Shown here: positions 1 to 64,000 of the stretch, in pieces
How positions within the stretch are numbered: position 1 is the first letter of the stretch
Layout: each line of letters begins with the position of its first letter
Assembly: GCA_023267655.1 (NCBI GenBank)
Contig: JAHFMV010000002.1
Span: 7,228 to 71,227 of the forward strand
Direction of reading: 5' to 3'
DNA from: Candidatus Kaiserbacteria bacterium
GTDB lineage: Bacteria > Patescibacteriota > Minisyncoccia > Phycocordibacterales > UBA2100
DNA: 64,000 nucleotides
Made by a program: the position numbers and the translations under genes
Notes under the pieces: generated by a model
What the model was told of the DNA's origin: nothing
The model's database searches: none
Seen by the model: only the letters and a program-made list of their open reading frames with translations

Positions 1-745
1 CGGTGTTATTGTGGAAATTATTATTGGTAATCGCAAGATTCTTGTGCGCACCGGGAAGTGACGCGAGCGTCGCTTGCATGTTGATCGGATTATCCACGGT
101 GTCATTTTTGAATTCATTGTTGTTGATGGTGAGACCGGTCGTTGCGTCAGCGCTAATACTATGTGTTCCCGCGCCAGTGCCGGCTTTGTTATTTCCGTCA
201 AAAAGATTTGCCTGGATGAGACAATTCCCCCCGCACTCTGCCCATATGCCGAACGCATTTGCGGTGATGATGTTGTTTCGGATGATTGAGTCTTGGGTGC
301 CGGCCTGACTCCATATACCGGAGTCAAATCCCCCGTTCGAGCCATTTTTAATTGTAAAGCCGTCGATCGTGACATTATTGGCCGTAATGGCGAATGGTGC
401 GTCGGTATCTGTACCATCGACAATAGATTCCGCACCGCGGGCTACATTGCCGGCGACACCCACATTGGCACCGTTAATAGTCAGACTTTTGTTGACCGCC
501 ACATGCTCCGCATACGTCCCCGCCGCGACCGTGATGGTATCTCCCGCAACCGCTTTATTGACGGCTGCCTGGATTGTTTTGCAAGCGGTCCCTGCTCCCG
601 CAGCGAGACATGTGTTGGCGTCATTTCCGGCCGGATCAACAAACCACGGCCCGGCGGCTTGAGCAGGATTACTAAAGGCAAACAATGATACAAGGGCGAT
701 GCCAAGGATGGCCGCAATCGAGAATATTTTTTTAAGTGAGTACAT
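1..745 (-). CDS. Secreted parallel beta-helix (PbH1 / pectate-lyase-fold) repeat protein, N-terminal 247 codons. The C-terminus runs off the window edge.
   Basis: ATG at 745 on the minus strand. Signal peptide MYSLKKIFSIAAILGIALVSLFAFSNPAQA is followed by repeated TIxG/NNxI/NGxN beta-helix-type motifs. The frame stays open to position 1. It is absent from the ORF track because no stop occurs in the window. Confidence 0.55.
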   Translation of the reverse strand, partial: MYSLKKIFSIAAILGIALVSLFAFSNPAQAAGPWFVDPAGNDANTCLAAGAGTACKTIQAAVNKAVAGDTITVAAGTYAEHVAVNKSLTINGANVGVAGNVARGAESIVDGTDTDAPFAITANNVTIDGFTIKNGSNGGFDSGIWSQAGTQDSIIRNNIITANAFGIWAECGGNCLIQANLFDGNNKAGTGAGTHSISADATTGLTINNNEFKNDTVDNPINMQATLASLPGAHKNLAITNNNFHNNT

Positions 746-1121
746 AAGGTAAAAATAAAGATGATAATCGCGATCCCCCGACGATATGAATCGTTGTACG
801 ACAGCCGACCGATGCCTCAACGAAGCGCAAACAAAAAAGTGCCGCCTCGCGTGACGATGTGCGCCAATGCAAAACGACTCAACATTGTTCGTGAGTTACT
901 TTCCCTAGTAATATGTGCCGTCCCTAACAGCATGTGCGGAGTGTCTTCCCCGCAAGACACTGTGATGATACTCGCACACCGGACATGACGCCACTGTGAA
1001 CAGTGGACAACTTTTCCGTGGAAAACTATGCGTACAACCTGACAACAATTCGATATAACGCCTTAAAACGATTTGTGGACAGCGTGGAGATATGTTTGGG
1101 GATAAAAAACTTTTTTACCGT

Positions 1122-1170
1122 GTAAAAAATAAAAAATAATTGGGCGGCGGCTCCGTAGGAAGCCGCCGCC
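1122..1170 (-). terminator. Rho-independent terminator for the 1180..1557 gene.
   Basis: On the minus strand: GGCGGCGGCTTCC-TACG-GAGCCGCCGCC hairpin followed by CAATTATTTTTTATTTTTT. Confidence 0.6.
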
Positions 1171-1179
1171 TTTGCCAAT

Positions 1180-1557
1180 TCACGTGTTGAGCGATTGCCA
1201 ATATTTTACGGCGGCTCCCAACAAGAACGGGACGAGAACGAATGACACGAAATTTATATCACCTGAAGTTACGCCCCCGACATGGCTGACGAGTTCGCAC
1301 TGAAGCGCCGTCACGAGTACGAGTGCGAGAACCGTGAGAAATGCCGGCAACATCAGGTAACCAATCATTAGTGCCGCGACCATAGCAGGAATGCCCGCCG
1401 GCCAATGTTGCTTGAACACGATGACGCACATCTGCATAAACGTGACCTCGAGAATTTCCGTGGTCTCTTGCATGGTAGTACCCTCCGGTGCAATGAAAGC
1501 TAATGCGACACTACCATGCACCAATACAAAGAGAAAGGGCGACCGTGGGTCGCCCAA
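1180..1557 (-). CDS. Small hydrophobic membrane protein (hypothetical).
   Basis: 125-aa ORF with two or three predicted TM helices. A terminator lies immediately downstream. The internal start MQETTEILEV is also possible. Confidence 0.4.
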   Translation of the reverse strand: MGDPRSPFLFVLVHGSVALAFIAPEGTTMQETTEILEVTFMQMCVIVFKQHWPAGIPAMVAALMIGYLMLPAFLTVLALVLVTALQCELVSHVGGVTSGDINFVSFVLVPFLLGAAVKYWQSLNT

Positions 1558-1575
1558 ACTGAACGAGTGAGGTGA

Positions 1576-1806
1576 TCAACTCGTCGATACGCCGATGACA
1601 TGTTCGAGCACCGCTTCATGCACGATTCGAGGCAGCGTCTTTGAATCTCTGCTGAATTCGGCGAACCTGTCGAGCGCGACGTCCGAGGCGAGCCCCTGCA
1701 GATCGCACAAGTGAAGAAACGCGGCTCGGTTGTCGTCCAATCCAAACTGCTTTCGAGCGCGCCGCAAAAGCGTATCGGGCGTCAGGTCGATTTGTTGATG
1801 TGTCAC
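1576..1806 (-). CDS. Hypothetical protein.
   Basis: 76-aa ORF directly upstream of, and co-oriented with, the membrane protein gene. Confidence 0.3.
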   Translation of the reverse strand: MTHQQIDLTPDTLLRRARKQFGLDDNRAAFLHLCDLQGLASDVALDRFAEFSRDSKTLPRIVHEAVLEHVIGVSTS

Positions 1807-1931
1807 CTTATTACTCCTTCTCTCTGGAGGCTCCTAAAAATATAAGTATAAAGTATCGATACATGCCTTCCTTGAACATATGTGTGTATAAGAGGGGCGG
1901 CAAAGTCCCTGGGACTTTGCCGCCTGTAATC

Positions 1932-3035
1932 CTAAATGTGCGTTTGCCACCCATAAGCATCGTGGTCGCCGCTGATGGATCGCGCAACGCTGTCTTTGTC
2001 CGTCTCGTTCAATCGTTCAGCACGTGCAAGCTTGCCAAGCACATTGTCATCGTAGTATCGCAAACTTGATGCGAGAACATCGATTTCACGCGAGAGCAGG
2101 ACGTCATACGGCCGCGGCATGAACAGATCATTAATGTTGTCAGTGCCGAGGCGCACTTCGATGCCGGCAAGGATCAATTCACGCACGCGAGCCACTGAAT
2201 TGTGTATCGGTGCGGTCTTGTTGCGCATTTGCCGCATTGAAATCGCCGCGTGCGGACACACGACGACACCGATATTGGTCTCGCGCAGTCCATCGAGAAG
2301 ACGCTTGAACCGGTTTTCGTCGTACGACGACGGCGAAACCATGTGGACGGCCCAGATTTGCGGCCTATCGGCCGAAGTAAGCCGACTGTTTACCAACCAC
2401 CGCGTTGCCTGCACGAGCTTTTTTGTGCCGTCTTCTTCTGCAGTGTTGGTCTGGTCGACATGCACCTGGAGTGGAATCTTCAGCTCGATCGCAAGTTCGA
2501 TGAGAATCGCAAGGTGACCATTGAATCCCACAGTGTGATCCGACCGCTCATCGCGTTCTGGCAGTCCGACAAGAAACTGCGCGCGTGAAGCCAATTCTTT
2601 CAAATGTAGGTGTCGATCCGACCCGCGATCTTTGAAACCGAAGATTGGGTACGCACCGACATTGATCGTGATCTGCTTCTCGTATTTCTTGCGCAACTCA
2701 AGCGCCACTTCGAAAGCACGGCCCTTGATATCGGGCGAGCAGTCGACAACCGCGTTTACTACCTTCTCTCCTGCGGAGATTTTCGCCTCGAAAAGCAATG
2801 TCATCCTATCGACAAGACTCGTGCGGCCGTATGCTTTACCGCGATGCAAAATACCGGTGATGATCTGCTTGCGCGGAAGCGGAGCGTCGATGAACGCCTG
2901 CAAACCTCCCTCGTGCTCGAAGAATTCCGGCTTGAACGTCATTGCCCGATCAGCATGACAATGGAAATCGACATTCCCCTCCGACGGTGACGGCTGTTGT
3001 TCCGATGCCTGAGTATCTGCTTCTCTCTTTGCCAC
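1932..3035 (-). CDS. Amidohydrolase-superfamily metal-dependent hydrolase (cytosine-deaminase-like).
   Basis: N-terminal FHCHAD metal-binding motif. Later motifs QVHVDQ, VVCPHA and GTDNIND are typical of TIM-barrel amidohydrolases. Confidence 0.5.
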   Translation of the reverse strand: MAKREADTQASEQQPSPSEGNVDFHCHADRAMTFKPEFFEHEGGLQAFIDAPLPRKQIITGILHRGKAYGRTSLVDRMTLLFEAKISAGEKVVNAVVDCSPDIKGRAFEVALELRKKYEKQITINVGAYPIFGFKDRGSDRHLHLKELASRAQFLVGLPERDERSDHTVGFNGHLAILIELAIELKIPLQVHVDQTNTAEEDGTKKLVQATRWLVNSRLTSADRPQIWAVHMVSPSSYDENRFKRLLDGLRETNIGVVVCPHAAISMRQMRNKTAPIHNSVARVRELILAGIEVRLGTDNINDLFMPRPYDVLLSREIDVLASSLRYYDDNVLGKLARAERLNETDKDSVARSISGDHDAYGWQTHI

Positions 3036-3104
3036 GGCTCTTCTCCCTTTCTGGAGTGGAAACGAATGTACTGTGTAGCCTAAAAATACAGGGTACCAGA
3101 TCAG

Positions 3105-3148
3105 TAATAAAAAGAAAGCGGCGGTTTTCCCCGTAGGAAAACCCGCCG
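3105..3148 (-). terminator. Rho-independent terminator for the pyrD-like gene.
   Basis: Minus strand: GCGGCGGGTTTTCC-TACG-GGGAAAACCGCCGC followed by TTTCTTTTTATT. The loop sequence CGTAGG is shared with the 1122..1170 terminator. Confidence 0.6.
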
Positions 3149-3158
3149 CTGTGTGCTC

Positions 3159-4043
3159 CTAGAGCCCTTGCAAAAGCTCCCCAAAGATCTTGGGTCCGTA
3201 TTCGAGATACGCGGTCGCCACTTGAATTCCGTCTGCACCGTCGGCTAGATAATCGGCAACATCGTCCGACGTAAAGATGCCGCCGACGCCAATGATGCCG
3301 AATCCATCGCCAAATTCTTTCTTGAACCCGCGCACGACACGGAGCCCGTGTACCTTGAGCGGAGCGCCAGCAAGACCGCCGGTATCGTATTTCTTGCCGT
3401 CTTCTCCAGTGTAATTGAGCGCTGACGTTCCATCCGGCATTTGCAGTCGTTGGTTCGGGATCGTGTTGACCGCTTCGATTCCCCTTACGATCTTGTGCTT
3501 TCTGATCACTGCCGCGAGCGGCGGAATCAATGCATTGTCGACCGGCGAAAGTTTCAGCTCGATATAATTGGTACCGATGTAGTTGCCAACAATAGCAAGA
3601 ATTTCGTCGAGTTCGCCCGGATTGTATGACGGGATCGATTTGCCACCGATCGCGCGGATATTCGGACAGCCCACGTTGAGCACCACACGGTGCACACCGC
3701 ACTCATACGCGAGCGCGGCCATGCGCCCGTATTCGTGCGGCCCATTGAACGCCGCTGCGCTGAAACGAAGTTGTTTGTGCTCTCGCTCCGCAACTTCCAC
3801 CATTTTCGGTAGGACGATTTTCCACCCCTCCGCACCGTTCGCATCGGGTATGCCGAATGCGTTTGCGGATGTACGTGTATCGCCATTGAAGCCATACATC
3901 ACGCCGCTGTTGCCGTCGCGTTTGTGCTCACCTCCCGATCCAACGGTAATTGCCATAACCGCTGTTCGCGCAAGCAATTGGACTTGATCCAAACGCTTTG
4001 CCGTTCCGGCAGCGTTCCCAATTGAAAAGTCGTGCGTTTCCAC
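3159..4043 (-). CDS. pyrD: Dihydroorotate dehydrogenase (class 1, PyrD-like).
   Basis: Motifs LNVGCPN, GGLAGAPL and IIGVGGI are typical of the DHOD/DHPD FMN TIM-barrel. Confidence 0.7.
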   Translation of the reverse strand: METHDFSIGNAAGTAKRLDQVQLLARTAVMAITVGSGGEHKRDGNSGVMYGFNGDTRTSANAFGIPDANGAEGWKIVLPKMVEVAEREHKQLRFSAAAFNGPHEYGRMAALAYECGVHRVVLNVGCPNIRAIGGKSIPSYNPGELDEILAIVGNYIGTNYIELKLSPVDNALIPPLAAVIRKHKIVRGIEAVNTIPNQRLQMPDGTSALNYTGEDGKKYDTGGLAGAPLKVHGLRVVRGFKKEFGDGFGIIGVGGIFTSDDVADYLADGADGIQVATAYLEYGPKIFGELLQGL

Positions 4044-4153
4044 TGGTGTTCTCCATCGTGCTGTGCAGTCTCTCTGTTAGTCTCTCTTGTCCGTCGCGGA
4101 TAGTAGCACGTCGCGAGAACGGCTCAAATGGCGTCATTTGAGCCGATCACGTT

Positions 4154-4360
4154 TTAAAAGTTGTTAATGTCGAGGCCGTTCAATTGGGTTGTGTAGGTTG
4201 AGATGAACTGCGGAAGTGCAAAGACGAGGCCGATCGCGGGGAGGACAACAAGCAATATCGTGACGACGGCAGTCCAGAAAATATATTTGCGTGTCTTCTC
4301 GACGCTCGCATAGATGGCGTCAATTTTCTTTTCCAGTGCGTCAATTCTGTCTTCGGGCAT
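4154..4360 (-). CDS. Small single-pass membrane protein (hypothetical).
   Basis: 68-aa ORF with a central TM helix. It is the last gene of a co-directional cluster of four small genes. Confidence 0.35.
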   Translation of the reverse strand: MPEDRIDALEKKIDAIYASVEKTRKYIFWTAVVTILLVVLPAIGLVFALPQFISTYTTQLNGLDINNF

Positions 4361-4366
4361 AGGTGT

Positions 4367-4639
4367 TTATTGCGCGAGAGCGCGAGACAGCATTGGTGTA
4401 ATGAGGGAGTTCACCGTGCGCTCGAGCACGTCTTGTGTTCCCTCTTCGCGCGCCAAGACAAGAGCGCGTTCCATAAGTAACCCCTCATCGTATGCCTCCG
4501 GTCGGTCGCACGTGCGAAGTAATTGCAGCGTCCGTGCCACGCGTTGCATGCTGGCGTCATACGCGGCATCAGTCGCACGAGCCGCGCGTATGATATCGGC
4601 TCCCAAATTTCCAAAATAAAATGTTGCATTGCGGGTCAT
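4367..4639 (-). CDS. Hypothetical protein.
   Basis: 90-aa ORF. Its start overlaps the stop of the upstream gene by 4 nt, suggesting translational coupling. Confidence 0.35.
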   Translation of the reverse strand: MTRNATFYFGNLGADIIRAARATDAAYDASMQRVARTLQLLRTCDRPEAYDEGLLMERALVLAREEGTQDVLERTVNSLITPMLSRALAQ

Positions 4640-5040
4640 ACGAAAAGTTCAGGGACAAGCCTCTCCACTATCGCATGGATTTGCGCACGTGTCGCCTCAT
4701 CTTTAAGCTCCATTTCGCGATTCCCCTGCGCGGGGCGGATATTAATCAGAGAAATATACTCAATGGCCGCATCATTTCTTTGGTCGACGTATATATTAAA
4801 CCCCCACAAATCGGGCTGCTGCGAACCATGCTTCACAAGTTCGTTATTCGCATCCATGTGCCACTCCCCACCGAGCGCGATAATCTCCTGTCGCACATCA
4901 GCGACCCCCTTGACCATGTCGCGGTATAGCTCCTTAGCAATTTCGCGCACGTCGTCTAAGGCGATCGGTTCGTTGATTATCTTGATGTTCATACAGTATG
5001 GACCGTACCGGTAACGATCCGGTTGCCTTCCGCATGCCAT
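4636..5040 (-). CDS. Hypothetical protein; the likely start is the internal MNIKIINEP.
   Basis: 134-aa ORF. The N-terminal extension looks non-native. The gene is coupled to the downstream gene. Confidence 0.4.
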   Translation of the reverse strand: MACGRQPDRYRYGPYCMNIKIINEPIALDDVREIAKELYRDMVKGVADVRQEIIALGGEWHMDANNELVKHGSQQPDLWGFNIYVDQRNDAAIEYISLINIRPAQGNREMELKDEATRAQIHAIVERLVPELFV

Positions 5041-5095
5041 GCGGACGCTCTACCATTTGAGCTAACGGCCCTCGCACCCAATTTTAACAAAGTGC

Positions 5096-5575
5096 TCATT
5101 GCACTTCCAAGCGGTCAGGCACTGAAGTTTCTTGTGGAGGATTTGCAAGACAGGCTTTCAACCACGCCGTTTGTGTCCAGCCGCATTTTCCGTCGGTTTG
5201 TGGTTCGCAAACGGCTTCCTTGTAGCACCCGTATTCGGCACGATACACGCAATCGGTTATGATGGTCGTTGCTTCGTCCGCAGAAACGCAAAGCTGGGCG
5301 CTGCAGCCGGCGACGGCGCAACCGTTTGCAGACATCGCGCTCGTCGACGTTGCTTGATCGGGGATTTCCTCAACGAACAGTCGTCCGTCTTTGGTGCGAC
5401 ACTGCCGTGGATAACTCTCCATCACCGGATTCCCCGCTGCCGCGCACTCTTCGAAATTGGAAATAATCGGTGTCGTTGCAGGCTGGATATGCGGAGCGAC
5501 TTTCAAGAGAACAAGAGCGATGACGGCGAGAATGCACGCGAGTAAGAGGAGGCCAATTATCTTGAGTGCTTGCAT
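5096..5575 (-). CDS. Secreted cysteine-rich protein (hypothetical).
   Basis: Signal peptide MQALKIIGLLLLACILAVIALVLL followed by about 14 Cys residues in the mature part. Confidence 0.5.
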   Translation of the reverse strand: MQALKIIGLLLLACILAVIALVLLKVAPHIQPATTPIISNFEECAAAGNPVMESYPRQCRTKDGRLFVEEIPDQATSTSAMSANGCAVAGCSAQLCVSADEATTIITDCVYRAEYGCYKEAVCEPQTDGKCGWTQTAWLKACLANPPQETSVPDRLEVQ

Positions 5576-5605
5576 ATCGAATTATTGTATCAAATAACTT
5601 CCCTT

Positions 5606-5676
5606 TGGACTCACCGGGAATCGGACCCGGGCCTCGGCAATGCGAATGCCGCGTAATGCCACTTTACTATGAGCCC
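5606..5676 (-). tRNA. tRNA-Ala (anticodon CGC).
   Basis: Hand-folded cloverleaf: 7-bp acceptor stem with the G3:U70 Ala identity pair; anticodon loop TTCGCAT; T-loop TCCGATT. CCA is not encoded. Confidence 0.8.
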
Positions 5677-5815
5677 TAGCGAGGATCGAAAGAACATGCT
5701 CGCATGTTTTTTCTCCGAGTGACGGGCTCATACGGCTTTCGTGTATGAACCCTAGCTCTGAGCAAAATGAATATATCATATTCATTTTACCGGGGCGACA
5801 AGTTATACTTCGTCC

Positions 5816-6397
5816 ATGGAAGATCTTTTGCAGGCGCTCATCGCCGCTGTCGCGATCGCAGGAATGCTGCTCTATTTCCTCACCAACAGAATCCACGCGC
5901 CGAGCACGTGGTTCTTTCAGGACACATGGCTCGACAAATACATACCACTCGTTCCGTATTTCATCATCGCGTACGTGTGTTTGTATCCGTACATTCTCAT
6001 CACCATCGTACTCATGTGGGACACGCCGCTCTCGACGCAATTTTTCACGTGCTTTTCGATCGCGGCGTGGACGGCCGCACTCATGTGGTATGTGGCACCC
6101 GCCGGCATCGTGCGCCATCGCCGACTCGGTCCTGATTTCTTTTCACAAATGATCGTGTGGCTGTACGAACATGACCAGGAGAACAACACTATTCCGAGCT
6201 CACATGTGTTTTATTCGCTCATTTGTTCATACTTCCTAATGCTCGCGTATCCGCATGTCCAACTTCTCTTTGTCGTGGTCGGCATCCTCATTTCGATCTC
6301 GACGGTTTTCGTTAAACAACACCATCTCGCAGACATCCTCGGCGGCATCGTGTGGGCGGCCGGCTCAATCGCGATCGCAAGCTATCTCGTCGGATAA
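5816..6397 (+). CDS. PAP2-family phosphatase (membrane).
   Basis: Polytopic membrane protein with the PAP2 signature motifs PSSH and KQHHLADILGG. Confidence 0.6.
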   Translation: MEDLLQALIAAVAIAGMLLYFLTNRIHAPSTWFFQDTWLDKYIPLVPYFIIAYVCLYPYILITIVLMWDTPLSTQFFTCFSIAAWTAALMWYVAPAGIVRHRRLGPDFFSQMIVWLYEHDQENNTIPSSHVFYSLICSYFLMLAYPHVQLLFVVVGILISISTVFVKQHHLADILGGIVWAAGSIAIASYLVG

Positions 6398-6419
6398 ATC
6401 GTGCTACGCTAGCGTTCTC

Positions 6420-6491
6420 GCTCTCATAGTTTAATGGATAGAACGCAGGATTCCGGATCCTGTAATGTCAGTTCGATTCTGGCTGGGAGCA
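6420..6491 (+). tRNA. tRNA-Arg (anticodon CCG).
   Basis: Hand-folded: acceptor GCTCTCA/TGGGAGC; D-stem GTTT/GAAC; anticodon loop TTCCGGA; T-arm GTCAG-TTCGATT-CTGGC; discriminator A. Confidence 0.8.
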
Positions 6492-6532
6492 AACGTTGAA
6501 TTTTTATAATTTCAGAGTACTGTTGCTTCCAG

Positions 6533-7378
6533 TTGTTCGACCGTGCGATTGCAATCCTGCAACGCGGGTCTTTGACAATGGAGAGAATTATGACTGCTAA
6601 TAGGTCTCCCGCGGTACAAAATCAACTTCCGTCGCGTAAAGATGTGCTCACCGCCCTGCAGTGTGCGTTCGTGGCCATTACGGTGGTCACGGGTCTTTTC
6701 AAGACAAATGCGCTGCCCCTCGCGATACTTGCTGTGGGCGGACTCGTTTTCGGGATCGCACATATACTATCCGATTCCGGAAAATGGTTCAGGATCAGCG
6801 AGCAGCATCGAGCTTATTCCCCCAGTGGATACTTCCCGAATCGCGCACAATACTTCGTCGCAATCGGTTGGATGCCAATCGTGATGATCGCCGGTTGGTT
6901 GTATCTCATACCGTTTCCGTGGCCGATGCAAGTGATTGAGCGCGGCGATGGAACGCTACTGTACGAGCAGTGGCCATCCATGACACGCTTCAACACCTTT
7001 ACCGATAGCGTGTACAACTACACGACAGATCAATCGGTGGCATTTGAATCAGGCCATCCTCTGATTTGCTCGGCCACAACAAAGGATGGTTTCGGCGTCA
7101 AAGCACGAATTGGTGCGACACTGAATTTGTCTTTTGACGGCTTGCGCGCGGCGTACGCTGTTGGTGGAAACAAACGAGCCCTGGAGGCTGCTGTCCGGAA
7201 TGAGCTTTGCACTCGTTTTGCAAGCACCATTCACACCTACATGATCACCGAAGTGCCAATGCAGCTGGTCGTTGAGGCTAAGACTTCGGAAGAAAAGCGT
7301 GGCATGAATGCGCTCGGCGTGAAATACTCGGGAATCTTCCAAGTCGGTCGACTCGAGGTACATGCAACGCAACCGTAG
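6533..7378 (+). CDS. Membrane protein with an N-terminal TM segment and a possible SPFH/band-7-like C-terminal domain (hypothetical).
   Basis: 281-aa ORF. The true start is probably MERIM or MTANRSP. A strong terminator follows. Confidence 0.45.
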   Translation: MFDRAIAILQRGSLTMERIMTANRSPAVQNQLPSRKDVLTALQCAFVAITVVTGLFKTNALPLAILAVGGLVFGIAHILSDSGKWFRISEQHRAYSPSGYFPNRAQYFVAIGWMPIVMIAGWLYLIPFPWPMQVIERGDGTLLYEQWPSMTRFNTFTDSVYNYTTDQSVAFESGHPLICSATTKDGFGVKARIGATLNLSFDGLRAAYAVGGNKRALEAAVRNELCTRFASTIHTYMITEVPMQLVVEAKTSEEKRGMNALGVKYSGIFQVGRLEVHATQP

Positions 7379-7388
7379 TTGCGATGTC

Positions 7389-7426
7389 GGCGGCGCGCCC
7401 CCCAAAGGCGCGCCGCTTTCTTTTCT
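7389..7426 (+). terminator. Rho-independent terminator.
   Basis: GGCGGCGCGCC-CCCCCAAA-GGCGCGCCGC followed by TTTCTTTTCT. Confidence 0.65.
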
Positions 7427-7460
7427 ACCCCAGGCCGTTGAAAATCAGTCACTAAAGAAC

Positions 7461-7510
7461 GCGCTCGCTTCCCGAAGGTTGCGAGCGAGGTTCGATTCCT
7501 CGTCGAGGCA
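7461..7510 (+). other. tRNA-like 3' fragment: stem-loop, canonical T-arm and acceptor 3' strand, with no 5' half.
   Basis: CGAGG-TTCGATT-CCTCG T-arm followed by TCGAGGC-A. It is preceded by a CGCTCGC...GCGAGCG hairpin. No complementary 5' acceptor strand (GCCTCGA) lies upstream. Confidence 0.35.
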
Positions 7511-7604
7511 CTGCAAAGAAGAAAAATATCGCTGACCATCCTATATTGCAAATGTAAGCATAATCAGTAGAGTGATCTGTGGGTTGCAACGGTGAGGTGT
7601 ACCA

Positions 7605-8048
7605 ATGGCGAGAATACCTTTGTACTGCATAGAAAGCGTGATGCGGAAGATTTACGAGGGAATCCAACAAGGACTTGTTGCCCACACGATAGCACTGACC
7701 ATCAGCGAAAAAGAGGCTGGCAAAATCGTAACCGGGAAAGACATTACGTCATTGTGGATGCATTTTCAGGGCAAGGCAGCGTTCAAGACAGAGATGCGGA
7801 GCCGTTCGCTTACCGATAAGCCCCTTGCTGATCCGTTGCCGATTATTCGAGAAAAACTATTTTCCGAAGCCGAATTACGCGCGTTGTGTCTGCATTTGGC
7901 ACGTGGAAAAAGCTGGCCAGAGGTGCTTCGAACCATTGGACGAATTGAAGTCAATCAAGATCGAGCCCGCTCGTATATCGTGAGACGCTTCGACAGCGTC
8001 GCGGATTTCATCATCAAGTACAGACATGAATCCGCGAAACGGGCGTAG
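7605..8048 (+). CDS. Hypothetical protein with a possible C-terminal HTH.
   Basis: 147-aa ORF. A terminator lies at 8059..8086 (AGCGCCGC-ATTTCC-GCGGCGCT-TTT). Confidence 0.45.
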   Translation: MARIPLYCIESVMRKIYEGIQQGLVAHTIALTISEKEAGKIVTGKDITSLWMHFQGKAAFKTEMRSRSLTDKPLADPLPIIREKLFSEAELRALCLHLARGKSWPEVLRTIGRIEVNQDRARSYIVRRFDSVADFIIKYRHESAKRA

Positions 8049-8155
8049 TCCAAGCCAAGCGCCGCATTTCCGCGGCGCTTTTATATAACGAAAGGGCGAC
8101 GTCTGTGATACGCCGCCCTCTACATGATGTCACTGCTGCTTGTTCACTGCAGAAG

Positions 8156-8587
8156 CTAAAGATACTCCGGATGCGAGCTGTGGCACGATGAGTACCGACT
8201 ACCGGTAATTCTCACAAACTCCTGCAATGCCCTGCTTACATGCTCATTGTGCGTCGCTTCGGTCGCTGGCCAGAGATAACACAGGTTGAATTTCACCTGC
8301 ATTGTCCGATCAAACTCGCGCTCCGGATACGTATGTATCGCAGCATCGGACGACGTCAAAATTGCCGTTGCCGTGTATCCGAAATTCTTGCCGAACGGAT
8401 GACATTGCACGCGCAGTTCACCTGCCTCGTCCTTCGGAATCTCAAATCCCGATTTTTCGAGTGCTTCGATAAACATTTTTTTGATTTCTGCTTCTCCGAG
8501 TTGTGATAGCAGCATACGCAACTTGCGACATTTCTTGAAGACAAGCGTATGCGTCTGCGTGTAGGGTCGAAACGATTCCGTTTTCAT
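8156..8587 (-). CDS. speH: S-adenosylmethionine decarboxylase proenzyme (SpeH-type).
   Basis: Length about 140 aa, and an AIHTYPE-like motif resembling the pyruvoyl-enzyme signature ESHISIHTWPE. Confidence 0.5.
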   Translation of the reverse strand: MKTESFRPYTQTHTLVFKKCRKLRMLLSQLGEAEIKKMFIEALEKSGFEIPKDEAGELRVQCHPFGKNFGYTATAILTSSDAAIHTYPEREFDRTMQVKFNLCYLWPATEATHNEHVSRALQEFVRITGSRYSSCHSSHPEYL

Positions 8588-8756
8588 CGAACCTTCCTCC
8601 GGTTAAGAACTTTTCAGCAGTCTGCGCGTAGTATACAAACCATGACTCTAAGCACAAGAGTTTTTTTGAAATATGTGCATAACTTTTTTATGCTTGCGTC
8701 TCTGAAAATATTGTATATCGTGCTCTTGGGCTCCAGGACAACAGCAGGAGCAAACA

Positions 8757-8999
8757 ATGGGTGATGATCTTCTATCTGATGAAAATTTGAGATTTGCGAG
8801 GACCGTGTTTGACTTTACCGCAGAGAAAGATCTTTCTGCGCATGATATCGCGAACAAAATTAACGCATTAAAGTTCATGGATCCAGTGACGACTGCTGAT
8901 GTCGAAGAGTTTTGGGAGCGTTACGGTGGTCGTAAAAAATTCCGGCGACGTTTCCGCAATGAGCTCAAGAGCCGCAAAAAAGCCAATGCTGGCTCATAA
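8757..8999 (+). CDS. Hypothetical protein.
   Basis: 80-aa ORF. A bidirectional terminator follows at about 9008..9040 (AGGCGCCGCATTGCATGCGGCGCCTGTTTTTT). Confidence 0.35.
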   Translation: MGDDLLSDENLRFARTVFDFTAEKDLSAHDIANKINALKFMDPVTTADVEEFWERYGGRKKFRRRFRNELKSRKKANAGS

Positions 9000-9037
9000 C
9001 CGAAGAAAGGCGCCGCATTGCATGCGGCGCCTGTTTT

Positions 9038-9907
9038 TTAAATCGTCCGCGCAAGAAAGATGACACCGACAAACGCGATGATGGCGCCGAGGATCTGGTG
9101 GCGGTTCAGTTTTTCGCGGCCGAAGAAATAGCCGAGGAGTGCGGCGAGCGCGATGTAACTTTCGCTGATGGAGACGGTAAGAGAAATCGGGATCAGGCTC
9201 GTGGCGAATGCATAACCGATCCAGGCGGAATTGTCGAAGATACTCTGTGCGACAATGGGGCCGGTATGTTTTTTGAGGTCCGATGCGAGCGAGCGAAGCT
9301 CGCCGCGATACACAATGTACGCACCGCACAGAACGGCGAGCATCGAGTGCGTCGCCCAGATCACGAAGAGGGGTGACATGTGCTGTGAATACGTGCCGAC
9401 ATAAAAGTTGGTAAGGGCGGAGAGAAACGCCGCACCGAATGCCCAGATGACGCCTTTTTCGAAAATGCGTCTGTGTAGGTGTAAGTGGTCGAGTTTCGAC
9501 GCGGCGGCAAGTGCGATACCAACGAAAATTATGATGAAGAGGAGAAATTGTTTAAGCGTGAGTGTTTCGCCGCCAACAAACACACCGAGCATCACTGTAA
9601 GCGGCAATTCAAATGCGATGACCGATTCGACAACTGATAGCTTCCCTTTCTCGAACGCGTGAAAGATAACGAGCGCGTAGAAAAAGATGATCAGGCTTAA
9701 GATAACGATCGATTGATAGTCCGCGCGCGTGTACGAGGCGATCTCGTGAAAGACGAATGGAAATAAGACAACGGTCGCGCCGATGCAGATAAAAAACAGC
9801 GTCTTGTATACGCCGATAATGCGCGTCGTTTTCTGTATGAAAAAATCCCCGAATCCCCAGCCGACGAGCGCGATAAACGCAAACAAGAGCCCCAACTGCG
9901 CATGCAT
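9038..9907 (-). CDS. DMT-superfamily (EamA-like) transporter.
   Basis: 289 aa with ten predicted TM helices in two EamA-like halves. Confidence 0.6.
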   Translation of the reverse strand: MHAQLGLLFAFIALVGWGFGDFFIQKTTRIIGVYKTLFFICIGATVVLFPFVFHEIASYTRADYQSIVILSLIIFFYALVIFHAFEKGKLSVVESVIAFELPLTVMLGVFVGGETLTLKQFLLFIIIFVGIALAAASKLDHLHLHRRIFEKGVIWAFGAAFLSALTNFYVGTYSQHMSPLFVIWATHSMLAVLCGAYIVYRGELRSLASDLKKHTGPIVAQSIFDNSAWIGYAFATSLIPISLTVSISESYIALAALLGYFFGREKLNRHQILGAIIAFVGVIFLARTI

Positions 9908-9959
9908 GCGATCATTCTAACTTGAGAAATCTTAACTTTTGCGCAATACTCACAGTCAC

Positions 9960-10031
9960 GCATCTTTAGCTCAGTGGTAGAGCGTTCCGTTCACATCGGA
10001 AAGGCCGTTGGTCCGATCCCAACAAGGTGCA
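9960..10031 (+). tRNA. tRNA-Val (anticodon CAC).
   Basis: Hand-folded: acceptor GCATCTT/AAGGTGC; D-arm GCTC-AGTGGTA-GAGC; anticodon stem TTCCG/CGGAA with loop TTCACAT; T-arm GTTGG-TCCGATC-CCAAC. A terminator hairpin CATCTGCC-CTGC-GGCAGAT-TTTCT follows. Confidence 0.8.
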
Positions 10032-10269
10032 CAAAGACAGAAACATCTGCCCTGCGGCAGATTTTCTGCTCTGTGCACGGGCGGAGCGATGTTTCGCGAG
10101 CACGCGAAACCGCGAGCCGGGGTCGCGGAAATTTTCGAGCGTAGGCGAGGAAATTATCCGTGACGCACGAGCGTGTGATATAAAGACACGCTACGGGCCG
10201 TAGTATACCGGTAGTACGCACGATTCGGGTTCGTGTAGAGTGAGTTCGAGTCACGTGTCGTTTTCAGCT

Positions 10270-10335
10270 GAAATCGCACGCGACCCCGCCTCGGCGCCAA
10301 GCGCCTCCGGCCTTGCGACGGGGCCCCAACCCCGT
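10270..10335. repeat. Copy of a 62-66-bp GC-rich palindrome-containing repeat (REP/MITE-like). The second copy is at 54291..54352.
   Basis: The reverse complement is nearly identical to 54291-54352: GTGAGACGGGGKTGGGGCCCCGTCGCAAGGCCGGAGGCGC...GGCGCCGAGGCGGGG. Confidence 0.5.
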
Positions 10336-10398
10336 CTCACTCGCCGGCCCGATCAAAAAACAAGGGCGTCGCCAAACACGCTGGCGACGCCCTTCGAC

Positions 10399-10896
10399 CT
10401 ACCGAAATCTCCACGTCCATCCTTTTGAGCGCGTAGATTCGAGGTGCGTTTTACATGCATCAAGGTCGACGATAAATACCACGTTGGGTAATGTTATCCA
10501 TCGCCGATTGTCGCTAACACCAAAAGATGCAAAAAAAGAGCCGGCTCGGTGACCTGGATATTCAGCTATGGTTGGTGGACGTGGTTTGCACTTTTCCGTG
10601 GGAATCCGTACGGTGTAATTTCCCTGTGGTACATTTTCAAGGATAATCACAGCATCTGCGTAAACATCTCGTACGTACGTCGTATTGAATCGCGTCCCAT
10701 GCATCGAATCGTGCTTGATTTCAACCTCCGTCTTAGTTCCGTGCGACACTCCCCTCAAATCAACATAGAGCGTATCAATCGTATGCGAGACCTCGACAAG
10801 CACGTACATTGCGACCATCAACCCCGTTCCAAGCGCGACACACATGCAAATGAGCATTTTCATCGTCCTGTCCATCAGACATCTCCCGAAGACCAT
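10399..10896 (-). CDS. Membrane-anchored hypothetical protein.
   Basis: 165-aa ORF with an N-terminal TM helix (MKMLICMCVALGTGLMV). A minus-strand terminator lies at 10364..10394. Confidence 0.4.
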   Translation of the reverse strand: MVFGRCLMDRTMKMLICMCVALGTGLMVAMYVLVEVSHTIDTLYVDLRGVSHGTKTEVEIKHDSMHGTRFNTTYVRDVYADAVIILENVPQGNYTVRIPTEKCKPRPPTIAEYPGHRAGSFFASFGVSDNRRWITLPNVVFIVDLDACKTHLESTRSKGWTWRFR

Positions 10897-10939
10897 TGCA
10901 CTGACGCAAGCCTAACAGAATGCTCTGTCTTCGCAATCG

Positions 10940-11410
10940 TTATTTAAGCCCAACAATCTTGTACTTCTGTGCGCCTTTGGGCGTTTGAAATGCAAATGCT
11001 TCCCCTTTCTTTTTGCCCATGAGCGCACTGCCGAGCGGCGAGAGGTGTGAGATTTTGTGCTCCTGCATGTTTGCTTCTGCGCTGCCGACGACTTCGTACG
11101 TGAGTTCTCCTTTCTCGCCAACTTTCTGGATCGTTACAAATGAGCCGAGTGACACGGCATTACCTTTGTGATGCTCGATGATGCGGGCACGGGCAAGTTG
11201 CTCTTCGATCTGGCGAATTCGATCCTCGGTCGCTGCCTGCAAATTACGCGCCTCCTCGTATTCGGCGTTTTCAGAAAGGTCGCCGAGCGAGCGGGCATAT
11301 TCGAGTTGCTCTGCTATCTCGCGCCTGCGCACGGTCTTTAAATGTTCGAGCTCCTTCGTGAGCTCGTCAAATTTCTCTTGCGAGAGATACGTATTGTCGT
11401 CTTGAATCAT
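10940..11410 (-). CDS. greA: Transcription elongation factor GreA.
   Basis: An N-terminal coiled coil plus an FKBP-like C-terminal domain; the family match is clear. Confidence 0.85.
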   Translation of the reverse strand: MIQDDNTYLSQEKFDELTKELEHLKTVRRREIAEQLEYARSLGDLSENAEYEEARNLQAATEDRIRQIEEQLARARIIEHHKGNAVSLGSFVTIQKVGEKGELTYEVVGSAEANMQEHKISHLSPLGSALMGKKKGEAFAFQTPKGAQKYKIVGLK

Positions 11411-11557
11411 ATAGGTCTAGGCCAAGCGCACGTATTGTACCTTGTATGGATTTCGGTGCAAGGGTCGCGTGTAGTGCGCGATCAAGCCACTAGCCACTAG
11501 GGTTGAGCCAATTGGGAAATGCGGAAGTGCATGTTTGAATTCCCTAGTCGCAATTGG

Positions 11558-13369
11558 CTAGTGGCTAACATACTCGGGTTTCGTGTCTCGCAGCCAGTAG
11601 AAGAAATTCGTCATTGCGGGCGCGGCGCCAGAGAGCGTCCCCGCCGGGCCTTTTTCGAGGACGACCGCAAATGCGTATTTCGGATTTTCGTACGGCCAAA
11701 AGCCGATCGCCCATGAATTCATGTTTTCGTTGTGCACGCCGATCTGCGCCGTGCCAGTCTTTCCCGCGATGTCGATGCCGTCCATGTCGAGCGCGCGTTC
11801 GGTGCGATCCGTATATTGCGAATGTACCGCCATGCGCATGCCTTCACGCACGACTTGCAAATTGGCATCGGAAATACCCACGCTCTTTGATGCGCTCGGA
11901 CCATCGGCGACAATTTGTGGCGTCATCAAGCGGCCGCCATTTGCAATCGCCGCGACATAGCGCACCACCTGCAGCGGCGTTACTTGAAATCCGTACTGCC
12001 CTATCGCCGTGTGGTACGTATCCCCGATGCGCCACGGATCGCCGTTGAAAACTTTTGCTTTCCATTCCGGAGTCGGGATCGTACCGTCGGCTTCGTTTTC
12101 CACGCGAAATCCGGTCGCAGAGCCGAGGCCAAATTTGCGCGCGTACTCGTCAATCTTAGCGATGCCGAGACCTTTTTGCGCGCCAAACCCGCCGCCGACT
12201 TCGTAGAAATACACGTCAGACGAAACCGCGATCGCGTGCCGTAAATCCATGAGGCCGTGCGCTTTCCAGTCTTTAAAAATTGAGGGGTTATTCGGATCAT
12301 ACGGATTCGGCAATTCCAACTGCCCTGACGAAAAAATCTGCGTCTCCGGCGTGATGATGCCCTCTTGCAAACCTGCAGCGGCAAAAATCGGCTTCACGAT
12401 AGATCCCGGCGCGTACACACCGGCGACCGCGCGATCAAGGAGCGGCTTTGCGGGGTTCGCGTTTGCAGCCGCGATCGCGTCGCTGTCACCATTACCAAAT
12501 GCCGCGTTATCGTATTCCGGAAAACTCACGAGCGAGAGCAACTCTCCCGTGTGCACATCCATAATCACGCCCGCGCCGCCTTGGAAGCCTTGTGACTTTG
12601 CGTGATTTGCAAGCGTCTCTTCGAGCTTCGTTTGGAGCGACGCGTCGATCGAGAGCTTGAGCGTGTCGCCATTTTTGGGCGGATCAACAATGTCTTCACG
12701 CACTAATTTCCCTCGCGCGTCTGTCTCTGACATCAAGCTCCCATTTTGACCCGCGAGAATATCGTTAAAGAAATGCTCCGCTCCCGCGACGCCCGTGTAC
12801 TCTTCGCGCCACCATTCGCCGCTCGCGTCGGCTTTGGGGTAGCGGATAAAGCCGAGGAGATGTGAGAAACCTGCAGCGCCCGTGTAGCTGCGGAGCGCAA
12901 AGGGCGTCGTCGACGACGCCACATCTTCTTGCGGTTCGTTCCATGCGAGTTCCGTGCCGCTACGATCAGTGATAATGCCGCGCGTCGCAAAGAGGACCGA
13001 GCGATCGAGGCGATTGTTGCGCGAAATGTCGGCGTAGGCTTTGCCTTTCAGTATTTGCAAATTAAACGCTTGACCGGCGTACACAAGCGCCACGAACGCG
13101 AACAAAACGCCGACAAACACAATCGCAAATGTCGAAACTGGCCGCTCGATGCGCCCTTCGAGCTGCTGCGCATTGAGGCGCGCCATGTTGCTGGAATCCA
13201 AGAAAATATCCTCCGGGTCAATCTCCCGCCCGCGCAACTGATTCTTACCCCACCATGATGCCATTGCCTTAGGGTACTTTATTTGTCTCGCTCTGCAACC
13301 GCCCGCTTGCGGTACGCAGTTGTGATGTCGCCCTAATTCACTCGCGGCACCACAAGGTATTCCTCCCAC
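11558..13369 (-). CDS. mrdA: Penicillin-binding protein 2 / peptidoglycan D,D-transpeptidase. The true start is probably MASWWGKN, near 13264.
   Basis: An N-terminal TM segment, a dimerisation domain, and a transpeptidase domain with the SIVKP (SxxK) motif. Confidence 0.8.
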   Translation of the reverse strand: MGGIPCGAASELGRHHNCVPQAGGCRARQIKYPKAMASWWGKNQLRGREIDPEDIFLDSSNMARLNAQQLEGRIERPVSTFAIVFVGVLFAFVALVYAGQAFNLQILKGKAYADISRNNRLDRSVLFATRGIITDRSGTELAWNEPQEDVASSTTPFALRSYTGAAGFSHLLGFIRYPKADASGEWWREEYTGVAGAEHFFNDILAGQNGSLMSETDARGKLVREDIVDPPKNGDTLKLSIDASLQTKLEETLANHAKSQGFQGGAGVIMDVHTGELLSLVSFPEYDNAAFGNGDSDAIAAANANPAKPLLDRAVAGVYAPGSIVKPIFAAAGLQEGIITPETQIFSSGQLELPNPYDPNNPSIFKDWKAHGLMDLRHAIAVSSDVYFYEVGGGFGAQKGLGIAKIDEYARKFGLGSATGFRVENEADGTIPTPEWKAKVFNGDPWRIGDTYHTAIGQYGFQVTPLQVVRYVAAIANGGRLMTPQIVADGPSASKSVGISDANLQVVREGMRMAVHSQYTDRTERALDMDGIDIAGKTGTAQIGVHNENMNSWAIGFWPYENPKYAFAVVLEKGPAGTLSGAAPAMTNFFYWLRDTKPEYVSH

Positions 13370-13537
13370 CCGTACGCGAACTGATCAACGGATCGAACAT
13401 AACATCTACTGCTGTATGTCTCTACGCGCGGCTATTCGCTGCGCGATGTACTCTGGGAGGAACACCTTGCGTTGCCGTCTCGTTCATTTGAAGGGGCGAC
13501 ATCACAACTGCTTCCCGTCTCGCTCCGCATGAAGCCA

Positions 13538-14545
13538 AACCCGTCAAATAGCGGTATAGGGGTATCCCCATGACACCACCTGTATACAGTGGTAGCCTGA
13601 AAGACAATGAAGCACTATCCGGTGAATGTGATCGACTTCCAAGATATGTTTCCGACCGAGAAAGCATGTGAGTCGTATCTCACCGCGGTTCGCTGGCCGG
13701 AGGGATTTGTGTGTCCGCGGTGTATGCACACGGAGAACTGGGAACTTGGCTCGAGTCTTTTGCGCTGCAAGAAATGCAGACGAGATGTGTCACTCACTGC
13801 GGGAACAATTTTCCAAGACTCGCATCTGCCGCTGCGACTGTGGTTCCAAGCGCTCTGGTATGTGGTCTGCCAGAAACAAGGCGTGAGTGCACTTGCGCTC
13901 AAGAGCATCCTCGGACTCGGCAGCTACGAGACGGCATGGACACAGCTCCACAAACTCCGTCGTGCCATGGTGAGACCGGGACGAGATCGGCTTTCCGGGA
14001 TTGTTGAAGTCGACGAAATCCTCGTTGGCGGTCTGCACAAGGGCGCGAAAGGACGCGGCACCTTCAAAAAGGCTCTGGGACTCGTGGCTGTCGAAGGAAA
14101 GGAAGAAAATATCGGTCGCATCCGACTTGCCCGCATCAAAAACGGATCACATGCCCACATCGTGCATGCGCTCAAAGACATGGTTGAACCGGGCAGCAGT
14201 ATCCGCACGGACATGTGGCAAGGATATGCAGGGCTCAAGGGTGATGGGTACCGGCATATCCGCATCGAGAGAACAGGGGGCAGGGACGAAAATCTCACAC
14301 CTCTCGTACATCGTGTCGCATCGCTCCTCAAACGCTGGCTTTTAAACACTCATCAAGGCGGTGTGCAACACACGCATCTGCCGTACTATCTCGACGAGTT
14401 CGTGTTTCGCTTCAATCGACGCACCTCCCGTTCGCGCGGTCTTCTATTCTACCGACTCGTTCAAAATGCACTTGCGATTGATCCTGTACCCGCTTCTGAG
14501 TTGGTGGCGTGAAGGAGATACCCCTATACCGGTATTTGACGGGTT
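13538..14545 (+). mobile_element. IS1595-family insertion sequence.
   Basis: Terminal inverted repeats AACCCGTCAAATAGCGGTATAGGGGTATC at 13538.. and its reverse complement ending at 14545, flanking a single transposase gene. Confidence 0.65.
13607..14512 (+). CDS. IS1595-family (ISXO2-like) DDE transposase.
   Basis: An N-terminal zinc-ribbon (CPRC...CKKC) followed by a DDE domain characteristic of IS1595. Confidence 0.75.
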   Translation: MKHYPVNVIDFQDMFPTEKACESYLTAVRWPEGFVCPRCMHTENWELGSSLLRCKKCRRDVSLTAGTIFQDSHLPLRLWFQALWYVVCQKQGVSALALKSILGLGSYETAWTQLHKLRRAMVRPGRDRLSGIVEVDEILVGGLHKGAKGRGTFKKALGLVAVEGKEENIGRIRLARIKNGSHAHIVHALKDMVEPGSSIRTDMWQGYAGLKGDGYRHIRIERTGGRDENLTPLVHRVASLLKRWLLNTHQGGVQHTHLPYYLDEFVFRFNRRTSRSRGLLFYRLVQNALAIDPVPASELVA

Positions 14546-14589
14546 CGTATAAACGGTACCTGACGCTCGTTTTCTTATCCTCAATAACG

Positions 14590-14889
14590 TCATTGCTTGA
14601 GGTTAATGAGCCTGTTTAGTGGAAATTTTCGTGTAGTAAGTTCGTCTCCCGGAACCCAAACCACGCCTATTTTACTGCCGTTCGCATCCTCTTCAATTGC
14701 TCTAAGCTCATATGCAATAGCTTCTCCGGGGTCAGTCATAACGCCGTGAGAGTTAACTCCAACAACATCGCCAACTTTCAGTTCTGCCTCCTTACCTGTT
14801 TCAAACTTTTCTATCATAATAAATGACTCATTGAGTATTGAGTGCTGCCTTGTTAATGAAAACACTATAGCATGTGAGAGTCTGACCAA
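14590..14889 (-). CDS. Hypothetical protein; the likely start is the internal MIEKFETGK.
   Basis: 99-aa ORF, with no recognisable family. Confidence 0.3.
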   Translation of the reverse strand: MVRLSHAIVFSLTRQHSILNESFIMIEKFETGKEAELKVGDVVGVNSHGVMTDPGEAIAYELRAIEEDANGSKIGVVWVPGDELTTRKFPLNRLINLKQ

Positions 14890-14928
14890 ATGGAGTCGCG
14901 AGACGACGCTGAGCGGTTGGAAAACGAT

Positions 14929-15285
14929 CTACAAAATCTGTGGGCCGAGGAGAAGTTGGCGGCGGAGGGGTTCGAGACCGAAGACAAGGACGATGGCGAT
15001 GATGGTGCACAACGGGAGGGAGTGGAATGAAAGAAACGAAAACGACGCTGGCATCCAGAGAAAATCCATGAGCATCCCCGCCGCGACGACTTCCCACGCA
15101 CGCCAGCGCGCGGCGAGTGCACAGGCAAAAATGGCCGCGAGCCACGGTGGCGCAAAGATAACGCTTGCAAACAGCGCGATATCGAGCATGACGCGGAATT
15201 TATTTGATGACATACACGAATTGCAAGGTGTCGAGATTGACCGGAAGTCGAATGAAAAGTGTTTGCGTTGCGCTCGATGAGGCAC
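14929..15285 (-). CDS. mreD: Putative MreD (rod shape-determining membrane protein); the likely start is MLDIALF, near 15189.
   Basis: A small polytopic membrane protein immediately downstream of mreB-mreC in the same orientation. Confidence 0.4.
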   Translation of the reverse strand: MPHRAQRKHFSFDFRSISTPCNSCMSSNKFRVMLDIALFASVIFAPPWLAAIFACALAARWRAWEVVAAGMLMDFLWMPASFSFLSFHSLPLCTIIAIVLVFGLEPLRRQLLLGPQIL

Positions 15286-15988
15286 TTTCGATGGAGCCGA
15301 TGACGCCCGCGGGCATGCCGCCCAGCTCGTGCGCTTTCACCACATCACCGACTGCGACTTTCGCATCACGAGGGATTTCTGCGCGTGCGTTTCCTCCGCC
15401 GCGCCCGTCGGCAGCGAAGGCAACATTTTCTGCGGTGAGCTGCACCGTATTTGATGGCGCAAATAGTTCCTTCACTGTCGCGGTGTGTGCATCTGCGTCA
15501 CTCACCATACCGATGATAAATCCGCCTGGCGAAAGCACAGCATTACCGATCGCGAGTCCGTCGCTTTTCCCTGCTTGGATTACGAATGTTCCATACGGCG
15601 AGGCACGGAATGATGAGAGGACGCGAACCGTGATACCCCCTTGGTGCACATCCGCGAGATGCGCCATGTCTTGCAGTGCGGTGTTCTCGTCTTGGAGCGA
15701 TTGGAACCGAGCCGCAGCCTCATCGCGCTGTGCAATTTCAGATTTCAATGACGCGATCTCATTGGTGAGCGACCGACGCGAGCTTAAAAAACCGCCGACA
15801 TCGAGTGTCGTCACTGTTGCCGACGCTGCACGCATGGCGACCGAGGAAACCGTCCGCACATACGAGCGCACGATGCCGCCAGAGAGTGTGTCGAAGCCGA
15901 ATGCCGCTACGGAAACGAGGAGTGCAAATAAAAGGATGCCGAAAAGCGGCACGGTTGTTTGACGACGACTAGAAAATTGTCCTCTCAT
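15200..15988 (-). CDS. mreC: Rod shape-determining protein MreC.
   Basis: An N-terminal TM segment, a coiled coil, and a beta-rich C-terminal domain. It lies between mreB and mreD. Confidence 0.75.
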   Translation of the reverse strand: MRGQFSSRRQTTVPLFGILLFALLVSVAAFGFDTLSGGIVRSYVRTVSSVAMRAASATVTTLDVGGFLSSRRSLTNEIASLKSEIAQRDEAAARFQSLQDENTALQDMAHLADVHQGGITVRVLSSFRASPYGTFVIQAGKSDGLAIGNAVLSPGGFIIGMVSDADAHTATVKELFAPSNTVQLTAENVAFAADGRGGGNARAEIPRDAKVAVGDVVKAHELGGMPAGVIGSIESASSSATQTLFIRLPVNLDTLQFVYVIK

Positions 15989-16000
15989 ATCGCAGCACGC

Positions 16001-17071
16001 TCATTCCGTGGGGACCAATTCATCTTCGTTCGTGAGAAGCGTACTGCGATACGCATCCATATTATCCAAAATAATCGCCGTTCCCCGCACAACTGCCGTC
16101 ATCGGATCCGTCGCAACAAACACCGGGACGCCAAGCGCGCTCGTGAGAAATTCCGGGATGCCACGGATAAGTGCGCCACCGCCCGCAAGATGAATGCCGC
16201 GCTGCATCACGTCGGCCAAAATTTCCGGCGGTGTGGTTTCAAGAATATCTTTCGTCTGCTCGACCAAATCATCAACGCTGTGTCCGATTGCATTCCGAAT
16301 ATCTTCGTCGGTTACCACGATTTCGCGCGGAAGTCCCGAGACGAGGTCGCGGCCGCGCACCGAAACGGCAATCGGCTCCGGCCCTCGCACGACCGCAGCA
16401 GCAGCAATTTTTAAATCTTCTGCGGTCTTGTCGCCGATCAGCACTTTGTTTTCATTGCGAACATGGCTCACGATGTCTTGGTTGAATTTATCGCCCGCAA
16501 TGCGAATGTTGCGTGCGACGACAAGACCGCCGAGCGACACGATACCGATATCGGTCGTGCCACCGCCGATGTCGATGACCATGCTGCCGACAGGCTCATG
16601 CACCGGAAGCTCAATGCCGATTGCGGCTGCCATCGGCTCGTCCACAATATGTACTTCGCGCGCGCCGGCTGCGTGCGCGGCATCACGCACGGCGCGCACT
16701 TCGACCGAGGTAATCCCTGATGGAACGCCGATGACGACGCGCGGTCCCAACATTTTCGTATGCCCTGCCTGTGCTTTATTAATTAAATATCCGAGCATCT
16801 CGCTCGTAATTTCGAAATCGGAAATCACGCCGTCAATCACCGGCTGGATTGGCACGATATGCGGCGGTGTGCGCCCGAGCATGTTTTTTGCTTCCTGTCC
16901 GACAGCAACGACTTGCCCTGTCTTTTGATTCACCGCGACAATCGACGGTTCGTTGATCACGATACCGCGCCCTTTCACATACACGAGCGTGTTGGCTGTG
17001 CCCAAATCAATTCCAATATCATTCGAGAACCACCCGAGTATCGTATCCTTCCACTTCCGAATTGTATCCAT
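16001..17071 (-). CDS. mreB: Rod shape-determining protein MreB.
   Basis: Actin-fold motifs DLGTANTLVY and DIGGGTTD, plus a C-terminal amphipathic region. Confidence 0.9.
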   Translation of the reverse strand: MDTIRKWKDTILGWFSNDIGIDLGTANTLVYVKGRGIVINEPSIVAVNQKTGQVVAVGQEAKNMLGRTPPHIVPIQPVIDGVISDFEITSEMLGYLINKAQAGHTKMLGPRVVIGVPSGITSVEVRAVRDAAHAAGAREVHIVDEPMAAAIGIELPVHEPVGSMVIDIGGGTTDIGIVSLGGLVVARNIRIAGDKFNQDIVSHVRNENKVLIGDKTAEDLKIAAAAVVRGPEPIAVSVRGRDLVSGLPREIVVTDEDIRNAIGHSVDDLVEQTKDILETTPPEILADVMQRGIHLAGGGALIRGIPEFLTSALGVPVFVATDPMTAVVRGTAIILDNMDAYRSTLLTNEDELVPTE

Positions 17072-17085
17072 GGTGATCCTGGTGG

Positions 17086-18345
17086 TTATTTTTTCGCATG
17101 CAGTTTGTCGATAATGTCGCTTTCAGCGACGAGTGTTCCCTTGCCATTCGTACGCAGCGCCATCTCGACGCCACCTGCTTCGATCGTCTTTTCGGAAACT
17201 ACGAGCCGCACCGGTATGCCAATGAGGTCGCTGTCCGCAAATTTCTCGCCGGCGCGTGCATCGCGATCATCGTAGAGAACTTCGATACCGTTTTCCTGCA
17301 GCATTTCGTATGTGCGATCTGCTTCTTTTTCAATCTCGACATTCCCGCCGGTAATCGAAACGAGATGCACATCAAACGGCGCTACTTCTTTCGGCCAGAC
17401 AATGCCTTTTTTATCCGCGAGTGCTTCCACGACCGCGCCCATGAGACGACCCGGGCCGATGCCGTAGGAGCCCATGATGACCGGCATATCTTTTCCGTCT
17501 TCGTCTTTATATTTGAGGCCGAGTGAATCCGAAAAGCGCGTGCCTAATGGAAAAATGTTGCCGACTTCGATCGCTTTCTCCTCTTTGAGTTCTGATTTCT
17601 CAATGCCGAGGTCTTTCAGCACGTCATCTTTGTAGACTTCTTTGTTCACCGCGATGCGTTTCTTTTCGTGTACATAGATGACATCCTCGCCCGCATCGCA
17701 GAGCATCTGGTATTCGTCGCTGAATTTCGAAAACGAACCACCACTCGCAAAGGTGCGGTACGTGCGATCGCCAATACCGACGCGCTTGAAGATTTTCTCG
17801 TACGCTTTCGCACATTTTTCGTAGAAGTCGCGGAACTCGGCTTCGCTTTTTGAAAACGAGTACAAATCTTTCATCACGAATTCGCGCACGCGCATGATGC
17901 CGCTTTTTGCGCGAAGCTCGTTGCGGAACTTCGTCTGAAATTGGTACACATACGCAGGGAGATCTTTGTACGACGAAATATATTCCGACATGAGCGCAGT
18001 GAGCGGTTCCTCATGCGTCGGTGCGAGACCGAGTTCGCCACCGCTCTTTAAGGCGGTCTTAAACCACACATCAATTGCTGCGTCGTCCCAGCGGTTTGTT
18101 TTCTCCCATACTTTCGGATCTTGCAACGCCGAGAGCGTGATTTCTTGTCCGCCGATCGCATTCATTTCTTCGCGGATGATCTGTTCTATTTTTTTGAAGG
18201 TTCGAAGCCCGAGTGGCAAAAAAGAATACACGCCCGCCATTTCTTTGTGAATGAACCCTGCGCGGATCAACAGTTGCGCATTCAACGACACCTCGTCCTT
18301 CGGCGCGTCTTTGCGAGTTCGGGTGAATAATTGAGATTGGCGCAT
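17086..18345 (-). CDS. proS: Prolyl-tRNA synthetase, short form lacking the INS editing domain.
   Basis: 419 aa with class II aaRS motifs and a ProRS anticodon-binding domain. It is too short to include the bacterial editing insertion. Confidence 0.85.
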   Translation of the reverse strand: MRQSQLFTRTRKDAPKDEVSLNAQLLIRAGFIHKEMAGVYSFLPLGLRTFKKIEQIIREEMNAIGGQEITLSALQDPKVWEKTNRWDDAAIDVWFKTALKSGGELGLAPTHEEPLTALMSEYISSYKDLPAYVYQFQTKFRNELRAKSGIMRVREFVMKDLYSFSKSEAEFRDFYEKCAKAYEKIFKRVGIGDRTYRTFASGGSFSKFSDEYQMLCDAGEDVIYVHEKKRIAVNKEVYKDDVLKDLGIEKSELKEEKAIEVGNIFPLGTRFSDSLGLKYKDEDGKDMPVIMGSYGIGPGRLMGAVVEALADKKGIVWPKEVAPFDVHLVSITGGNVEIEKEADRTYEMLQENGIEVLYDDRDARAGEKFADSDLIGIPVRLVVSEKTIEAGGVEMALRTNGKGTLVAESDIIDKLHAKK

Positions 18346-18669
18346 ATTTCCTGCATTGTACGCGCGTTTTGCAATTCACCAAACTTGACATCTGTATCAC
18401 GTGTGATATTGTGCATTTGGACTTATCCTCCGGTTAGCAAAGGAAAATCCGTGGACAAAGCAGAGCGCAGAGAGGCAAGCGAGGCTCTTGAGGCATTGAT
18501 TGTCATCCTAGAAAAGGTCGCGGAGAAGGAGAATTCGAGTCGAATCAGTGTAACCTTGCATTGTACGACGCGCTACGATCTCGAGGTCAGCTTATCGGCT
18601 TACGAGGATCATGGGCAGCGAGGGTTCGAAGTGGTCGAGCTGAAAGTTGTATCAAGAGATGACGATTGA
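18331..18669 (+). CDS. Small hypothetical protein, possibly starting at the GTG near 18452.
   Basis: The ORF ends just before the strong terminator GGCGGCGGCAAGCAATTGCCGCCGTTTTGTGTTT at about 18690..18722. Confidence 0.3.
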   Translation: MRLAHISCIVRAFCNSPNLTSVSRVILCIWTYPPVSKGKSVDKAERREASEALEALIVILEKVAEKENSSRISVTLHCTTRYDLEVSLSAYEDHGQRGFEVVELKVVSRDDD

Positions 18670-18719
18670 CGTAATGACGGGTGGGTTGGCGGCGGCAAGC
18701 AATTGCCGCCGTTTTGTGT

Positions 18720-19808
18720 TTATACCAAAAGCCGGACGATATCGTGGTACGTCACCGTCACCATGAGCAGCACGATCAACCCAACACCAATAAAATTCAT
18801 AACTTGCACCGTAAATTTATGCGGCGGGCGGCGGATGATGGCTTCGACAATTAAGAGAAAGAGGCGACCGCCGTCGAGCGCGGGGATCGGGACGAGATTG
18901 ATGACGGCAAGGTTGATTGAAATGAACGCCGCGAGCGCGAGCACGTGACCGAGGCCGTGCTTTGATGCATTGCCGACAAAATCCACAAGGCCGACGGGCC
19001 CGACAACATTTTGTAAATTCGGTTGCCCTGCCGCCGCAGCGCGTAGGAGCGTCCAGAGACCCGCTGCGGTATCTTTGAGCGCTTGCATCGTCGACGGAAA
19101 CGCATCTTTGAGCGCCGGCCCCCATGCGAGCGACTGGTCGGTCACGAGTACAAGCCCAATGCCGATCGCCGGCCTATTGGCACTCTCTTCCACGACCGCG
19201 TGCGCAGGTGTGACGGGCACTGTCGTGACAACATCATTCCTTTTATACGTGACTTCTAGTTGCTTGCCACCGCGCGAGCCGATAAATTGCACGACCTTTG
19301 ACGGTTTTAACTCGGCAGGCTGCCCTGTCGACGCATCTTCCACGCGGATGACCTCATCCCCCGATTGGAGTCCGGCGACTGCCGCAGGAGATCCGTCGAC
19401 AACGGTATTGATGAACAATTGTATGTTCGGCGTTATCGCCTTTCCTTCGGGGATCACGCGCGGAATGCCGACATGGAGTGCTCCAGCAAACAAAAACCAT
19501 GCGACGAGCGCGTTCATCGTGACGCCGGCAACCAGGATGATTGCCTGCGCGTATTTCGGCGCGGCAGCGAAGCTGCCGCGTTGGTGCGTCTCGCCATGCT
19601 CACCCATGAGACGCACGAAGCCGCCAAACGGCAGCCAATTAATGGTGTATTCGGTGCCTCCCCACGTGCCAAAGGTAAAGCCACGCGGCGGATACCCAAT
19701 CCCAAACTCTTCGACTTTCACTCGGAAAATTTTGGATGCGATGAAATGCCCGAGCTCGTGCGCAACGATGAGAAAAACTAATATGCCGAGGACGAGAAGA
19801 ATTGTCAT
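18720..19808 (-). CDS. rseP: RseP-like site-2 protease (M50 zinc metalloprotease with a PDZ domain).
   Basis: HELGHFIAS (HExxH) motif in the first TM helix, a central PDZ domain, and a C-terminal TM region. Confidence 0.8.
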   Translation of the reverse strand: MTILLVLGILVFLIVAHELGHFIASKIFRVKVEEFGIGYPPRGFTFGTWGGTEYTINWLPFGGFVRLMGEHGETHQRGSFAAAPKYAQAIILVAGVTMNALVAWFLFAGALHVGIPRVIPEGKAITPNIQLFINTVVDGSPAAVAGLQSGDEVIRVEDASTGQPAELKPSKVVQFIGSRGGKQLEVTYKRNDVVTTVPVTPAHAVVEESANRPAIGIGLVLVTDQSLAWGPALKDAFPSTMQALKDTAAGLWTLLRAAAAGQPNLQNVVGPVGLVDFVGNASKHGLGHVLALAAFISINLAVINLVPIPALDGGRLFLLIVEAIIRRPPHKFTVQVMNFIGVGLIVLLMVTVTYHDIVRLLV

Positions 19809-19918
19809 GTAGAGATAATTTTCAATTTACAATTCTCAATTTCAAATGAATTTTCAATGATCCGATGTTTGAAAATTGATTCATTGCGATTTGATTGAAT
19901 GGTGAAATTAATAATTGA
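19809..19918. repeat. AT-rich imperfect palindrome built from TTTCAAT/ATTGAAA heptamers.
   Basis: About 8 heptamer copies in both orientations, centred near 19865, in the frr-rseP intergenic region. Confidence 0.5.
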
Positions 19919-19921
19919 AAA

Positions 19922-20473
19922 TTAACTTTTCATTTCATCTTCCTTCTTATTGAAAAGTTTTTCTAGCTCTTCATTACACGTATCCACCTTCTTCTGCATC
20001 TCGTCTTTGAGGCGGAATTTATCATCTTCTGAAATTGTTTTTTCTTTTTCCTGATCCTGGATTTCTTTCCAACATTCATCACGAGCCCCGCGCACGGTCG
20101 TGCGTGCATCTTCTAATTTTCCTTTTGCGAGCTTGATGAGTTGTTCACGTCTCTCGCCCGTCAATTCCGGAAACGTGACGCGTACGCCTGATGCGTCCGA
20201 GCCGACGCCAACGCCGAGGTCTGCGGACGCAATTCCCTTTTCGATGTCTTTAATGATCGACGGATCGAACGCCTGCACCATCAGTGAGCGCGCATCCTCA
20301 ATCCTGATCGTCCCGACTTGGTTGAGCGCCATCATCGATCCATACGCGCTCACTTTCACGCCGTCCAATATCGACGGCGTCGCACGACCGGTGCGCAAGC
20401 CTTGGTATTCACGCGAGAGCCACTCTTTGGATCCGGAAAGTTTCGTATCGAGTGGTTTAAAATCGTATGCCAT
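19922..20473 (-). CDS. frr: Ribosome recycling factor.
   Basis: 183 aa with a characteristic coiled-coil and RRF pattern. Confidence 0.9.
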   Translation of the reverse strand: MAYDFKPLDTKLSGSKEWLSREYQGLRTGRATPSILDGVKVSAYGSMMALNQVGTIRIEDARSLMVQAFDPSIIKDIEKGIASADLGVGVGSDASGVRVTFPELTGERREQLIKLAKGKLEDARTTVRGARDECWKEIQDQEKEKTISEDDKFRLKDEMQKKVDTCNEELEKLFNKKEDEMKS

Positions 20474-20474
20474 A

Positions 20475-20738
20475 TTATTTTCCGAATACTTTCTCCTCTA
20501 ATTTCGATATGCGTGACGTTAGATACTGCACGTCCAAGCGATGCATTTTATTTTCATCACGCTGGCGATACATACCAACCACTTTCATCTCCAAAGCACT
20601 GACGCGACGGTCTAAATTTTGCAACAGGGACTTGACGTCTTTAAATTCGCCACGCATCTCCTCAAATCCTTCGTGTACGGCGATCGCCAATCCTTCGATG
20701 GTCGTTATCTTCTTCCTTGTGGAATGCTTTTTAGCCAT
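20475..20738 (-). CDS. Small coiled-coil protein (hypothetical).
   Basis: 87-aa ORF located between frr and the holB-like gene. Confidence 0.4.
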   Translation of the reverse strand: MAKKHSTRKKITTIEGLAIAVHEGFEEMRGEFKDVKSLLQNLDRRVSALEMKVVGMYRQRDENKMHRLDVQYLTSRISKLEEKVFGK

Positions 20739-20750
20739 GCGTGAATTTTA

Positions 20751-21422
20751 TCACAATTTGGACGCGAGGAGCGCGACTTGCTCGAGGAGCGCTTTGAGCA
20801 GTGACCCCTTGTCGGTAGCATACTTTCGCGCGCGGTAGATAGCATGAACGCCCGCATCACGCTCCGGCGTCATCTTTTCCTTCGCAAAGCGCTCCTCGAG
20901 TGATTGCAAAAATGCGAGTACCACGCCAATGTCGCGACCTTCGTCTTCGTCGTGTTCGTACAACGGCTTGAGCAACGTCAGGCGTTTTTCAGCAGACGCG
21001 GCGAGAAAATCATCGGTATCGACAACCATGTCAAGGCGACGCCTTGACGTGTCAGTTTCCAGATTGAGCGTTTGCACCCGCGAGCGGATTGTGGGGAGCA
21101 GCGTCTCCGGCGACGGGACGATAAGAAAAAAGAGTGCGCCCGCTGAAGGCTCTTCGAGTGTTTTGAGGAGTGCATTTTGCGCCTCGGTCGTCATGGAAGG
21201 TACAAACAGCGCAAAGACACGGTGTGCTCCGGAGATGGGTTTTGAGCGTGCGCGAGAGCGGAGATCTTCTGCTTCTTCGACGCCAAACGCGCGATACGAT
21301 TTTCGGAACAGATCGGGACTGTTGCGCGCTATGACTTTTTCTTTTTCGAGCTTGTCGAGCAGCGTCTCCAGCGACTCGGTGGAACCGCGGATAAGGTAAG
21401 CTCCGACGTACTGCATGTACAT
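20751..21422 (-). CDS. holB: DNA polymerase III delta-prime-like clamp-loader subunit.
   Basis: An AAA+-like fold with the clamp-loader motif NALLKTLEEP. Confidence 0.5.
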   Translation of the reverse strand: MYMQYVGAYLIRGSTESLETLLDKLEKEKVIARNSPDLFRKSYRAFGVEEAEDLRSRARSKPISGAHRVFALFVPSMTTEAQNALLKTLEEPSAGALFFLIVPSPETLLPTIRSRVQTLNLETDTSRRRLDMVVDTDDFLAASAEKRLTLLKPLYEHDEDEGRDIGVVLAFLQSLEERFAKEKMTPERDAGVHAIYRARKYATDKGSLLKALLEQVALLASKL

Positions 21423-21436
21423 AGTATACTTGCGCT

Positions 21437-21943
21437 ATGTCAGATCCGCGAGACATCGAGAAAACCGCACTTGCTATAACAAAAGCAGTTGGATCGCCAA
21501 AATCTATCATCGTCCATACAATACTTTTTGCACTTAGTTTCTTTGCGGCGTTTTCCGGGTACATCACCTTTGACCGTATGTTGCTCATCCTCACGACCAT
21601 CGTGTCACTTGAGGCAATCTATCTTGCAATATTCATCCAAATGACGATCAACTATCAGGGTCAGGACATTGCCGAAGTGCAGGAAGATATCGACGAAATT
21701 CAAGAGGATGTCGAGGAAATTAGTGAGGATGTCGGAGAATTGCAGGAAGATCTCGAAGAAATTAGTGAAGATGTCGAGGAAATGAATGTTGAAGAAGAAA
21801 CGGAAGAAGCCGCAGAAGAGCGGCGCAAGGTTGAGCAGCGCGAAACACTCGAGGACATCCAATCAGATCTGCGGAAATTACTTGAAGATGTTGAGCGCCT
21901 GAAGTCGAATCATAAATCGGACGATATGAAGCCGCTCTTATAA
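21437..21943 (+). CDS. DUF1003-like membrane protein with an acidic repeat tail.
   Basis: Two TM helices, followed by repeats of the DIxEIQEDVEEISEDV type. Confidence 0.45.
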   Translation: MSDPRDIEKTALAITKAVGSPKSIIVHTILFALSFFAAFSGYITFDRMLLILTTIVSLEAIYLAIFIQMTINYQGQDIAEVQEDIDEIQEDVEEISEDVGELQEDLEEISEDVEEMNVEEETEEAAEERRKVEQRETLEDIQSDLRKLLEDVERLKSNHKSDDMKPLL

Positions 21944-21983
21944 AAGGTGCGAGACGGCGGGTATTTCCGGCCGTCTCGGGGTG

Positions 21984-22253
21984 TCAGAGTTTGGGATGGC
22001 ATTTTCGTTTCATCAGTGCGATGCACACCATGCACACGATTATGATGGCGAGCACCACAATGCCTGTCGCAAGTCCGTTTCCCAACCGCGCCTCAAATGT
22101 TTTCTGGTGGAACGGCTCTGTTAAGAACGGAAATGATGCCCACGCAAATGCCATAAGCACCATCGAGCACAGGTACACATCAGTCCAGGTAATCTTGAGC
22201 TTTGTCATGACTTCCTCCCAGAAGCTCTTTTCGTCCAGTATTAAAGCACACAT
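21984..22253 (-). CDS. Small membrane protein (hypothetical).
   Basis: 89-aa ORF with two TM helices. Confidence 0.3.
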   Translation of the reverse strand: MCALILDEKSFWEEVMTKLKITWTDVYLCSMVLMAFAWASFPFLTEPFHQKTFEARLGNGLATGIVVLAIIIVCMVCIALMKRKCHPKL

Positions 22254-22265
22254 ATGAGTCCGTGA

Positions 22266-23348
22266 CTACCGCTTGCTGGTGATGGCTTTTTTGTACACAT
22301 CGAGGTGTTTGAGTGCTTCTCCTGTTCCCTTTGCGACGCAAAATTGCGGGTCTTTTGCCATTTGCGCTTTCACACCCGTGCGGCGGAAAATGAGTTCCGG
22401 TAGATTGCGCAGCTGCGACGATCCGCCGGTCATAATGATGCCGTTATCGATAATATCGCTCGCGAGTTCCGGCGGCGTCTCTTGCAGCACGTCTTTGATC
22501 GCGCCTACCATCGTTCGCAATTCTTTTGCCATCGCGCGGACGATTTCGTTTGACGAAAGTTCGACGGAACGTGGCAATCCTGTCAGATAATCGCGGCCTT
22601 TGATTGTCATCGAGAGTTCGTCTTCAATCGGTACCGCAGAGCCGATGCGGATTTTGATTTGCTCTGCCATCTTGTCGCCAACCGCGAGATTGTGATTCTT
22701 TTTTACATAATCGACGATCGAGCGGTCGAGTGAATTTCCCGCACATTTGACCGATGTCGATGCGACGATGCCGCCGAGTGAAATCACCGCGACGTCGGTC
22801 GTGCCACCGCCGATGTCGACGACCATGTGTCCGCGCGCTTCGTAAATGGGAATGCCCGCGCCTATCGCCGCTAGGATCGGTTCTTTGACGACGTACGCGT
22901 GACGCGCTCCTGCTTTTGTCGCAGCTTCCACAACTGCGCGACGCTCTGTCGACGTAACTCCCGCCGGCACGCTCACCATGACTTCCGGCCGAAAGAGATT
23001 CCACTTCCCCAGTGCTTTCCTAATGTAATATCGCAACATCGCTTCGGTCACACGGTAATCGGCGATGACGCCGTCTTTCATCGGGCGATAGGCTTTGATC
23101 GCATCCGGCGTGCGGCCGACCATTTCTTTTGCTTCGTTGCCAATCGCGAGGATACGGTTGTCTTCGACGGAAATTGCGACAACCGAGGGTTCATTTAAGA
23201 CAATGCCGCGCTTGGGGACGAATACGAGGACAGTCGTGGTGCCGAGGTCGATACCGAGTTTGGGAGAAAAGAAAGACATACGAAAGGTGTCAGGTTTTAA
23301 GGACAAGGTTCTAGGGAAATACAAAGACGGCTTCGCTATTGTATGCAT
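22266..23348 (-). CDS. Second MreB/Mbl-like actin homolog; the likely start is MSFFSPKLGIDLGT, near 23279.
   Basis: Motifs DLGTTTV and DIGGGTTD. It is a paralog of the MreB at 16001..17071. A terminator lies at 23357..23390. Confidence 0.8.
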   Translation of the reverse strand: MHTIAKPSLYFPRTLSLKPDTFRMSFFSPKLGIDLGTTTVLVFVPKRGIVLNEPSVVAISVEDNRILAIGNEAKEMVGRTPDAIKAYRPMKDGVIADYRVTEAMLRYYIRKALGKWNLFRPEVMVSVPAGVTSTERRAVVEAATKAGARHAYVVKEPILAAIGAGIPIYEARGHMVVDIGGGTTDVAVISLGGIVASTSVKCAGNSLDRSIVDYVKKNHNLAVGDKMAEQIKIRIGSAVPIEDELSMTIKGRDYLTGLPRSVELSSNEIVRAMAKELRTMVGAIKDVLQETPPELASDIIDNGIIMTGGSSQLRNLPELIFRRTGVKAQMAKDPQFCVAKGTGEALKHLDVYKKAITSKR

Positions 23349-23414
23349 TTGCGGGGAAAAGAAAAGCGCCGCACAAAATGGCGGCGCTTCGATAGCTTCT
23401 CGTGTTCCGCTGCC

Positions 23415-23735
23415 CTACTTCGGTCGGCACAACATCGCTTTTGCAAGCGACGGACGATTATCCGTGCTTCGCGCCTTACGACCAATTACAACGGCTTGCC
23501 TCTCTCGCTCTGCTTTTGCATCCGCGAGACGCTGATAGTGTTCCACCTGTTCGGTGTGGTATTGAAGTGACAACTGACAATACGGCACCATCGCCGGCTT
23601 ATAGAATGGCGCGTTTGTGATTCGTGCTTGCGCCCTCGCTGCCCGGATGCGATGCCACTCGGCACGTTCAGTCAGATCGAGCTTCATCAAATCTTCTGAC
23701 TCTTGCATTCGTTCCTCCGTCTTCTTACAGAGCAC
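23415..23735 (-). CDS. Hypothetical protein.
   Basis: 106-aa ORF followed by a terminator. Confidence 0.35.
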   Translation of the reverse strand: MLCKKTEERMQESEDLMKLDLTERAEWHRIRAARAQARITNAPFYKPAMVPYCQLSLQYHTEQVEHYQRLADAKAERERQAVVIGRKARSTDNRPSLAKAMLCRPK

Positions 23736-23786
23736 CTATGTACTCCTAACGCGACACCATACCGTAAAGGGCACAAGAGCGCAATT

Positions 23787-24065
23787 TTATTTTACCACAG
23801 ATTCTTTGTGCTTGCCGGGATTTAATTCGTAAAAAAAGCGCTTGGAAAAATTCCCCGAATCGTCGCACACCCGCTTTAAATAGTACAAATCTTTGGTCGG
23901 GATTTGTTCAAGGATTTTCCCCATCCGCGGCATCGTGATTTTCGGCAATCCATCGCGCATGCGACCCGGATTGATGCGGTCGATGAAATACCGCATCAGC
24001 TCGCCCCGTTCGGTCTCACGGATCCGGGCTTTGGTTTGCTTAAGGTTGAGGGCGATGTGCTTCAT
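23787..24065 (-). CDS. Hypothetical protein.
   Basis: 92-aa ORF. Confidence 0.35.
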   Translation of the reverse strand: MKHIALNLKQTKARIRETERGELMRYFIDRINPGRMRDGLPKITMPRMGKILEQIPTKDLYYLKRVCDDSGNFSKRFFYELNPGKHKESVVK

Positions 24066-24627
24066 ACCCGGTTAGTACAATTTCGAATTGTTCGTGCCGT
24101 TGCAACATGCGATTACATCGAATGCGGCAGCGCGATTAACAAAGTTTACATTCTCGATAATAGGCCACAGTAAAGGTGATTCGAAATTGTCCTACCGGGC
24201 ATGGGGACATTGTACATTATATCGGGGTGTGTTATAAATGTACGAAGAGATTGAATATTGATTTGGAATCGGACGGGTCGGTATTGCTGCCTCCCCGCCC
24301 GTCCGGTGCTACGCAGACCGCTGCCTGCCCGAAGGAATTGCTGGCCAGCACCTTGGCGCGGAAAGCGTAGGAGGCGAGTGGAAGTGAACTACAATAGCAG
24401 TCGAAGGTATTTGATCGTCCCTTCGGCTCAACGAAGCCAACTTCGCTCGCCTCTTTTTATTCAGCGACCTGACCTCCGCGTCAGGTCGCTTTCTTCTTGA
24501 TAGAATATCTTTGGTACAAGAGACGGCGGTTTGCCGACGGGTTAAACGACAGCCGGCTCGGGCGAGTACCGTTTTACGCGGGCTCGCCCTTCCCTTTTTC
24601 TGGCTGTACTCGTATGATTCGACGATG

Positions 24628-25179
24628 CGTTCAATAGTACAGACTGGCGATCCGGTGTTGCGGGCAATCGCGAAAGAAATTCCACTCGATCAGATCGGGT
24701 CATCTCGTATTCGCAGCATTATTGCTGATATGAAATTGCTCCTCGGGAAAGAAGAATTTGGTGTTGCGATCGCCGCGCCGCAAGTGGGAGAAAGTCTGCG
24801 GATGTTTGTCGTTGCAGGTTCGGCTGCGCTCAAGCGAAAATATTCGGAGAAAAAGCGTGAGAAAGGAGAAACGGAGGACTACGAAAAGTTCGAAGGGCAT
24901 CCCACAGACGACGAAGCCTACATCAATCCCATTCTCATCAAAACATCCCGCGGAAAAAAAGACAAACACGAGGGCTGCCTCTCGGTGCGCGGCAAGTGGG
25001 GTGAAGTTCCCCGTGCGGAAAAGGCGACGGTACGTGCATATAATGAGCGCGGCGAAAAGTTTGAGCGTGGTGCCTCGGGATTCCTCGCGCATATTTTCCA
25101 ACACGAGATGGATCATCTTGACGGCATTTTATATATCGACAAAGCGACCTCTGTATATGATGATGCAGACAAAAAATAA
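24628..25179 (+). CDS. def: Peptide deformylase.
   Basis: Motifs GCLSV and QHEMDHLDG. The ORF-track start at 24511 is too far upstream because it would cover terminator-like hairpins; MRSIVQTGDPVLR is the likely start. Confidence 0.8.
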   Translation, partial: RSIVQTGDPVLRAIAKEIPLDQIGSSRIRSIIADMKLLLGKEEFGVAIAAPQVGESLRMFVVAGSAALKRKYSEKKREKGETEDYEKFEGHPTDDEAYINPILIKTSRGKKDKHEGCLSVRGKWGEVPRAEKATVRAYNERGEKFERGASGFLAHIFQHEMDHLDGILYIDKATSVYDDADKK

Positions 25180-25195
25180 GGATGAGGGACAAGGG

Positions 25196-26059
25196 ATGAG
25201 AGATAAGAGGAATGCATTTGCATTCTTTGGAACTCCGGAGCTTGCTGTCGAAATCCTCGATGAACTTGAGGGAGCCGGTTACGTGCCTTCGCTTGTCGTC
25301 ACGATGCCCGATCGAGCGCGTGGGCGCGGTATGGCATTGCGAGAAACGCCTGTGGGTGCGTGGGCGAAAAAGCGAGGTATCGAAGCTCTCAAGCCCGAGA
25401 AATTGGACGATGCGTTTGTCGCAGAGGTTGCCAAGCGCGATCTCCAGTTCGCGATCGTTGTAGCGTATGGGAAAATCATGCCGAAATCGCTGCTCGAGAT
25501 CCTAGTTATGTACAACATTCATTATTCTCTCCTGCCACGATGGCGTGGTGCGACGCCGGTAGAAGCCGCTATCCTCGCAGGAGATGTGGAAACCGGCGTC
25601 GTGATACAGAAAATCGTGCACGAACTCGACGCGGGGCCTATCGTTGCGGTTGAGAAAACTGAAATTGGTGCGGATGAGACCGGCGTTGCGTTGCGTAGCC
25701 GTTTAAACTATATTGCAAAAAAATTACTCGTTCGCATTCTGCCGGAAATACTCGCGGGCAACATGAAACTTGTCGAACAAGACAAAACACGCGCAACGTT
25801 TTGCGGAAAGATTTCAAAAGAGGATGGACTCTTGGATTTTTCCGACGGAGGTGAATTAAATTATCGGAAATTCCGCGCATATTTCGGCTGGCCGGGCGTC
25901 TGCACTTTTTTTGAACGAAGCGGAAAACGGATCCGTACGATCATCGTGAAAGCGCACAAGGACGGCGCACAATTCGTCATCGACATAGTAAAACCCGAAG
26001 GCAAAGGCGAGATGCCGTATGAGGATTTTGTACGTTCTGGAGCAAAAGTTGCACGTTAA
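25196..26059 (+). CDS. fmt: Methionyl-tRNA formyltransferase.
   Basis: A formyltransferase N-terminal domain (HYSLLPRWRGATP) and C-terminal domain. It lies immediately downstream of def. Confidence 0.8.
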   Translation: MRDKRNAFAFFGTPELAVEILDELEGAGYVPSLVVTMPDRARGRGMALRETPVGAWAKKRGIEALKPEKLDDAFVAEVAKRDLQFAIVVAYGKIMPKSLLEILVMYNIHYSLLPRWRGATPVEAAILAGDVETGVVIQKIVHELDAGPIVAVEKTEIGADETGVALRSRLNYIAKKLLVRILPEILAGNMKLVEQDKTRATFCGKISKEDGLLDFSDGGELNYRKFRAYFGWPGVCTFFERSGKRIRTIIVKAHKDGAQFVIDIVKPEGKGEMPYEDFVRSGAKVAR

Positions 26060-26184
26060 CGAATTGTACGTTATCGTTGCCGAGGAATGCAAAGTCCGGG
26101 AAGACACCCCGTATTCCCGACGGGACACCAACTCTCCCGGCAAAATCCCAAGGCGTTGCCTCTCGCGCGCCTTGGGGTTCTTTT

Positions 26185-26553
26185 TTAATAACTCCGTATA
26201 TCGCCACGCCGCGCCCATCGTTTGAGACGAGCACCGAGTCGCCGCGCAATTGACGTATGTTTACCTTTATCTTTCCGCAACTGCTGCAGCATTTCATCTT
26301 TGGCGATATCTATCGCTGCATTCACGCTTTCTTCCTGCGCAACAGCATATAGGCGCTCGCCGAAATTCGTGATCACGATTTCTGCTTTCCACACGTCGCC
26401 CTGCTGCGAATGCCCGACCGCGCGGCCGATCTCCACTTCGCAGCGCGCGGCGCTATCGTGCACCAGCCGCTCGAGCGTCGCGATTTTCTCGTCGAGGTAG
26501 GCGGCGGTTTCCGGCGTCATCTCGTAATCACTCGCTTTGATGCGGATTTCCAT
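26185..26553 (-). CDS. hpf: Ribosome hibernation promoting factor (HPF/RaiA family).
   Basis: About 120 aa with a sigma-54-modulation/YfiA-like pattern. Confidence 0.6.
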   Translation of the reverse strand: MEIRIKASDYEMTPETAAYLDEKIATLERLVHDSAARCEVEIGRAVGHSQQGDVWKAEIVITNFGERLYAVAQEESVNAAIDIAKDEMLQQLRKDKGKHTSIARRLGARLKRWARRGDIRSY

Positions 26554-26557
26554 GGTG

Positions 26558-26872
26558 TCATTGTACCACCTCGAACAGTTTTGTCCGCGCGCGCATGCCG
26601 GTGAGAAATTTCACCGATGTCACAGGCACATTGAAATGCTGTGCCACGAGCACCTGCACACGGTCGTTTGCTTCGCTCCTTTCGGCCCGCTCCTTCACCG
26701 CCGCGGTGAATTGGTTTTCGCCCGTCTTCTCAAACCTCTCCTTCTTTGCCTTCGGCGTCACGCGCACTTTGATCCGCATTGCTCCAGTATACAGAATTTC
26801 ATTAAACTGCGCTGAAATATTGACCCCGTTAGAAAACCTCACGATCGACGGTCTGAAGTAAAGTTCGTGCAC
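26558..26872 (-). CDS. DUF167 (YggU-like) protein; the likely start is MRIKVRVTPKAKK.
   Basis: KVRVTPKAKK...GKANxAL-like pattern. Confidence 0.5.
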   Translation of the reverse strand: MHELYFRPSIVRFSNGVNISAQFNEILYTGAMRIKVRVTPKAKKERFEKTGENQFTAAVKERAERSEANDRVQVLVAQHFNVPVTSVKFLTGMRARTKLFEVVQ

Positions 26873-26952
26873 TTATAGGGTCTTACTCCGGCAAAAAAGT
26901 GGCTTCTTTTTCTAACGGGGTTGACACGAGTTATTTTTAATTCGCGGTATTT

Positions 26953-29900
26953 TTGCTCTTGCACGGGTGGTGGATACGAGGTATAGATGTGGGCGTTCCC
27001 GGTTTTCTATCGAAGATTCTTGCTCCTGTAGCAAGAATTTTTTGTTTTAGATCTTTTCGTGCATGGTCTTTATTAGAACATTATTCAGTCCATAGCGCAA
27101 ATCATATGCACAACGTATCGCGCGTGCTCTCAGGTACTTTAAATAAAAGTCGCGTCATTCTCATAACATTCTCGCTCTTCGCGATGCTCTCCCTCGGCAT
27201 TCCGGCAGGGACAGTATTCGCATCGCTCTCCGGCGTCACCATTTCCGGCCAGTCGCCGAATCCGGTTACCCAGGCCAGCACCGCCACTTTTACGGCAAAC
27301 GTCACGAACAGTAGCGGCTCAACCGGCCGCGCCGTATCGATTACCGCTGCAACGAGCCTTCCGACAGGTGCTGCCCTCGCGTCGTCACAATGTATTGTCG
27401 TTCCGGGTGATGGCGTCGCACACGCGGTCACGTTCACCGTGAGTACGACCGGCTCGACGCCGGTGGGTTCCGACACGTTTACCGTAACGGCGACTCGATG
27501 GAATAATACGACTGCAAATTGTAGCGGCGGCGTGAGCGATACCGAGACAAGTCCAAACGGGACTATTGTCGTCTCGTCCGCAAAAGTAAATAGCACAACT
27601 TCTATCACCTCCGATACGCCGGACCCGTCCACGATCGACCAAGCATACGCGGTCGGCGTCAGCGTCACCCGTGCATCCGGCAGCAACACTCCAAGCGGAA
27701 CCGTCACGGTGTCAGATGGAACTGATAGTTGCGTGGACTCCACCGCATCGGGTAGCGGCGCGACGGTAACCTATTCCTGTAATCTCACGTCAACAACGAG
27801 CGGCGCAAAAACGCTGACGGCCACCTACGCCGGCGATTCAAATTTCAACGGAAGCAATGGCACGACCGCGCACACAGTGCTTGCAAACCAGACGATCACG
27901 GTAAATACACACGCACCGGCATCAGCAACATACGGAAATACGTTCGCTGTCGCCGCGACGGCAAGCTCGGGACTCACCGTTGCGATCACGACAACCGGCG
28001 GCTGCTCGATTGCGGGCGGTACGGTCACGATGACATCGGGCACCAGTAATTGTGTCGTGCACTACAACCAGTCAGGCAACGCTTCGTATAACGCCGCAGC
28101 AGAAGTCACGGAAACGGCAACCGCCGCAAAGCGCGCGATTACCGCAACAGCAGATAACAAATCGAAAACCTACGGCGCGGCTGATCCTGCGCTCACGTAC
28201 CAACTCACATCAGGCACGCTTGTCGGCGCTGATACACTTTCCGGTTCGATCGCGCGCGTCGCGGGAGAAAATGTCGGCAGCTACGCAATCAATCAAGGAA
28301 CTCTCGCAGCGAGCTCTAACTACACGCTTTCGTTTGTTGCAGGTACGTTCTCGATCGGTAAAGCAAACGCAACGGTAAACGTAAATGGTTTCAGTGGTAC
28401 CTACGACGGTGCACAGCATGGAGCAAGTGGCACCGCAACGGGAGTGAATGCAGAGAATCTAAGTGCAAACCTTTCGCTCGGCTCGACCTACACCGATGTC
28501 CCTGGCGGCACTGCGCACTGGACCTTCACCGGCGGCACCAATTACAACGATGCGTCCGGCGATGTCGCGATCGATATTACGGCAGCCTCGGCGAATATTT
28601 CGCTCTCCGATCTCACGCATACGTACAATGGTACGGCACAATCGGCAGTGGTCACTGCGAATTATTCGTACGACGTCACCTACAACGGCTCGGCAACTGC
28701 ACCGACAAACGCGGGTGGCTATCCAGTCGTCGCAACCATCAATGACGGCAACCACACCGGTACCGCATCTGACACACTCTCGATTAGCAAAGCGCCACTT
28801 ACGGTGACCGTACCAAGCCAGACGATTCCGTTTGGCACTGCACCCGCGGCATTCATTGCGACGATCGACGGATATGTTAACGGCGAGAGTGCAGACGTAC
28901 TCGACACCGGACCGACATGCGCCATTGATGGCGAACACGCGGCGGTCGGTACCTACGAAATTGTTTGTGCGGACGGAGCGGACAATAACTACGATTTCAA
29001 TTACACGAGCGGCACGCTGACCATCACCGATTCCGCGCCAATTATTGGTGAACATGGCAACGTCACCGCGGAAGCAACGTCTGGCGGTGGTGCAGTCGTC
29101 TCCTACGATCTTCCTTCAGTCACCGATGACATCGACATACTGACTGCCGTTTGCCTCCCTGCTTCCGGTTCGACATTCGCGATCGGCGACACGACCGTGA
29201 CTTGCAGCGCAGGTCCGGATACGGGCGGCAACGACGCAGCGCCAACATCATTTACGGTCACCGTCAAAGACACAACAAACCCGACAATTACTGTCACGGG
29301 CACCGATAGTGATGCCGCATATGGTTCGGATTACACCGATCTCGGCGCAACCGCAAGCGATACCGTGAGTGGCGACCTCACGAACAGCATTGTAACGACG
29401 GGACTTCCTGTTGATACGACGGTACTTGGCGCACATACGGTGAGCTATGATGTTGCGGATGCCGCGGGAAATTCTGCACACGCATCTCGTACGGTAACAG
29501 TCGTTCCTGCGTCAGGCGAAATTTCGCTTTCTGATCTCGACTACGCATACGATGGGACTGCGAAATCGGCGACGGTTATCTCTGCGTACAGCTACGATGT
29601 GACCTACGACGGCTCGAATACGGCGCCGACGAATGCCGGATCATATGACGTTGTCGCGACAATTACCGATCCTAATCACACGGGGTCCGCTTCAGGCACC
29701 CTAGTGATCCACAAAGTACCGCTTGCAGTCACTGCACAAAGCCAGTCGATCGCGTTTGGTGGATCACCCTCAGAATTCGCGGCCAACTTTGACGGCTATG
29801 TAAACGGCGAAGATGCATCCGTGCTCGATGCACCGATCCTCTGCGATGTCTCCGGCGCCCATACGGCGATCGGCTCGTACCCAATCAGCTGCTCGGGAGG

Positions 29901-31548
29901 TACGGACAACAACTACGACGTGTCGTTTACTGATGGCACACTCTCGATTTCGAGCAATCCTGACAACGTGACACCGACAGCCGCTGATCAAAGCGTAACG
30001 GTCAATCAGAATTCGACAAACAACTCGATCACCCTCGGTGCAACCGATCCGGAAGCAGCACCACTCACATGGACGGTGGGCTCGCCCTCGCACGGATCGC
30101 TCGTAGGTGACGCACCAAATCTCTCGTACACGCCGACTGCAGGTTACTTCGGCGCGGATTCATTTACCTTTTCGGCGAATGACGGCAACAGCGATAGCAA
30201 CACCGCAAGCGTATCCATCACCGTAAATCTTCTCGCGACATGTGAGGCGGGTACGCTTGTCGAAGGACAGTGTGTACACGCGCCAGTTTCGGCGTGCCCC
30301 GCTGGATTCGCGTACGACAGCGAAAGCCATATGTGCAAACCACAAACACAAGCACCATCATGCACAGAAGGCACTCTCAATCTCGCGACGGGACAGTGTG
30401 AATTTGCCGAAACTCCGGTCGGTGACCCGTCGTGCCCTGACGGTGGTGTCTACGTTGCAGACGCCAATAAGTGCATGATCATTAATCCTCCGCCGACAGA
30501 TACGCCGGTTGTTTTCTACACACCAACGTGCGACGCCGGAACCTTAAATACGGTTACGGATACATGTGAGACAGTTCCACCCCCAGTTTCTGCATGTCCC
30601 GCAAATTTCACCTACAACTCTGATTCGCAAAAATGCGTCTCGACAGCATCTGATGTCGCGCCAAGCTGCGAGGCAGGGACTCTCGACGGCGGGGAGTGCA
30701 CGCCAAATCCGACGTCGCCAACGTGCCCTGCCGGATATGCGGTGAGCGGAAATATCTGTCTCCCGGTCACCACGTTCTCGCTCAATGTAACGGCATCAGG
30801 ACCGGGGACGGTGTCGTGTGATCCGGGTGCCTGTGTTTCGACGCCGGCGACAGGAACTCTCGTTACGATTACTGCACATCCTGCAACGAATGCATCGCTC
30901 AGCGCGTGGTCCCATGACGGTTGTACCGGCAACACCTGCGCGGTCACGGTAAATGCGGATACTTCTGTCACCGCAACATTCGCATGCAATAGCGGCTTCC
31001 ATCTTGATTCAAACACCTGCGTTGCAGATTCGACAGGAGGTGGTGGCGGATCTTCAGGCGGAGGTTCTTCTGGTGGTGGCGGCTCGAGCGGTGGTGGGGG
31101 TGGAGGCGGTGGTAACTCCGGCGGTGGAGGTGGTGGCGGAGGTTCAGGTGGCACAAACGGCGGCACTACGCCTCCACAAGGCCAAGTCCTCGGTGCATCA
31201 ACTGGCGGTAGTGGCGCGGGATGCTATCTCTTTACGCGCAATCTCTCGATCGGCATGACCGGCGCGGATGTCAAAGAATTGCAGAAAATCCTGATCGGCA
31301 AAGGCTTTCTCAAAGTCGCAGCGCCGACGACATACTTTGGCCAGGCAACGAAGGCAGCCGTCAAAGCATTCCAAAAAGCAAACGGTCTCGCCCAAATCGG
31401 CATCGTCGGTCCGCAGACACGCGCGCTCCTCAATTCCTGCGGCACGTCACCACAAAGCGACAAGGACGCAAAAATCAAGGCGCTCCAAGATCAACTCGCA
31501 GCGCTTCTCGAACAAATCAAGAAACTTCTCGCCGCGCAGGGACATTAA
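26953..31548 (+). CDS. Giant secreted multidomain surface / adhesin-like protein; the likely start is the Met at 27106.
   Basis: The protein has a signal peptide. Repeated Ig-like/MBG-type modules contain YSYDVTYNGS...APTNAG. Other modules are HYR-like and cadherin-like. Five cysteine-rich CEAGTL...C repeats follow. A poly-Gly/Ser linker leads to a C-terminal peptidoglycan-binding-like domain and a coiled coil. Confidence 0.8.
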   Translation: MLLHGWWIRGIDVGVPGFLSKILAPVARIFCFRSFRAWSLLEHYSVHSANHMHNVSRVLSGTLNKSRVILITFSLFAMLSLGIPAGTVFASLSGVTISGQSPNPVTQASTATFTANVTNSSGSTGRAVSITAATSLPTGAALASSQCIVVPGDGVAHAVTFTVSTTGSTPVGSDTFTVTATRWNNTTANCSGGVSDTETSPNGTIVVSSAKVNSTTSITSDTPDPSTIDQAYAVGVSVTRASGSNTPSGTVTVSDGTDSCVDSTASGSGATVTYSCNLTSTTSGAKTLTATYAGDSNFNGSNGTTAHTVLANQTITVNTHAPASATYGNTFAVAATASSGLTVAITTTGGCSIAGGTVTMTSGTSNCVVHYNQSGNASYNAAAEVTETATAAKRAITATADNKSKTYGAADPALTYQLTSGTLVGADTLSGSIARVAGENVGSYAINQGTLAASSNYTLSFVAGTFSIGKANATVNVNGFSGTYDGAQHGASGTATGVNAENLSANLSLGSTYTDVPGGTAHWTFTGGTNYNDASGDVAIDITAASANISLSDLTHTYNGTAQSAVVTANYSYDVTYNGSATAPTNAGGYPVVATINDGNHTGTASDTLSISKAPLTVTVPSQTIPFGTAPAAFIATIDGYVNGESADVLDTGPTCAIDGEHAAVGTYEIVCADGADNNYDFNYTSGTLTITDSAPIIGEHGNVTAEATSGGGAVVSYDLPSVTDDIDILTAVCLPASGSTFAIGDTTVTCSAGPDTGGNDAAPTSFTVTVKDTTNPTITVTGTDSDAAYGSDYTDLGATASDTVSGDLTNSIVTTGLPVDTTVLGAHTVSYDVADAAGNSAHASRTVTVVPASGEISLSDLDYAYDGTAKSATVISAYSYDVTYDGSNTAPTNAGSYDVVATITDPNHTGSASGTLVIHKVPLAVTAQSQSIAFGGSPSEFAANFDGYVNGEDASVLDAPILCDVSGAHTAIGSYPISCSGGTDNNYDVSFTDGTLSISSNPDNVTPTAADQSVTVNQNSTNNSITLGATDPEAAPLTWTVGSPSHGSLVGDAPNLSYTPTAGYFGADSFTFSANDGNSDSNTASVSITVNLLATCEAGTLVEGQCVHAPVSACPAGFAYDSESHMCKPQTQAPSCTEGTLNLATGQCEFAETPVGDPSCPDGGVYVADANKCMIINPPPTDTPVVFYTPTCDAGTLNTVTDTCETVPPPVSACPANFTYNSDSQKCVSTASDVAPSCEAGTLDGGECTPNPTSPTCPAGYAVSGNICLPVTTFSLNVTASGPGTVSCDPGACVSTPATGTLVTITAHPATNASLSAWSHDGCTGNTCAVTVNADTSVTATFACNSGFHLDSNTCVADSTGGGGGSSGGGSSGGGGSSGGGGGGGGNSGGGGGGGGSGGTNGGTTPPQGQVLGASTGGSGAGCYLFTRNLSIGMTGADVKELQKILIGKGFLKVAAPTTYFGQATKAAVKAFQKANGLAQIGIVGPQTRALLNSCGTSPQSDKDAKIKALQDQLAALLEQIKKLLAAQGH

Positions 31549-31567
31549 TTTTTCTCGCGAGTTACAC

Positions 31568-31605
31568 AGCACGAAAAATTCGCCTTGAGGCGGATTTTTC
31601 GTGCT
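31568..31605. terminator. Bidirectional terminator between convergent genes.
   Basis: 17-bp stem AGCACGAAAAATTCGCC-TTGA-GGCGGATTTTTCGTGCT. Confidence 0.55.
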
Positions 31606-32282
31606 TATGCTCTCCTTTTCAAAACACTTTTCGCCACCACAATTCCTGCCGTGGTGCCGATGATGGCGCCAGCGATAAAATCGGAAAACCAATGGATGGT
31701 GACCGAGACGCCGATGCCGATGTAGAGCGCGTAAATACATGCGGCAATGATGAGCGCGCGTCGCTTTGGAAACAGTGTTGCGAGTACTGCGGCGCCGGCA
31801 AAGGCGACGGTGGTGTGCGATGACGGCCAGCCCCAGAAAACGCCCTTCTCTAAAAGTCCGAAATGAAATTCCCTGCTGATATCGGTAAACGGACCGTTGT
31901 TGAAAAGCACCGGATGCGCACGACCGCTCACCGCTTTGTAAATAAAACTCACCAGCACGCCGACAATTTCCGCTTGTGCGAGCGCAAAAGCCGCCCTTCT
32001 CCAATCCGGATGCCGATGCAGATACCCCATCACGTACAAACCAACCGGCACCAAAACCGGCACAAGAAAACCAAAAAGTGCCGCGGGAAATAAAAATGCG
32101 ATCAAAGCGGAAGACCGTGTCGCCTCGAAATAATGCCAGTCAAATCCGGAAACAACGAGCACGTAGGTGAGAAGAATCGCCGCCGCCTGCGCAAAAAAAG
32201 CATACCCCAAAAAGCAATCGGCGATGTTGCGCAGAATACTCAAGAACATTTTCCCTATCATCCGCAAACTATAACAGATCAA
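31605..32282 (-). CDS. PAP2-family phosphatase (membrane).
   Basis: Motifs KAVSGRAHP, PSSHT and TIHWFSD, corresponding to the three PAP2 signature motifs. Confidence 0.6.
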   Translation of the reverse strand: MICYSLRMIGKMFLSILRNIADCFLGYAFFAQAAAILLTYVLVVSGFDWHYFEATRSSALIAFLFPAALFGFLVPVLVPVGLYVMGYLHRHPDWRRAAFALAQAEIVGVLVSFIYKAVSGRAHPVLFNNGPFTDISREFHFGLLEKGVFWGWPSSHTTVAFAGAAVLATLFPKRRALIIAACIYALYIGIGVSVTIHWFSDFIAGAIIGTTAGIVVAKSVLKRRA

Positions 32283-32350
32283 GGCTATCTGATTGCAATC
32301 GCTCTATTTCGCGCTAGAATGGCGCCAGCCTTCAATTTTTGAAGGTATAT

Positions 32351-32658
32351 TCCGCGGTGGCGCAACGGTAGCGCAGCTCGCTGTCGAAGGCAGCTTCTTA
32401 GAGGAATCTAAGAATGCAAACGAGGAGAATTGCTGGAAGCCCGAACTTGAAATAGTGGGTAATCAGCAGCCGAGCTCACGAAAGTGAGAAGGTTCAGAGA
32501 CTATCCGAAAGGAGTAGTCCCATGAGATAGGCACAGCCGCCATCTCACGGGACGAAGCACCTCGCACCCAGAACGGGTGATGATATAGTCCACCCCCTTT
32601 GGAAACATTGGGACAAAGTGTAACGAGTTGGTTGTAGGTTCGAATCCTACCCGCGGAG
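32351..32658 (+). tRNA. tRNA-Asn (anticodon GUU) interrupted by a group I intron in the anticodon loop.
   Basis: 5' exon 32351-32384: TCCGCGG acceptor, D-arm GCGC-AACGGTA-GCGC, anticodon stem GCTCG, loop CTGT. 3' exon 32621-32658: TAA, CGAGT, variable TGGTT, T-arm GTAGG-TTCGAAT-CCTAC, acceptor CCGCGGA, discriminator G. The spliced anticodon loop is CTGTTAA. Confidence 0.7.
32385..32620 (+). ncRNA. Group I self-splicing intron within tRNA-Asn.
   Basis: P-like AATTGCTGGAA, Q-like AATCAGCAGCC, R-like GGTTCAGAGACTA and S-like GATATAGTCC elements are present. The IGS GCAGC sits 6 nt into the intron and can pair with the exon end GCUGU. The intron ends in G. Confidence 0.7.
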
Positions 32659-34245
32659 CTCGGTTGGATGATGTGCGAATGCAAGTACCGTGTCAAACGG
32701 TTTTCGCAGCGTAAACTCTAGCGTTTTTTCGTTTACGGTCGGGTTCTGAAGTAAATACCCCAAAATTGTCCTTTTCTCATCAGGTTCAGAACTTTCGAAG
32801 ATTTCACCCATGCGGCGGGACAAGTCGAGGACAGTGCCAACGTGGGTGTGATACTGATGATCCGCCTTTGTGTATGCTTCTAATTCCGCGTTCAAACGGT
32901 ACTGTTCTTCCTTCAATTCCTGCAACTTATTGTCGTAGTCTTCCTGTGTAATACCCATGTCGAGACGCATATCAAGCAGTGCGTTGACCTTGCGCTGCGC
33001 TCTATCGTATTCGCCACGAATGCGTGCTATTTGCCGCTCATGGTACACAGCTTCGTGCTCATTGAGCTCACGAAGTTCTGCCACCAGCCTTTCCTGCACC
33101 TCATGCGGAATCATCTTGAAAGCATCAAATACGGCGTGTACTGGTTCCAAAAGCTTTTTCTCTGGGACATAGTCTCGCTTGCATATCCCTTTCGCATTTG
33201 TACAGGAATAATAAATGAATTTACCTTTCTTTATTTCGGGACTCAGCATGCAACCGCAGTTGTTGCAGCGCAAAAGACCTTTCAACACATATGGCTTTGA
33301 AAGAAGCTTTGAGCGACGGGTGCTTCTACCGCGAAGCACGTCCCGACATTCTTGGAACAAATCAGGTGTAATGAGCTTCGGGTACTTGTGAGGATATTCG
33401 CCATATTTTTTTGATACCGCCATGCCGCACAAAAACGTGTCTTTAAGCATCAGCTCTATATTGCTTCGTGATAACTTTTGCCCCTTAAGACCGCGTAAAC
33501 CCATGCGATCAGCCTCTTTCCACAACGTTGTTATGGAATAGCCACCTGTAGCGTACATTTCAAACAATTTACGTATGATAGGAGCGCGTACCTCATCGAG
33601 AATAATATCGGTTTCGATTACCTCGCCCTTCTCGTTTCGCCGCTGCTTTCGGACGTAGCCGATGCGGGGGTTTCCTGTCCACTCACCAACTCGCCGCTTC
33701 TGCTCGAATGCTCGTTTTACATTATCGCTGATCGCGTTCGAATAATACTCAGCAAGGTTCAGACTGATGCCGAATTGGAATTTACTATTTGCGGTTCCAT
33801 CGCCGTTTATAACTTGATTGTCCGAGGCGAAATGTAATTCGATTTTCCCACTTCTCGCCAATTCGCACAGTAACGCCACCCGTTTATCGAAGACGTTGCG
33901 TGAAAAACGATCTACCTTATCGAAGCACACAGCGACCTTTTCGAACTTCGCCCTTGCCTGTATATACAGCAAAGCTTCGTCGAACACGTCTCTCTTTTCC
34001 TTGTACGCACTTTCGTCAAAACTAAACACTTTCTCGACCTCAAACCCCTTACGTCGACAGTGATTTTTCATTCGCTCGATCTGTGCCGGCAAAGAATTAC
34101 CTGCTTCCTGCTGCTCTGCCGTGGACACTCTGGCGATATTGATTGATTTCATTGTGTTTTCTTTAATTTTACCCCATATCCGCGACGCGAAGTCACGTAA
34201 AATGGCTGATAACTTTTCAAGGATGCTGTCATTTTTTTGAACCAC
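32647..34245 (-). CDS. Large serine recombinase (integrase); the likely start is MKSINIARVST, near 34152.
   Basis: An N-terminal resolvase domain with catalytic Ser (ARVST) and DRFSRN, followed by a recombinase domain, a zinc ribbon (CNNCGC...CTNAKGIC) and a coiled coil. The last codons and stop overlap the tRNA-Asn 3' end. Confidence 0.85.
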   Translation of the reverse strand: MVQKNDSILEKLSAILRDFASRIWGKIKENTMKSINIARVSTAEQQEAGNSLPAQIERMKNHCRRKGFEVEKVFSFDESAYKEKRDVFDEALLYIQARAKFEKVAVCFDKVDRFSRNVFDKRVALLCELARSGKIELHFASDNQVINGDGTANSKFQFGISLNLAEYYSNAISDNVKRAFEQKRRVGEWTGNPRIGYVRKQRRNEKGEVIETDIILDEVRAPIIRKLFEMYATGGYSITTLWKEADRMGLRGLKGQKLSRSNIELMLKDTFLCGMAVSKKYGEYPHKYPKLITPDLFQECRDVLRGRSTRRSKLLSKPYVLKGLLRCNNCGCMLSPEIKKGKFIYYSCTNAKGICKRDYVPEKKLLEPVHAVFDAFKMIPHEVQERLVAELRELNEHEAVYHERQIARIRGEYDRAQRKVNALLDMRLDMGITQEDYDNKLQELKEEQYRLNAELEAYTKADHQYHTHVGTVLDLSRRMGEIFESSEPDEKRTILGYLLQNPTVNEKTLEFTLRKPFDTVLAFAHHPTELRG

Positions 34246-35291
34246 TCATCTGCTCTCATGCCTCTTAAGCGCGGCGCTGTCGTATTGAATTTACGTGCAA
34301 AGCGAGACCACGTTCGCGCGTTCACGAAGGCATCAAGCACGATGCGGAGCTCACGCATACCACCGCAATTACGCGCAAGCATGATGAGACCAACGAGCTC
34401 TATAGCTTCTGCCGCTTTTGCTGGATGCGTCGCCAGTACTTTATACAGCACGTGCTTTGCAGATCTTTTAGGTCCGAATATGACGCCGCGCCAGTTTAAT
34501 GTCGCCGCATCCCAGTAATCGCGAAGGATCGTTTGGCTCTTTTGCGATGAAAAGACATCGGAAAACGCGGGATTCATCCCGAAACCGTGCCGCGCGAATA
34601 CAGCGTTTAACTTTACCCTAGCCGTGAGTTGTACCTCAAAGCGAAGGATATTTTGCCCGCGCAATCTGGCGGCAAGTCTTGTCTGTGCCTGTTGCCACTT
34701 TTTGCCTCTGCCCGTTTTTTTTGATAGTTCAGCCACCTTGTCATAGAACGTGAACGAATGCTGACTCGCCGTCGCCTTGAGACCCTGACCACCATTGCGA
34801 TAGTGCGTGTATGACACATCAACACCTCGGCGGACCATCAGCTTTTCCAGCTCTTTCATGACCCCCGTAATGGGTGCGCGTTTCCCAAGCAAGACATTTT
34901 TGGAATAATCTACCCGCATGATCTTCGCATTTCGAATCTCTTTTGCCGTGAGGTCGATCCCCATCATGCTTAGCCGAGATTGCAGAACCGAAAGAACCAC
35001 GTCGAAATCCGCATCAACCACTTCGTCCACATTATTGCCGTAAAGCAGCTTCGGAACAGAGAACTGGATCTTAATCCTTGATGTCACCCCATGCTTCTTA
35101 CTCATGTTGTTTACCCCTGTAATTTGCGGGAAATAGTGCTCGCTTCCACGCTCTTCCTTGGAGGGATCACGATAAAAGGTCTCATATCCTTTCCCTCGCG
35201 TACCGCCATCCCACATCGGTCTGCCTTTGGTGTCCACATCGCGTGCCGTTAAATTTCCTTGCGACACCGCGAGAATAACAGTGTCGATCAT
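34149..35291 (-). CDS. Putative rolling-circle replication initiator (Rep_trans / phage gene II-like).
   Basis: RVDYSKN and FTFYDKVAE motifs resemble the Rep_trans RxD..D and YDK signatures. It is adjacent to iteron-like repeats. Confidence 0.4.
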   Translation of the reverse strand: MIDTVILAVSQGNLTARDVDTKGRPMWDGGTRGKGYETFYRDPSKEERGSEHYFPQITGVNNMSKKHGVTSRIKIQFSVPKLLYGNNVDEVVDADFDVVLSVLQSRLSMMGIDLTAKEIRNAKIMRVDYSKNVLLGKRAPITGVMKELEKLMVRRGVDVSYTHYRNGGQGLKATASQHSFTFYDKVAELSKKTGRGKKWQQAQTRLAARLRGQNILRFEVQLTARVKLNAVFARHGFGMNPAFSDVFSSQKSQTILRDYWDAATLNWRGVIFGPKRSAKHVLYKVLATHPAKAAEAIELVGLIMLARNCGGMRELRIVLDAFVNARTWSRFARKFNTTAPRLRGMRADEWFKKMTASLKSYQPFYVTSRRGYGVKLKKTQ

Positions 35292-35482
35292 ACGGGCTGT
35301 CGCTCTGTATACAGATGCGAATTAACCCGCCTATCAATTCGGAGAAGCAGATCGTAGAGGCGTACAAGATTTCTCTCGCCGCTAAAATCATCTAATAACG
35401 CAGCAATGGCTGCACTTTTCTCGATTCCGCGCGGCTGCGGATCGCGGGACGCATTGTGCATCCCGATTTCTTTCTCGCTCAT
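35288..35482 (-). CDS. Small hypothetical protein upstream of rep.
   Basis: 64-aa ORF overlapping the rep start by 4 nt. Confidence 0.25.
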   Translation of the reverse strand: MSEKEIGMHNASRDPQPRGIEKSAAIAALLDDFSGERNLVRLYDLLLRIDRRVNSHLYTERQPV

Positions 35483-35600
35483 AGTGAGCTCTGTCGTTTA
35501 CACCCACAGGATCGCGTAAAACGCGCCCTACAGGTTGCGAGATAGGAAGTGGCGGGTCGGACTAGACCCCATCACGCCAAATAATGGCTTTAGACATCAT

Positions 35601-35701
35601 TTGACTACGTTGTGCCGCTTATTCGTACACCACTTCGGTACGAAATACATATTGAAACGCTTTGTTGCGGGATTTTCCCCGCCTTTGTGCCGCTTTATTC
35701 A
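35601..35701. repeat. Iteron-like direct repeats TTGTGCCGCTT(T)ATTC, followed by an AT-rich stretch; candidate origin.
   Basis: Two copies 85 bp apart (35601.. and 35686..), then the AT-rich run caatttatttttatttacttattcc at about 35780. Confidence 0.35.
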
Positions 35702-36015
35702 AACTTATACAGCGTAAACCACTTAACTTACCGAGAAGTATATTCGAGATTAACGAAAAGTCAATACCATTTTGTGTCGCAATTTATTTTTATTTACTTA
35801 TTCCATGCCGCGAGGGCATTTTTTCTCTGAAATCGGAGTGTATGTCCTCGGACTTACTACAAACTCTTGAAATGGCTCAAGAGAGCCGTTTCTATTTTTG
35901 TCGCGACCACGTGCGTGTGTCTCTTTGAATCTTCGCCGCAATTGCCAACATCCATATCGAAACACTGCATACACCCCTCACGACTTGGAAAGGGTTATTA
36001 ATAACTATTTGCACC

Positions 36016-36207
36016 ATGAAAATGTATATTGAGCCGCTGTACCGCCTCGTGTGGGACGAGGCGCAGGGCGCGTACGTCGAGACGGGGGAGCTTCTGGGCT
36101 ACAAAGCTGTGGATTGGCTCGGGCAGATCATCGCATTCGGCGAGAGCCGCGAGGCGGCGTACGAGAATGCGCTGGACGCGGCAGCAGACGTCCTCGGGGG
36201 TGTGTAG
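36016..36207 (+). CDS. HicB-like (UPF0150) small protein.
   Basis: 63 aa. YVETGELLGY...GESREAAYENALDA resembles the HicB_lk antitoxin fold. Confidence 0.4.
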   Translation: MKMYIEPLYRLVWDEAQGAYVETGELLGYKAVDWLGQIIAFGESREAAYENALDAAADVLGGV

Positions 36208-36212
36208 CTGAC

Positions 36213-37352
36213 CTATTCTTTGTGTTCGACGATAAATTTTGCTCGCTGATACAGCTCGTCAAAAGTGAGAATGTCGATGCCATGAATCGACTTGCGAAAT
36301 CGTTGAAAAGTCTCCCGCTTGCTCCGGCTGTCGAGCTGCGAGAGCGAGCCAACCACGATGATTCCTTTCGGCTGAACCGTATAAACGCCTCTACCTTCCA
36401 GCTCGTCTCTGTTGTCCGGCTGCTCTGACCCCGACTTGTCCCACGTCGCCATGTTAGCTTCGATTTGGGACACCGCATCAGTTAACTCTTTCGACAAGCT
36501 CCATGCCCCCGCTCTGATTTCCACGCTACCCTGCAACAGCGGGGTTGCCGGCGTCTTTATTTCAACGAGGACTGTGAAATCTATGTCGCCCGTCGTGGAG
36601 GTAAGGTAATCGCCCTTCTGTCCTCCTTTACCATCCACGCGCGTGCCACCATAATGAGGCTGCGCCTGTTCCTGTTTGAGGATTTGGTAGTTAAGACCAT
36701 AGCCAAAAATCCATTTGTTTTTCTCAAAAAAGCCCTGCCACTCACTCTCCGCGCGGGGAAGCGTTTCGAGCGCTTTTTCAAATCGCTCAAGCACGTCGCG
36801 CCGTTTGAGAAGCTGGTTTATATCCTCATCCGACAACTTTACCTCCGCTGCAGACGAGAGTTTCTTGATGATGCTCACCACGCTCTCCGTATCGCGACCA
36901 CGCAAAGCGGCGACAATCTCCGCTTCGCCCTGCGATATGAGCGAAAAAGCGCCCTGCGGTATCTCTATATCGCGCAAGGATTGCAGGAATGAAATGAGTT
37001 GCCAAAAATTCTCGTGGCATTCCTCCAAACTAACGTTCGCTTTGAGCACGTAAGTGTTTTCCTCGATAGCCCCGCTTTCTTCGAAGATCTTTTGACTTTT
37101 GTCTCGTATGGAGAACGCGAGGCGCGGGGTGAATTTTTCGCCCTTCTTGATGAGGGACACTTTGCAGACGTAGCTCACGCGCGGGCGTTCGTGCAGCACA
37201 AACTGCGTAATCAGCCGTCTTTGCTGGGTGTGGTAGAAGTAGTAAAAGTTATCGACTGCCGGCGCAGAGTTGATCTGGAGGTGGGCAAAGTCATGTTTAC
37301 CAATGACGAAATCCTCGCCATCGCTCCACCCAATAAGCTCGCTGAATTTCAT
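36213..37352 (-). CDS. Shedu-like DUF4263 PD-(D/E)xK nuclease-domain protein.
   Basis: C-terminal GDIDFTVLVEIKTP (D...EIK PD-ExK motif) and GIIVVGS. The size of about 380 aa matches SduA. Confidence 0.5.
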   Translation of the reverse strand: MKFSELIGWSDGEDFVIGKHDFAHLQINSAPAVDNFYYFYHTQQRRLITQFVLHERPRVSYVCKVSLIKKGEKFTPRLAFSIRDKSQKIFEESGAIEENTYVLKANVSLEECHENFWQLISFLQSLRDIEIPQGAFSLISQGEAEIVAALRGRDTESVVSIIKKLSSAAEVKLSDEDINQLLKRRDVLERFEKALETLPRAESEWQGFFEKNKWIFGYGLNYQILKQEQAQPHYGGTRVDGKGGQKGDYLTSTTGDIDFTVLVEIKTPATPLLQGSVEIRAGAWSLSKELTDAVSQIEANMATWDKSGSEQPDNRDELEGRGVYTVQPKGIIVVGSLSQLDSRSKRETFQRFRKSIHGIDILTFDELYQRAKFIVEHKE

Positions 37353-37354
37353 AC

Positions 37355-37885
37355 GTGAGGGCTTTCAACATAGCACTTCCCGCCCTTGCAATAAAGCAAG
37401 GAGACAGAGGGCTCCCGTGCTATATTGTGCGGCATATGAAGACGACGGGCGTCGTGCTGGCAGGCCTATTCTCGATTTTGCTCGTCTTGATTATCCTCAA
37501 ATTGATGGGCTACAGCTTCAATAAAGACTACTTCAGCTTTGATAAGCAGCAGTGCATCGCGAGCGAGGATGAGACCCGCGCAGGCCATTCAGGTATACAG
37601 GGGTGCATATTTTGGATGAGAAACGATTACTTGGAAAAAACGCAGTCGTGGAAAGACGAGTTTGCAAAAGACACAGACTACTGCAATGAAAAATACGGAG
37701 GAGATACCACAAAGGCCGCAAGCTATGCGGGGTTCAAATCACTGAGCGACCCAAGATGCAACTATGGTCCATTTACGAACCAAAAACGGCAAGAAAACTG
37801 GGCATACCTCGTTTCAAAAGAACAAGACGGATTTTACGCATATTGTGTCGAACAAATCTGTCCCGACCAACGCCTTTTCAAATAA
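37355..37885 (+). CDS. Membrane-anchored cysteine-containing hypothetical protein; the likely start is MKTTGVVLAG.
   Basis: An N-terminal TM helix, then a Cys-containing extracytoplasmic domain. Confidence 0.4.
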   Translation: MRAFNIALPALAIKQGDRGLPCYIVRHMKTTGVVLAGLFSILLVLIILKLMGYSFNKDYFSFDKQQCIASEDETRAGHSGIQGCIFWMRNDYLEKTQSWKDEFAKDTDYCNEKYGGDTTKAASYAGFKSLSDPRCNYGPFTNQKRQENWAYLVSKEQDGFYAYCVEQICPDQRLFK

Positions 37886-37943
37886 AGGGAATGCCGCAGT
37901 TGCCACGAATAGCCAGTAAACTGCCGAGTGCTATGATAATGGT

Positions 37944-38288
37944 ATGAAATTAGAAACATTTTTTGGATTGCAGAAAGAAGTACAAGAGTGCGTGGAAAAG
38001 TTTAATTTCAACTGGACTAACTATGTGCAATACATCCACCTTGTTGAAGAGGTAGCGGAATTGGGGGAAGCGCTCACAGTGCATCAGGGAGACAGAAAAG
38101 CTGGTTCTGGTGAAAATGCATTAGCCGACCACCACGACACAAGGGAAGAATTGGGGGATGTTTTATTTAATGTGATACAGATAGCAAATCAGTTAAATCT
38201 CAATCTTGATGAGGTAATGGAGGAAACTTTTGCACGATACGAGGAAAAGTTAAAAAGGCTTAAGAATCAGGCTGAGACGTCCGCATAA
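37944..38288 (+). CDS. MazG-like nucleotide pyrophosphohydrolase.
   Basis: EEVAELGEA and EELGDVLFNV, the all-alpha NTP-PPase motifs. Confidence 0.65.
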   Translation: MKLETFFGLQKEVQECVEKFNFNWTNYVQYIHLVEEVAELGEALTVHQGDRKAGSGENALADHHDTREELGDVLFNVIQIANQLNLNLDEVMEETFARYEEKLKRLKNQAETSA

Positions 38289-39931
38289 AGCACAGACGCG
38301 GGGAGTACGTGGACGAAGGTGCGATAATCCCCTATACAATCAGCACAGTCATGAAGGAGGATAGTGCCGGAATGTAAGCCAGCTCCTTCACCGCTGCTGC
38401 CCACGCTTGAGTTCTGAACTCGTCCAGCCTGGGGAGCCCAGACTTGGATTGACTTGAATTCGCCGGTTATCGAATCGGGATTTTGGCGCGCGGCGCGAAG
38501 CGCCGCGTAGAGAGGATGCGCCGTGCCGGAGATTTTTTGATTGTAGAGTTGCAGGTTCGAGCCGAAGATTTTTTGAATTGCGGATTTTTTGGCGGGGAGA
38601 GAGGGGTTGCTTGGGATTTCAGCAAGGTTTTCTGCCTCCTTTATCCACTCACGCATGGGTTCGAGCCACGCGCTGCCGTCCCGCTCCAAACGCACAATTT
38701 GTTCCAATAACGTCCGCTTGTGGGACAACAGTGCGCGACGCTTCGCCAAGTATGCGTCGCGCTCAATTTCCTGCGCAATATAGAGATCCAAAACGCGGTC
38801 GAGTTTGCGGTCTATTTCGTTCATTTCGTCCCGTAAGCCAGAAATTGTCTGCGCGCTTGTGCGCTCCGCATCGCGTTCATCCACTTGCGTTCTGCGCCCG
38901 AAGTCGTGCGCCCATTCGGGCGGCAGGACAAAGAGCGAAAGCAGATTCGAAATATCAGTAACGAGATTTTCTTCACGCACGTAGGATTGCGTGCAGTGAA
39001 TCGACTTTTTTGTGCAGCGATAGTAAACATATCGGTGAAAATTGCCGTTCTTTTGGTGTTTCTCACGCACCTCGGCCGTGATAGCCATGCCACATTCACC
39101 ACACGACATGAGACCGCAAAATACTTGCGGCTGTGTCGTCGCGGCTTGCGGATGCCCTCGTTCGACAACTACTTTTTGTACTTTATCGAACAGCCGCTTG
39201 TCCACGATTGGCGTATGACGTCCCTCATATAGTTCGCCCATGTAGAGAAAAAGACCGCAATAAAACGGATTGGTGAGAATGAATTTCACGCGGTCGTCGT
39301 GGATACGATTACCGTATAAACTGCGCACTCCATTGTCGTAAAGAAACTTACCAATGTCTTCTACTCGCGAATTGCCTTTAGAATATTTCTCAAACGCGGC
39401 CTGAATTATTTTCGATTTCTTCTTATCAAGCATGATTGTTTTAGTGCGCGGATCGTTTCGATACCCCACCGGCGCAGTACCCGGGAAATCACCGCGCCGC
39501 GCTTTCGCGCGAAGCCCTCGCGCAGTGTTCGCGCTCAATTGTCGGATATATTCATTTGCCATGCCGAATTCAACCGACATGATGAGCACATTGTCCTGCG
39601 GCAAATACGTCCGATCGTGGGTTCGTATTTGCTGGATGATTCCCTGTTGCAATAGCCAGCTAATTTGTCCACTGTCCACGGGATTGCGCGAAAGTCGATC
39701 TATCTTCCAACACAAAATGCCCTGCGCCTCGCCCTTTTGGAGTCGCGCCATCATCTCGCTGAACACGGGGCGGCCGGGCATCTTCGCCGAGCGCTTTTCT
39801 ACAAACTGCTCGACTATTTCTAGCCCCTCCCGCAGCGCGAGCGCGTACAACTCTGACAACTGCGCCTCGATAGATAGGACTTGCTTGTCCTCGACATCAG
39901 TGCTTTTGCGGGCGTAGAGGAAATATTTCAT
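38267..39931 (-). CDS. Large serine recombinase (second copy, with a different sequence).
   Basis: YARKSTD...DRLSRN resolvase domain, a recombinase domain, a zinc ribbon and a coiled coil. Its C-terminal coding region (38444-38616) is one arm of a 173-bp inverted repeat. Confidence 0.85.
   Translation of the reverse strand: MKYFLYARKSTDVEDKQVLSIEAQLSELYALALREGLEIVEQFVEKRSAKMPGRPVFSEMMARLQKGEAQGILCWKIDRLSRNPVDSGQISWLLQQGIIQQIRTHDRTYLPQDNVLIMSVEFGMANEYIRQLSANTARGLRAKARRGDFPGTAPVGYRNDPRTKTIMLDKKKSKIIQAAFEKYSKGNSRVEDIGKFLYDNGVRSLYGNRIHDDRVKFILTNPFYCGLFLYMGELYEGRHTPIVDKRLFDKVQKVVVERGHPQAATTQPQVFCGLMSCGECGMAITAEVREKHQKNGNFHRYVYYRCTKKSIHCTQSYVREENLVTDISNLLSLFVLPPEWAHDFGRRTQVDERDAERTSAQTISGLRDEMNEIDRKLDRVLDLYIAQEIERDAYLAKRRALLSHKRTLLEQIVRLERDGSAWLEPMREWIKEAENLAEIPSNPSLPAKKSAIQKIFGSNLQLYNQKISGTAHPLYAALRAARQNPDSITGEFKSIQVWAPQAGRVQNSSVGSSGEGAGLHSGTILLHDCADCIGDYRTFVHVLPASVLYADVSA
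38444..38616. repeat. Inverted repeat IR1, copy 1, inside the recombinase 3' coding region.
   Basis: Near-identical to the reverse complement of 40929-41113. The two copies are confirmed by shared peptides PSLPAKKSAIQKIFGSNLQLYNQK... on opposite strands. Confidence 0.7.
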
Positions 39932-40080
39932 CGTTATTTGAAGGTTACCCTAGAATTTTGTTATCCACATTCATTTGAAATTCACCTGTTGACATGCTAA
40001 TATGATGCTAATCCATTCATTTGGAGGTGGATAGTCCGAATGGGCTAGCGTGAGGGAGTCCCGCAAGGGGCTTTTTCATT

Positions 40081-40884
40081 TTAAGTGAGAAATATCTTTC
40101 CATATCCATCAATTCTCCCGTTATAGAGGTGGCGATTATATTTTTCCGCTACGGCCTTGCAAAGTTGTTGACCATAACTACCCCCCGGACTATCGACTTT
40201 TCCTTTTGCGTGTAGAAGTTCCATGCGGCATGGATAAGCAAGAATGTCGGCAATTTGTAATCCCGTAACATTCGCACTTTTCGGCTGGATCTTTATTTCT
40301 TTCGTAGTTAGAGAATTTTGAAAGAATTCCGGCTTACGAAAATTTGTACCGCTCTCCCACACGTTTTGGTATGCTTCTTTGAGCTGCATATCTTCACGAC
40401 CGCCGCGACTTTCCGCCATCACATCACCCTTAGCATTGTAATAATTGAGAAATCCGCAGTAGCGCTCGAGTAGTGCAACAACGCAATAGTGATATGGATG
40501 TAAGGCTATATTGCCGTACCTTTTCACATGAGCATTTTTATCAATTACAACCGTCAACAGCTTAAAGTCGTACTTTTTCAGAGTGACTAAAAAATCGTCG
40601 TTAAAAGCTCTTTCTTTTGCCGGATCTAGTAGTCGCCAAAACGGGCCTTTTTTATTGATGAGCTCTTTACGATGAAGAATGACGGGTTCGTCCGGATTAT
40701 GCGGAAAATGTCGCTCTTTAAATTCTGTGAAGTCAGGATGGATGACTTTTTTATAGTAGTCGTTTTCAACAATAACACCTGTGATGCCCAAATACCGACT
40801 TACCACGTTATCTTCATTGCGCGAATACACGTGATCTCCGGCCTCATCGAGATAAAGTCGATAGCGTTTTACATCCATGGGCAA
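40081..40884 (-). CDS. DUF3800-family protein.
   Basis: N-terminal YRLYLDEAGD (DEAG/DESG-type motif) and a length of about 270 aa. Confidence 0.5.
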   Translation of the reverse strand: MPMDVKRYRLYLDEAGDHVYSRNEDNVVSRYLGITGVIVENDYYKKVIHPDFTEFKERHFPHNPDEPVILHRKELINKKGPFWRLLDPAKERAFNDDFLVTLKKYDFKLLTVVIDKNAHVKRYGNIALHPYHYCVVALLERYCGFLNYYNAKGDVMAESRGGREDMQLKEAYQNVWESGTNFRKPEFFQNSLTTKEIKIQPKSANVTGLQIADILAYPCRMELLHAKGKVDSPGGSYGQQLCKAVAEKYNRHLYNGRIDGYGKIFLT

Positions 40885-40928
40885 ATAATACCAAATTATG
40901 AGGGACTAAGTGACTCTCGTGGCCGCGC

Positions 40929-41113
40929 GCATGGATTCCGTATCCCCTCTCTCCCCGCCAAAAAATCTGCAATTCAAAAAATCTTCGGCTCGAACCTGCA
41001 ACTCTACAATCAAAAAGTCTCCGGCACGGCGCATCCTCTCTACGCGGCGCTTCGCGCCGCGCTCCAAAATCCCGATTCGATAACCGGCGAATTCAAATCA
41101 ATCCAAGTCTGGG
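40929..41113. repeat. Inverted repeat IR1, copy 2.
   Basis: Reverse complement of 38444-38616 with a few mismatches. Read on the plus strand it continues into IR2 and would give an alternative recombinase C-terminus, ...QVWAQLYQIARTYFSKHDE*. Confidence 0.7.
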
Positions 41114-41382
41114 CTCAACTATACCAAATAGCTCGAACCTATTTTAGCAAACATGATGAGTGATCGGACACGCGCCGCGTGAGTGGTGACGTGTCCCAAC
41201 AAGGTACGCTCCGCGTCCGTGCCAACTCTGACGCCGCCCGCCGCAGCAAAGCTGCGGCAACCCCGAAAGAAACCGCTTCCCATGCATCTCTGTTCGGCGG
41301 GGGTGGGATGCGTATTGAAATGGAATGGGCGGTTTCTTTCGGGGTTCTGCCCTGTGGGCAGGGGGCGACAAACCCCTCAATC
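41113..41382. repeat. Inverted repeat IR2, copy A (about 250 bp), followed by a 14-bp-stem palindromic hairpin at 41383-41415.
   Basis: Identical 80-aa translations on opposite strands (41139..41384 minus and 44817..45059 plus) show this is a DNA inverted repeat. The hairpin is AAACCCCTCAATCA-CCCAG-TGATTGAGGGGTTT. Confidence 0.7.
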
Positions 41383-41467
41383 ACCCAGTGATTGAGGGGT
41401 TTGAATTACTGCGAGTTAGCTAGAGCGCGTATTTGTAAAAAGTCTCGAACGTTGTTAGATTAGGGAA

Positions 41468-42025
41468 ATGTCTCCAAATATGAATACTCGCTTAGGTATT
41501 CTCAACATTGTCCCGATAAAAGAGCGCCCGGAATTGCTCGCGGAGCCAGTGGCCAAAGCCATTTCAAACTTGTCGGACGCTGACACAATTGGAGTAACAG
41601 AAATCGATCCACGGTTATCTGATACCACCGCATTTTGTGCGCAATATCAAGTTGATATGAATCGAACCGTTAATTGCGTCGTACTTGAGGCAAAACGAGG
41701 CGATCGCACATGGTTTGCGACGGCCGTTATTTTCGGTGACACTCGTGCTGACGTGAATGGTCTTGCACGGCGCACTCTTGAAGCTCGCAAGGTATCATTT
41801 GCGCCCATGGATCAAGCTGTGGCACAAACAGGAATGGAGTACGGAGGAATTAGTCCTATCGGCATTCCAGCTGACTGGCCTATTCTCATTGATAAGGCAG
41901 TTGCTGATTCGGAATATGTGATTGTTGGCAGCGGTATACGGAAATCCAAGCTCGTGATTCCAGGTAAGATTCTTGCTGCTTTACCAAATGCGAAAGTACT
42001 GGAAAGCCTCGGTCAGAAAAAATAA
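41468..42025 (+). CDS. YbaK/ProX-family aminoacyl-tRNA deacylase (free-standing editing domain).
   Basis: EYGGISPIGIP matches the YbaK GGxSPxG motif. About 185 aa. Confidence 0.55.
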   Translation: MSPNMNTRLGILNIVPIKERPELLAEPVAKAISNLSDADTIGVTEIDPRLSDTTAFCAQYQVDMNRTVNCVVLEAKRGDRTWFATAVIFGDTRADVNGLARRTLEARKVSFAPMDQAVAQTGMEYGGISPIGIPADWPILIDKAVADSEYVIVGSGIRKSKLVIPGKILAALPNAKVLESLGQKK

Positions 42026-42066
42026 GGGCCAGCGAAGTGTTCGCCAGCCCTTCTGCACGCGACCGA

Positions 42067-42855
42067 TCATCGTGTCAAGAGATTCTCCGATTCTACACTG
42101 AGTCTCTTCGCCGCACTTTCGCCGTTCACCACTAACTCCAGCCAACGATGAGTGCCGAAACCAGAACTTCCGACAACCCAACTTAGATTTTTGGGAGTGA
42201 CGTCCGCGAGTTGCTCGGAAAAATCGAGATCTGCGAAACGTGTCAGATTTCTTTCTCCTTTCAAGACAGTCGTCTTGCAGTTGCCGAAAGGATCGTCGAC
42301 ATACCAGACGGCAAGTGGTGCATCGGGCACGACATCTCGTACCTGCATCTTTTGCCCAGGCACTTTCCATCGTGCCGCAATCCACAGAGCAACGCGAGGC
42401 AAGAATTCATAACTCCTAAACTGCGTTGTAGTTACATTCTCTGCTTCAGAGGAAGAAATAAGACGTTTCTTCACCGCCCACTTCATCACCGTCGGAATAT
42501 CGAGAACATGCATTGTCTCTGCGAGTTGAAGTTTTTTTACAAGCGAGAGCGTTTGGCCAGCGACGGTTGACACGAGGAGTGTCTTACCGATGTAGATATA
42601 ACAAAACGGCGTGCCGTTCGGCCATTTTTCTCGCAAGCCATTACGAGGCGCCACGTTCGCAAGCAAAATTCCTTCGCCACCATTACAACGCGCTGCGTCA
42701 AGTGCGTCGACGATATGTCCCGCAGCTTCGAGGTCGTTACGCGCCCCAATGACTTGCGGCAAGAGACCGCAAAGAGACTGAACGCGAAGCGACTGTCGCC
42801 CTGCGGCGTTTCGGCAATCACAATCTGTCACAATGCCAAAGAACTGTATCTTCAT
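42067..42855 (-). CDS. DUF62 / SAM hydroxide adenosyltransferase-like protein (SAM hydrolase family), divergent N-terminus.
   Basis: C-terminal VWYVDDPFGNCKTTV matches the IDxFGNxxTN motif, and GSSGFGTHRWLELVVNGESAAKRL matches the DUF62 C-terminal domain. N-terminal motifs are weak. Confidence 0.45.
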   Translation of the reverse strand: MKIQFFGIVTDCDCRNAAGRQSLRVQSLCGLLPQVIGARNDLEAAGHIVDALDAARCNGGEGILLANVAPRNGLREKWPNGTPFCYIYIGKTLLVSTVAGQTLSLVKKLQLAETMHVLDIPTVMKWAVKKRLISSSEAENVTTTQFRSYEFLPRVALWIAARWKVPGQKMQVRDVVPDAPLAVWYVDDPFGNCKTTVLKGERNLTRFADLDFSEQLADVTPKNLSWVVGSSGFGTHRWLELVVNGESAAKRLSVESENLLTR

Positions 42856-42922
42856 GACCTATCCTTTCGGGCCACTTGCTGCCGAGGACCATTCCTCGAC
42901 AGGATAACGACCCCAAAAAAGA

Positions 42923-42950
42923 AAACCCTCCGCGTTTGCGGAGGGTTTTC
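42923..42950. terminator. Strong bidirectional rho-independent terminator AAAACCCTCCGC-GTTT-GCGGAGGGTTTT.
   Basis: A perfect 12-bp stem flanked by A- and T-tracts. It lies between the Met-rich leader ORF and the DUF62 gene start. Confidence 0.65.
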
Positions 42951-42976
42951 GTGAGATTCTTTTTTTCAAAATTACA

Positions 42977-43048
42977 TCATACGAAATGTTCCTCCGCGCG
43001 AAGGGTCATCATGGCCATCATCATTGCTGCGCGAAGATGCGTATGCAT
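42977..43048 (-). CDS. Candidate Met-codon-rich leader peptide MHTHLRAAMMMAMMTLRAEEHFV.
   Basis: 23 codons with 6 ATG codons clustered at positions 9-14, followed 27 nt later by the terminator. Codons 18-20 (GCGGAGG) duplicate the terminator 3' arm and could form an antiterminator. Confidence 0.35.
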   Translation of the reverse strand: MHTHLRAAMMMAMMTLRAEEHFV

Positions 43049-43165
43049 ATGTCGATGATATCGAGATTTGGAGAGCTGTCAATAGCGGGAGGGCGAACAA
43101 GGACTCTGCATGTTGAATAATGCTACCCTTATGGGTGTGGCGGGAACGTTGTACTATGAGCAGTC

Positions 43166-43678
43166 ATGATTAGAACGGCTAAAATAAGTGACATCGCTCG
43201 GCTTGTTGATATTGATTCTGCAGCCTATGGTTCGTACGGAGCTGACAGGGGCTACTTCGAAGAAAAGTTTGCTTCCGATAATGTGGGCATTCTTGTCGTC
43301 GAAGAAGCTGGGGATGTTAGCGGTTTTTGCGTTTTTGAGATTCTGAGATCGAATCAAATTCCGCCTGATTTTTGCGATTTGAAATTGAGAAAACCACTGG
43401 AAGATACGTGGACACATATTATTGCGTTTACAACGTCAACCAACTATATCGACCTTGAGTCGGATGGTCAGCTGGTTCGAGCCGTAGAAGAAAAAGCGAA
43501 AATCATGGGATCTGATATCTTTTGTGTCCCATTAAGTGTAGAACATCCTTTTGAAAAAAATGACGTCTTCGGCTTTTGGAAGAAGAATGGCTATGAGCGT
43601 GCGGGAACTATCAAGTGGAAAGCCAGTTCGAATGAACTCATTGAGTGTTATTTTTATTGCAAACTCGGCGCTAGATGA
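43166..43678 (+). CDS. GNAT-family N-acetyltransferase.
   Basis: About 170 aa with an acetyl-CoA binding-like core (VVEEAGDVSGFCVFE). Confidence 0.55.
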   Translation: MIRTAKISDIARLVDIDSAAYGSYGADRGYFEEKFASDNVGILVVEEAGDVSGFCVFEILRSNQIPPDFCDLKLRKPLEDTWTHIIAFTTSTNYIDLESDGQLVRAVEEKAKIMGSDIFCVPLSVEHPFEKNDVFGFWKKNGYERAGTIKWKASSNELIECYFYCKLGAR

Positions 43679-43717
43679 TCGAAAACATATCGCCCATAGA
43701 TAGGCTAAAATACGGTA

Positions 43718-44227
43718 ATGGCAGATGACCCAGTCCCACAACCCGTTGAAAGCCCTCAAACACCGGTATCTGACGGGTTAGCGAATGTGCTGATTCCAGA
43801 GCCAGTTTCGGAGCCGACGTCGGAAGCGTCGGCGAGCGCTCCGAGCGAACCGGCGCAGCCGGTGAGCGATGCTGCGGAGGTCGCGGCGGAGCCGCAGAGT
43901 GAACCACCAACGCCAGAAGCAAAACCACAAACGCAATCAGCGACGTCAGCCGCGTCTGCGCCAAGCCTGATTTCCGATAAGACACCCGAGCACGACCGTG
44001 AACTCCTGAAAATCGCGAGAGCGAAAATTCAGACAAAGAAGAGCGAGAAACTGGAGAAAATCATGATGCTGTTTGAGAAGAAAAAGGAAGTCACGAATGA
44101 TGACGTTGAGAAATTGTTGCGTTGCTCCGACGCGACAGCGCGGAGGTATTTGAACGAACTCGTGAAGCAAGGAAAACTCAAGCGCGTTGGTGAGACTGGT
44201 GCAGGCGTCGCGTATATCAAAGCGTGA
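43718..44227 (+). CDS. Acidic/Pro-rich protein with a C-terminal winged-helix HTH.
   Basis: C-terminal DDVEKLLRCSDATARRYLNELVKQGKLKRVG. Confidence 0.4.
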   Translation: MADDPVPQPVESPQTPVSDGLANVLIPEPVSEPTSEASASAPSEPAQPVSDAAEVAAEPQSEPPTPEAKPQTQSATSAASAPSLISDKTPEHDRELLKIARAKIQTKKSEKLEKIMMLFEKKKEVTNDDVEKLLRCSDATARRYLNELVKQGKLKRVGETGAGVAYIKA

Positions 44228-44334
44228 GCTTTGAAATTGAATTTGCATCTAGAGAGTGCCGCGAGCATGTGCAACTTGCTCGCGGCGAGATATGTGCGCG
44301 CATGGGGGGGGGTTGGGGCAAGCACGGGGATTCG

Positions 44335-44704
44335 GGCCTCGGGCATTTCCGCTAGGGCAAGGCCCTTCGGTGAGCGCCGCCGAAATCTTGGAATGGAGAA
44401 GTGTTAGAAGCGGAAGCGACACCACGAAAGCAATCTTGGAAACGAGGAGAGGGGTTGTGCGATGGGCGGACTCCGAAGGCCCGTTAATGCGAGCCATACA
44501 AGTCTGTATCACCATGACCAGAGGACACAACGATAGTGGTTGTGTTACAGCTGCGAGGAGGAGACCGAGCTGGGGAGAGGATTCCTTCCTCTCCCCAATC
44601 AGAAACGGCGCCCGAGCCAGAGAGCCCGCAGGCGATACTGGCGAGGAGAAGCGCCGTACCGAGGCATCTAGGCGCGAGCAGCCCTAGCGGAAATGCCCGA
44701 GGCC
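44335..44704. mobile_element. MITE-like non-autonomous element with 24-bp perfect terminal inverted repeats.
   Basis: TIR GGCCTCGGGCATTTCCGCTAGGGC at 44335-44358 and its reverse complement at 44681-44704. The 322-bp interior is structured and non-coding, for example the GGGGAGAGGA-TTCC-TTCCTCTCCCC hairpin. Confidence 0.45.
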
Positions 44705-44799
44705 GGATGGCCGAGTGGTGCACCCCGTTGGACTTTGCCCTAACCGATAGCGATGACTGAGGCTCAATATGCATTTGCATTCCGTATTTGCATTGAACC

Positions 44800-45076
44800 A
44801 ATCAAATACCGGGTAAATGATTGGTTCCCGCCGCCCCCTGCCCTTGGGCAGAACCCCGAAAGAAACCGCCCATTCCATTTCAATACGCATCCCACCCCCG
44901 CCGAACAGAGATGCATGGGAAGCGGTTTCTTTCGGGGTTGCCGCAGCTTTGCTGCGGCGGGCGGCGTCAGAGTTGGCACGGACGCGGAGCGTACCTTGTT
45001 GGGACACGTCACCACTCACGCGGCGCGTGTCCGATCACTCATCATGTTTGCTAAAATAGGTTCGAGCTATTTGGTA
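44800..45076. repeat. Inverted repeat IR2, copy B, with an inner-side 10-bp-stem palindrome at 44794-44824.
   Basis: Reverse complement of 41113-41382. The hairpin is GAACCAATCA-TTTACCCGGTATT-TGATTGGTTC. Confidence 0.7.
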
Positions 45077-45152
45077 TAGTTGAGCAGATTTCTTAGCTTT
45101 ATCTTGCAAGGCATTTTTAGGTCCCCTTGTTGGACGCTCGAACCTAAATTTG

Positions 45153-45190
45153 ACATTCTATATATTTTGTGTATTATACTTTTGGCAAAG
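45153..45190 (+). promoter_or_regulatory. Sigma70-like promoter (TTGACA, 17 nt, TATTAT) for the small ORF at 45228.
   Basis: A consensus -35 and near-consensus -10, followed by the RBS AAGAGGAA 8 nt before the ATG. Confidence 0.4.
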
Positions 45191-45227
45191 TTGAGCCAAG
45201 TTACATTCGAAAAAGAGGAACTTCTCA

Positions 45228-45416
45228 ATGATTAGCAGCGGACGGTATCTCTACCACCTTCAGGACATCGCCGAAATCAAGGCAATGCCTCAGCCCGTGA
45301 ACTCGATTCAGCAGATGCGTCTCCGCAATATGGAGAGCGAAGTTGCCGAGTTCGAGAAGGCAAACCCCGAAGAAGCGACGCGCCTCCAGGCCCGTGCCAA
45401 GGAACTCGCTTCCTGA
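45228..45416 (+). CDS. Small hypothetical protein.
   Basis: 62-aa ORF with a good promoter and RBS. Confidence 0.4.
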   Translation: MISSGRYLYHLQDIAEIKAMPQPVNSIQQMRLRNMESEVAEFEKANPEEATRLQARAKELAS

Positions 45417-45540
45417 TTCAGCTCACCAGCGGAAAGTCCGCTTCGGTGGGCTTTCTGTTTTAGTAACTCGGAATGTGTAGGTATGGATTATTCTGGAAAT
45501 AGGTTCTAACGTCGTCCACGACGCGGACTTGAATTAGCAC

Positions 45541-46543
45541 CCTAATTGCAACCGGTGCGCCTTCGCCAAAACACACGCCTCGGACTCACAAAGCCGAGGC
45601 GCTTTCTTTGTCGATCGTTGAGACGACGAACAATGTGTGCGAGTTCTGCTGGGGTGATCAGATTGAAGTCGAGTGTCTTCGGAAAGTACTGTCGGAGAAG
45701 TCCATTCGTATTCTCGTTGGTACCGCGCTCCCACGCATGGTACGGGTAGGCGAAGTACACGGTCATGCCGGTCTTCTTCTCAAGGCGCTCCCAATCGCTG
45801 AATTCGATGCCGTTGTCGAGTGTGAAGATCCTGCGTTTCTTCTTTGGAATATGTCGGAAGTGTTCTAGTGCGAGTGAGGTGAGAAGTCGCGACCTCATTT
45901 TGGGAAGCACGAACGCAATGAGGTATCCGCTCCTTCGGTCGACGAAAGAAACGATACGCACGCGCTTGTCTCTTCCCATTAAGGTATCTCCTTCCCAGTC
46001 TCCGATCCTTCCGCGTTTTTGGACGATCGCTGGACGTTCGTCAATGCGTCGTTTCTTCCCTTGTTCTCGGGCTTTTTCACGTATCTTCGTACCGCGCTTT
46101 CTGCGGTATTTGCCCTTTGATGATCGGAGGTACTGCTTCAGGTGTGGTGCACGTTCTTTGAGGTAGCGGTATATCGTACTTGCAACAAGTGACCCACCAC
46201 GCTTTCTCAGAACACCAGCAATCTGCTCGGGCGACTTGTGGAGCTTCAATTCTTTCGTCATGAACCGCAGCAGGGAGCCACGGATCACACGAATGCCCTG
46301 CATTGCATCGACACGCTTCATGTGCTTCCTTCGTCGCACCTCTCGCACGTCGTATCCGTTTCTTCCTCCGTAATCCTTCACGTGCCTCCCCAGTGAACTT
46401 TTGTCTTTGCCGATGGTCCGGGCAATCTCGCTCAGCGAATGACCAGCTCGCAGCATCCGTGCAATGCACGACCAATCCTCCTTCCCAATGTGTGTATGTG
46501 CCATCTTGGCACTGTGAATGCCTCGCGGGGGGTTGCAATTAGC
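45541..46543 (-). mobile_element. IS30-family insertion sequence.
   Basis: Terminal inverted repeats CCTAATTGCAACC (45541-45553) and GGTTGCAATTAGC (46531-46543), flanking a single IS30 transposase gene. Confidence 0.65.
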
Positions 46544-46549
46544 CTGCAA
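45542..46549 (-). CDS. IS30-family DDE transposase; the likely start is MAHTHIGKEDW, near 46504.
   Basis: An N-terminal HTH, plus the catalytic motifs DNGxEF and NTNGLLRQYFPK. Confidence 0.8.
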   Translation of the reverse strand: MQANCNPPRGIHSAKMAHTHIGKEDWSCIARMLRAGHSLSEIARTIGKDKSSLGRHVKDYGGRNGYDVREVRRRKHMKRVDAMQGIRVIRGSLLRFMTKELKLHKSPEQIAGVLRKRGGSLVASTIYRYLKERAPHLKQYLRSSKGKYRRKRGTKIREKAREQGKKRRIDERPAIVQKRGRIGDWEGDTLMGRDKRVRIVSFVDRRSGYLIAFVLPKMRSRLLTSLALEHFRHIPKKKRRIFTLDNGIEFSDWERLEKKTGMTVYFAYPYHAWERGTNENTNGLLRQYFPKTLDFNLITPAELAHIVRRLNDRQRKRLGFVSPRRVFWRRRTGCN

Positions 46550-46677
46550 ACTTCGGTGCAGTTAGCGTGCGAATTCACCGGAGAAAGTTTGACTATTTAC
46601 CGCAGATATGTTATATACATTCCTAGAAGCAGATTTCTAGCTTCTGATGTTTTTCTGTTGACCCAGGAGATCACACG

Positions 46678-47067
46678 ATGAACAGCAAGTCTGGTGTATA
46701 TGTACCACATGAAGATAAGGCTCAGGCCGACAAGGCTTCCGATAAGCCCAACTTTTCGGGTGCGTCACCCCGTTTCATCTTGCAGCAAGAGGCTGGCGCA
46801 CAGCGTGCTGTTGCCGAAAGCGAGAAGTGGCTGATTGCTCGAAAAACGAATCCTCGAGGCGACAGTCGACAAGCATTGGAGAAGCTCGGCTTTACGGTCA
46901 AGGGCGAACACGACGACCTCTTCTACGAGGTTGAACCGCCCGCAGGATGGACAAAGTCGACAAGCGGTTACTGGACAACTGTCTGCGATGAGACCAGCGT
47001 CGAACGCTTCAATCAGTTCTTCAAAGGCGCGTTCTACGACCGCGACGCATTCGCCAATATTGGATGA
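46678..47067 (+). CDS. Hypothetical protein.
   Basis: 129-aa ORF. Confidence 0.4.
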   Translation: MNSKSGVYVPHEDKAQADKASDKPNFSGASPRFILQQEAGAQRAVAESEKWLIARKTNPRGDSRQALEKLGFTVKGEHDDLFYEVEPPAGWTKSTSGYWTTVCDETSVERFNQFFKGAFYDRDAFANIG

Positions 47068-47245
47068 CACGACCAAATGGTCATATAGGAGCCGCTCTTG
47101 TTCAGGGTGGCTCCTTCTATATAAGAATTGTTCCAATTTCGTCCAAAGCTGCGAGCCATCAGAATCACGTTTGGTTGTATGGGTATTTTAGACACCCGCG
47201 TTGGACATCAGAACTGTTTGCTATATTTTCATATAAAAAGTAATC

Positions 47246-48028
47246 TTGTACTGGGGGGAAAAGGTTCAACATCAGCACGAAAGGACGAAGACGATGCACC
47301 CCATCACCGCTTTGGCTAAGAAGAACTTCTCTAATCTTGGAACCAATCCGTATCCTGGCAGAGGTATTGTCGCTGGCCTCGACCAGAGCGGCGAATACTT
47401 GGTCCAGATCTACTGGATCATGGGTCGAAGCGGAAACAGCAGAAATCGCGTCTTCAGGGCCGATGACGACACGGGCCGACTCTATACCGAAGCGGCAGAT
47501 GCATCGAAAGTGCGCGATCCGTCGCTCATCATCTACAACGCGATGCTTGAAAGGACACCGCATTTTATCGTCAGCAACGGCAACCAGACGGACATAGTTG
47601 CTGAGGCTTCCGCTCCGCTTCTTCTGAATGTCGCCCTAGGCGGGGCTGCATACGAACCAGACGAACCGAACTTTACTCAGCGAATCACTGCTGTAAGTTC
47701 GCTCAGCAAGGGCCGACCGTATATTCAAATGTCGATTCTGCGAAAATCTATGCTTGATGACGTATACGATCGGGCTCTGTTTATGTACGTGCCGTATCCC
47801 GGTTTTGGGCGTTGTATCACAACGTACGCAGGTGATGGCGATCCCCTGCCGCCGTTCTATGGTGACCCGCTGCTTATGCCGCTTAGCGGTGGAATGAAAG
47901 AGATTGCACACGCCTATTGGGCCGCGCTAAACGAAGAAAATCGAGTGTCGCTTGCCGTGAAGTTCATCGAGACCGGCAACGGACGATCGGATGTTTACGT
48001 GATCAACAAGTATGCGCAGATTGGATAG
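47246..48028 (+). CDS. PurO-like (archaeal-type IMP cyclohydrolase family) protein; the likely start is MHPITALAK at 47294.
   Basis: NPYPGRGIVAGLDQSGEYLVQIYWIMGRS resembles the N-terminus of PurO (IMP_cyclohyd). Confidence 0.45.
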   Translation: MYWGEKVQHQHERTKTMHPITALAKKNFSNLGTNPYPGRGIVAGLDQSGEYLVQIYWIMGRSGNSRNRVFRADDDTGRLYTEAADASKVRDPSLIIYNAMLERTPHFIVSNGNQTDIVAEASAPLLLNVALGGAAYEPDEPNFTQRITAVSSLSKGRPYIQMSILRKSMLDDVYDRALFMYVPYPGFGRCITTYAGDGDPLPPFYGDPLLMPLSGGMKEIAHAYWAALNEENRVSLAVKFIETGNGRSDVYVINKYAQIG

Positions 48029-48190
48029 AAGATCTTTGACAATGTCTTCGAGGCCGCATGGTTCGTCCAGCGGCCTCTTTTTATGCGAGAGCAAAATAGT
48101 ACCTTACCCGAAAGAATTAAAAGACTGGTTGTTGTCTCAATAAAATAATGGTATAAGTCTGGCAGTCCGTCTCACGGCGACTGTTCAGTA

Positions 48191-48559
48191 ATGACAGAGG
48201 AAGAGGAGATACACGTGGCTACGGAAGAGAAGGCTACCCTGTATTGCTCGTTCTGCGCAAGGTCGCAGCACGAGGTAAAGAAACTCATCGCAGGACCGAC
48301 GGGGTCCATCTGCGGTGAGTGCACGATCCTATGTCTCGACATCCTGGTCGAGGAAAACTTCCACGACAGAAAGGACATTTCAAGAGAGCAACAGGTGCTC
48401 ATGCGCGAGAAGCGTGTAAATGAGTTGATAACGCTACTCGAAGCTATTATTGCAACAGAGGAAGCACGGAGCCGCCCGTACCTTGCGCTTAAAAAGAAAA
48501 TGTACGAGTTCAAACTCTTGCACGGGCCACTAGAAAAGCAAAAACCTGCTCAACAATGA
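48191..48559 (+). CDS. Stand-alone ClpX-type C4 zinc-finger domain protein.
   Basis: [36 protein letters not shown] matches the ClpX N-terminal zinc-binding domain. No AAA+ module follows. Confidence 0.55.
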
Positions 48560-48641
48560 GCGTTCGCCATCCGACCGCCGCGGTCTTCCCCAGACCCGGC
48601 GGTTCTTTTATTGCAACCGGCGGGTCTGCTAAAATACCAGC

Positions 48642-48887
48642 ATGACTGCCATAGCATCTGGCACCGTCCACAAACTCCCGGACGATTTTCGGAAGGCAAT
48701 TACAGGGACGCCGAAGGTGCTCGCACTCTGGCAGGACATCACACCGCTTGCGCGCAATGAATGGATCTGCTGGGTCACGAGCGGCGTCAAGGCAGAAACG
48801 CGCGGAATCCGCATCGGGAAAGCCATCTCAAAAATGAAAGGCGGCATGCGCCGGCCGTGCTGCTGGGCGGGGTGCGCACACAGATAA
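48642..48887 (+). CDS. YdeI/OmpD-associated family protein.
   Basis: P.DFRKAI...LALW..ITPLARNEWICWVTSGVKAETRGIRI matches the YdeI pattern. Confidence 0.45.
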   Translation: MTAIASGTVHKLPDDFRKAITGTPKVLALWQDITPLARNEWICWVTSGVKAETRGIRIGKAISKMKGGMRRPCCWAGCAHR

Positions 48888-48928
48888 GAAGCGCCCGGAC
48901 CATGCGGTCCGGGCGTCATGCTTTCAGT

Positions 48929-50101
48929 TCATTTTGCGGCTTTCTGACCCCGCTGCATTAGCGCAAGCACTTCGGCTGACGTCCTGTGCTTCTTGTCGCG
49001 AATGGCACCGAGTGTTCGCAGGATGCTGAGAAACACGTCGCCTCCTGCTTTTATCTCTTTCATTGCGGCATCAACTTCTTCATGAGTAGAATTCGCGTAT
49101 AACCTTTCGAGCTCTTGTGACGGCCATAATGCGACTTGCGACTCAACAACCTGTCGAACAAATGTCGAGAGAATATCCTTTCGTCTGGCGGGTTGGTGCT
49201 TCTCTGCACTTTCCGAGTCGTGCCTCGATGCGCCCCTTTTCTTCACGACAAAGATGAGTGACTTCGTGCGGAAAAACTCCGCTGCACACACCGCATTCAA
49301 TCGCTTCTTTCGCATTACAGCGACGAGCAATTTTTGTTCAGCAAACCGGCGTTCATCATCATTCAGTGCATCGTACGACTCGTGACCCGTTGCACCGATA
49401 GGATCGACTATCGACACAAACTTCGAAGATAATTCATCGAGCTCCTGCGCTGTTGGCACCTTTAACCCACCAAGGATTCCCCCAGCGGTTATCGAAAGAA
49501 CGCGCTTTTCGGCCTTATCCTTGATAAGCAATCTGTGGAGATCGGGATGGAGACGTGTTAGGTGTATACGACCGTGAACCTGTTGCTCGTTAATTCCCCA
49601 TGCACTTCTAATTTGACGATACGTAGCGCCAGTGCTCCGAAGACGTACAAACTCGAAACCCTGCTCGAGCTCGTTCAGATCATCCCGTCCTGCATTGAGG
49701 AGTCCAGCTTCGGTTCGATACGCATTTTCGTTTGGATAGATTGCAATCCGCACCGGTACTGCACCAAGCTTCGCGCGGAGTGCATTGCGTCTGCGACGAT
49801 GTCCGCTGACGACCAGATGAAAGAGCCCTTCGTGCTCTTTTGCAACACGTGCCCAGGGAGCGAGCGTGCGAGGCGTAATAACAAGATAATCCAGAACGCC
49901 TTTCTCTGAAATACTTTGAAAATTTACATCAAGCTTGCCCGGATCCATGTCTTTGCGCGGTTGGTCCAGGTCGGGCGCCAGAAGCGCTGGATCAAGATAG
50001 CCAGTCGCACCGTGCACGGTCCACCATGACTCTTCTGTGTCACAAACAGTAACCCTCTTGTCATCAGGAAGCACGACAGTTCGCTTGATGAGCTTCAGCA
50101 T
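48929..50101 (-). CDS. ParB/sulfiredoxin-fold (ParB-like nuclease domain) protein.
   Basis: HLVVSGHRRRRNAL resembles the ParB box GERRxRA. The C-terminal half is helical. Confidence 0.5.
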   Translation of the reverse strand: MLKLIKRTVVLPDDKRVTVCDTEESWWTVHGATGYLDPALLAPDLDQPRKDMDPGKLDVNFQSISEKGVLDYLVITPRTLAPWARVAKEHEGLFHLVVSGHRRRRNALRAKLGAVPVRIAIYPNENAYRTEAGLLNAGRDDLNELEQGFEFVRLRSTGATYRQIRSAWGINEQQVHGRIHLTRLHPDLHRLLIKDKAEKRVLSITAGGILGGLKVPTAQELDELSSKFVSIVDPIGATGHESYDALNDDERRFAEQKLLVAVMRKKRLNAVCAAEFFRTKSLIFVVKKRGASRHDSESAEKHQPARRKDILSTFVRQVVESQVALWPSQELERLYANSTHEEVDAAMKEIKAGGDVFLSILRTLGAIRDKKHRTSAEVLALMQRGQKAAK

Positions 50102-50289
50102 GGTTCTCTCTCCTTCTCTATGGCTACAAGAAACCTGTTAAGAACAGGGCTGCACACAGCATATCGTGAAAATAGACAAAATCCATCTTGAAAGAAAGCG
50201 CTGGAACATTCACCGTGACATGCGGTCCATGCTGCTGGGTCGGCTGTATACATCGATGAAAACGACTGGCTATGGTATACTGAAAATCC

Positions 50290-50520
50290 ATGTCCAACAT
50301 CACTTCAGATAACGCAATACGCTTCGGCACGCCTTGCATCGCGGGAACGCGCATTAGTGTCGCCGACGTCTTGGGATATATTTCGGCTGGCGATTCGCTC
50401 GAGACGATTATCGCCAATTTCCCGGAATTGACCGAGGAAAAAATTCGCGCGGCGCTCAAATATGCTTCGGACGTTTTGGGCTCGACGTCCAGCGCCGTGC
50501 ATGAAATTCCTGCTCGATAA
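50290..50520 (+). CDS. DUF433-family protein (antitoxin-like).
   Basis: GTPCIAGTRISVADVLGYISAGDSLETIIANFPELTEEKIRAALKYA matches the DUF433 consensus. Confidence 0.55.
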   Translation: MSNITSDNAIRFGTPCIAGTRISVADVLGYISAGDSLETIIANFPELTEEKIRAALKYASDVLGSTSSAVHEIPAR

Positions 50521-50821
50521 CCATATCCCGCGGCGGGTGACGGAAGTGCTGGCTGATTCCGCTACTGTGCGCGACGTCCTCTCCGCCGATGCATCCGACA
50601 CGCGTATTTACGAATGGTGCCGTGAGAGCAAAGTCGCGGTTTTTGTTACGAAAGACAAGCAATTCGCCTGGAGAATCGCAGCCGATGGAACTAATCTCAA
50701 GTGCATTTTGTGCATGTATGGCAACATATCTCTGCAAGAAACCGTCGATCTTTTCGCCGCCAACAAATCGCGGATCGAGTATTTCGCGAAATCTCCGCTG
50801 AAAGTCCTCGAGTTGTTGTAA
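50462..50821 (+). CDS. DUF5615-family PIN-like protein (toxin-like); the likely start is MKFLLDNHIP at 50501, overlapping the DUF433 stop.
   Basis: MKFLLDxxLP N-terminus. The two genes are arranged as an overlapping pair. Confidence 0.5.
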   Translation: MLRTFWARRPAPCMKFLLDNHIPRRVTEVLADSATVRDVLSADASDTRIYEWCRESKVAVFVTKDKQFAWRIAADGTNLKCILCMYGNISLQETVDLFAANKSRIEYFAKSPLKVLELL

Positions 50822-50853
50822 CTGCTGCTGTGAACGCAGCAGGACGAGGGGCA

Positions 50854-51063
50854 TCATCCGGTGAGCATCCTTCGCGCAGCAACAAATTCCCGCAACGCGT
50901 CAGCAAGATTTTCTTTTGCCTCGGCTTTTGTTGTTCCTTGGGTATTCACACCCGGGATTTCCTCAACCCACGCAACATACCCAGAGCGTACCTTTTTGTA
51001 TACGGCCGTTAACATATGCGGACAGCATAGCATACGTGATACAATCTCCGCATGATCGCACAC
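50854..51063 (-). CDS. HicB-family antitoxin-like protein; the likely start is MLTAVYKK.
   Basis: YVAWVEEIPGVNTQGTTKAEAKENLADAL matches the UPF0150/HicB core. No HicA partner was seen. Confidence 0.5.
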   Translation of the reverse strand: MCDHAEIVSRMLCCPHMLTAVYKKVRSGYVAWVEEIPGVNTQGTTKAEAKENLADALREFVAARRMLTG

Positions 51064-51447
51064 ACAGGACTTAATGTGACTCGGTACGCGCGTTCGAAGA
51101 AATTTTATGCGCAGTCGCTCAAGCCGCTCGGTTATAGCGTGCGGATGGATTTGCCGAAATGGAAAGCAGCCGGATTTTCAGACGGGAAAAATCTCGATTT
51201 TTGGATCGGAGAAAAGAAACGTGTTACTCCCATTCACGTTGCGTTTGAAGCGAAGAGTAAGAAACTGGTAGATGCGTGGTACAAAGCAGCACTTAAAGCC
51301 GGCGCGAAAGACAATGGCGCTCCCGGATATCGCGCCGATTATTGGGCAGGATATTATGCGGCGTTTGTCTATGATTTCGACGGCAACAATATCGAAGCGG
51401 TGTACTGGAATTACGCGAAAGCAGGAGAAAAGAAACCTAGGAGTTAG
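51052..51447 (+). CDS. VOC (glyoxalase/bleomycin-resistance) family protein.
   Basis: A single VOC-like domain of about 130 aa. Confidence 0.5.
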   Translation: MIAHTGLNVTRYARSKKFYAQSLKPLGYSVRMDLPKWKAAGFSDGKNLDFWIGEKKRVTPIHVAFEAKSKKLVDAWYKAALKAGAKDNGAPGYRADYWAGYYAAFVYDFDGNNIEAVYWNYAKAGEKKPRS

Positions 51448-51548
51448 GTGAAAATCGCGACGGCACATCTTTGTTCGTCGTGGGTTGACAAGAGCTATTT
51501 CAATGCTAAAGTACGTACGGTGCAACGCTAACAACGTTAGAGGTTCTG

Positions 51549-51836
51549 ATGCATGTTTCCCAAGATCAGCTCGCTGCCCTTTTCGCACTCAGCAATGGTT
51601 TTATGGTCGTCGCATTCTGGTATTTGCGAGCGAAGAACTTGGCCGAGACAGTGCGTATTGTCCTCGGCTGCTTGATGTTCGGTTCGATCCTCGCGGCGAC
51701 GACGCTGCTTGGCAAACCGGATTTTTCCCAGATGCAAATCGCTGAGATCATCACGACTGCAAAGTGGTGGACGAGCTTCAGCGAGTTTCTAATCGCCATC
51801 ACTGGCCTTTACGCGTGGACGTTCCCGAAGACGTAG
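51549..51836 (+). CDS. Small membrane protein (hypothetical).
   Basis: 95 aa with three TM helices. An upstream promoter-like element TTGACA-N17-TAAAGT is present. Confidence 0.35.
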   Translation: MHVSQDQLAALFALSNGFMVVAFWYLRAKNLAETVRIVLGCLMFGSILAATTLLGKPDFSQMQIAEIITTAKWWTSFSEFLIAITGLYAWTFPKT

Positions 51837-51902
51837 ACCGCAACTCGGTGTGTACATGTGCCGCCCTTCCAAAAGGCGGCTTTTCTTTTTTGCATTCGCG
51901 TT

Positions 51903-52532
51903 TTACAAATCCTTCAGCGGAAGCTCGCCAGTGTAATCCGACTTGCCGAGTTGGACGCCGTTTTTGCGCAGAATCGCGTAGGCCGTGGTGACGTGGAAGT
52001 AGAAGTTTGGGATAAGGTAGTTCGTCACATACTCGAAGCCTGTCATGGATTTACCACCCCAGTACGTGAGCGTAATCTTCACGCCTTCCTTGCCGATCAC
52101 TTGTTCCGGCTTGATTGTATCGAGAAACGCGACTGTTTTGTCGATGCGGGCTTTCAATTCGGCGACTGTTTTTTCGTTGTCTTCGTATTTCGGCATTTCA
52201 ACTTCCGCGAGACGTGCTGCAGCCCCTTTTGCGTTATCGCAGGCAACCTGAACTTGGCGCACAAACGGAAACTGGTCGGAAATAAGACGGCTCTGCAGAA
52301 GCGCATCTTCCTGCATTCCAGCGGGATGCCAATCGAGCTGCTTCCCTTTTGCGTGCGATGCGAGCTTGTCGAGAATCCCCGAGAGCGCCACGAGTGTCTT
52401 TTTCATCGGCGGAATAGTAACGGTGTACAAATTTGTTTCGTTCATACGATGTTGATGAGTAATTGGTAATGAGATGGATAGTGTACCGCAATTATCCACA
52501 GATGTCGCGCCCAGCCGTCTCGTATGGAGCAT
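51903..52532 (-). CDS. DUF1993-family protein; the likely start is MNETNLYTVTIPP, near 52448.
   Basis: The NLYTVTIPP N-terminus is typical of DUF1993. Confidence 0.45.
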   Translation of the reverse strand: MLHTRRLGATSVDNCGTLSISLPITHQHRMNETNLYTVTIPPMKKTLVALSGILDKLASHAKGKQLDWHPAGMQEDALLQSRLISDQFPFVRQVQVACDNAKGAAARLAEVEMPKYEDNEKTVAELKARIDKTVAFLDTIKPEQVIGKEGVKITLTYWGGKSMTGFEYVTNYLIPNFYFHVTTAYAILRKNGVQLGKSDYTGELPLKDL

Positions 52533-52551
52533 TTAATGCGATGATGTCGGT

Positions 52552-52929
52552 GTGAACAAGAATGCTTTGACAGTTCTTCGCATCGGCCTCGCCGCAGTCT
52601 TTTTGGCGAATGGCCTCACGGCTTTTTTCATGCCGGAAGAGTTTTCTGATCTTTTGTCGGGATCTTTCGTATCGTTACTCATCCCCCTTCCGATTGCAAC
52701 AATGGTGTTTCTCATTGGAGTTCACGATACGTTGATGTGCATTTTGATGCTGTGCAATGTCGCCAAAAAGTACGTGTTCGGCTGGGCAATTATCTGGCTC
52801 ATCGGCGTTATGATCGTCATTGCAGAACCTCTCGATATCTTGGAACACGTAGGATTCCTGACCATGGCGATCGCTCTCTGGATAAATGCGGTTCCGAATT
52901 TCAGAGGAATTGCCTCATTGATGCGATAG
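52552..52929 (+). CDS. DoxX-like small membrane protein.
   Basis: LRIGLAAVFLANGL and four TM helices. Confidence 0.4.
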   Translation: MNKNALTVLRIGLAAVFLANGLTAFFMPEEFSDLLSGSFVSLLIPLPIATMVFLIGVHDTLMCILMLCNVAKKYVFGWAIIWLIGVMIVIAEPLDILEHVGFLTMAIALWINAVPNFRGIASLMR

Positions 52930-53254
52930 TCGAGAATAGTTACCGGCACTAGAAGTGGAAATACCAAACCGGGAACATGCCGGCGAGGACGAGGAATATT
53001 TGAACGGCGAGGATGAAAGATGCTTCTTTCGGCATGCGCGGAAGCCAGGTGAGCGCGAAAATGGGATCAGCAACGCTTCGATGACGAGCCATACTGGAAC
53101 AAATGCGCCGCGACGCCTTCGTCGTGTGCTGGCTCGGATGGAGCGTCAGTAAATATGAGGAAACCCGCGAGCATCGCGATAATGCCGAGTGAGAGCACAA
53201 AAGGAATCCATGCGCTGGGGCGTTTTATGAGAGTAATCATGATCCAACTATACT

Positions 53255-54103
53255 ATGAAATACCCGCGCGCGTTGCACCCTCAAAGCACCACAATGGTCA
53301 AATCGTACGTATCTGCTAGCATGTGGCCTATGCTTGGAACGTCCGTAGCCCGCCAAATGTTGAACAAAGTACCCGAAGTCACGGTCTTCTTTTGGATCAT
53401 CAAAGTCCTCTGCACGACCGTCGGTGAGACTGCCGCGGATTTCTTAAATACGACACTGAACCTCGGCCTCACGGGCACCAGTGTCGTCATCGGCATGCTT
53501 CTCATCGCGGCACTGGTGTACCAATTTTGGACGCGAAAATATGTCCCGTGGATCTATTGGCTTTCAGTGGTCCTCATCAGCATCGTTGGGACGCTCATCA
53601 CCGACAATCTCACGGATAATTTTGGCGTCTCGCTCGAAGCGACCACGATCGTCTTTGCGATTATCCTCGCGATTGTCTTTGCCGTGTGGTACAAAGCCGA
53701 GAAGACGCTCTCGATTCACAGCATTGTAACGACACGGCGCGAAAGCTTTTATTGGCTCGCGATCCTCTTTACCTTTGCACTTGGCACGGCGGCGGGCGAC
53801 CTTGCCTCAGAAAGCCTCAACCTCGGATTCTTTATTTCGGCGCTTATTTTTGCCGGCTGCATCGCGGCAATTACCCTCTCGTATTATCGTTTCGGGCTGA
53901 ATGCAGTGCTTGCCTTCTGGCTCGCCTATATTCTCACACGCCCGCTCGGCGCTTCGATTGGCGATTTGCTTTCGCAATCGCGAGATGACGGTGGCCTCGG
54001 ATTTGGAGCAACCTTCACCAGTATTCTTTTTCTCGCTGCCATTCTTGCGACGGTCATATACCTGACGAGAACCAAAAAGGACGTCGTGGAATTAGAACAG
54101 TGA
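53255..54103 (+). CDS. Polytopic membrane protein with an internal duplication (COG4705-like).
   Basis: Two homologous halves: VFFWIIKVLCTTVGETAADFL and SFYWLAILFTFALGTAAGDLA. Confidence 0.45.
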   Translation: MKYPRALHPQSTTMVKSYVSASMWPMLGTSVARQMLNKVPEVTVFFWIIKVLCTTVGETAADFLNTTLNLGLTGTSVVIGMLLIAALVYQFWTRKYVPWIYWLSVVLISIVGTLITDNLTDNFGVSLEATTIVFAIILAIVFAVWYKAEKTLSIHSIVTTRRESFYWLAILFTFALGTAAGDLASESLNLGFFISALIFAGCIAAITLSYYRFGLNAVLAFWLAYILTRPLGASIGDLLSQSRDDGGLGFGATFTSILFLAAILATVIYLTRTKKDVVELEQ

Positions 54104-54176
54104 TGCGAACCGAGAAATGCTATACTGCCCGTATTATCCCTATTGGCTAGTGGCTAATCACTAGTGGCTATATTAT

Positions 54177-54665
54177 ATGAATCCCGTCGTACATTTTGAA
54201 ATGCCGTTTGAAGACCGCGACCGCGCGGCGAAATTTTATTCGACTGCCTTTGGCTGGAAGCCGCAGATGATGGGACCCGAAATGGGTGAGACGGGGGTGG
54301 GGCCCCGTCGCAAGGCCGGAGGCGCGTCCGGCGCCGAGGCGGGGCCGAGCACTTCGCCAGCAGGCGAAGATGCGTGGCAATATCTCGTCATGCAGACCTC
54401 CGAGACCGATGACAAGGGCATGATCAAGGAAATTGGCCACATTAACGGCGGCATGTTTAAGAAAACGACGGACAATCCTCATCCATCGATCGTGATCTCG
54501 GTGCCCGATATCAAGGCCGCGATGGAAAAAGTGAAAGCTGCGGGCGGAACTGTTTCCTTTACCGAAAACGGCGAACCGATGAATATCCCCGGCATCGGCC
54601 TCTATGTCGGCATTACGGACACCGAAGGCAACCGCGTCTCGATGCTCCAGCCGATGGGGATGTAA
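54177..54665 (+). CDS. VOC/glyoxalase-family protein carrying an in-frame low-complexity insertion encoded by the GC-rich repeat.
   Basis: MNPVVHFEMPFEDRDRAAKFY... is a VOC fold. The insertion GETGVGPRRKAGGASGAEAGPSTSPAGED is encoded by repeat 54291-54352. Confidence 0.55.
   Translation: MNPVVHFEMPFEDRDRAAKFYSTAFGWKPQMMGPEMGETGVGPRRKAGGASGAEAGPSTSPAGEDAWQYLVMQTSETDDKGMIKEIGHINGGMFKKTTDNPHPSIVISVPDIKAAMEKVKAAGGTVSFTENGEPMNIPGIGLYVGITDTEGNRVSMLQPMGM
54291..54352. repeat. Second copy of the 62-bp GC-rich repeat (REP/MITE-like), located inside a CDS.
   Basis: Near-identical to the reverse complement of 10270-10335. Confidence 0.5.
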
Positions 54666-54697
54666 GCTTTCATGAACGATGTCATATCGTATGCTCT

Positions 54698-55369
54698 ATG
54701 ATTGATAAAGATTTTAAGACAGAAACCGGGGAAGCGTTCATGCCGGAACTCGATTCGAAACTCCTCGAACGCGCAGGACTTAGCGCAGCAGAAGTGGCAA
54801 ATATACTAGGCGTCTCGAGACAAGCGATCTACCAAGGATTGTCGAGCGGAAAGCGGTATTTCGGCCTTAGCGAATTAGTTGCAATAGTCAACACAACAAT
54901 TGCGTCAGATTCGCCGCGCATCGATTCGCTCCTTGCTTTCATTGAGGCTAATTATCCTTCACGTGAGTGCAACCTCCTTTTACCTGATCGTGTTTCGCTT
55001 GAGCAACTGACACGCGCCACCGAAGATTGCGAACGTGTGATATTTGGATTCAACGGAAATATTGAGCACATCTCACAAGCCTCATTATTTGTGCGTGCAT
55101 TCACGAAAATGTATACTGAGCATCTTTCAAAAGTATGTATTGTCACCCGACAAACATGGCTGCAAGAATGTCTTACACAACAGTATGGGTTGAGCGAAAA
55201 ATATCCCTGCGTCGTCAGCCAAGAATATCAGAATCCGCTCTCGTTTGTTATTGTTAAAAGCAGTACAAAACCTTCACGAGTGTTTTACTTTGGGCAACGC
55301 GCTCTTGCAGAGGCCGATACGTTCAACGCACATTTATTATCGCTCCAAATCGAACGATTGGTAAAATAG
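54698..55369 (+). CDS. HTH-containing hypothetical regulator.
   Basis: LSAAEVANILGVSRQAIYQ helix-turn-helix near the N-terminus. Confidence 0.4.
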   Translation: MIDKDFKTETGEAFMPELDSKLLERAGLSAAEVANILGVSRQAIYQGLSSGKRYFGLSELVAIVNTTIASDSPRIDSLLAFIEANYPSRECNLLLPDRVSLEQLTRATEDCERVIFGFNGNIEHISQASLFVRAFTKMYTEHLSKVCIVTRQTWLQECLTQQYGLSEKYPCVVSQEYQNPLSFVIVKSSTKPSRVFYFGQRALAEADTFNAHLLSLQIERLVK

Positions 55370-55473
55370 CTACGGTGCCAAGTACGCCTTCCAAATATCT
55401 CCTTTCCAGTGCCACGACATACCCATCGCGCCGAAAACTTTAATGACGATTTCTCTGCGGTATACTTCCCCAC

Positions 55474-56244
55474 ATGCATATTTTTGACGCCGCACTACTT
55501 GGCATTGTTGAAGGCATCACAGAATTCCTTCCTATTTCCTCGACCGGCCACATGATCCTGGCCAGTCAGCTCCTTCACGTGACGCAAAACGAACTCTTAA
55601 AAAACTTTGAGATCATCATCCAGCTCGGCGCGATTTGCGCCGTCGTTGTTTTGTATTGGCGCTCATTTCTTAACATCGAAATCCTCAAGCGCCTCATCGT
55701 CGGCTTTATCCCAACCGGCATCATCGGCCTCGCGCTTTACAAAATCGTGAAGACCTATTTCCTCGGCAACGATTATCTTGTCCTTACGATGCTCGTCCTC
55801 GGCGGCATCGCGCTCATCGCCTTTGAATATTTCCATCGCGAACAGGACACCGCGACGCGGGAAAGCGAAAACATCACCTATCGACAAGCACTCGGCATTG
55901 GTCTCTTCCAGTCGCTCGCCGTTGTCCCCGGTATCTCACGCTCGGCAGCGACAATCATCGGCGGCATGCTCCTTGGCCTCTCGCGCCCAGCTATCGTCGA
56001 GTTCTCATTCCTGCTTGCAGTACCCACGCTTGGCGCGGCAACCGCGCTCGATCTTCTTAAAAGCTACTCGACATTTTCTGCAAACGATATCCGCGTCCTC
56101 GCCGTCGGCTTCATCGCGGCATTCCTCTCGGCGCTCTTTGTGATTCGCCTTTTGTTGCAGTATGTCCGCACACGCACCTTTATTCCCTTCGGCATCTACC
56201 GCATCGTCGCAGCCATTTTGTTCTGGCTGATCATTCTCCGCTAA
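55474..56244 (+). CDS. uppP: Undecaprenyl-diphosphatase.
   Basis: VEGITEFLPISSTGH motif and an eight-TM profile. Confidence 0.85.
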   Translation: MHIFDAALLGIVEGITEFLPISSTGHMILASQLLHVTQNELLKNFEIIIQLGAICAVVVLYWRSFLNIEILKRLIVGFIPTGIIGLALYKIVKTYFLGNDYLVLTMLVLGGIALIAFEYFHREQDTATRESENITYRQALGIGLFQSLAVVPGISRSAATIIGGMLLGLSRPAIVEFSFLLAVPTLGAATALDLLKSYSTFSANDIRVLAVGFIAAFLSALFVIRLLLQYVRTRTFIPFGIYRIVAAILFWLIILR

Positions 56245-56424
56245 GTAGCATTTCCGCTAAACACGCGCTATACTGCATCCTATGAGTATTGGACGAATCC
56301 CACCGATTTCCCCGCGCAAATCACATTCGCGCAAGACAAAAAAGCGTCTCGCCATCAAAGCCGCGATGCTTGCAAGCCGTGCAGCGAAGAGAAGCAAGAG
56401 AAGTTAAGGTCTACCCCTGAATAT

Positions 56425-56964
56425 CTAGAGTGAATACTCGGTGAATGTTCCACCCGGTCGCCCCTGTGCGTCGTAGCGACGATATCGTGCGCGGTGAGGG
56501 ACAAGTTTAATATACACATACGCCCCTTTTTCCAACTGACCGACAGGTGGTATCCGCAACCGCTCGCCGATCTTTGATGCATCCCCCACGGGACCTGATT
56601 CCACTCGATTGGCCATTTCCTTCCCTGTGATACTGCGCAGTGACGCTCTGATATCCTGTATATCTGTGGCATCTGATACGACCGAGGCCAATGCTTGCAT
56701 TTGCACCGTTTCGAGAGTCGCCTGGTTAAAAAAGGTTACTGCGACAGCCGGGTGCTCCGTGAGGTCGCGCGCCTTTTGTGTATCATCACGGGTCTCAAAA
56801 TAACACGTGAGATCAGTCCGCATACTGACGTAAATAACAGCGCCCGAGGGGACCTTGCCGGAAATAGTACTAAGAACAGCGACAGGGTTATGCACTACAA
56901 AATCGAAAATCGCGCTGCGTGCGTTTCCCTCATCCGGAGAATCCATGCGCGTAGTATATCGCAC
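56425..56964 (-). CDS. PNPOx-like FMN-binding split-barrel family protein.
   Basis: The AVLSTISGKVPSGAVIYVSMRTDLTCYFET pattern is typical of the pyridoxamine 5'-phosphate oxidase-like fold. Confidence 0.45.
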   Translation of the reverse strand: MRYTTRMDSPDEGNARSAIFDFVVHNPVAVLSTISGKVPSGAVIYVSMRTDLTCYFETRDDTQKARDLTEHPAVAVTFFNQATLETVQMQALASVVSDATDIQDIRASLRSITGKEMANRVESGPVGDASKIGERLRIPPVGQLEKGAYVYIKLVPHRARYRRYDAQGRPGGTFTEYSL

Positions 56965-57155
56965 TGCGTACCAAAGAAGAGACGGTAATCGCCTCGCCTA
57001 GGTTCGTACTCATTGCATGGTGAGCCAGAATGTGCTTATATTCAGCCATTATTTGGTTATTTGATTCGTCATGAATCCCGTTAGAAATAGCGGACTCGGT
57101 TCATATATATTCAAAATGACAAATAATGCCATTTATAAAAGTAGCAAAATAGGGT

Positions 57156-57953
57156 GTGCTGACACAGCGTCCGCGTCCTATTTCTAACGGGATGAATGCA
57201 AAAATTCTAGTTTCCGCGATCGTCGTCTTGGTGGTAGCAGTTGGCGCGTGGTTCCTTTTGAAAAATTATCAGGCACCGGTTTCTGACGCACCATCGGACG
57301 CGTCACAGGACATGGGCTCGTATGCGTACAGCTGCGACAACGGTTCAGAGTTTACGATGGCGCCGGCAAATGACGTCTCGTCGGTTACGATCTCGGCGGG
57401 CTCGCAAGGTATGTTTACCGGCACCGTGACACTGACGGGCGACAACACCGGCACACACTTTGAAGGCACACTCGGTACACAGAAAATAACGTTTGATGGC
57501 GCAGGCGAAGAAGTACGTCTCATGGTTGGTAGCAATGCAACAATCTGTTCACCGGTTGCAAATGCCGACGCAGCACCGTGGAATTGGGGCGATGCGGGCG
57601 AAGGCGCCGGTAGTGTAAAGCAAGACGCATCGCTCATCGTGAGCGAGAGCATCGTCGGCAAATGGCAGAGCGCGGATGACGCAAAATATGTCCGCGAATT
57701 CCAAACGGGCGGCAAAGTGCAAGATTGGTACGACGGCAAAGTCGTCTCGAGCGGCACGTTTACGGCATTTACGAGCGTGAACCCGATTAAGGTTTCGTTC
57801 CCACTCCAAGCGGGTACCGTCTATCTGCAGTTGAAAATGTCGGGCTCACAAGCAGACACGTTGAACTTCAAACTCAACACGCTCTCACCCGAAGCGCTCG
57901 AACTTACGTATATGGATCGCGGTGGTGTGCTGAAGTTTACGGCGGTGAAATAA
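57156..57953 (+). CDS. Membrane-anchored or secreted hypothetical protein; the likely start is MNAKILVSAIVVL at 57189.
   Basis: An N-terminal TM/signal anchor, then a Gly/Thr-rich beta-rich domain. Confidence 0.45.
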   Translation: MLTQRPRPISNGMNAKILVSAIVVLVVAVGAWFLLKNYQAPVSDAPSDASQDMGSYAYSCDNGSEFTMAPANDVSSVTISAGSQGMFTGTVTLTGDNTGTHFEGTLGTQKITFDGAGEEVRLMVGSNATICSPVANADAAPWNWGDAGEGAGSVKQDASLIVSESIVGKWQSADDAKYVREFQTGGKVQDWYDGKVVSSGTFTAFTSVNPIKVSFPLQAGTVYLQLKMSGSQADTLNFKLNTLSPEALELTYMDRGGVLKFTAVK

Positions 57954-58031
57954 TTTCACTGCACGATTGAAAACAGCCGCGGGCGCCATAGGCGCCCGCG
58001 GCTGTTTTCACGCTCGCTCCACCTCCCTTTC

Positions 58032-58817
58032 TTGTATACTAACGGGATGCGATCCGTCGTCGGGTTTGCGATTTTTTCTGCAATCCTTATTCTCGGTTTC
58101 ATTTTTATCAGGTATTCTTCATCGCAAGAAAGTCATATGTCTACCCAACAACAATCCGGAATCCACGTAACACCGATCAGCCACGCGTCCGGGATCCTCT
58201 CTTGGGGCGGGACCACTATCTATTTTGATCCGGTCGGTGACCAGTCAGTTTTTGCTGGAAAACCAACAGCCGACATCGTACTCATAACACACGAGCACGG
58301 TGACCATTTCTCAACATCAACGCTAGAAAATGTCGTCACCCCGCAAACGACACTCATCGTCACACAAACTGCACGCGACCTGCTTCCGGCCGATCTCGCC
58401 GCACGTGCAAAAATAATGGCAAACGGCGACACACTGCGGGAACGTGGTATTACAATTACCGCGATCCCGGCGTACAACCTTCCCGGCGTGAGCGAGAAAT
58501 ATCACCCGAAAGGCGTCGGGAACGGCTACGTTCTTGACAAGGATGGCACACGCGTCTACATCGCCGGTGACTCGGCGGGCACACCGGAGATGCGCGCGCT
58601 CGTCGGCATCGACATCGCCTTTGTCCCCATGAATCTTCCCTACACGATGTCGGTCGAGGAAGCAGCTGACGCGGTCCTCGCCTTCAAGCCAAAGACTATA
58701 TATCCGTACCACTATCGCGGACCTGACGGTCTCAGCGATGTCGCGAAATTCAAACAGCTCATAAACGCTGGCGACCCTTCAATTAATGTCGTCCTTCTGA
58801 ACTGGTATCCAAAATAG
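58032..58817 (+). CDS. MBL-fold metallo-hydrolase.
   Basis: LITHEHGDH (HxHxDH) motif, and an N-terminal TM/signal. Confidence 0.6.
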   Translation: MYTNGMRSVVGFAIFSAILILGFIFIRYSSSQESHMSTQQQSGIHVTPISHASGILSWGGTTIYFDPVGDQSVFAGKPTADIVLITHEHGDHFSTSTLENVVTPQTTLIVTQTARDLLPADLAARAKIMANGDTLRERGITITAIPAYNLPGVSEKYHPKGVGNGYVLDKDGTRVYIAGDSAGTPEMRALVGIDIAFVPMNLPYTMSVEEAADAVLAFKPKTIYPYHYRGPDGLSDVAKFKQLINAGDPSINVVLLNWYPK

Positions 58818-58884
58818 GATTGATGACCAAACGGCGCGGGCGCTCCCAAGGGAGCGCCCGCACGCACGAAGGCGATACTATCAA

Positions 58885-60039
58885 TTAGTCATCACGCCCG
58901 TTTCTCCCATTTTCGCCGTGGTTCCCATCTTTTCCATTCTCACCGTTTTTTCCGTTCTTGCCATTCTCGCCGTGATTTCCCATCATCAGAGGAGTTGATG
59001 TCGCGTTCGGATTAAACGGAAACGCATCTTGCGCGTCCGGCGTACCGTCGTTATCGTCGTCGTAGTCCTGCGCGTTTGGAATGCCGTCGTGGTCGTTATC
59101 TCCGTTTCCACACATCGCGGCAAAATGCGCGCGCGAACGAGGGCCGAAGAATCCCGTGCCACTCACATCGATGCCAAAGCGTCTCTGTAACATCTTAAGC
59201 GCAGCCTCGGTCTTCGGGCCAAAGAACCCCGAAATCAAACCCGGCGGGAAAAGCGTCGGATCGTTGTGCGCGAGCTCTTGCTGCAATTCCTTCACATCAT
59301 CTCCCTGGTCGCCATGCTTCAAGTCTCTCCCGAAGTTAAAGCAGCCCGGTGTCGATGTTGCTGTTCCTCCACTGCCGCCGCTACCACTGCCGACTTGTCC
59401 CGCAATCAACTGCACAATCTGCGCCTGCAGCGCTTTGATCTGTGCAAGGAGCGCCTGGATTTGTGCAGAAACGCCCGATCCGGAGCCCGTTGATGTTGCC
59501 GTCACGGTGACCATGGCATTCGCCGTTGTGATGCCGCCTGGATTCACTGCCGTGAGCGTGTACAGCGTCGTTGCCGTCGGCGAGACCGTTGCCGATGTGC
59601 CTGAAACGGTTCCGACGCCATTATTGATGCTCGTCGAGCTGGCGTTCGAGACGACCCACGAGAGGACCGCGCTCTGCCCGGTCGTGATTGACGTCGGCAG
59701 TGCCGTAAACGATGTAATTGTCGGCGCCGCTTGATTCACCGTCGCGCTACAGGTCGTCGTCGCCACCGTCGATGATGCGTCAGTCGCCTGCAGCGTCATT
59801 GCATAGGTGCCCGGCGACACAACAACTGTTTGCGACGACGTCGTCGCACCGTTGCCCCACAAGAGCAGAACCGGATCAACGCCTCCAGCTGTGGATGCCG
59901 TCCACGTAATGTTCGTGGCAGATGGCGCCCCGACACATGTCGCGGTAAGCGCCGACGCCGCGCCGGTGAACGAAAACAAAACAAAAAAGGCAGCCACAAG
60001 CGCGGCAGCCCCGAATGATAAAGACTTATTCTGAGTCAT
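58885..60039 (-). CDS. Secreted protein with a peptidoglycan-binding-like domain and a collagen-like G-x-N-G tail.
   Basis: The protein has a signal peptide and a Thr/Ser-rich region. A coiled coil IQALLAQIKALQAQIVQLIA is followed by the PG_binding_1-like segment GDDVKELQQELAH...FGPKTEAALKMLQ. It ends in GKNGKNGENGKDGNHGENG repeats. Confidence 0.5.
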   Translation of the reverse strand: MTQNKSLSFGAAALVAAFFVLFSFTGAASALTATCVGAPSATNITWTASTAGGVDPVLLLWGNGATTSSQTVVVSPGTYAMTLQATDASSTVATTTCSATVNQAAPTITSFTALPTSITTGQSAVLSWVVSNASSTSINNGVGTVSGTSATVSPTATTLYTLTAVNPGGITTANAMVTVTATSTGSGSGVSAQIQALLAQIKALQAQIVQLIAGQVGSGSGGSGGTATSTPGCFNFGRDLKHGDQGDDVKELQQELAHNDPTLFPPGLISGFFGPKTEAALKMLQRRFGIDVSGTGFFGPRSRAHFAAMCGNGDNDHDGIPNAQDYDDDNDGTPDAQDAFPFNPNATSTPLMMGNHGENGKNGKNGENGKDGNHGENGRNGRDD

Positions 60040-60210
60040 AGGTACATTTTTTAATTCCTAATAATGCGAGTGTCAGTATACCAAACCCGCAACTGCCCCC
60101 GGCAGCTCTGTATGTAGACGCCCCGCGATCCTCGACATTACCTAGACATGCAACGATGGTTGTGTCCTTTTAAAAAGTGTACCCCGCAGACCAAATCTGC
60201 GGGGTGCATC

Positions 60211-60525
60211 TCAATCGCTAACGGTAAAATACCCGATTTTTCTAACGTGGCTAAACTCGATGCGACACGGCCGCGGTCCGTAGATGGTAAATGCCGTGCC
60301 CTTCAGCGAAATCCACCCCGTGAGAGCTTCCGATACGACGGTCACATGCGCGTCGAAACCGTCGTCGAGTCGGCGGCTTTTCGGCGCATGATCGCCAGAA
60401 TAGCGTGGTACCGTGAACGATACATAATTGAGCGGTTCGCACGCTTCAGCTGCGCACCGCTGTATGGCCGCAAGATCGGGCCCATCATTGATACACAAGG
60501 TGAACCATGCCATTTCTCTCTCCAC
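60211..60525 (-). CDS. Hypothetical protein.
   Basis: 104-aa ORF; the start may be the internal MAWFTL. Confidence 0.3.
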   Translation of the reverse strand: MEREMAWFTLCINDGPDLAAIQRCAAEACEPLNYVSFTVPRYSGDHAPKSRRLDDGFDAHVTVVSEALTGWISLKGTAFTIYGPRPCRIEFSHVRKIGYFTVSD

Positions 60526-60582
60526 TCGTTGCGGATCCTGCCTGCAGGATGCAAAAAAACCTCTGCACTGTCAATGGTTATA

Positions 60583-60918
60583 TTACCCCCGATAGACTTT
60601 GTTATGTACCGTCGCAAACGCGTAACCCACTCCATACCCAATACATGACGCGACGATGATGAGCGTTATTGCGGCGGTCATATTGAACGACGCAAGGGTG
60701 ACCGGTGCGGTCTTGAGCATGTGTGCCCACGATGAAAAATTAACCAACCCCTGCGCCCAGCCTAATAACACAAACACCGACCAGAGCACGTGCACACCCC
60801 CGAGCATCGTTGCCCCCACAACCCCCGACTTATGCGTATTTATTTTCATACGATGAAAAAAGAACGAGTAAGCCGTTAGTGTACCAGCCACAGAGAAGGT
60901 AACGCGACTTATGCACAC
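60583..60918 (-). CDS. Membrane protein (hypothetical).
   Basis: 111 aa with three TM helices. Confidence 0.35.
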   Translation of the reverse strand: MCISRVTFSVAGTLTAYSFFFHRMKINTHKSGVVGATMLGGVHVLWSVFVLLGWAQGLVNFSSWAHMLKTAPVTLASFNMTAAITLIIVASCIGYGVGYAFATVHNKVYRG

Positions 60919-60957
60919 CGACTTTGAGTCGATGGTATTCGCAAGCGCGGACTTCTT

Positions 60958-61611
60958 TTACGGCGTCACGACGAGCGAGCGACGGATTTTGTCGAACGCC
61001 GCAAAGAGCGCGGTTCGGTCATATGCTGTCACCGTACCCGGCGGATAGTTTGCAATCTGCGTCGAGTGGATGAAATACCTCACCGCGGTGCACGGCGAGC
61101 TGCCATCGAGCGCGAAGACCGCTTCTTCGTACAAGTTCCCCGCTCCCGCATCGCTGGAGGTCGCGACAGAATACGTAACAGTGCCGTCGGTAATTTTCTG
61201 CGGCTTTACATTCGCGGCGAGGTAAATATCGCCAGTACATGCCTTGGCGCGTGGAAGTTGTTCCACCGAGATTCCGCTATCTTGCGAAAGATTTGTCCCC
61301 GTCGCCATCGTGAGCGGGATAGTCAATTTCACGCCAAGGATCGGCTTGTTCGGGTTGACCGACGTATTCGTATACGATGCGTTGAGCGTAAAATCCTTCG
61401 GATACGTAAGTGAGATCTTCATCGTCGAGGATGCGTACGTCAATGGCTCATCGACCGGCGGCATTTGCGTGACCGGCGGCGTCTCCGGAGTGGGGGTGCT
61501 CGTAAAATTCTTAAAGAGGTAAAAGCCGCCAACTATGATAAGGGCTACAACTATGACGCCGGCAGCGAGCGTCATGCTCGGTCGCTTACGATTCGGATTT
61601 TGTTCGGGCAT
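60958..61611 (-). CDS. Membrane-anchored extracytoplasmic protein (hypothetical).
   Basis: An N-terminal TM anchor (MTLAAGVIVVALIIVGGFYLF), followed by a Pro/Thr-rich linker. Confidence 0.45.
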   Translation of the reverse strand: MPEQNPNRKRPSMTLAAGVIVVALIIVGGFYLFKNFTSTPTPETPPVTQMPPVDEPLTYASSTMKISLTYPKDFTLNASYTNTSVNPNKPILGVKLTIPLTMATGTNLSQDSGISVEQLPRAKACTGDIYLAANVKPQKITDGTVTYSVATSSDAGAGNLYEEAVFALDGSSPCTAVRYFIHSTQIANYPPGTVTAYDRTALFAAFDKIRRSLVVTP

Positions 61612-61712
61612 ACCGAAAGTATCTCAATAATTACATATGATGCAAATGAAGACTGTGGTAGAAAAAATGCGGCGCCGGAGGACCGGCGCCGCGCATTCCA
61701 CCCTCTATGACC

Positions 61713-62333
61713 TTACGAACTCGTCTGCCTTGTCACATATACGGCGACATCGCGAACCAGATCGTCCGCCCACTGTTGGCCTTTGTACAATACGAAGATC
61801 GGATTTTTCTCAAGTTCGTCGAGCCATTTCTCGACGTCATGCCGGACGCCGTCGTCCTTGAGAGCGTACTGGATACGGAAGACATAGCAATTCATCAGCA
61901 CGCGCATCGTGCGCCCATGATCCTCGTCGCTTTGTGTTGTCGTGACGAGTTCTTTTGCCTTCACGCACAACATTTCAATCATGTGAATCCCCTCTTGCGG
62001 CCGTCCCATCGCCGGGAAAAGATGCCCTGCGATATTCATCGTGGCGAAAAGCGCACCAACAGGATCTTTTCCGCGATTCGCTTCACGTACCGATTGGTGT
62101 GCAAGTGTCAGCGACTCGCTCACATCTCCCTGCTGCCAGGCCGCCATATGGCGCTCGTACGAAACCTTGCTACGCCACCGCCACGCTTGCTCAGAGATAT
62201 CGTCGTCGAGTCTTGCCAAGAGCGAATTACACTCGCTCTCCATGTCCTTATAGAGCTTTTGCCGCCGAGCAGTTTCAATGCTGCGCAGCACGGTACGCAC
62301 GTGAGCAGGTTCCATCATTGGCCAGTCCTCCAA
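61713..62333 (-). CDS. Hypothetical protein.
   Basis: 206-aa ORF with no recognisable family. Confidence 0.4.
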   Translation of the reverse strand: MEDWPMMEPAHVRTVLRSIETARRQKLYKDMESECNSLLARLDDDISEQAWRWRSKVSYERHMAAWQQGDVSESLTLAHQSVREANRGKDPVGALFATMNIAGHLFPAMGRPQEGIHMIEMLCVKAKELVTTTQSDEDHGRTMRVLMNCYVFRIQYALKDDGVRHDVEKWLDELEKNPIFVLYKGQQWADDLVRDVAVYVTRQTSS

Positions 62334-62492
62334 AGGTTGACGTCCGCAAGCATACTGCCAGAAATGCCGCCATTTGACAAGGAAAGCAGGGCATGCTATC
62401 CTCTCGCTATCACTTCAGGGCTGATCCAGAGTCTAGGGATCGACCTTACCTCCAGCGCACTGCAGTTGATTTAACCACTTCTTCCAATTGCT

Positions 62493-62693
62493 ATGCAAAC
62501 AGGAACAATCGCCCGTCTCACTGACAAAGGTTTCGGGTTCATCAAAGTTGAAGGCCGCGAAAAAGACCTCTTTTTCCACTCCAACGAGCTCATCGGAGTT
62601 TCCTTCGATTCGCTCCGCGAAGGCGACACGTTGAGCTTTGAAATCGCCGAAAGCCCGAAAGGCCCGAACGCGATCAAGGTCTCGAAGGTCTAA
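62493..62693 (+). CDS. cspA: Cold-shock protein (CspA family).
   Basis: GTIARLTDKGFGFIKVEG...DLFFH with the RNP1/RNP2 motifs. Confidence 0.85.
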   Translation: MQTGTIARLTDKGFGFIKVEGREKDLFFHSNELIGVSFDSLREGDTLSFEIAESPKGPNAIKVSKV

Positions 62694-62752
62694 CCGACGC
62701 TTCAGCAAAAAAGCCTCCACTCTGGAGGCTTTTTTGTTGGTACGAAATGTCT

Positions 62753-63946
62753 TTAGTGAATCAGGTCAAGGAGTTTTCGGAGGCCTCCTTCGAGTGCCAC
62801 TAGGACACTGGCGAGTTGTGCGCTCTTGTCGCCGCTCGATGCACCCGAGCAACCGCCGGCTCCACAATACGATCCTTGGCTGTAATAGCTTGCCTGCGCG
62901 TAGTACGCGCCCTGTCCATAATAGGTCGCTTGCGAATAGTACGTTCCTTGGCTGTAGTAGCTGCCCTGTGCATACCCTGGAGGAAGGCCGCTGCCTCCTC
63001 CGCCATCGTATGACCCTTGGCTGTAATAAGTGCCCTGCCCGTAGTAGCTGGCCTGCGAATAGTAACTGGCTTGGGCATAATAGCTTCCCTGCGCGTATCC
63101 CGCGCCACTTGCGTTGGTGATGTAGCACGTTGCCGTCTGGTTTGCGACGACCGCCACACTCGTGCACGTATTTGAGGTCATTGTGTAGCCGGACGGCGCT
63201 GTTTCAGAAACCGAGTAATTTCCCGGCGCGAGATTAATCATTTTGTTCCCGAATCCGCCCGATGTCGTTATAGAGAATGAACCAGCAGAACCGGTAAAGT
63301 TAAATGTCGTGTCAGCTGCCCCGCTCACGATTTTCACTATTTGCAGGGTTCCGGTTACTAGCGATGGCGCACACGTTTTGTTCCAGATAATGACGGACTT
63401 GTCGTTCGCGAGAGAACCGAGAAGCGTGATGCCTGTTGCAGGTGCCTGTCCCTGCGCATCGGCGAGTGTGTTGCCGCTCGAGTACCCAAGGGCCGCGAAA
63501 GGCTTCCCTGCATTGCAATCCGCGCCGACCACCGTGTCGCCGGTGAATTCAAGCCCCGCAAAAAGGCCTCCGATCGGGATTGCTTGCGATGTGGCTTGGT
63601 ATGGCGCTGGTGAAGACGATGGACCAAGCGTAAAGACGGTTCCGGTAAGCGGTGGCGAAATACTCGACATGACCGCGATAATATTGAATGCAGAGTTATT
63701 CGCGCTCGCGGCAGTTGCGAGCACACCATCGATAAACTTGAAGAGGTGCACAAAGACATTCGTGATCGGCGGCGTCGGATCGAAGTCGAAGGTCGTTACC
63801 GTAGAAGCGGTGCCAAACACGAATTTGTCGAGATTTTCGGTGTAGCCATCAGCATACGGTTCACCCACGCGCATGCCGAGCCATGAATCAGTAACGCGGA
63901 TGCGGACGTTTGGATAATCAGCAAGGATTTGGTTCCAGGTGCGCAA
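62753..63946 (-). CDS. Secreted protein with a C-terminal Tyr-rich (Q/S-x-Y-Y) repeat region; the N-terminus may extend beyond the window.
   Basis: Repeats YAQGSYYAQASYYSQASYYGQGTYYSQGSY, with a beta-rich N-terminal region. Confidence 0.5.
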   Translation of the reverse strand: MRTWNQILADYPNVRIRVTDSWLGMRVGEPYADGYTENLDKFVFGTASTVTTFDFDPTPPITNVFVHLFKFIDGVLATAASANNSAFNIIAVMSSISPPLTGTVFTLGPSSSPAPYQATSQAIPIGGLFAGLEFTGDTVVGADCNAGKPFAALGYSSGNTLADAQGQAPATGITLLGSLANDKSVIIWNKTCAPSLVTGTLQIVKIVSGAADTTFNFTGSAGSFSITTSGGFGNKMINLAPGNYSVSETAPSGYTMTSNTCTSVAVVANQTATCYITNASGAGYAQGSYYAQASYYSQASYYGQGTYYSQGSYDGGGGSGLPPGYAQGSYYSQGTYYSQATYYGQGAYYAQASYYSQGSYCGAGGCSGASSGDKSAQLASVLVALEGGLRKLLDLIH

Positions 63947-64000
63947 GGTCGTGCCCGATACGCCGGAGAGGCCAGCATCAGGACCGGTCGAGGTAACCGG

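What the first reader, a model, noticed from the sequence alone, without database searches (positions are those of the whole stretch)
32351..32658. A group I intron interrupts the anticodon loop of tRNA-Asn(GUU).
The tRNA exons (34 + 38 nt) fold into a canonical cloverleaf with anticodon loop CUGUUAA and discriminator G. They are split after U35 by a 236-nt insert. The insert carries the R (GGTTCAGAGACTA) and S (GATATAGTCC) core elements, P- and Q-like elements, an internal guide GCAGC able to pair with the 5' exon end with a U-G wobble, and a terminal G. Bacterial tRNA group I introns are best known in Leu(UAA), fMet, Ile and Arg tRNAs. An Asn(GUU) host gene, and the use of this tRNA as an integration site, is uncommon.
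Basis: partly seen in the sequence, partly recalled or inferred. Interest (0 to 1): 0.6.

Follow-up and report, generated by a model that had tools for sequence, protein, structure and literature searches.

The report
Self-splicing intron inside a tRNA-Asn gene

Summary
Exons 32351-32384 and 32621-32658 join into a canonical tRNA-Asn(GUU). The 236-nt insert (32385-32620) matches Rfam Intron_gpI above its gathering score (62.2 bits, E 2e-13). I modelled P1-P9, P9.0 and the extra helices P7.1/P7.2. On 38 homologous split tRNA-Asn genes, 93% of cells pair, against 36-44% when partners are slid, and 53 pairs show compensatory changes. The U.G wobble in P1 is invariant. The P9.0 pair next to the terminal G covaries (CG 27, UA 9). 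Together these fix the junction at 35/36 and reject ARAGORN's alternative call, Thr(UGU) at 33/34.

The claim of rarity does not hold. This is the 'Asn.4Ug' class of Williams 2020. Nakagawa et al. 2026 described tRNA-Asn(GUU) 35/36 subgroup-IA introns as enriched in Patescibacteria and spliced two in vitro. The window is itself from Patescibacteria (Kaiserbacteria-like). Its pre-tRNA is about 75% identical to the in vitro-spliced example and about 79% identical to a published Paceibacteria one.

A side observation: an island carrying large serine recombinase genes abuts the tRNA 3' end, and the same arrangement recurs in relatives.

Verdict: real, well supported, already known, low interest.

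The parts
32293..32320 (+). Promoter-like site (TTGCAA-16-TAGAAT) about 30 nt upstream of the tRNA start
   Evidence: Consensus scan, 9 of 12 matches. Weak evidence; function is inferred only.
32351..32384 (+). 5' exon of tRNA-Asn(GUU): acceptor 5' strand, D arm, anticodon stem 5' strand, loop C32 U33 G34 U35
   Evidence: ARAGORN on the joined exons. Exon helices pair in 100% of cells across 38 homologues, with compensatory changes (helices 1-3).
32385..32620 (+). Group I intron, 236 nt, subgroup-IA-like, with no ORF for a homing endonuclease
   Evidence: Rfam RF00028 at 62.2 bits, E 2.2e-13. Structure supported by covariation. About 75% identical to an in vitro-spliced published intron.
32380..32394 (+). 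P1: exon GCUGU (32380-32384) pairs with internal guide GCAGC (32390-32394); U32384.G32390 marks the 5' splice site; one-pair extension C32385-G32389; GAA loop
   Evidence: U.G is present in 38 of 38 homologues (helix 4). The extension pair covaries GC 20, CG 8, AU 7 of 38.
32395..32414 (+). P2 hairpin (8 bp) with a GGAA loop
   Evidence: All 8 pairs show changes on both sides (helix 5). The loop keeps the form GNAA in the alignment.
32421..32425 (+). P3 5' strand (CGAGG); pairs with 32560-32564
   Evidence: 98.4% of cells paired; 3 of 5 pairs compensatory (helix 6).
32431..32468 (+). P4 (32431-32436 with 32463-32468) and P5 (32440-32443 with 32456-32459), with A-rich J4/5
   Evidence: P4 pairs in 100% of cells, with one compensatory pair. 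P5 has 3 of 4 pairs compensatory (helices 7-8).
32469..32493 (+). P6 (32469-32470 with 32492-32493) and P6a (32475-32479 with 32484-32488, GAAA loop)
   Evidence: P6a has 5 of 5 pairs compensatory (helices 9-10).
32497..32503 (+). P7 5' strand inside element R (G32497, bulged A32498, GACUA 32499-32503); pairs with 32586-32591; presumed guanosine-binding helix
   Evidence: Pairs in 100% of cells but never varies. The loci were retrieved with this very sequence, so this is uninformative (helix 11).
32504..32553 (+). P7.1 (32504-32506 with 32511-32513, GAAA loop) and P7.2 (32517-32521 with 32549-32553; 32523-32528 with 32542-32547), inserted between P7 and P3'. This placement is the mark of subgroup IA.
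   Evidence: P7.1 is present in 33 of 38 homologues. P7.2 has 9 of 11 pairs compensatory (helices 12-14). Both appear in the free fold.
32560..32564 (+). P3 3' strand (CCUCG)
   Evidence: helix 6.
32565..32579 (+). P8 hairpin (5 bp)
   Evidence: 97.4% of cells paired; 4 of 5 pairs compensatory (helix 15).
32586..32591 (+). P7 3' strand inside element S (UAGUCC), preceded by J8/7 AUGAUA
32592..32620 (+). P9.0 (A32592-U32619, C32593-G32618) enclosing the P9 hairpin (32595-32597 with 32610-32612; 32600-32601 with 32606-32607; GAAA loop), then omega-G at 32620
   Evidence: The P9.0 pair covaries CG 27, UA 9, UG 1 (helix 16). P9 has 4 of 5 pairs compensatory (helix 17).
32621..32658 (+). 3' exon of tRNA-Asn(GUU): U36 A37 A38, anticodon stem 3' strand, variable loop, T arm, acceptor 3' strand, discriminator G. 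CCA is not encoded (the next bases are CTC).
   Evidence: helices 1, 3, 18.
32647..34245 (-). Large serine recombinase gene, convergent with the tRNA. Its last codons and TAG stop (32647-32649) overlap the tRNA 3' end. It is the first gene of an inserted island.
   Evidence: Pfam Resolvase, Recombinase and Zn_ribbon_recom. phrog_95 integrase, E 2e-66. Homologues occupy the same position in L077, L024 and L002.

Best explanation
This is a functional tRNA-Asn(GUU) gene of a Patescibacteria (Kaiserbacteria-like) genome. It is interrupted between anticodon nucleotides U35 and U36 by a 236-nt self-splicing group I intron of the IA type. The gene is transcribed as a 308-nt precursor. The intron's guide GCAGC pairs with the exon end GCUGU to form P1, and the U35.G wobble marks the 5' splice site. 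An exogenous guanosine bound in P7 attacks there. Then the terminal G (32620), positioned by the 2-bp P9.0, enters the same site and the freed 3'-OH of U35 attacks the 3' splice site. This ligates the exons into a 72-nt tRNA, to which CCA is added afterwards. Shown here: the exons, the Rfam match, every helix by covariation, both splice-site determinants, homology to published members of the class, and the phylum. Inferred: catalysis itself, by homology to a relative about 75% identical that was spliced in vitro; exon alignment by the anticodon stem in place of P10; and expression.
For: Rfam RF00028 matches at 62.2 bits against a gathering score of 50, E 2.2e-13, over the full model. The joined exons give tRNA-Asn(gtt), and their best match among E. 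coli records is annotated tRNA-Asn (weak, E 0.01). In the 38-sequence alignment A1, my P1-P9, P7.1/P7.2 and P9.0 model pairs in 93.1% of cells, against 36-44% for slid partners. 53 pairs change on both sides, and 0 of 500 shuffles reach any of the measures. U.G at the 5' splice site occurs in 38 of 38 sequences, and the P1 extension pair covaries. P9.0 covaries CG 27, UA 9. The free fold has z = -5.4 and finds the same helices. The precursor is 75.5% identical to the GCA_016700035.1 pre-tRNA-Asn that spliced precisely in vitro, and 79% identical to the Paceibacteria GCA_016699245.1 example (sequences from Table S3 of PMC13011429; splicing assay). The phylum is Patescibacteria: the best named relatives of the ProRS-like protein, at 75-78% identity, are all Kaiserbacteria, Parcubacteria or Patescibacteria, and the gene order MreB, Fmt, tRNA-Asn is shared with Patescibacteria loci. 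No other tRNA-Asn lies in the 64 kb.
Against: There is no experimental or RNA-seq evidence for this copy. No P10 can be modelled. P7 and the R/S elements are invariant only because the homologues were retrieved with them, so they add no covariation support. Only 64 kb of the genome was seen, so an intron-less tRNA-Asn elsewhere cannot be excluded. A shifted junction two bases upstream also satisfies the U(-1)/G(omega) rule in this copy.
Confidence: 0.93

Rival explanations
1. The gene is a tRNA-Thr(UGU) with the intron at 33/34. The same 236-nt length is shifted two bases upstream, as ARAGORN calls it when allowed introns.
For: ARAGORN -i on the unspliced sequence calls tRNA-Thr(tgt), intron 32-33. 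In this copy the shifted junction also has a U before the 5' site and a G at the intron end (...CGCU|GU...AAAG|UGUAAC).
Against: In P1 the shifted U33 pairs with A in a Watson-Crick pair, whereas U35 makes the invariant U.G wobble (38 of 38). The first intron base after U35 covaries with the base 5' of GCAGC. P9.0 covaries and places omega-G at 32620. About ten of the 38 homologues end in AUG, so the shifted frame would end in A, not G. The tRNA body is U1-A72 with G73, and its best E. coli match is annotated tRNA-Asn. PMC13011429 documents this exact mis-call by ARAGORN and tFind and confirmed the 35/36 junction by sequencing the spliced product.
Confidence: 0.02
2. The intron is decayed and no longer splices, so the locus is a tRNA pseudogene and asparagine decoding relies on another copy elsewhere in the genome.
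For: Only 64 kb was examined. A mobile island has been inserted right at the tRNA 3' end. There are no expression data.
Against: This copy keeps every invariant and nearly invariant column of the 38-sequence family, and all its helices pair. The exons form a flawless cloverleaf. The island restores the tRNA 3' end rather than truncating it. PMC13011429 reports that genomes rarely hold both an intron-containing and an intron-less copy for the same anticodon.
Confidence: 0.04
3. The match is a chance resemblance, or a different kind of insertion (a mobile element or an assembly chimera) that merely contains R- and S-like motifs.
For: None beyond the general caution that motif matches can arise by chance.
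Against: The covariance-model E-value is 2.2e-13 over the full model. At least 45 independent genomes carry homologous inserts at the identical tRNA position, with compensatory substitutions in nearly every helix.
Confidence: 0.01

Closest known systems
Patescibacteria tRNA-Asn(GUU) group I introns at position 35/36, subgroup IA (Nakagawa et al., mSystems 2026, PMC13011429)
   Same: Same host tRNA, same insertion point and same phylum. Same guide (GGCAGC), the same R element and a near-identical S element. Same two-base ambiguity that makes ARAGORN and tFind call Thr(UGU). The window's precursor is 75.5% identical to the in vitro-spliced GCA_016700035.1 example and 79% identical to the Paceibacteria GCA_016699245.1 example.
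   Different: Nothing of substance. This copy has a minimal P1 loop (GAA) and a longer P7.2 (37 nt), and it keeps the P7.1 hairpin that the tested Saccharimonadia intron lacks. It has no homing endonuclease gene, like most members.
'Asn.4Ug' class of tFind (Williams 2020, bioRxiv 10.1101/2020.01.27.920355)
   Same: Intron after the fourth anticodon-loop nucleotide of tRNA-Asn, with U at -1 and G at omega. It is presumably among the 17 new settings that paper adds to the four classical ones. The class name itself is quoted in PMC13011429.
   Different: That survey is computational. Its table is held only as an image, so I could not read counts per class.
Classical bacterial tRNA introns of subgroup IC3: Leu(UAA) 34/35, fMet 33/34, Arg(CCU) and Ile(CAU) 36/37 (cyanobacteria, Agrobacterium, Azoarcus)
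   Same: Group I ribozymes in the anticodon loop, about 200-250 nt, with no ORF and with P1 made from anticodon-loop nucleotides. GNRA-type loops on P2 and P9.
   Different: Different host tRNA and position. This intron has P7.1/P7.2 between P7 and P3', which IC3 introns lack by established knowledge of the Michel-Westhof subgroups. PMC13011429 classifies 25 of 28 introns at 35/36 as IA, against 81% IC overall.
Phage group I introns, for example in DNA polymerase genes of Felix-O1-like Salmonella phages
   Same: About 75% nucleotide identity over the P3-to-P7 5' part of the core (bases 68-161 of the precursor).
   Different: The hosts are protein-coding genes. Only a third of the sequence aligns, and there is no tRNA context.

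Membership tests
Group I intron (Rfam RF00028) | Covariance-model score at or above the curated gathering score | tested here: met
   62.2 bits against 50, E 2.2e-13, model positions 1-253 of 253.
Group I intron (Rfam RF00028) | P1 helix formed by an internal guide with the 5' exon end, with a U.G wobble at the splice site | tested here: met
   GCUGU pairs with GCAGC. U.G occurs in 38 of 38 homologues, and the pair beyond the splice site covaries GC 20, CG 8, AU 7.
Group I intron (Rfam RF00028) | Terminal guanosine (omega-G) at the 3' splice site | tested here: met
   G32620. It is positioned by P9.0, whose second pair covaries CG 27, UA 9, UG 1.
Group I intron (Rfam RF00028) | Conserved core helices P3-P8 including the P3/P7 pseudoknot | tested here: met
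   P3, P4, P5, P6a and P8 all pair in 73-100% of cells, with compensatory changes. P7 pairs but is invariant by the way the loci were retrieved, so it is uninformative.
Group I intron (Rfam RF00028) | P10 pairing between the guide and the 3' exon | tested here: not met
   No complementarity between the 3' exon UAAC and the bases 5' of GCAGC, here or in the homologues. P10 is dispensable in many group I introns, and the anticodon stem can align the exons (inference).
Group I intron (Rfam RF00028) | Guanosine-dependent self-splicing | not testable with these tools
   Shown in vitro for a relative about 75% identical (PMC13011429), not for this copy.
Subgroup IA | Extra helices P7.1 and P7.2 between P7 and the 3' strand of P3 | tested here: met
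   52-nt insertion in the Rfam alignment after GACUA. P7.1 is present in 33 of 38 homologues and P7.2 has 9 of 11 pairs compensatory. Both are found by the free fold.
Subgroup IA | Best score with a subgroup-specific covariance model | not tested
   No subgroup models are available here. PMC13011429 assigns 25 of 28 introns at 35/36 to IA.
tRNA-Asn(GUU) 35/36 intron class of Patescibacteria (Asn.4Ug) | The host is tRNA-Asn(GUU) and the intron lies between nucleotides 35 and 36 | tested here: met
tRNA-Asn(GUU) 35/36 intron class of Patescibacteria (Asn.4Ug) | Sequence homology to published members | tested here: met
   75.5% and 79% identity over the whole precursor to two Table S3 entries. 73-76% identity to Paceibacteria loci L086, L014, L070, L113 and L084.
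tRNA-Asn(GUU) 35/36 intron class of Patescibacteria (Asn.4Ug) | The host genome belongs to Patescibacteria | tested here: met
   All named relatives of the ProRS-like protein at 75-78% identity are Kaiserbacteria, Parcubacteria or Patescibacteria. Five-gene synteny with Kaiserbacteria locus L042, and MreB 72-78% identical to Patescibacteria loci.
IC3 tRNA introns (Leu, fMet, Arg, Ile) | Insertion at 33/34, 34/35 or 36/37 in those tRNAs, with a compact core lacking P7.1/P7.2 | tested here: not met
   The position is 35/36 in tRNA-Asn, and P7.1/P7.2 are present.

The most novel reading that the evidence does not exclude
[quoted passage not shown] These islands rebuild the tRNA 3' end from the antisense of the recombinase's own last codons and carry defence cargo such as Shedu. 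Such an integration hot spot does not appear in the papers I read. The intron itself would remain ordinary.
Probability: 0.3. Interest if true: 0.4.

Novelty: already known. Interest (0 to 1): 0.15.

Why it matters
It matters mainly for annotation. Standard tRNA finders miss this gene or mis-call it as tRNA-Thr(UGU). A genome like this would therefore be scored as lacking tRNA-Asn, which lowers completeness estimates for Patescibacteria MAGs. That is the point already made in PMC13011429. The copy adds one more Kaiserbacteria-like example to a described, experimentally validated class and does not change what is understood about group I introns. The adjacent serine-recombinase island is the only part that might repay further work.

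Tried and rejected
(1) P10: I looked for complementarity between the 3' exon and the bases 5' of the guide, in the window and in 37 homologues, and found none.

(2) Thr(UGU) junction: considered because ARAGORN proposes it. Rejected on the P1 wobble, the P1 extension pair, P9.0 covariation and homologues ending in AUG.

(3) att repeats: I searched 32.3-50 kb for direct repeats and for copies of the tRNA 3' end with up to 3 mismatches, and ran short-word BLAST. Nothing significant came up. That is not unexpected for serine recombinases, so the right-hand boundary of the island is not defined.

(4) Source genome: an exact-sequence look-up of the ProRS-like protein found no record. MreB and Shedu look-ups returned only short metagenome contigs without taxonomy. 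Taxonomy came instead from named homologues.

(5) Is the island a phage? The Rep protein has no relative in viral contigs. PHROGs gave only integrase, a weak replication protein and MazG hits, with no structural genes. It is not shown to be a prophage.

(6) Phage collection search with the precursor: only partial core similarity to phage DNA-polymerase introns.

Full report
**Observation**

The sequence at 32351-32658 is exactly as described.
- Joining 32351-32384 to 32621-32658 gives a 72-nt sequence that ARAGORN calls tRNA-Asn(gtt). It has a regular cloverleaf, anticodon loop CUGUUAA, U1-A72 and discriminator G.
- The 236 nt in between (32385-32620) match the Rfam group I intron model RF00028 over its full length. 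The score is 62.2 bits against a gathering score of 50, with E 2.2e-13.
- Neither plain ARAGORN nor the Rfam tRNA model sees a tRNA here. They find only four other tRNAs in the window and no second tRNA-Asn.
- The unconstrained minimum-energy fold of the 308-nt precursor has z = -5.4 against shuffles. It recovers the acceptor, D and T arms and P1, P2, P3, P4, P5, P6, P6a, P7.1 and P7.2 on its own.

**Which junction**

When allowed introns, ARAGORN calls the unspliced locus tRNA-Thr(UGU) with the intron two bases upstream. In this copy that alternative also has a U before the 5' site and a G at the intron end, so the choice had to be settled by comparison with relatives.

I scanned genome contigs with the R and S elements of this intron (GGTTCAGAGACTA, 50-80 nt, GATATAGTCC). 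For 45 of them, a U(-1)/G(omega) junction after the fourth anticodon-loop base yields a tRNA-Asn(GUU). All 45 end in GAG (A72 and discriminator G73), and 42 of them begin UC. The other three have an 8-nt D loop, and my fixed 34-nt extraction cuts off their first base. About ten of the 38 aligned homologues end in AUG rather than GUG. In those the shifted frame would end in A, so only the Asn junction obeys the rule.

**Structure**

I aligned the window with 37 of these precursors that have introns of at most 262 nt (alignment A1). I wrote a model from the window sequence and the Rfam alignment:
- P1: exon GCUGU with guide GCAGC
- P2
- P3, P4, P5, P6 and P6a
- P7, with a bulged A
- P7.1 and P7.2, between P7 and the 3' strand of P3
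- P8
- a 2-bp P9.0 enclosing P9
- the four tRNA helices

Results on A1:
- 93.1% of cells form standard pairs, against 36-44% when the 3' partners are slid by 1-3 columns.
- 53 of 87 pairs change on both sides.
- None of 500 shuffles reaches any of the measures.
- Compensatory changes occur in P2 (8 of 8 pairs), P3 (3 of 5), P5 (3 of 4), P6a (5 of 5), P7.2 (9 of 11), P8 (4 of 5) and P9 (4 of 5).

One caveat applies. P7 and the R/S elements never vary, but the loci were retrieved with exactly those sequences, so this says nothing either way.

**Splice-site determinants**

- The U.G wobble between U35 (32384) and the first G of GCAGC (32390) is present in all 38 sequences.
- The first intron base pairs with the base just 5' of GCAGC, and this pair covaries: GC 20, CG 8, AU 7, unpaired 3. 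P1 therefore continues across the splice site, as in other group I introns.
- At the other end, the two bases after P7 (AC, 32592-32593) pair with the two bases before the terminal G (GU, 32618-32619). The C-G pair is replaced by U-A in 9 sequences and by U.G in one. This P9.0 places omega-G at 32620.

Together these fix the junction at 35/36 and reject the Thr reading. No P10 can be drawn, here or in the relatives. I infer that the anticodon stem, which covaries perfectly (helix 3), holds the exons together instead.

**Subgroup**

The roughly 50 nt between the P7 5' strand and the P3 3' strand form two helices, both supported by covariation. By established knowledge of the Michel-Westhof classification, P7.1/P7.2 in that position mark subgroup IA and are absent from the IC3 introns of tRNA-Leu, fMet, Arg and Ile. 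I could not run subgroup-specific models.

**What is known**

Williams (2020, bioRxiv 10.1101/2020.01.27.920355) extended the four classical split bacterial tRNA types to 21 settings. A later paper refers to the one after the fourth loop base of tRNA-Asn as Asn.4Ug.

Nakagawa et al. (mSystems 2026, PMC13011429) report the following:
- In 95 complete Patescibacteria genomes they found 22 split tRNAs, of which 15 are tRNA-Asn(GUU) at 35/36.
- ARAGORN and tFind often mis-call them as Thr(UGU) 33/34, the same error I reproduced.
- They spliced a tRNA-Asn and a tRNA-Asp example in vitro, sequenced the product, and abolished ligation with an omega-G to C mutation.
- Across 4,934 complete genomes, 19 of 28 introns at 35/36 were from Patescibacteria, and 25 of the 28 were subgroup IA.

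From their Table S3 I took two precursors and aligned them with the window:

| Published precursor | Status | Identity to the window precursor |
|---|---|---|
| GCA_016700035.1 | spliced in vitro | 75.5% |
| GCA_016699245.1 (Paceibacteria) | listed example | 79% |

Both share the window's guide and core elements.

**Host organism**

- The window's ProRS-like synthetase (17086-18345, minus strand) has named relatives at 75-78% identity. All are from Candidatus Kaiserbacteria, Parcubacteria or the Patescibacteria group.
- MreB (22266-23348) is 72-78% identical to Patescibacteria loci.
- The genes between MreB and the tRNA (23790-26872, including Fmt) lie in the same order next to the split tRNA-Asn in Kaiserbacteria and Paceibacteria loci L042, L066 and L084.
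- The closest introns (73-76% identity over the whole precursor) are from Paceibacterota, Taylorbacteria and Nomurabacteria MAGs.

The window is therefore from the phylum, and broadly the class, where this intron type is the rule.

**Mechanism**

Shown by sequence and covariation: P1 with its wobble, the P3-P9 core, P9.0 and omega-G, and intact exons.

Inferred from the established two-step group I pathway and from the published assay on a homologue:
1. An exogenous guanosine attacks after U35.
2. Omega-G replaces it in the P7 site.
3. The 3'-OH of U35 attacks after G32620 and ligates the exons.

CCA is not encoded (the next bases are CTC) and must be added afterwards. A promoter-like site lies about 30 nt upstream (weak). 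The intron has no room for a homing endonuclease gene, so it is probably inherited vertically, like most members of the class.

**Surroundings**

Directly 3' of the tRNA lies a convergent large serine recombinase gene (32647-34245). Its stop codon and last codons overlap the tRNA's acceptor and T-stem 3' strands. After it come:
- a Phage_CRI-type replication protein
- a Shedu (SduA) defence gene
- a MazG-like gene
- a second large serine recombinase (38267-39931)
- a DUF3800 gene

G+C drops from 0.54-0.56 (26-32 kb) to 0.47-0.51 across 32-44 kb. Homology to the sequence downstream of tRNA-Asn in L042 and L084 resumes only near 48.6 kb. The tRNA 3' end has therefore served as an integration site, probably twice.

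Homologous recombinase genes end within about 0-180 nt of the tRNA-Asn 3' end, in the same convergent orientation, in L077, L024, L002, L113 and L070, and probably L046. L084 and L048 carry short repeats of the tRNA 3' end 70-80 nt downstream. I found no att repeats in the window, no phage structural genes and no viral relatives of the Rep protein. The right-hand boundary and the nature of the island remain open.

**Verdict**

It is not novel: same tRNA, same position, same subgroup hallmark and same phylum as a class described in 2020 and validated in 2026, with 75-79% identity to published members. Its practical value is as an annotation correction, since a tRNA-Asn would otherwise be scored as missing or mis-called as Thr. 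Interest is low. The recombinase island at the tRNA 3' end is the only lead that might be new.

Noticed in passing
window 32647-40884 (possibly to about 48600): An island abuts the tRNA-Asn 3' end. It holds two large serine recombinases (32647-34245 and 38267-39931, both minus strand), a Phage_CRI-type Rep (34149-35291), Shedu SduA (36213-37352), MazG-like (37944-38288) and DUF3800 (40081-40884). G+C is lower than in the 26-32 kb stretch just before the tRNA. Homology with relatives' downstream sequence resumes only at about 48632. It looks like two tandem integrations. No att repeats or phage structural genes were found.
   Followed up: partly
L077:4944-6449, L024:2164-3642, L002:2018-3451, L113:6531-7955, L070:2047-3465: Homologues of the window's serine recombinase (29-53% identity) lie convergent to the split tRNA-Asn and end within about 0-180 nt of it in other Patescibacteria MAGs. 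In L077 and L024 they overlap the tRNA 3' end as in the window. This suggests a recurrent tRNA-Asn attachment site for this recombinase family.
   Followed up: partly
window 41113-41352 and 44846-45085: A perfect 240-nt inverted repeat flanks a 3493-nt segment. The segment carries a YbaK-like editing-domain ORF, a SAM_HAT_C ORF, two unknown ORFs and an HTH ORF. Each arm contains an 18-nt internal palindrome stem. It could be an invertible segment, a composite transposon or an assembly artefact. An rve transposase gene (45542-46549) lies just beyond.
   Followed up: partly
L084 (about 77 nt 3' of the tRNA) and L048 (about 70 nt 3' of the tRNA): Short direct repeats of the tRNA-Asn 3' end lie just downstream of the gene (ACCCGCGGAGC in L084; CCCAC(C/T)CTCGGAGCAAATAAA in L048). 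They look like scars of past integration or excision.
   Followed up: no
L042:4020-4670: A Kaiserbacteria relative has the same split tRNA-Asn, but its 5' exon (4020-4053) lies about 330 nt upstream of where the intron core alignment begins (4381). It therefore has a roughly 330-nt insertion near P1/P2. I did not examine it for an ORF.
   Followed up: no
L026, L065, L072, L082, L112, L116 (Gammaproteobacteria, Vibrio, Photobacterium); L063: The identical R...S core also occurs in introns after the fifth loop base (36/37) of CAU-anticodon tRNAs in Gammaproteobacteria, and at 35/36 in a tRNA-Asp(GUC) of a Campbellbacteria MAG. This fits the published IA tree that places Patescibacteria Asn introns near Pseudomonadota Ile2/Leu introns.
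   Followed up: no
L030, L031, L040, L085, L090, L101 and others: Several TPA-assembled MAGs labelled 'uncultured Gammaproteobacteria bacterium' carry split tRNA-Asn genes. In L031 and L101 the exons are identical or nearly identical to those of Falkowbacteria or Patescibacteria MAGs (for example L015, L032). The taxonomic labels of those records may be wrong.
   Followed up: no
window 16001-17071 and 22266-23348: There are two MreB paralogues 5 kb apart, about 42% identical to each other by way of their shared hits. PBP2 (11558-13369) and an RseP-like protease lie nearby. This is a rod-shape gene cluster in a Patescibacteria genome.
   Followed up: no

Follow-up and report, generated by a model that had tools for sequence, protein, structure and literature searches.

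A large serine recombinase gene (LSR1) runs into the 3′ end of a tRNA-Asn gene in the 64,000-nucleotide stretch analysed here (the window), raising the question of what has integrated at this tRNA and how far the integrated DNA reaches. The original prediction described one accessory island extending rightward to about 51.5 kb. We found that the island is a 12.4-kb composite (32656-45085), not one 19-kb unit, and we read the locus, with a probability of about 0.78, as two small integrative elements lying in tandem, in a Patescibacteria (Paceibacteria-type) genome, at the 3′ end of a tRNA-Asn(GUU) gene that contains an intron (Table 1). Element 1 (32656-38437, 5.8 kb, up to a GAGC core at 38434-38437) carries LSR1, a rolling-circle Rep, a Shedu nuclease and MazG; element 2 (38438-45085), with the recombinase LSR2, a DUF3800 gene and further cargo, sits exactly at the far junction of element 1. 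Of what the prediction had observed, the recombinase, the tRNA overlap and most of the gene content stand, but not the iterons, the placement of a HicB-like gene and DUF3800 in the first 7 kb, or the 51.5-kb limit; of its interpretation, an LSR1-integrated element at tRNA-Asn survives, but not its size and unity, the rebuilding of the tRNA, the type of attR or an iteron Rep.

Table 1. Features of the tRNA-Asn locus and its right flank (positions in the window).
Feature	Position	Strand	Evidence or remark
tRNA-Asn(GUU) 5′ exon	32351-32384	+	Acceptor, D-arm, anticodon stem, C32-U35
Group I intron, 236 nt	32385-32620	+	Between anticodon positions 35 and 36
tRNA-Asn 3′ exon	32621-32658	+	T-arm and acceptor; B-type half-site of attL1
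attL1 core GAGC	32656-32659	.	tRNA acceptor end, discriminator G and 1 further nt
LSR1, large serine recombinase, 501 aa integrated	32647-34152	-	Pfam Resolvase, Recombinase, Zn_ribbon_recom
Rolling-circle replication initiator (Phage_CRI / G2P N-terminal domain)	34149-35291	-	Pfam 3.4e-8, 33.9 bits, cutoff 21.7
64-aa ORF	35288-35482	-	4-nt overlap with Rep start; called as gene in independent assembly L083
Shedu (SduA) anti-phage nuclease	36213-37352	-	Pfam SduA_C 4.4e-32; PADLOC SduA 8e-143, full length
149-aa ORF	37436-37885	+	Called in L083 and L085
MazG-like nucleotide pyrophosphohydrolase	37944-38288	+	Pfam MazG 1.8e-8; GC3 z = -3.4
LSR2, second large serine recombinase, 554 aa as found	38267-39931	-	Pfam; Ser in YARKST
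Element 1 far end (attR side)	38404-38437	.	P arm 38404-38433, GAGC core 38434-38437
DUF3800 protein	40081-40884	-	Pfam 2.7e-12; GC3 z = -3.7
Inverted intact copy of LSR2 attP	40944-41352	+	X 40944-41116, GCTC core, Y 41113-41352
Cargo between Y arms	41353-44845	.	Pfam; GC3; inverted repeat I3
YbaK-like tRNA_edit	41468-42025		Pfam; GC3 z = -3.7
SAM_HAT-like	42067-42855		Pfam; GC3 z = -1.7
ORF	43166-43678		GC3 z = -3.7
HTH gene	43718-44227		Pfam
MITE-like inverted repeat I3	44332-44707		
Y arm with GAGC core (45082-45085)	44846-45085	-	Putative right end of element 2 and of composite island
IS30-family insertion sequence	45534-46550	-	Pfam rve and HTH_38; 20-nt terminal inverted repeats (I20)
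ClpX zinc finger	48191-48559		
ParB_N	48929-50101		Barely over Pfam cutoff; GC3 z = -1.8
DUF433	50290-50520		
DUF5615	50462-50821		Beside DUF433
UPF0150/HicB-like	50854-51063		

Neither ARAGORN nor the Rfam tRNA model called the tRNA-Asn in the raw sequence, because a group I intron splits its anticodon loop at 35/36; with the intron removed, ARAGORN identified the spliced exons as tRNA-Asn(gtt). The intron matched Rfam RF00028 at 62-65 bits (62.2-64.8) against a gathering score of 50, with a GCUGU/GCAGC P1, a U.G pair at the 5′ splice site and a G as its last nucleotide. An intron-less allele was observed in the sister contig L001, where 32384 is joined straight to 32621 and the intron is precisely missing. 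Introns of this class have been described (PMC13011429); the original prediction did not mention this one.

The longest LSR1 ORF spans 32647-34245, and the likeliest start, at 34152, overlaps the Rep stop codon (ATGA). The catalytic Ser is not replaced and lies intact in RVST, and R8, S10 and the Cys cluster were invariant in the comparison with homologs. As predicted, the LSR1 stop overlaps the tRNA: the gene reads ...HPTELRG* through 32647-32672, its final 12 nt lie within the tRNA 3′ end, and the three last codons and the stop, which falls in the T-stem (...ELRG*), come from the tRNA. The P′ arm is contained in the last ~30 coding nucleotides (32660-32690). All junction forms have the four nucleotides GAGC/GCTC in common, and the centre of the P′/P palindrome falls within them; this core is probably the crossover region and would contain the exact crossover dinucleotide. 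In 41/42 family loci, 12 nt separate a TCGAA motif from the GCTC core, and the tRNA arm has its GAAC anchor at +14. The proposal that the element rebuilds the tRNA 3′ end did not hold here, since the common core (32656-32659) is the very 3′ end and the tRNA body is therefore host DNA. The reconstructed attP1 is CATCATCCAACCGA GCTC CCCAGGCTGGACGAGTTCAGAAC.

The Rep, the Shedu-like nuclease and MazG were recovered in the first 7 kb by Pfam and PADLOC, as had been proposed. Rep also weakly matched the PHROG 702 replication protein, and it is a rolling-circle initiator of the inovirus gpII type without iterons: Tandem Repeats Finder reported none of the iterons ascribed to it, and weak, scattered 9-19-nt repeats were all that was seen. 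The supposed HicB-like gene in this stretch had no Pfam or PHROG match, and DUF3800 is present but beyond the second recombinase. The 64-aa ORF, which had no match in Pfam or PHROG, might be a regulator or directionality factor; the 149-aa ORF matched no family in Pfam, PHROG or PADLOC searches.

More than 1500 LSR1 homologs (55-66% identity) come from Patescibacteria MAGs, and a relative is present in at least 368 species (GTDB species representatives). Among 80 fetched loci, 66 abut a tRNA: 42 overlap an intron-less tRNA-Asn and 12 an intron-type one (54 in all), and the other 12 lie at tRNA-Gln, Leu, Asp or His. The tRNA-encoded residues form the C-terminal end in 86/120 homologs, and 64/79 family loci have a Rep homolog upstream in the same orientation. 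The family is defined by a large serine recombinase with an upstream, same-strand Phage_CRI-type Rep. Eight relatives (L003, L017, L018, L029, L035, L041, L049 and L065) are bounded by attL and attR with a displaced tRNA 3′ fragment: at a distance of 3.8-10.4 kb from the tRNA, its terminal 17-24 nt come after a host terminator. The tRNA-Asn linkage, these bounded relatives and an identical copy in a second context support a role of LSR1 as integrase for an element that sits at the tRNA-Asn 3′ end. Family cargo is mostly restriction-modification genes (of 112 cargo ORFs, ~45 are DNA methyltransferases and 12 are ResIII, with several restriction endonucleases besides); here, the cargo of element 1 is anti-phage defence (Shedu). 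We found no earlier description of this family; it is large, apparently undescribed, and probably ferries defence genes between tiny Patescibacteria.

The direct repeat of the tRNA 3′ end expected at the right boundary is absent from the window (≤5 mismatches in 21 nt), unlike in the eight bounded relatives. The first reading missed attR because here attR consists of an attP-type arm with GAGC, parted from the host flank by element 2, and does not repeat the tRNA. Contig L128 is 100% identical to the window up to 38437, unrelated beyond, and has no LSR2. In the sister contigs, an identical copy of element 1 stands between other flanks, without the intron and without element 2; this, with the far-arm geometry and the joined LSR1 tail described below, is the main support for the boundaries. 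Contexts A and B may belong to two loci in related strains rather than to two hosts. Together with the LSR1 P′ arm, the P arm forms a palindrome (p about 0.02), which by itself is only moderately significant (rank 6 of 318 GAGC sites). GAAC stands at +19 in this arm, in six attP-state relatives and in locus L053, a placement that chance would produce at about 5e-4 of window positions. The half-site in the tRNA is short (B-type): its T-loop GTTCGAA lies 5 bp nearer the core than in the long P-type arm. This is the geometry of characterised serine integrases, for which a 5-bp ZD-motif shift was reported (PMC3783163). Joined to LSR1, the P arm gives the in-frame tail LPRLDEFRTQAW, which matches attP-state relatives and is shared by family members not adjoining a tRNA. 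The tail predicted for the excised form (...TEL-PRLDE-FRT-QAW) aligns in register with those of L051, L010, L012 and L006, as well as P0057 (...VLPTLDEFRTIDW) and P0100 (...WLPLLDKFRTLNW). The predicted attP1 and attB strings were not found in IMG/VR, neither an excised circle nor an empty site was recovered, and the predicted excised-form proteins were missing from a collection of 15 billion proteins. No close relative among those compared shares the left flank, so that there was no true empty site for comparison.

The predicted second serine recombinase, nested inverted repeats and IS30 element were all confirmed. LSR2 is a distant relative of LSR1, sharing 27% identity with the LSR1 family and 36% with its own L053 homolog. 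Its tail from 38433 downward is the element 1 P arm read out of frame, and its natural tail, ...VWAQLYQIARTYFSKHDE*, is encoded at the X-Y copy. The nested repeats measure 173 nt at 98% (I2) and 240 nt at 100% (I1). GCTC is common to the X-Y, X-P1 and flank-Y junctions. The B-Y junction reads ...AAGAAATCT GCTC AACTATACC..., and GAAC stands at +18 in the Y arm, which also codes in frame for the 'ART' of the LSR2 tail. Element 2 probably ends at 45085, a placement drawn from junction logic and composition only; the flank past the core in L128 (context B) differs from the window flank at 45086. The order in L053 matches: LSR2-like gene, GCTC, identical 18-mer, Rep, LSR1-family gene, tRNA-Asn. DUF3800 was also seen inside the related elements L017, L039 and L050. 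The extra inverted attP2 copy within element 2, reproduced in the independent assemblies L083 and L129, is without explanation and counts against the two-element reading.

We propose that attP, placed within the 3′ end of the recombinase gene (P′-GCTC-P), would recombine with the attB tRNA-GAGC-flank at the tRNA acceptor end. Integration would turn the recombinase gene toward the tRNA and swap its conserved 33-aa tail (LPRLDEFRTQAW...) for three tRNA codons and a T-stem stop. LSR1, with a directionality factor, may excise the element, after which Rep could drive rolling-circle replication of the circle, with transfer as the presumed following step. The LSR2 attP would be of the same design (X-GCTC-Y), and element 2 would have recombined at the same GAGC core, in either order: element 2 into the element 1 attR, or element 1 with the element 2 attL. 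Both orders would join X to the element 1 P arm at 38.43 kb and the host flank to Y at 45.09 kb. A reaction of attP with attR or attL is non-canonical for a serine integrase, which counts against the two-element reading.

A single element with two recombinases, integrated once via LSR1, with X-GCTC-arm at 38.43 kb as LSR2's own attP and a far end at or beyond 45085, is unlikely. X read outward does pair with the 38.4-kb arm (score 15), but the pairing of that arm with LSR1 P′ scores higher (18). L053 has the 18-mer CTGGACGAGTTCAGAACT unchanged behind its LSR2-like gene, in frame there as LDEFRTY*, and arrays with two recombinases recur in L012, L051 and L053; yet, read in the LSR1 frame, the arm supplies the tail conserved in the family, and in that of LSR2 a tail of 55 aa without conservation. 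The arm also occurs without LSR2 in L128, where divergence begins exactly at the core, and it is Y that encodes LSR2's conserved-type tail (ART...). The least probable reading takes the whole tRNA-Asn as cargo (a replacement tRNA), with the left boundary 5′ of the tRNA and the recombinase overlap internal. It draws on L001 (context B), which diverges 2-3 nt upstream of the tRNA 5′ end into an unrelated 5′ flank and whose LSR1 and tRNA exons are 100% identical to the window. However, identical exons are expected anyway between related hosts, the intron differs between contexts though the element is identical, the eight relatives duplicate just the tRNA end beside the host terminator, and the B-type versus P-type spacing marks the tRNA as the attB-derived arm.

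The gpII-type Rep and the small size might suggest a prophage or satellite of filamentous-phage (inovirus) type, as might the Phage_CRI match and the report of inoviruses in CPR hosts, which can use serine recombinases (PMC6813254). This is very improbable: no pI/Zot, coat or other PHROG match was found in the window or in the unassigned ORFs of five relatives, the family is almost missing from IMG/VR (one 57-aa fragment), and the cargo is restriction-modification and defence genes. The tandem array must also be set against the single island to about 51.5 kb, which is improbable. The ParB-like, ClpX zinc-finger, DUF433/DUF5615 and HicB-like genes assigned to its last stretch are there, accessory-type genes do lie at 48-51 kb, ParB_N has a lowered GC3, and homologs of ParB_N and of ORF 48629 occur near elements in L003, L041 and L044. 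But in L003 and L041 those homologs fall outside attR, bounded relatives span 3.8-10.4 kb, and junction analysis puts host DNA from 45086 on. Low GC3, with z ≤ -3.4 in five genes, is confined to genes at 35.6-43.7 kb; genes at 43.7-48.6 kb are host-like in GC3 and codon use, 46.6-51.5 kb is host-like in composition without a sign of mobility, and no att-like feature was found around 51.5 kb. The IS30 element in the flank, within which other assemblies break, is a separate, independent event.

The original prediction had the first large serine recombinase (LSR1) reading into the 3′ end of a tRNA-Asn, and this held: LSR1 ends in HPTELRG followed by a stop codon, and its last 12 nt lie within the tRNA. 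On the raw window ARAGORN reported no tRNA near 32.6 kb, and the Rfam tRNA model was likewise silent. Rfam gave a group I intron match at 32374-32612 (62-65 bits, gathering score 50), and two tRNA halves flanking the intron were read from the sequence. The spliced product was recognized by ARAGORN as tRNA-Asn(GUU), with a U1-A72 pair and discriminator G, the intron lying between anticodon positions 35 and 36; the tRNA-Asn was thus missed by standard finders because the intron splits the gene. The covariance-model match is accompanied by a U.G at the 5′ splice site, a terminal G and a restored 7-nt anticodon loop, and a natural intron-less allele on the sister contig L001 shows exactly the predicted splice junction.

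Judged by its sequence, the window intron is a member of the class described in Patescibacteria, for which self-splicing has been shown (PMC13011429). It resembles those introns in gene, insertion site, similar length and the reason why standard tRNA finders fail, whereas here an intron-less allele with identical exons is present beside the same element. The tRNA-Asn intron is thus polymorphic: in L001 (1992-2027) the exons and the adjoining recombinase are identical and the intron is absent at the predicted junctions, so that this allele beside an identical element points to a recent gain or loss of the intron. Horizontal transfer of these introns is considered limited, and recombinases as intron neighbours have no occurrence in that paper (PMC13011429). 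For annotation, intron-split tRNAs conceal such attachment sites from standard island finders.

Features of the tRNA-Asn region and its attachment-site junctions (X and Y, the two arms of the attP of the second large serine recombinase, LSR2; host A and host B, the hosts of the window and of the relatives L001 and L128)
Feature	Position	Strand	Basis or remark
Group I intron	32385-32620		Limits from P1 GCUGU/GCAGC, U.G at 5′ splice site, terminal G
LSR1 ORF	32647-34245	minus	Pfam Resolvase, Recombinase, Zn_ribbon_recom
Phage_CRI/G2P rolling-circle Rep	34149-35291		Pfam
Shedu SduA	36213-37352		PADLOC PDLC00391, 8e-143, residues 5-377 of 379; Pfam SduA_C
MazG	37944-38288		Pfam
LSR2	38267-39931		Pfam
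DUF3800	40081-40884		Pfam
YbaK-like, SAM_HAT-like and HTH genes	41.4-44.2 kb		Pfam
IS30	45534-46550		Pfam rve and HTH_38; 20-nt inverted repeats 45534-45553 and 46531-46550
IMP-cyclohydrolase-like, ClpX zinc finger, ParB_N, DUF433/DUF5615 pair, UPF0150/HicB-like	47-51 kb		
X-GCTC-(element 1 arm)	38.43 kb		LSR2 tail out of frame, 55 aa
X-GCTC-Y, contiguous	40944-41352		Encodes natural-looking tail ...VWAQLYQIARTYFSKHDE, then stop
Flank-GCTC-Y	45082-45085		
Predicted attP1 junction			...CATCATCCAACCGAGCTCCCCAGGCTGGACGAG...
Host A flank past core			AGATTTCTTAGC
Host B flank past core			AAATTTGACAATTTGC

LSR1 most likely starts at 34152 (MKSINIARVSTAEQ), which would give a 501-aa protein and make its start overlap the stop codon of the gene upstream. 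The Resolvase domain was matched at 2.3e-18 in LSR1 and 6.4e-21 in LSR2, and Recombinase and Zn_ribbon_recom exceeded the Pfam cutoffs in both. The catalytic serine, a loss of which the original prediction had named as speaking against it, is present in both enzymes (RVST in LSR1, RKST in LSR2). R8 and S10 are invariant in the 24 family members compared, and C296, C299, C301, C317 and C324 of the zinc-ribbon Cys cluster are invariant in the family alignment. LSR1 agrees with the sequence-level definition of serine integrases, with recombination activity predicted.

We then turn to the far end of the element carrying LSR1 (element 1). An identical element 1 occurs with different flanks on both sides in L001 and L128, which come from one sample and were assembled independently from the same population or a sister one. 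L001 matches LSR1 and both tRNA exons at 100% identity, lacks exactly the intron, and has unrelated sequence in the 88 nt 5′ of the tRNA; L128 is 100% identical to 37716-38437 and divergent after, without LSR2. The breakpoint in L128 is GAGC, the same 4 nt as the tRNA end at 32656-32659, and only this 4-nt common core is definable from the junctions. The tRNA 3′ end had been expected to recur as a direct repeat at the right boundary; searches of the window (exact, and up to 5 mismatches in 21 nt) gave only chance-level matches, and the distal end of element 1 consists of a P-type arm and the core. The 30 nt to the left of 38434 are taken as a putative attP-derived arm because they form a palindrome with the P′ arm in the LSR1 3′ end, carry GAAC at +19 and encode an in-frame family tail. 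Read outward from the core, the two arms form an imperfect palindrome (CTTGcaTTCgcACaTCaTCCAaCC versus CTTGagTTCtgaACTCgTCCAgCC) with its symmetry centre inside the core, the palindrome by itself having a p of about 0.02. GAAC lies at +19 from the core in the P arm and at +14 in the tRNA arm. The +19 position was also found in six family members that lack an adjoining tRNA and, in the relative L053, behind the LSR2-like gene, with a chance expectation for the spacing of about 5e-4 of window positions, and the tRNA-side spacing is fixed in 41/42 loci. A 5-bp shift between attP and attB half-sites is established for the Listeria phage integrase (PMC3783163), and on sequence both the pseudo-palindromic attP and the 5-bp-closer attB motif of a serine integrase are present here. 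When joined across the core to the P arm, the LSR1 coding sequence stays in frame (...TEL-PRLDE-FRT-QAW...) and gives 532 aa, with a tail in register with those of the non-tRNA members L051 (WL-ALTDD-FRT-IDW) and L010 (GL-RALHA-FRT-AIW) and of the homologs P0057 (VLPTLDEFRTIDW) and P0100 (WLPLLDKFRTLNW).

The P arm at 38.4 kb had also been read as a decayed, displaced tRNA-Asn fragment, having 15/17 matches to the tRNA of the relative L005 (p about 0.006); this was dropped because an attP arm accounts for the palindrome as well as for the 5-bp shift and the reading frame. Similarly, a crossover in the T-loop, drawn from the repeat ends in relatives, was replaced by the GAGC core, which is common to all junction forms; the crossover dinucleotide is predicted to fall within GGAGC. 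With the arm read as attP-derived, we conclude that the putative limits of element 1 are 32656 and 38437 (5.8 kb). Its attP would lie within the recombinase ORF, and on integration three codons and a stop supplied by the tRNA would take the place of a conserved 33-aa tail. The empty site at tRNA-Asn that relatives were predicted to show was not found: a PAP2-anchored search of the metagenome collection returned 36 loci (42-55% identity), in none of which a tRNA-Asn or a common neighbour was present, and no close relative with the window flanks. The predicted attP1 and attB strings were absent from IMG/VR in an exact search, and a look-up in the protein collection found no predicted excised-form protein; neither a circle nor an empty site nor an excised-form protein turned up in the IMG/VR, protein and metagenome collections. 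The two sets of flanks, those of the window and those in L001 and L128, may represent two hosts or two strains; exact-protein look-ups of host genes gave only fragmentary contexts. A likeness of the L001/L128 flank to the window at 45.1 kb was dismissed as promoter-like. A second GAGTTCTG...CGTCCAGC...GGAGC motif was seen at about 1270-1300 of L128, about 590 nt beyond the junction, and the window flank at about 45130-45160 holds GGACGCTCGAACCTAAATTTGACA, an 11-mer in common with the Y arm; these extra att-arm-like motifs may be fossils of earlier integrations.

LSR1 shares with phiC31, Bxb1, A118/LI, TP901-1, SPbeta and SCCmec Ccr the Resolvase, Recombinase and zinc-ribbon domains with a Ser nucleophile, and, as predicted here, a pseudo-palindromic attP beside the integrase gene and an outer motif 5 bp nearer the core in attB than in attP. 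However, its sequence is very distant, also from all solved members (the sole PDB match was the TP901-1 catalytic domain, E = 4e-4); the target of element 1 is a tRNA 3′ end and not a protein-coding gene; the putative attP lies within the recombinase ORF, so that integration would exchange the C-terminal tail; and the partner gene is a rolling-circle Rep and not a phage genome. The word tRNA is absent from a systematic survey of large serine recombinases (PMC10083194).

Among the genes to the right of the tRNA, Pfam and PADLOC bore out the Rep, the Shedu-like nuclease, MazG, DUF3800, the second serine recombinase and IS30, and further right the ClpX zinc finger, ParB_N, the DUF433/DUF5615 pair, a UPF0150/HicB-like gene and an IMP-cyclohydrolase-like gene. 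Shedu is represented by a full-length SduA with its DUF4263 nuclease domain, and IS30 by a DDE (rve) transposase with an N-terminal HTH and terminal inverted repeats. Iterons by the Rep gene were unsupported, a repeat search giving no tandem iterons, and no HicB-like gene was borne out in the first 7 kb by Pfam or PHROG. Two toxin-antitoxin-like modules were noticed at 50290-51063, with DUF433 (1.6e-22) and DUF5615/PIN-like (1.5e-14) on the plus strand and UPF0150/HicB-like on the minus strand; the longer minus-strand ORFs overlapping them (50124-50459 and 50456-50857) are probably spurious. A MITE-like unit at 44332-44707 has 27-nt terminal inverted repeats that are 96% complementary, and the ORF over it (44256-44687) is probably not a gene because of its GC of 0.61 and codon-usage z-score of -3.9.

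The 3′ end of LSR2 occurs in three junction forms, all with GCTC, and the ‘ART’ of its tail is encoded by the T-loop-like GCTCGAACC at P-type distance. Recombination of the LSR2 attP (X-Y) at the element 1 attR core would yield the observed junctions, and these would be equally expected from the alternative order, in which element 1 enters the attL of a resident element 2, the LSR2-bearing element. By sequence, stacking of serine-recombinase elements is recurrent, since L053 has the same order as the window with an identical 18-mer at the junction, and L051 has a second recombinase between the family member and tRNA-Asn. Chromosomal family members with an uninterrupted attP-state recombinase and a second serine recombinase nearby were observed in L012 (a 1.34-Mb contig), L051 and L053, the second recombinase of L051 adjoining tRNA-Asn, which suggests that such members are passenger elements in tandem arrays.

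Nested inverted repeats relate 40944-41352 to 38434-38606 (173 nt at 98%) and to 44846-45085 (240 nt at 100%). Together they make up an entire further copy of the LSR2 attP, in inverted orientation, within element 2, the same in independent assemblies, and no simple integration or inversion history fits this copy; short-read assemblies cannot establish which way round the 3.5-kb segment flanked by the 240-nt arms lies. The island had been proposed to extend to 51.5 kb. A codon-usage check agreed with this for the stretch from 35.6 to 43.7 kb, where five genes have a GC3 z of -3.4 or below, including the YbaK-like gene that seemed core-like, but not beyond it, the genes at 43.7-48.6 kb and most of those at 48.6-51.5 kb being host-like in composition. 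Composition agrees with the element limits, and together with the junction logic it places the putative right end of element 2 at 45085. IS30 is an independent insertion, within which other assemblies are broken. ParB_N and ORF 48629 homologs near the attR of relatives were tried as a host-flank marker and abandoned, since their orientation is inconsistent and the L021 homolog lies on the other side.

More than 1500 homologs of LSR1 were found at 55-66% identity, those named being proteins of Patescibacteria / Paceibacterota MAGs. We scanned one genome per species, which gave relatives in 368 species, and fetched 80 loci. The recombinase adjoins a tRNA in 66/80, as it does in the window: it overlaps an intron-less tRNA-Asn in 42, while the tRNA it faces is a tRNA-Asn bearing the intron signature in 12 and tRNA-Gln, Leu, Asp or His in another 12. 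The intron signature is thus seen in 12 of the 54 tRNA-Asn genes adjoining family recombinases. The consensus C-terminus, PNWLRG before the stop, corresponds to CCA and the acceptor stem read in reverse complement. Of the 120 closest proteins, 57 end in the T-stem and 29 run through the T-arm to the anticodon-loop TAA. Full T-arm readthrough was noted in about a quarter of homologs (among others the loci L003, L005, L007 and L009 and the proteins P0009, P0021 and P0027), with tails such as ...GWDSNPRPIG, encoded by GGATTCGAACC and ending at the anticodon-loop TAA (TTAAC).

In 64/79 loci a Rep homolog is encoded upstream of the recombinase on its strand, and no window gene other than Rep travels with the recombinase in these 79. 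The far end is recognisable in 8 relatives, where a host terminator hairpin precedes the final 17-24 nt of the tRNA and these are followed by the element; the sizes obtained are 3.8-10.4 kb. The slot between Rep and recombinase (median 2.5 kb) holds co-oriented genes, mainly for restriction-modification, and its 112 cargo ORFs include about 45 DNA methyltransferases, 12 ResIII and several restriction endonucleases. Defence genes, among them restriction-modification systems and Shedu, appear to be spread by the family. In the open-access literature searched, neither tRNA-targeting large serine recombinases nor Patescibacteria elements with Rep and a large serine recombinase were described, and the family is apparently undescribed within that literature.

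In life-style these elements resemble tRNA islands and AICEs, with the defining features of those, the tyrosine integrase and the TraB translocase, being absent. As in islands and prophages of the Islander type, an integrase gene adjoins an intact tRNA, 8 relatives have a displaced 3′ tRNA fragment at the far end, and elements can stack in tandem at one tRNA; unlike in those, the recombinase is of the serine type, the window copy is without the tRNA-fragment repeat, and the core is at the extreme tRNA 3′ end. AICEs are likewise small tRNA-integrated elements (~10 kb) in which an integrase is paired with a replication initiator of plasmid type, often a rolling-circle one. The present elements differ from them in host phylum, serine integrase and Phage_CRI Rep, and neither the genes of the window nor the 112 cargo ORFs yielded an FtsK/TraB-type translocase. 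An inovirus prophage was considered and rejected: Pfam and PHROG gave no pI/Zot, coat or morphogenesis matches, and the family is virtually absent from IMG/VR. The SSV-type archaeal integrases are tyrosine recombinases with attP within the int gene, which is split in two on integration. The elements studied here are similar in that attP would lie inside the integrase ORF and integration would alter it, but here a serine recombinase would trade only its last ~33 codons.

Patescibacteria are reduced, episymbiotic bacteria with few known mobile elements, and the locus opens a family in at least 368 species with a simple, recognisable signature: a Rep gene, cargo and a serine recombinase reading into a tRNA. 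Notable are the large family, the clean att design and the unusual, predicted integration-dependent change of the integrase, in enzymes predicted to take as attB the tRNA 3′ end, a target class usually tied to tyrosine integrases. With an attB that is short, strongly conserved and clearly delimited, and with an att geometry that sequence alone reveals, the enzymes should be easy to test, and they could serve as tools in organisms currently without genetics. A bolder and rather doubtful reading is that the excised 532-aa enzyme with its conserved LPxLD(E/K)FRTxxW tail and the integrated 501-aa enzyme with its tRNA-encoded tail would constitute a built-in switch of direction or expression without a separate factor, and that the family would be the main vehicle of defence systems in Patescibacteria. 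The integration-dependent C-terminus offers a testable idea on direction control; if the reading were true, the family would spread restriction-modification and other defence systems via a nearly universal tRNA 3′-end landing site.

Elsewhere in the window, four tRNA genes (Ala-GGC, Ala-CGC, Arg-CCG and Val-CAC) are clustered at 4999-10032 with no recombinase nearby. Just left of PAP2, 26953-31548 encodes a 1531-aa surface protein with MBG, Ig-like, HYR and peptidoglycan-binding domains; such surface proteins plausibly serve the attachment of episymbionts to their hosts.

What the first reader, a model, noticed from the sequence alone, without database searches (positions are those of the whole stretch)
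36016..40884. Defence-type cargo cluster: Shedu-like nuclease, HicB-like, MazG-like and DUF3800 proteins.
The 379-aa protein at 36213-37352 has the PD-ExK arrangement GDIDFTVLVEIK characteristic of DUF4263/Shedu. It is flanked by a HicB-like small gene, a MazG-like NTP pyrophosphohydrolase and a DUF3800 protein. These families recur in anti-phage defence islands. The combination next to an invertible recombinase segment could represent an uncharacterised multi-gene system.
Basis: partly seen in the sequence, partly recalled or inferred. Interest (0 to 1): 0.5.

Follow-up and report, generated by a model that had tools for sequence, protein, structure and literature searches.

The report
Shedu gene on tandem recombinase elements
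The region contains a genuine but ordinary single-gene Shedu anti-phage nuclease that sits, with unrelated neighbour genes, on one of two small recombinase-driven mobile elements inserted side by side at a tRNA gene; it is not a new multi-gene defence system.

The parts
32351..32659 (+). tRNA-Thr(UGU) gene interrupted by a 236-nt group I intron. Its 3' end is the integration target (attB right half) and forms the left junction of element E1 (core GAGC at 32656-32659).
   Evidence: ARAGORN with introns allowed. Rfam RF00028 at 32374-32612, 62.2 bits against a gathering score of 50. The stop codon of LSR#1 lies inside the antisense tRNA.
32647..34152 (-). LSR#1, the large serine recombinase of element E1 (501 aa as integrated). 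Its last codons read antisense into the tRNA, so its native tail has been swapped out.
   Evidence: Pfam Resolvase, Recombinase and Zn_ribbon_recom. The start at 34152 is as called on L001. Tail analysis.
34149..35291 (-). Rolling-circle-type replication initiator (Phage_CRI/G2P-like), part of the E1 backbone.
   Evidence: PF05144, E 3.4e-8, 33.9 bits against 21.7. Homologues (33% identity) lie directly upstream of LSR#1-family genes in L097 and L098-L100.
35288..35482 (-). p64, a small conserved backbone gene upstream of Rep. Function unknown.
   Evidence: tblastn homologues lie in the same position in L097-L100. No Pfam hit.
E1 cargo of unknown function.
36213..37352 (-). SduA (Shedu), a stand-alone PD-(D/E)xK nuclease with a subtype-specific N-terminal domain. 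E1 cargo.
37436..37885 (+). p149, a protein with an N-terminal hydrophobic (membrane-anchor-like) stretch and many cysteines. Function unknown; divergent from sduA and upstream of MazG.
   Evidence: ORF. Called as 149 aa on L001 and L003. No hits in Pfam, NCBIfam, PHROGs or PADLOC. The anchor is read from the sequence only.
37944..38288 (+). MazG-like all-alpha NTP pyrophosphohydrolase (114 aa). The EEVAE and EELGD acidic motifs are present.
   Evidence: PF03819. NCBIfam and PHROGs MazG models. Motifs read from the translation.
38332..38437 (-). R1, the attP right half of E1. Joined to LSR#1 at the GCTC core it encodes the family's native C-terminal tail (ELPRLDEFRTQAWAAAVKELAYIPALSSFMTVLIV*). 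It resembles an antisense tRNA acceptor/T-arm and served as the attB right half for E2 (core 38434-38437).
   Evidence: Hybrid translation. Conserved LPxLD(E/K)FRTxxW tails in P0287, P0288, P0293, P0314, P0325, P0329, P0333 and P0353. A motif search of all six frames finds only this site in the window.
38267..39931 (-). LSR#2, the large serine recombinase of element E2 (554 aa as integrated). After ...SIQVWA the ORF runs into R1 and acquires a 57-aa foreign tail.
   Evidence: Pfam and PHROGs integrase hits. Family tails.
40081..40884 (-). DUF3800 protein (probable start at 40878, giving 265 aa). RNase H-like family; the N-terminal DE (LDEAGD) and C-terminal QxxD (QIAD) motifs are present. It is the cargo in the slot of E2.
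   Evidence: PF12686. Motifs as defined in PMC7736814, read. DUF3800 also fills the slot in L101 and in 3 of 76 slot ORFs.
40944..41352 (+). Site B, an inverted, LSR-less spare copy of the LSR#2 3' end (L1b, 40944-41116, 98% identical to 38434-38606) fused at core GCTC (41113-41116) to R2. R2 encodes the native tail QLYQIARTYFSKHDE* followed by a structured region.
   Evidence: Native ARTYF tails in homologues. The same feature occurs in 44 of 51 family loci.
41256..41354 (.). Conserved hairpin element of about 95 nt inside R2. A second copy lies at 44844-44944 on the other strand.
   Evidence: z = -8.8 and -8.4 for 41164-41400. The closing stem differs in sequence but still pairs in 12 family members, around a conserved loop. 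No Rfam match.
41353..44845 (.). Segment X of E2, between the inverted R2 copies. It holds a YbaK-like tRNA_edit gene, a SAM_HAT-like gene, a 170-aa ORF and an HTH_DeoR protein.
   Evidence: Pfam. The analogous 3.0-kb segment in L101 holds different genes.
44846..45085 (-). Site C, the distal junction of E2 (attL type). It joins L3, the inferred chromosomal flank of the tRNA, to R2 at core GCTC (45082-45085).
   Evidence: The same L_B|GCTC|R_P junction is seen in L101.

Best explanation
The finding spans parts of two separate small integrative elements. Both were inserted by large serine recombinases (LSRs) at the 3' end of an intron-containing tRNA-Thr gene, probably in a Patescibacteria (CPR) genome. 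E1 (32660-38437, 5.8 kb) has a conserved backbone of p64, a rolling-circle Rep and LSR#1. Its variable cargo here is p63, SduA, p149 and MazG. E2 (38438-45085, 6.6 kb) then integrated into E1's distal hybrid att site. That site keeps the genuine chromosomal left half and E1's tRNA-mimicking right half, R1. E2 carries LSR#2 with DUF3800 in a cargo slot. In both LSR families attP lies inside the last codons of the recombinase gene, with crossover in or next to a shared GCTC. Integration therefore replaces the native C-terminal tail with tRNA-derived codons (LSR#1) or R1-derived codons (LSR#2). SduA is a complete, catalytically intact, stand-alone Shedu nuclease. By homology it should form an auto-inhibited oligomer whose N-terminal domain senses an infection cue and whose PD-(D/E)xK domain nicks or cuts invading DNA. 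In characterised Shedu proteins that cue is free DNA ends or another trigger. p63, p149, MazG and DUF3800 are independent passengers, not Shedu subunits. Shown here: the domain assignments, the lack of conserved neighbours, the junction anatomy, the conserved native tails and the family-wide architecture. Inferred: the order of integration events, the mobility today, the anti-phage activity and the host phylum.
For: SduA identity and intactness: D248, E264 and K266 invariant in 27 homologues; aligned to 8TI8, and the 8TI9 chain has A at the position aligned to E264. No conserved partners: 0 of 80 loci; flanks are RM genes and LSRs, as reported for Shedu in general in bioRxiv 10.1101/2023.08.10.552793. 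Strand layout. E1 boundaries: LSR#1 reads into the antisense tRNA-Thr. LSR#1 joined to R1 gives a 532-aa protein whose tail matches the conserved LPxLD(E/K)FRTxxW...IPxLS tails of full-length family members. The p64-Rep-LSR backbone recurs with different cargo in L097 (C5-MTase, SNF2 helicase) and L098 (HATPase_c_3). E2 boundaries: the three junctions L1|GCTC|R1, L1|GCTC|R2 and L3|GCTC|R2. L1|R2 restores the family's conserved ...ARTYF... tail. Most relatives instead end in antisense-tRNA translations (G[ILF]EP..) and overlap tRNA genes. L101 (77% identical LSR, another genome) has the same A/B/C sites, the same GCTC core, a DUF3800 in the slot and a tRNA-Asn at site A. 44 of 51 family loci have the inverted spare 3' end, and at least 18 of these carry a native tail. 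Separate mobility: L089 is 100% identical to the window through MazG and R1 and diverges exactly at the core. Independent assemblies L001 and L003 reproduce junctions A and B. Defence-type slot cargo in the family: RM methylases, ResIII, AAA_15/21, KAP NTPase and DUF3800.
Against: No empty site, excised circle or opposite orientation was recovered, so current mobility and the order of events are inferred. The left half next to R1 in L089 (L4) differs from the left half at site C (L3), so L089 is not the simple pre-E2 state of this strain. L089 carries a further E1-type tail remnant, which suggests another tandem array. The origin and role of the internal inverted site B are not explained by canonical integration. 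Absence of conserved neighbours does not exclude that p63 or MazG modulates Shedu in this particular element. The neighbour tests used tblastn (E <= 1e-3) and a census showing only the top 25 families, so very divergent MazG or DUF3800 members further than two genes away could be missed. The host phylum is inferred only from the names attached to homologues. The full-length SduA model is of low confidence (pLDDT 61.8), so the type of N-terminal sensor is unknown.
Confidence: 0.75

Rival explanations
1. The genes form one new multi-component defence system. Shedu would be the effector, regulated or assisted by the HicB-like protein, MazG and DUF3800.
For: All lie within 5 kb on mobile DNA. MazG and DUF3800 families appear in other defence contexts: DUF3800 in type VII retrons (PMC7736814) and with Cas12a2 (PMC10910872). 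The exact arrangement recurs in three other assemblies, but these are 99.9-100% identical in DNA where they overlap, so they do not count as independent evolutionary evidence.
Against: 0 of 80 SduA loci share any of the partners. The closest SduA relatives have other neighbours. The genes are in opposing orientations. DUF3800 is separated from the rest by an LSR crossover and is absent from variant L089. No PADLOC model hits any partner. There is no HMM support for HicB and no HicA.
Confidence: 0.06
2. The LSR#2-DUF3800 segment (38438-41112) is primarily an invertible switch, not an independently integrated element. Flipping between the 173-nt inverted repeats would toggle LSR#2 between a native and a foreign C-terminal tail, and would reorient DUF3800. 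This would be a phase-variation device inside a single island.
For: 98%-identical inverted repeats end exactly at the crossover core. A spare 3' end with the native tail is kept in 44 of 51 family loci. A second inverted pair (R2, 100% identical) flanks segment X. The high identity is compatible with ongoing exchange.
Against: Only one orientation is seen in every assembly recovered. Junctions A and C fit canonical attR and attL of an integrated circle, in the window and in L101. Relatives are fused to many different tRNAs, which indicates integration. LSRs normally do not recombine attP-like with attR-like sites without a directionality factor (general knowledge). The two ideas do not exclude each other.
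Confidence: 0.15
3. The repeats and junctions are assembly artefacts (chimeric joins of related strains at repeats), and the cluster is not contiguous in any real genome.
For: The source is a metagenome assembly. Other assemblies break inside R2 (L001 ends 141 nt into it) and at the IS30-like gene. A 100% identical 240-nt inverted repeat leaves the orientation of segment X unresolved by short reads.
Against: Junctions A and B are reproduced in independent assemblies (L001 from ENA, L003 from Logan). The same three-site architecture, with the same core, occurs in L101 from an unrelated genome and, in part, in dozens of JGI contigs. The L1 copies differ at a few positions (98%), unlike a collapsed repeat.
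Confidence: 0.04

Closest known systems
Shedu (SduA) single-gene anti-phage nuclease, e.g. B. cereus SduA (PDB 8TI8/8TI9) and E. coli SduA
   Same: The C-terminal DUF4263 PD-(D/E)xK nuclease domain has conserved D...ExK residues. There is a full-length match to a PADLOC SduA subtype. The gene stands alone, next to RM genes and mobile elements in relatives.
   Different: Only about 22-24% identical to the solved B. cereus protein (Foldseek alignment). The beta-rich N-terminal domain (residues about 14-84) has no solved relative, so the activating cue cannot be assigned. The lineage is mostly Patescibacteria and Acidobacteriota MAGs. No activity data exist.
Large-serine-recombinase integrative elements (phage A118/phiC31-type integrases, SCCmec Ccr, Tn4451 TnpX)
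   Same: Both LSRs have the three-domain architecture. Site-specific junctions share a short core and lack long direct repeats. NCBIfam finds partial similarity to CcrA/B and XisF.
   Different: Here attP lies inside the recombinase's own 3' coding end, the targets are tRNA 3' ends, and (in the LSR#2 family) a spare inverted copy of the 3' end plus attP is retained. I know of no description of this combination, and the two literature searches found none. Absence from that library is not proof of novelty.
SSV1-type (fusellovirus) tyrosine integrases of archaea
   Same: attP lies within the integrase gene, and integration into a tRNA gene alters the integrase ORF (my own knowledge, not tested here).
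   Different: A different enzyme superfamily (tyrosine against serine) and a different domain of life. In SSV the gene is split in two. Here only the last 15-35 codons are exchanged.
HicB antitoxins / UPF0150 small proteins
DUF3800 proteins of type VII retrons, Cas12a2-associated TPR-DUF3800, and DUF3800-associated RNA motifs
   Same: The Pfam family matches, and the DE and QxxD motifs of the predicted RNase H-like fold are present. A strongly structured conserved element lies about 370 nt upstream.
   Different: There is no reverse transcriptase, no CRISPR and no TPR domain here. None of the Rfam DUF3800 RNA motifs is detected. The nearby hairpin accompanies the LSR family whether or not the cargo is DUF3800.

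Membership tests
Shedu / SduA | DUF4263 (SduA_C) nuclease domain above the curated threshold | tested here: met
   PF14082, E 4.4e-32, 111.9 bits against a cut-off of 27, residues 202-368.
Shedu / SduA | PD-(D/E)xK catalytic residues conserved | tested here: met
   D248, E264 and K266 are invariant in 27 homologues. They align to B. cereus SduA, and the 8TI9 chain has A at the E264-equivalent position.
Shedu / SduA | Full-length similarity to a recognised SduA subtype, including the N-terminal regulatory domain | tested here: met
   PADLOC PDLC00391, E 8e-143, query 5-377 against profile 9-401 of 402.
Shedu / SduA | Single-gene organisation with no obligatory partner | tested here: met
   No shared neighbour in 80 loci or in the two closest relatives.
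Shedu / SduA | Confers anti-phage protection; nicks or cuts DNA | not testable with these tools
   Needs expression and phage or linear-DNA challenge.
HicB antitoxin (HicAB type II TA) | HMM match to the HicB, HicB_lk_antitox or UPF0150 families | tested here: not met
   No such hit at E <= 1 for p63 or its 10 homologues.
HicB antitoxin (HicAB type II TA) | HicB N-terminal (partial dsRBD/RNase H-like) fold | tested here: inconclusive
HicB antitoxin (HicAB type II TA) | Adjacent HicA toxin gene | tested here: not met
   No HicA-like ORF in 35288-36207. The small ORFs have no relevant Pfam hit. The downstream neighbour is the convergent sduA.
HicB antitoxin (HicAB type II TA) | C-terminal DNA-binding domain (RHH/HTH) | tested here: not met
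   The protein is 63 aa and a single domain.
MazG-type NTP pyrophosphohydrolase | MazG domain above threshold, with the acidic EExxE...ExxD metal-binding motifs | tested here: met
   PF03819, 34.9 bits against 22. EEVAE and EELGD are read from the translation. That these are the defining motifs is from my own knowledge.
DUF3800 | PF12686 above threshold, plus the N-terminal DE and C-terminal QxxD motifs | tested here: met
   48.1 bits against 21. LDEAGD and QIAD are present. The motifs are as described in PMC7736814.
DUF3800-associated RNA motifs (DUF3800-I to -XI, drum, skipping-rope) | Covariance-model match near the gene | tested here: not met
   No Rfam hit at gathering score or at E <= 1 in 35300-45600.
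Large serine recombinase integrative element | Resolvase, Recombinase and Zn-ribbon domains with the catalytic serine | tested here: met
   Both LSRs. R8, K9, S10, T11 and D12 are invariant in the LSR#2 family.
Large serine recombinase integrative element | attL/attR junctions that recombine to attP and attB | tested here: inconclusive
   The junction logic is consistent, and the native tails are restored in silico for both LSRs. No empty site or circle sequence was recovered.
Serine-invertase-type invertible segment | Both orientations present in the population | tested here: not met
   Only one orientation appears in L001, L003 and the window. The coverage of evidence is thin.

The most novel reading that the evidence does not exclude
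The LSR#2-type unit may be an undescribed class of tRNA-targeting serine-recombinase cassette, found on contigs that are probably Patescibacteria. It would combine five features: attP inside the recombinase's last codons; tail-swapping on integration; a retained inverted spare 3' end carrying attP; a conserved hairpin of about 95 nt; and a short slot that carries single defence genes. DUF3800 would then be a stand-alone RNase H-like defence or element-maintenance effector occupying that slot. The inverted spare end would let the element flip to restore an active recombinase gene.
Probability: 0.3. Interest if true: 0.6.

Novelty: new member of a known kind. Interest (0 to 1): 0.35.

Why it matters
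As a defence finding it adds little. It is one more Shedu, of a recognised PADLOC subtype, behaving as the literature describes: single-gene, and associated with mobile elements and RM systems. Its value lies in the context. It shows how very small genomes, probably Patescibacteria, acquire single defence genes. The vehicles are 3-7 kb recombinase cassettes that stack at tRNA genes. It also exposes a large recombinase family whose attachment site lies inside its own coding end. That family offers many natural attP/attB pairs, which may be useful as integrase tools. It also points to DUF3800 as a testable candidate cargo effector. Separating E1 from E2 prevents a false 'new multi-gene system' from entering defence catalogues.

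Tried and rejected
- HicB assignment by HMM (Pfam, NCBIfam, PHROGs, PADLOC) and by PDB sequence search gave nothing. Foldseek on the p63 model gave nothing significant.
- The Rfam search for DUF3800-type RNA motifs or any other RNA in 35300-45600 found only sub-threshold leader-like noise at about 42.9 kb.
- The promoter and terminator scan of 35300-41500 was not above shuffled expectation, so it was not used.
- Look-ups aimed at the empty site or an alternative context failed. The DUF3800 and YbaK-like exact proteins are not on record. Contigs with the 129-aa protein all break at the IS30-like gene.
- A direct-repeat search for a duplicated tRNA 3' end found none, as expected for serine recombinases.
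- I first considered that L089 was the simple empty site for E2. I rejected this because its left half (L4) differs from L3 and it carries a second E1-type tail.
- I considered R2 as the native tail of LSR#1. By my own reading of the sequences, the reading frame gives ELNYTK*, which does not match the family tail, so I rejected it.
- RNAalifold on a MAFFT alignment of the hairpin element gave a weak consensus (-5.4 kcal/mol) because the stems were misaligned. Single-sequence folds were used instead, and no formal covariation statistic was obtained.
- The full-length SduA AF2 model had low confidence (pLDDT 61.8), so no conclusion is drawn on the N-terminal sensor domain.
- Literature searches for LSR, tRNA and Patescibacteria returned nothing relevant.

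Full report
**1. What is at the coordinates.**
ORF listing and profile searches give the following map.
- LSR#1, 32647-34152(-): Resolvase, Recombinase and Zn_ribbon_recom domains.
- A Phage_CRI/G2P-like rolling-circle Rep, 34149-35291(-): E 3.4e-8.
- p64, 35288-35482(-).
- p63, 36016-36207(+).
- SduA, 36213-37352(-).
- p149, 37436-37885(+).
- MazG, 37944-38288(+): PF03819, E 1.8e-8.
- LSR#2, 38267-39931(-).
- DUF3800, 40081-40884(-): PF12686, E 2.7e-12.

**2. The Shedu gene is genuine and complete.**
- It matches Pfam SduA_C at 111.9 bits (cut-off 27).
- It matches PADLOC SduA model PDLC00391 from end to end (E 8e-143).
- phmmer aligns residues 184-376 to B. cereus Shedu (8TI8, E 7.7e-19). 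The 8TI9 chain has alanine at the position aligned to E264.
- D248, E264 and K266 are invariant in an alignment of 27 homologues.
- A low-confidence AF2 model (pLDDT 61.8) finds only B. cereus Shedu in the PDB (Foldseek E 3.5e-11). The beta-rich N-terminal domain has no match.
- The subfamily is large. 1472 proteins score E <= 1e-10. Those that carry a name come mostly from Parcubacteria, Paceibacterota and other CPR MAGs, plus Acidobacteriota.

From the literature, Shedu is a single-protein system. An N-terminal domain restrains or directs a PD-(D/E)xK nuclease. E. coli SduA clamps free DNA ends and nicks at a fixed distance (bioRxiv 10.1101/2023.08.10.552762). B. cereus SduA is an auto-inhibited tetramer that is activated to an octamer (bioRxiv 10.1101/2023.08.10.552793). 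I infer one of these modes for this protein. Which cue it senses cannot be told.

**3. 'HicB-like' is not established.**
- p63 has no hit to HicB or UPF0150 models at E <= 1 in any library.
- It has no meaningful PDB sequence hit.
- It belongs to a rare family: 10 clusters among 1.84 billion representatives.
- A confident model (pLDDT 92.9) is beta-beta-beta-alpha.
- Foldseek finds nothing.
- There is no HicA-like ORF nearby and no DNA-binding domain.
- The resemblance is a lead at fold level only.

**4. There is no conserved multi-gene unit.**
- A genome-collection scan with an SduA alignment returned 80 loci at 35-74% identity. tblastn with the window's p63, p176, MazG, DUF3800, Rep and p64 found none of them within +-10 kb of any. 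LSR genes were near about ten of these loci.
- The 84%-identical SduA (P0002) sits among metabolic genes. The 76%-identical one (P0003) sits among protease and peptidase genes.
- A Pfam census of the two ORFs on each side of 35 SduA homologues (119 ORFs) is led by N6_Mtase, HsdM, ResIII and other RM domains, and by LSR domains. No MazG or DUF3800 is listed.
- This agrees with the published survey: Shedu is single-gene, and often lies in RM/BREX neighbourhoods and on mobile elements.
- In the window, sduA is tail-to-tail with p63 (5 nt apart) and head-to-head with p149-MazG, so it shares no operon with them.

**5. The region is two mobile elements, not one.**
Rfam finds a group I intron at 32374-32612. 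LSR#1's stop codon lies inside the antisense tRNA.

Repeat analysis and sequence reading reveal four junctions that share the core GCTC:
- …CCAACCGA|GCTC|CGCGGGTAGG (LSR#1 joined to the tRNA)
- …CAAGTCTGG|GCTC|CCCAGGCTGG (site A, LSR#2 joined to R1)
- …CAAGTCTGG|GCTC|AACTATACC (site B, on the opposite strand)
- …AAGAAATCT|GCTC|AACTATACC (site C)

*E2.* Homologues of LSR#2 fall into two groups. One group keeps a conserved native ending (…LVWALVYDFARTYF…, …LYELARTHF…). That is the tail encoded by L1|R2 at site B (QLYQIARTYFSKHDE*). The other, larger group diverges right after 'VWA' into PRVGFEPTT…, GIEPR… and similar endings, which are translations of antisense tRNA T-arms. In L090-L092 and L101 the LSR 3' end indeed overlaps a tRNA-Asn on the other strand. 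In L013 and L033 an LSR lies against tRNA-Ala and tRNA-Gln. So attP lies in the recombinase's own last codons, and integration swaps the tail.

*E1.* Joining LSR#1 to R1 at the core gives a 532-aa protein ending ELPRLDEFRTQAWAAAVKELAYIPALSSFMTVLIV*. Full-length LSR#1-family members end the same way:
- P0287: LPTLDEFRTIDW…
- P0333: LPELDGFRTAEWRKALQEIGLIPILS…
- also P0288, P0293, P0314, P0325, P0329 and P0353.

A motif search finds this tail only at 38436 in the window. R1 is therefore E1's own attP right half, and E1 is 32660-38437.

The p64-Rep-LSR backbone recurs in L097 and L098-L100 with different cargo (C5 methylase with an SNF2 helicase; a HATPase_c_3 protein). So p63, SduA, p149 and MazG are the variable cargo of this copy.

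R1 (GCTCCCCAGGCTGGA…) resembles the antisense tRNA 3' ends that LSR#2 relatives use (GCTCCCCGGGTAGGA… in L101). This explains why E2 integrated at E1's distal hybrid site, giving site A (L1|R1) and site C (L3|R2).

E2 is therefore 38438-45085, and DUF3800 belongs to it, not to the Shedu element.

Contig L089 comes from a sister sample. It is 100% identical to the window from 37716 through MazG and R1, and departs exactly at the core. This is direct evidence that the junction is a natural recombination breakpoint.

L001 and L003 reproduce the window's arrangement in other assemblies.

**6. The E2 architecture is a family trait.**
L101 has a 77% identical LSR from a different MAG. It has these features:
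- site A, on tRNA-Asn
- an inverted copy of the LSR 3' end 2.7 kb away
- a very divergent DUF3800 gene in between
- 161-nt inverted R_P copies flanking 3.0 kb of other genes
- the same GCTC core

L091 and L092 have an inverted copy that encodes the native tail HLYELARTHFTLNP*.

A metagenome scan added 80 loci.
- Of 51 loci with a complete LSR 3' end and at least 1.2 kb upstream, 44 carry an inverted copy of their own 3' end (73-204 nt, 75-100% identity).
- At least 18 of those copies run on into an ARTYF-type tail.
- The slot between the copy and the LSR start is 0.1-6 kb.
- Its 76 ORFs (35 loci) include 15 small HTH_3 proteins, type II/III methylases and ResIII, AAA_15/AAA_21 ATPases, KAP NTPases, HNH, SocA_Panacea and three DUF3800 proteins.
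- DUF3800 thus sits where known defence genes sit. This is suggestive, but it is not a test of function.

DUF3800 itself has the DE and QxxD motifs of the predicted RNase H-like fold.

**7. What remains unexplained.**
- Why the family keeps an inverted spare attP/3' end is unknown. It could allow integration without damaging the gene. It could also allow the LSR segment to flip and regain the native tail. I saw only one orientation.
- L089's flank (L4) is not the window's L3. L089 also contains a second E1-type tail remnant 567 nt further on, so other tandem arrays exist.
- The R2 region folds far better than shuffles (z -8.8 and -8.4). It contains a hairpin of about 95 nt whose long closing stem changes sequence but keeps pairing across 12 family members, around a conserved loop. 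It has no Rfam match, and I could not obtain a proper covariation statistic.

**8. Verdict.**
- The defence-cargo idea is correct.
- The multi-gene-system idea is not supported.
- Shedu here is a new member of a known, single-gene kind.
- The tandem LSR elements with an attP inside the gene are the part worth following up.

Noticed in passing
window 32351-32659 (intron 32374-32612): A tRNA-Thr(UGU) gene is interrupted in its anticodon loop by a 236-nt group I intron (Rfam 62 bits). The default tRNA scan missed it. It is the integration target of element E1.
   Followed up: partly
window 41256-41354 (+) and 44844-44944 (-); also L101 5301-5402 and 8426-8527, L128, L131 (3 copies), L132, L142, L144, L145, L146, L106: A conserved hairpin of about 95 nt lies downstream of the native LSR#2-family stop codon. 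Its long closing stem differs in sequence between members but still pairs. The loop motif ...CCAT...TTTCGCGGGGG...GAAAnnGAATGG is conserved. The 237-nt region folds at z -8.8. There is no Rfam match. It could be an RNA or a DNA element.
   Followed up: partly
L089 (ENA ERZ27247837), positions 692-722 and 1259-1289: This variant contig shares MazG and R1 with the window and then continues into a 118-aa gene and a second E1-type attP right half. That second site is 24/31 nt identical to R1 and encodes ELRTLDVYRTLDWAQAVKELEFLPVLKSFV*. This suggests tandem arrays of E1-family remnants in a sister strain.
   Followed up: partly
L102-L181, immediately upstream of many LSR#2-family genes (e.g. L110 6260-6466, L117 6033-6239, L149 990-1196): A Cro/C1-type HTH_3 ORF of about 68 aa, divergent from the LSR, recurs (15 of the 76 slot ORFs from 35 loci). 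It may be a regulator or a directionality factor. The window's E2 has no such ORF.
   Followed up: no
L013 and L008 (SduA at 10001-11143; LSR at about 7876-9315; inverted 3'-end copy at 9345-9498): In these genomes an SduA of the same subfamily lies just outside the inverted spare end of an LSR#2-family recombinase. The same Shedu subtype therefore also rides on E2-type elements.
   Followed up: partly
window 45542-46549 (-): An IS30-like transposase (rve and HTH_38 domains) lies just beyond E2. Contigs from four other assemblies all end inside it, so it is probably multi-copy.
   Followed up: no
window about 50456-51015 (-) (L093 4073-4632): A 53-aa gene with a weak precomputed UPF0150 (HicB-like) hit lies directly upstream of a 133-aa gene. 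This is a more plausible HicB-type pair than p63, and it lies outside the finding.
   Followed up: no
window 44332-44358 / 44681-44707 and 44256-44845: A 27-nt inverted repeat (96%) lies within a G+C-rich stretch at the end of segment X in which no ORF with a family match was found (the 143-aa ORF there has no Pfam hit). Its function is unknown.
   Followed up: no
window 26953-31548 (+): A 1531-aa ORF rich in Thr, Ser and Gly, with repeated Cys-containing modules and a Gly-rich linker, lies just upstream of the tRNA. I take it for a probable surface protein from the sequence alone; it was not analysed.
   Followed up: no
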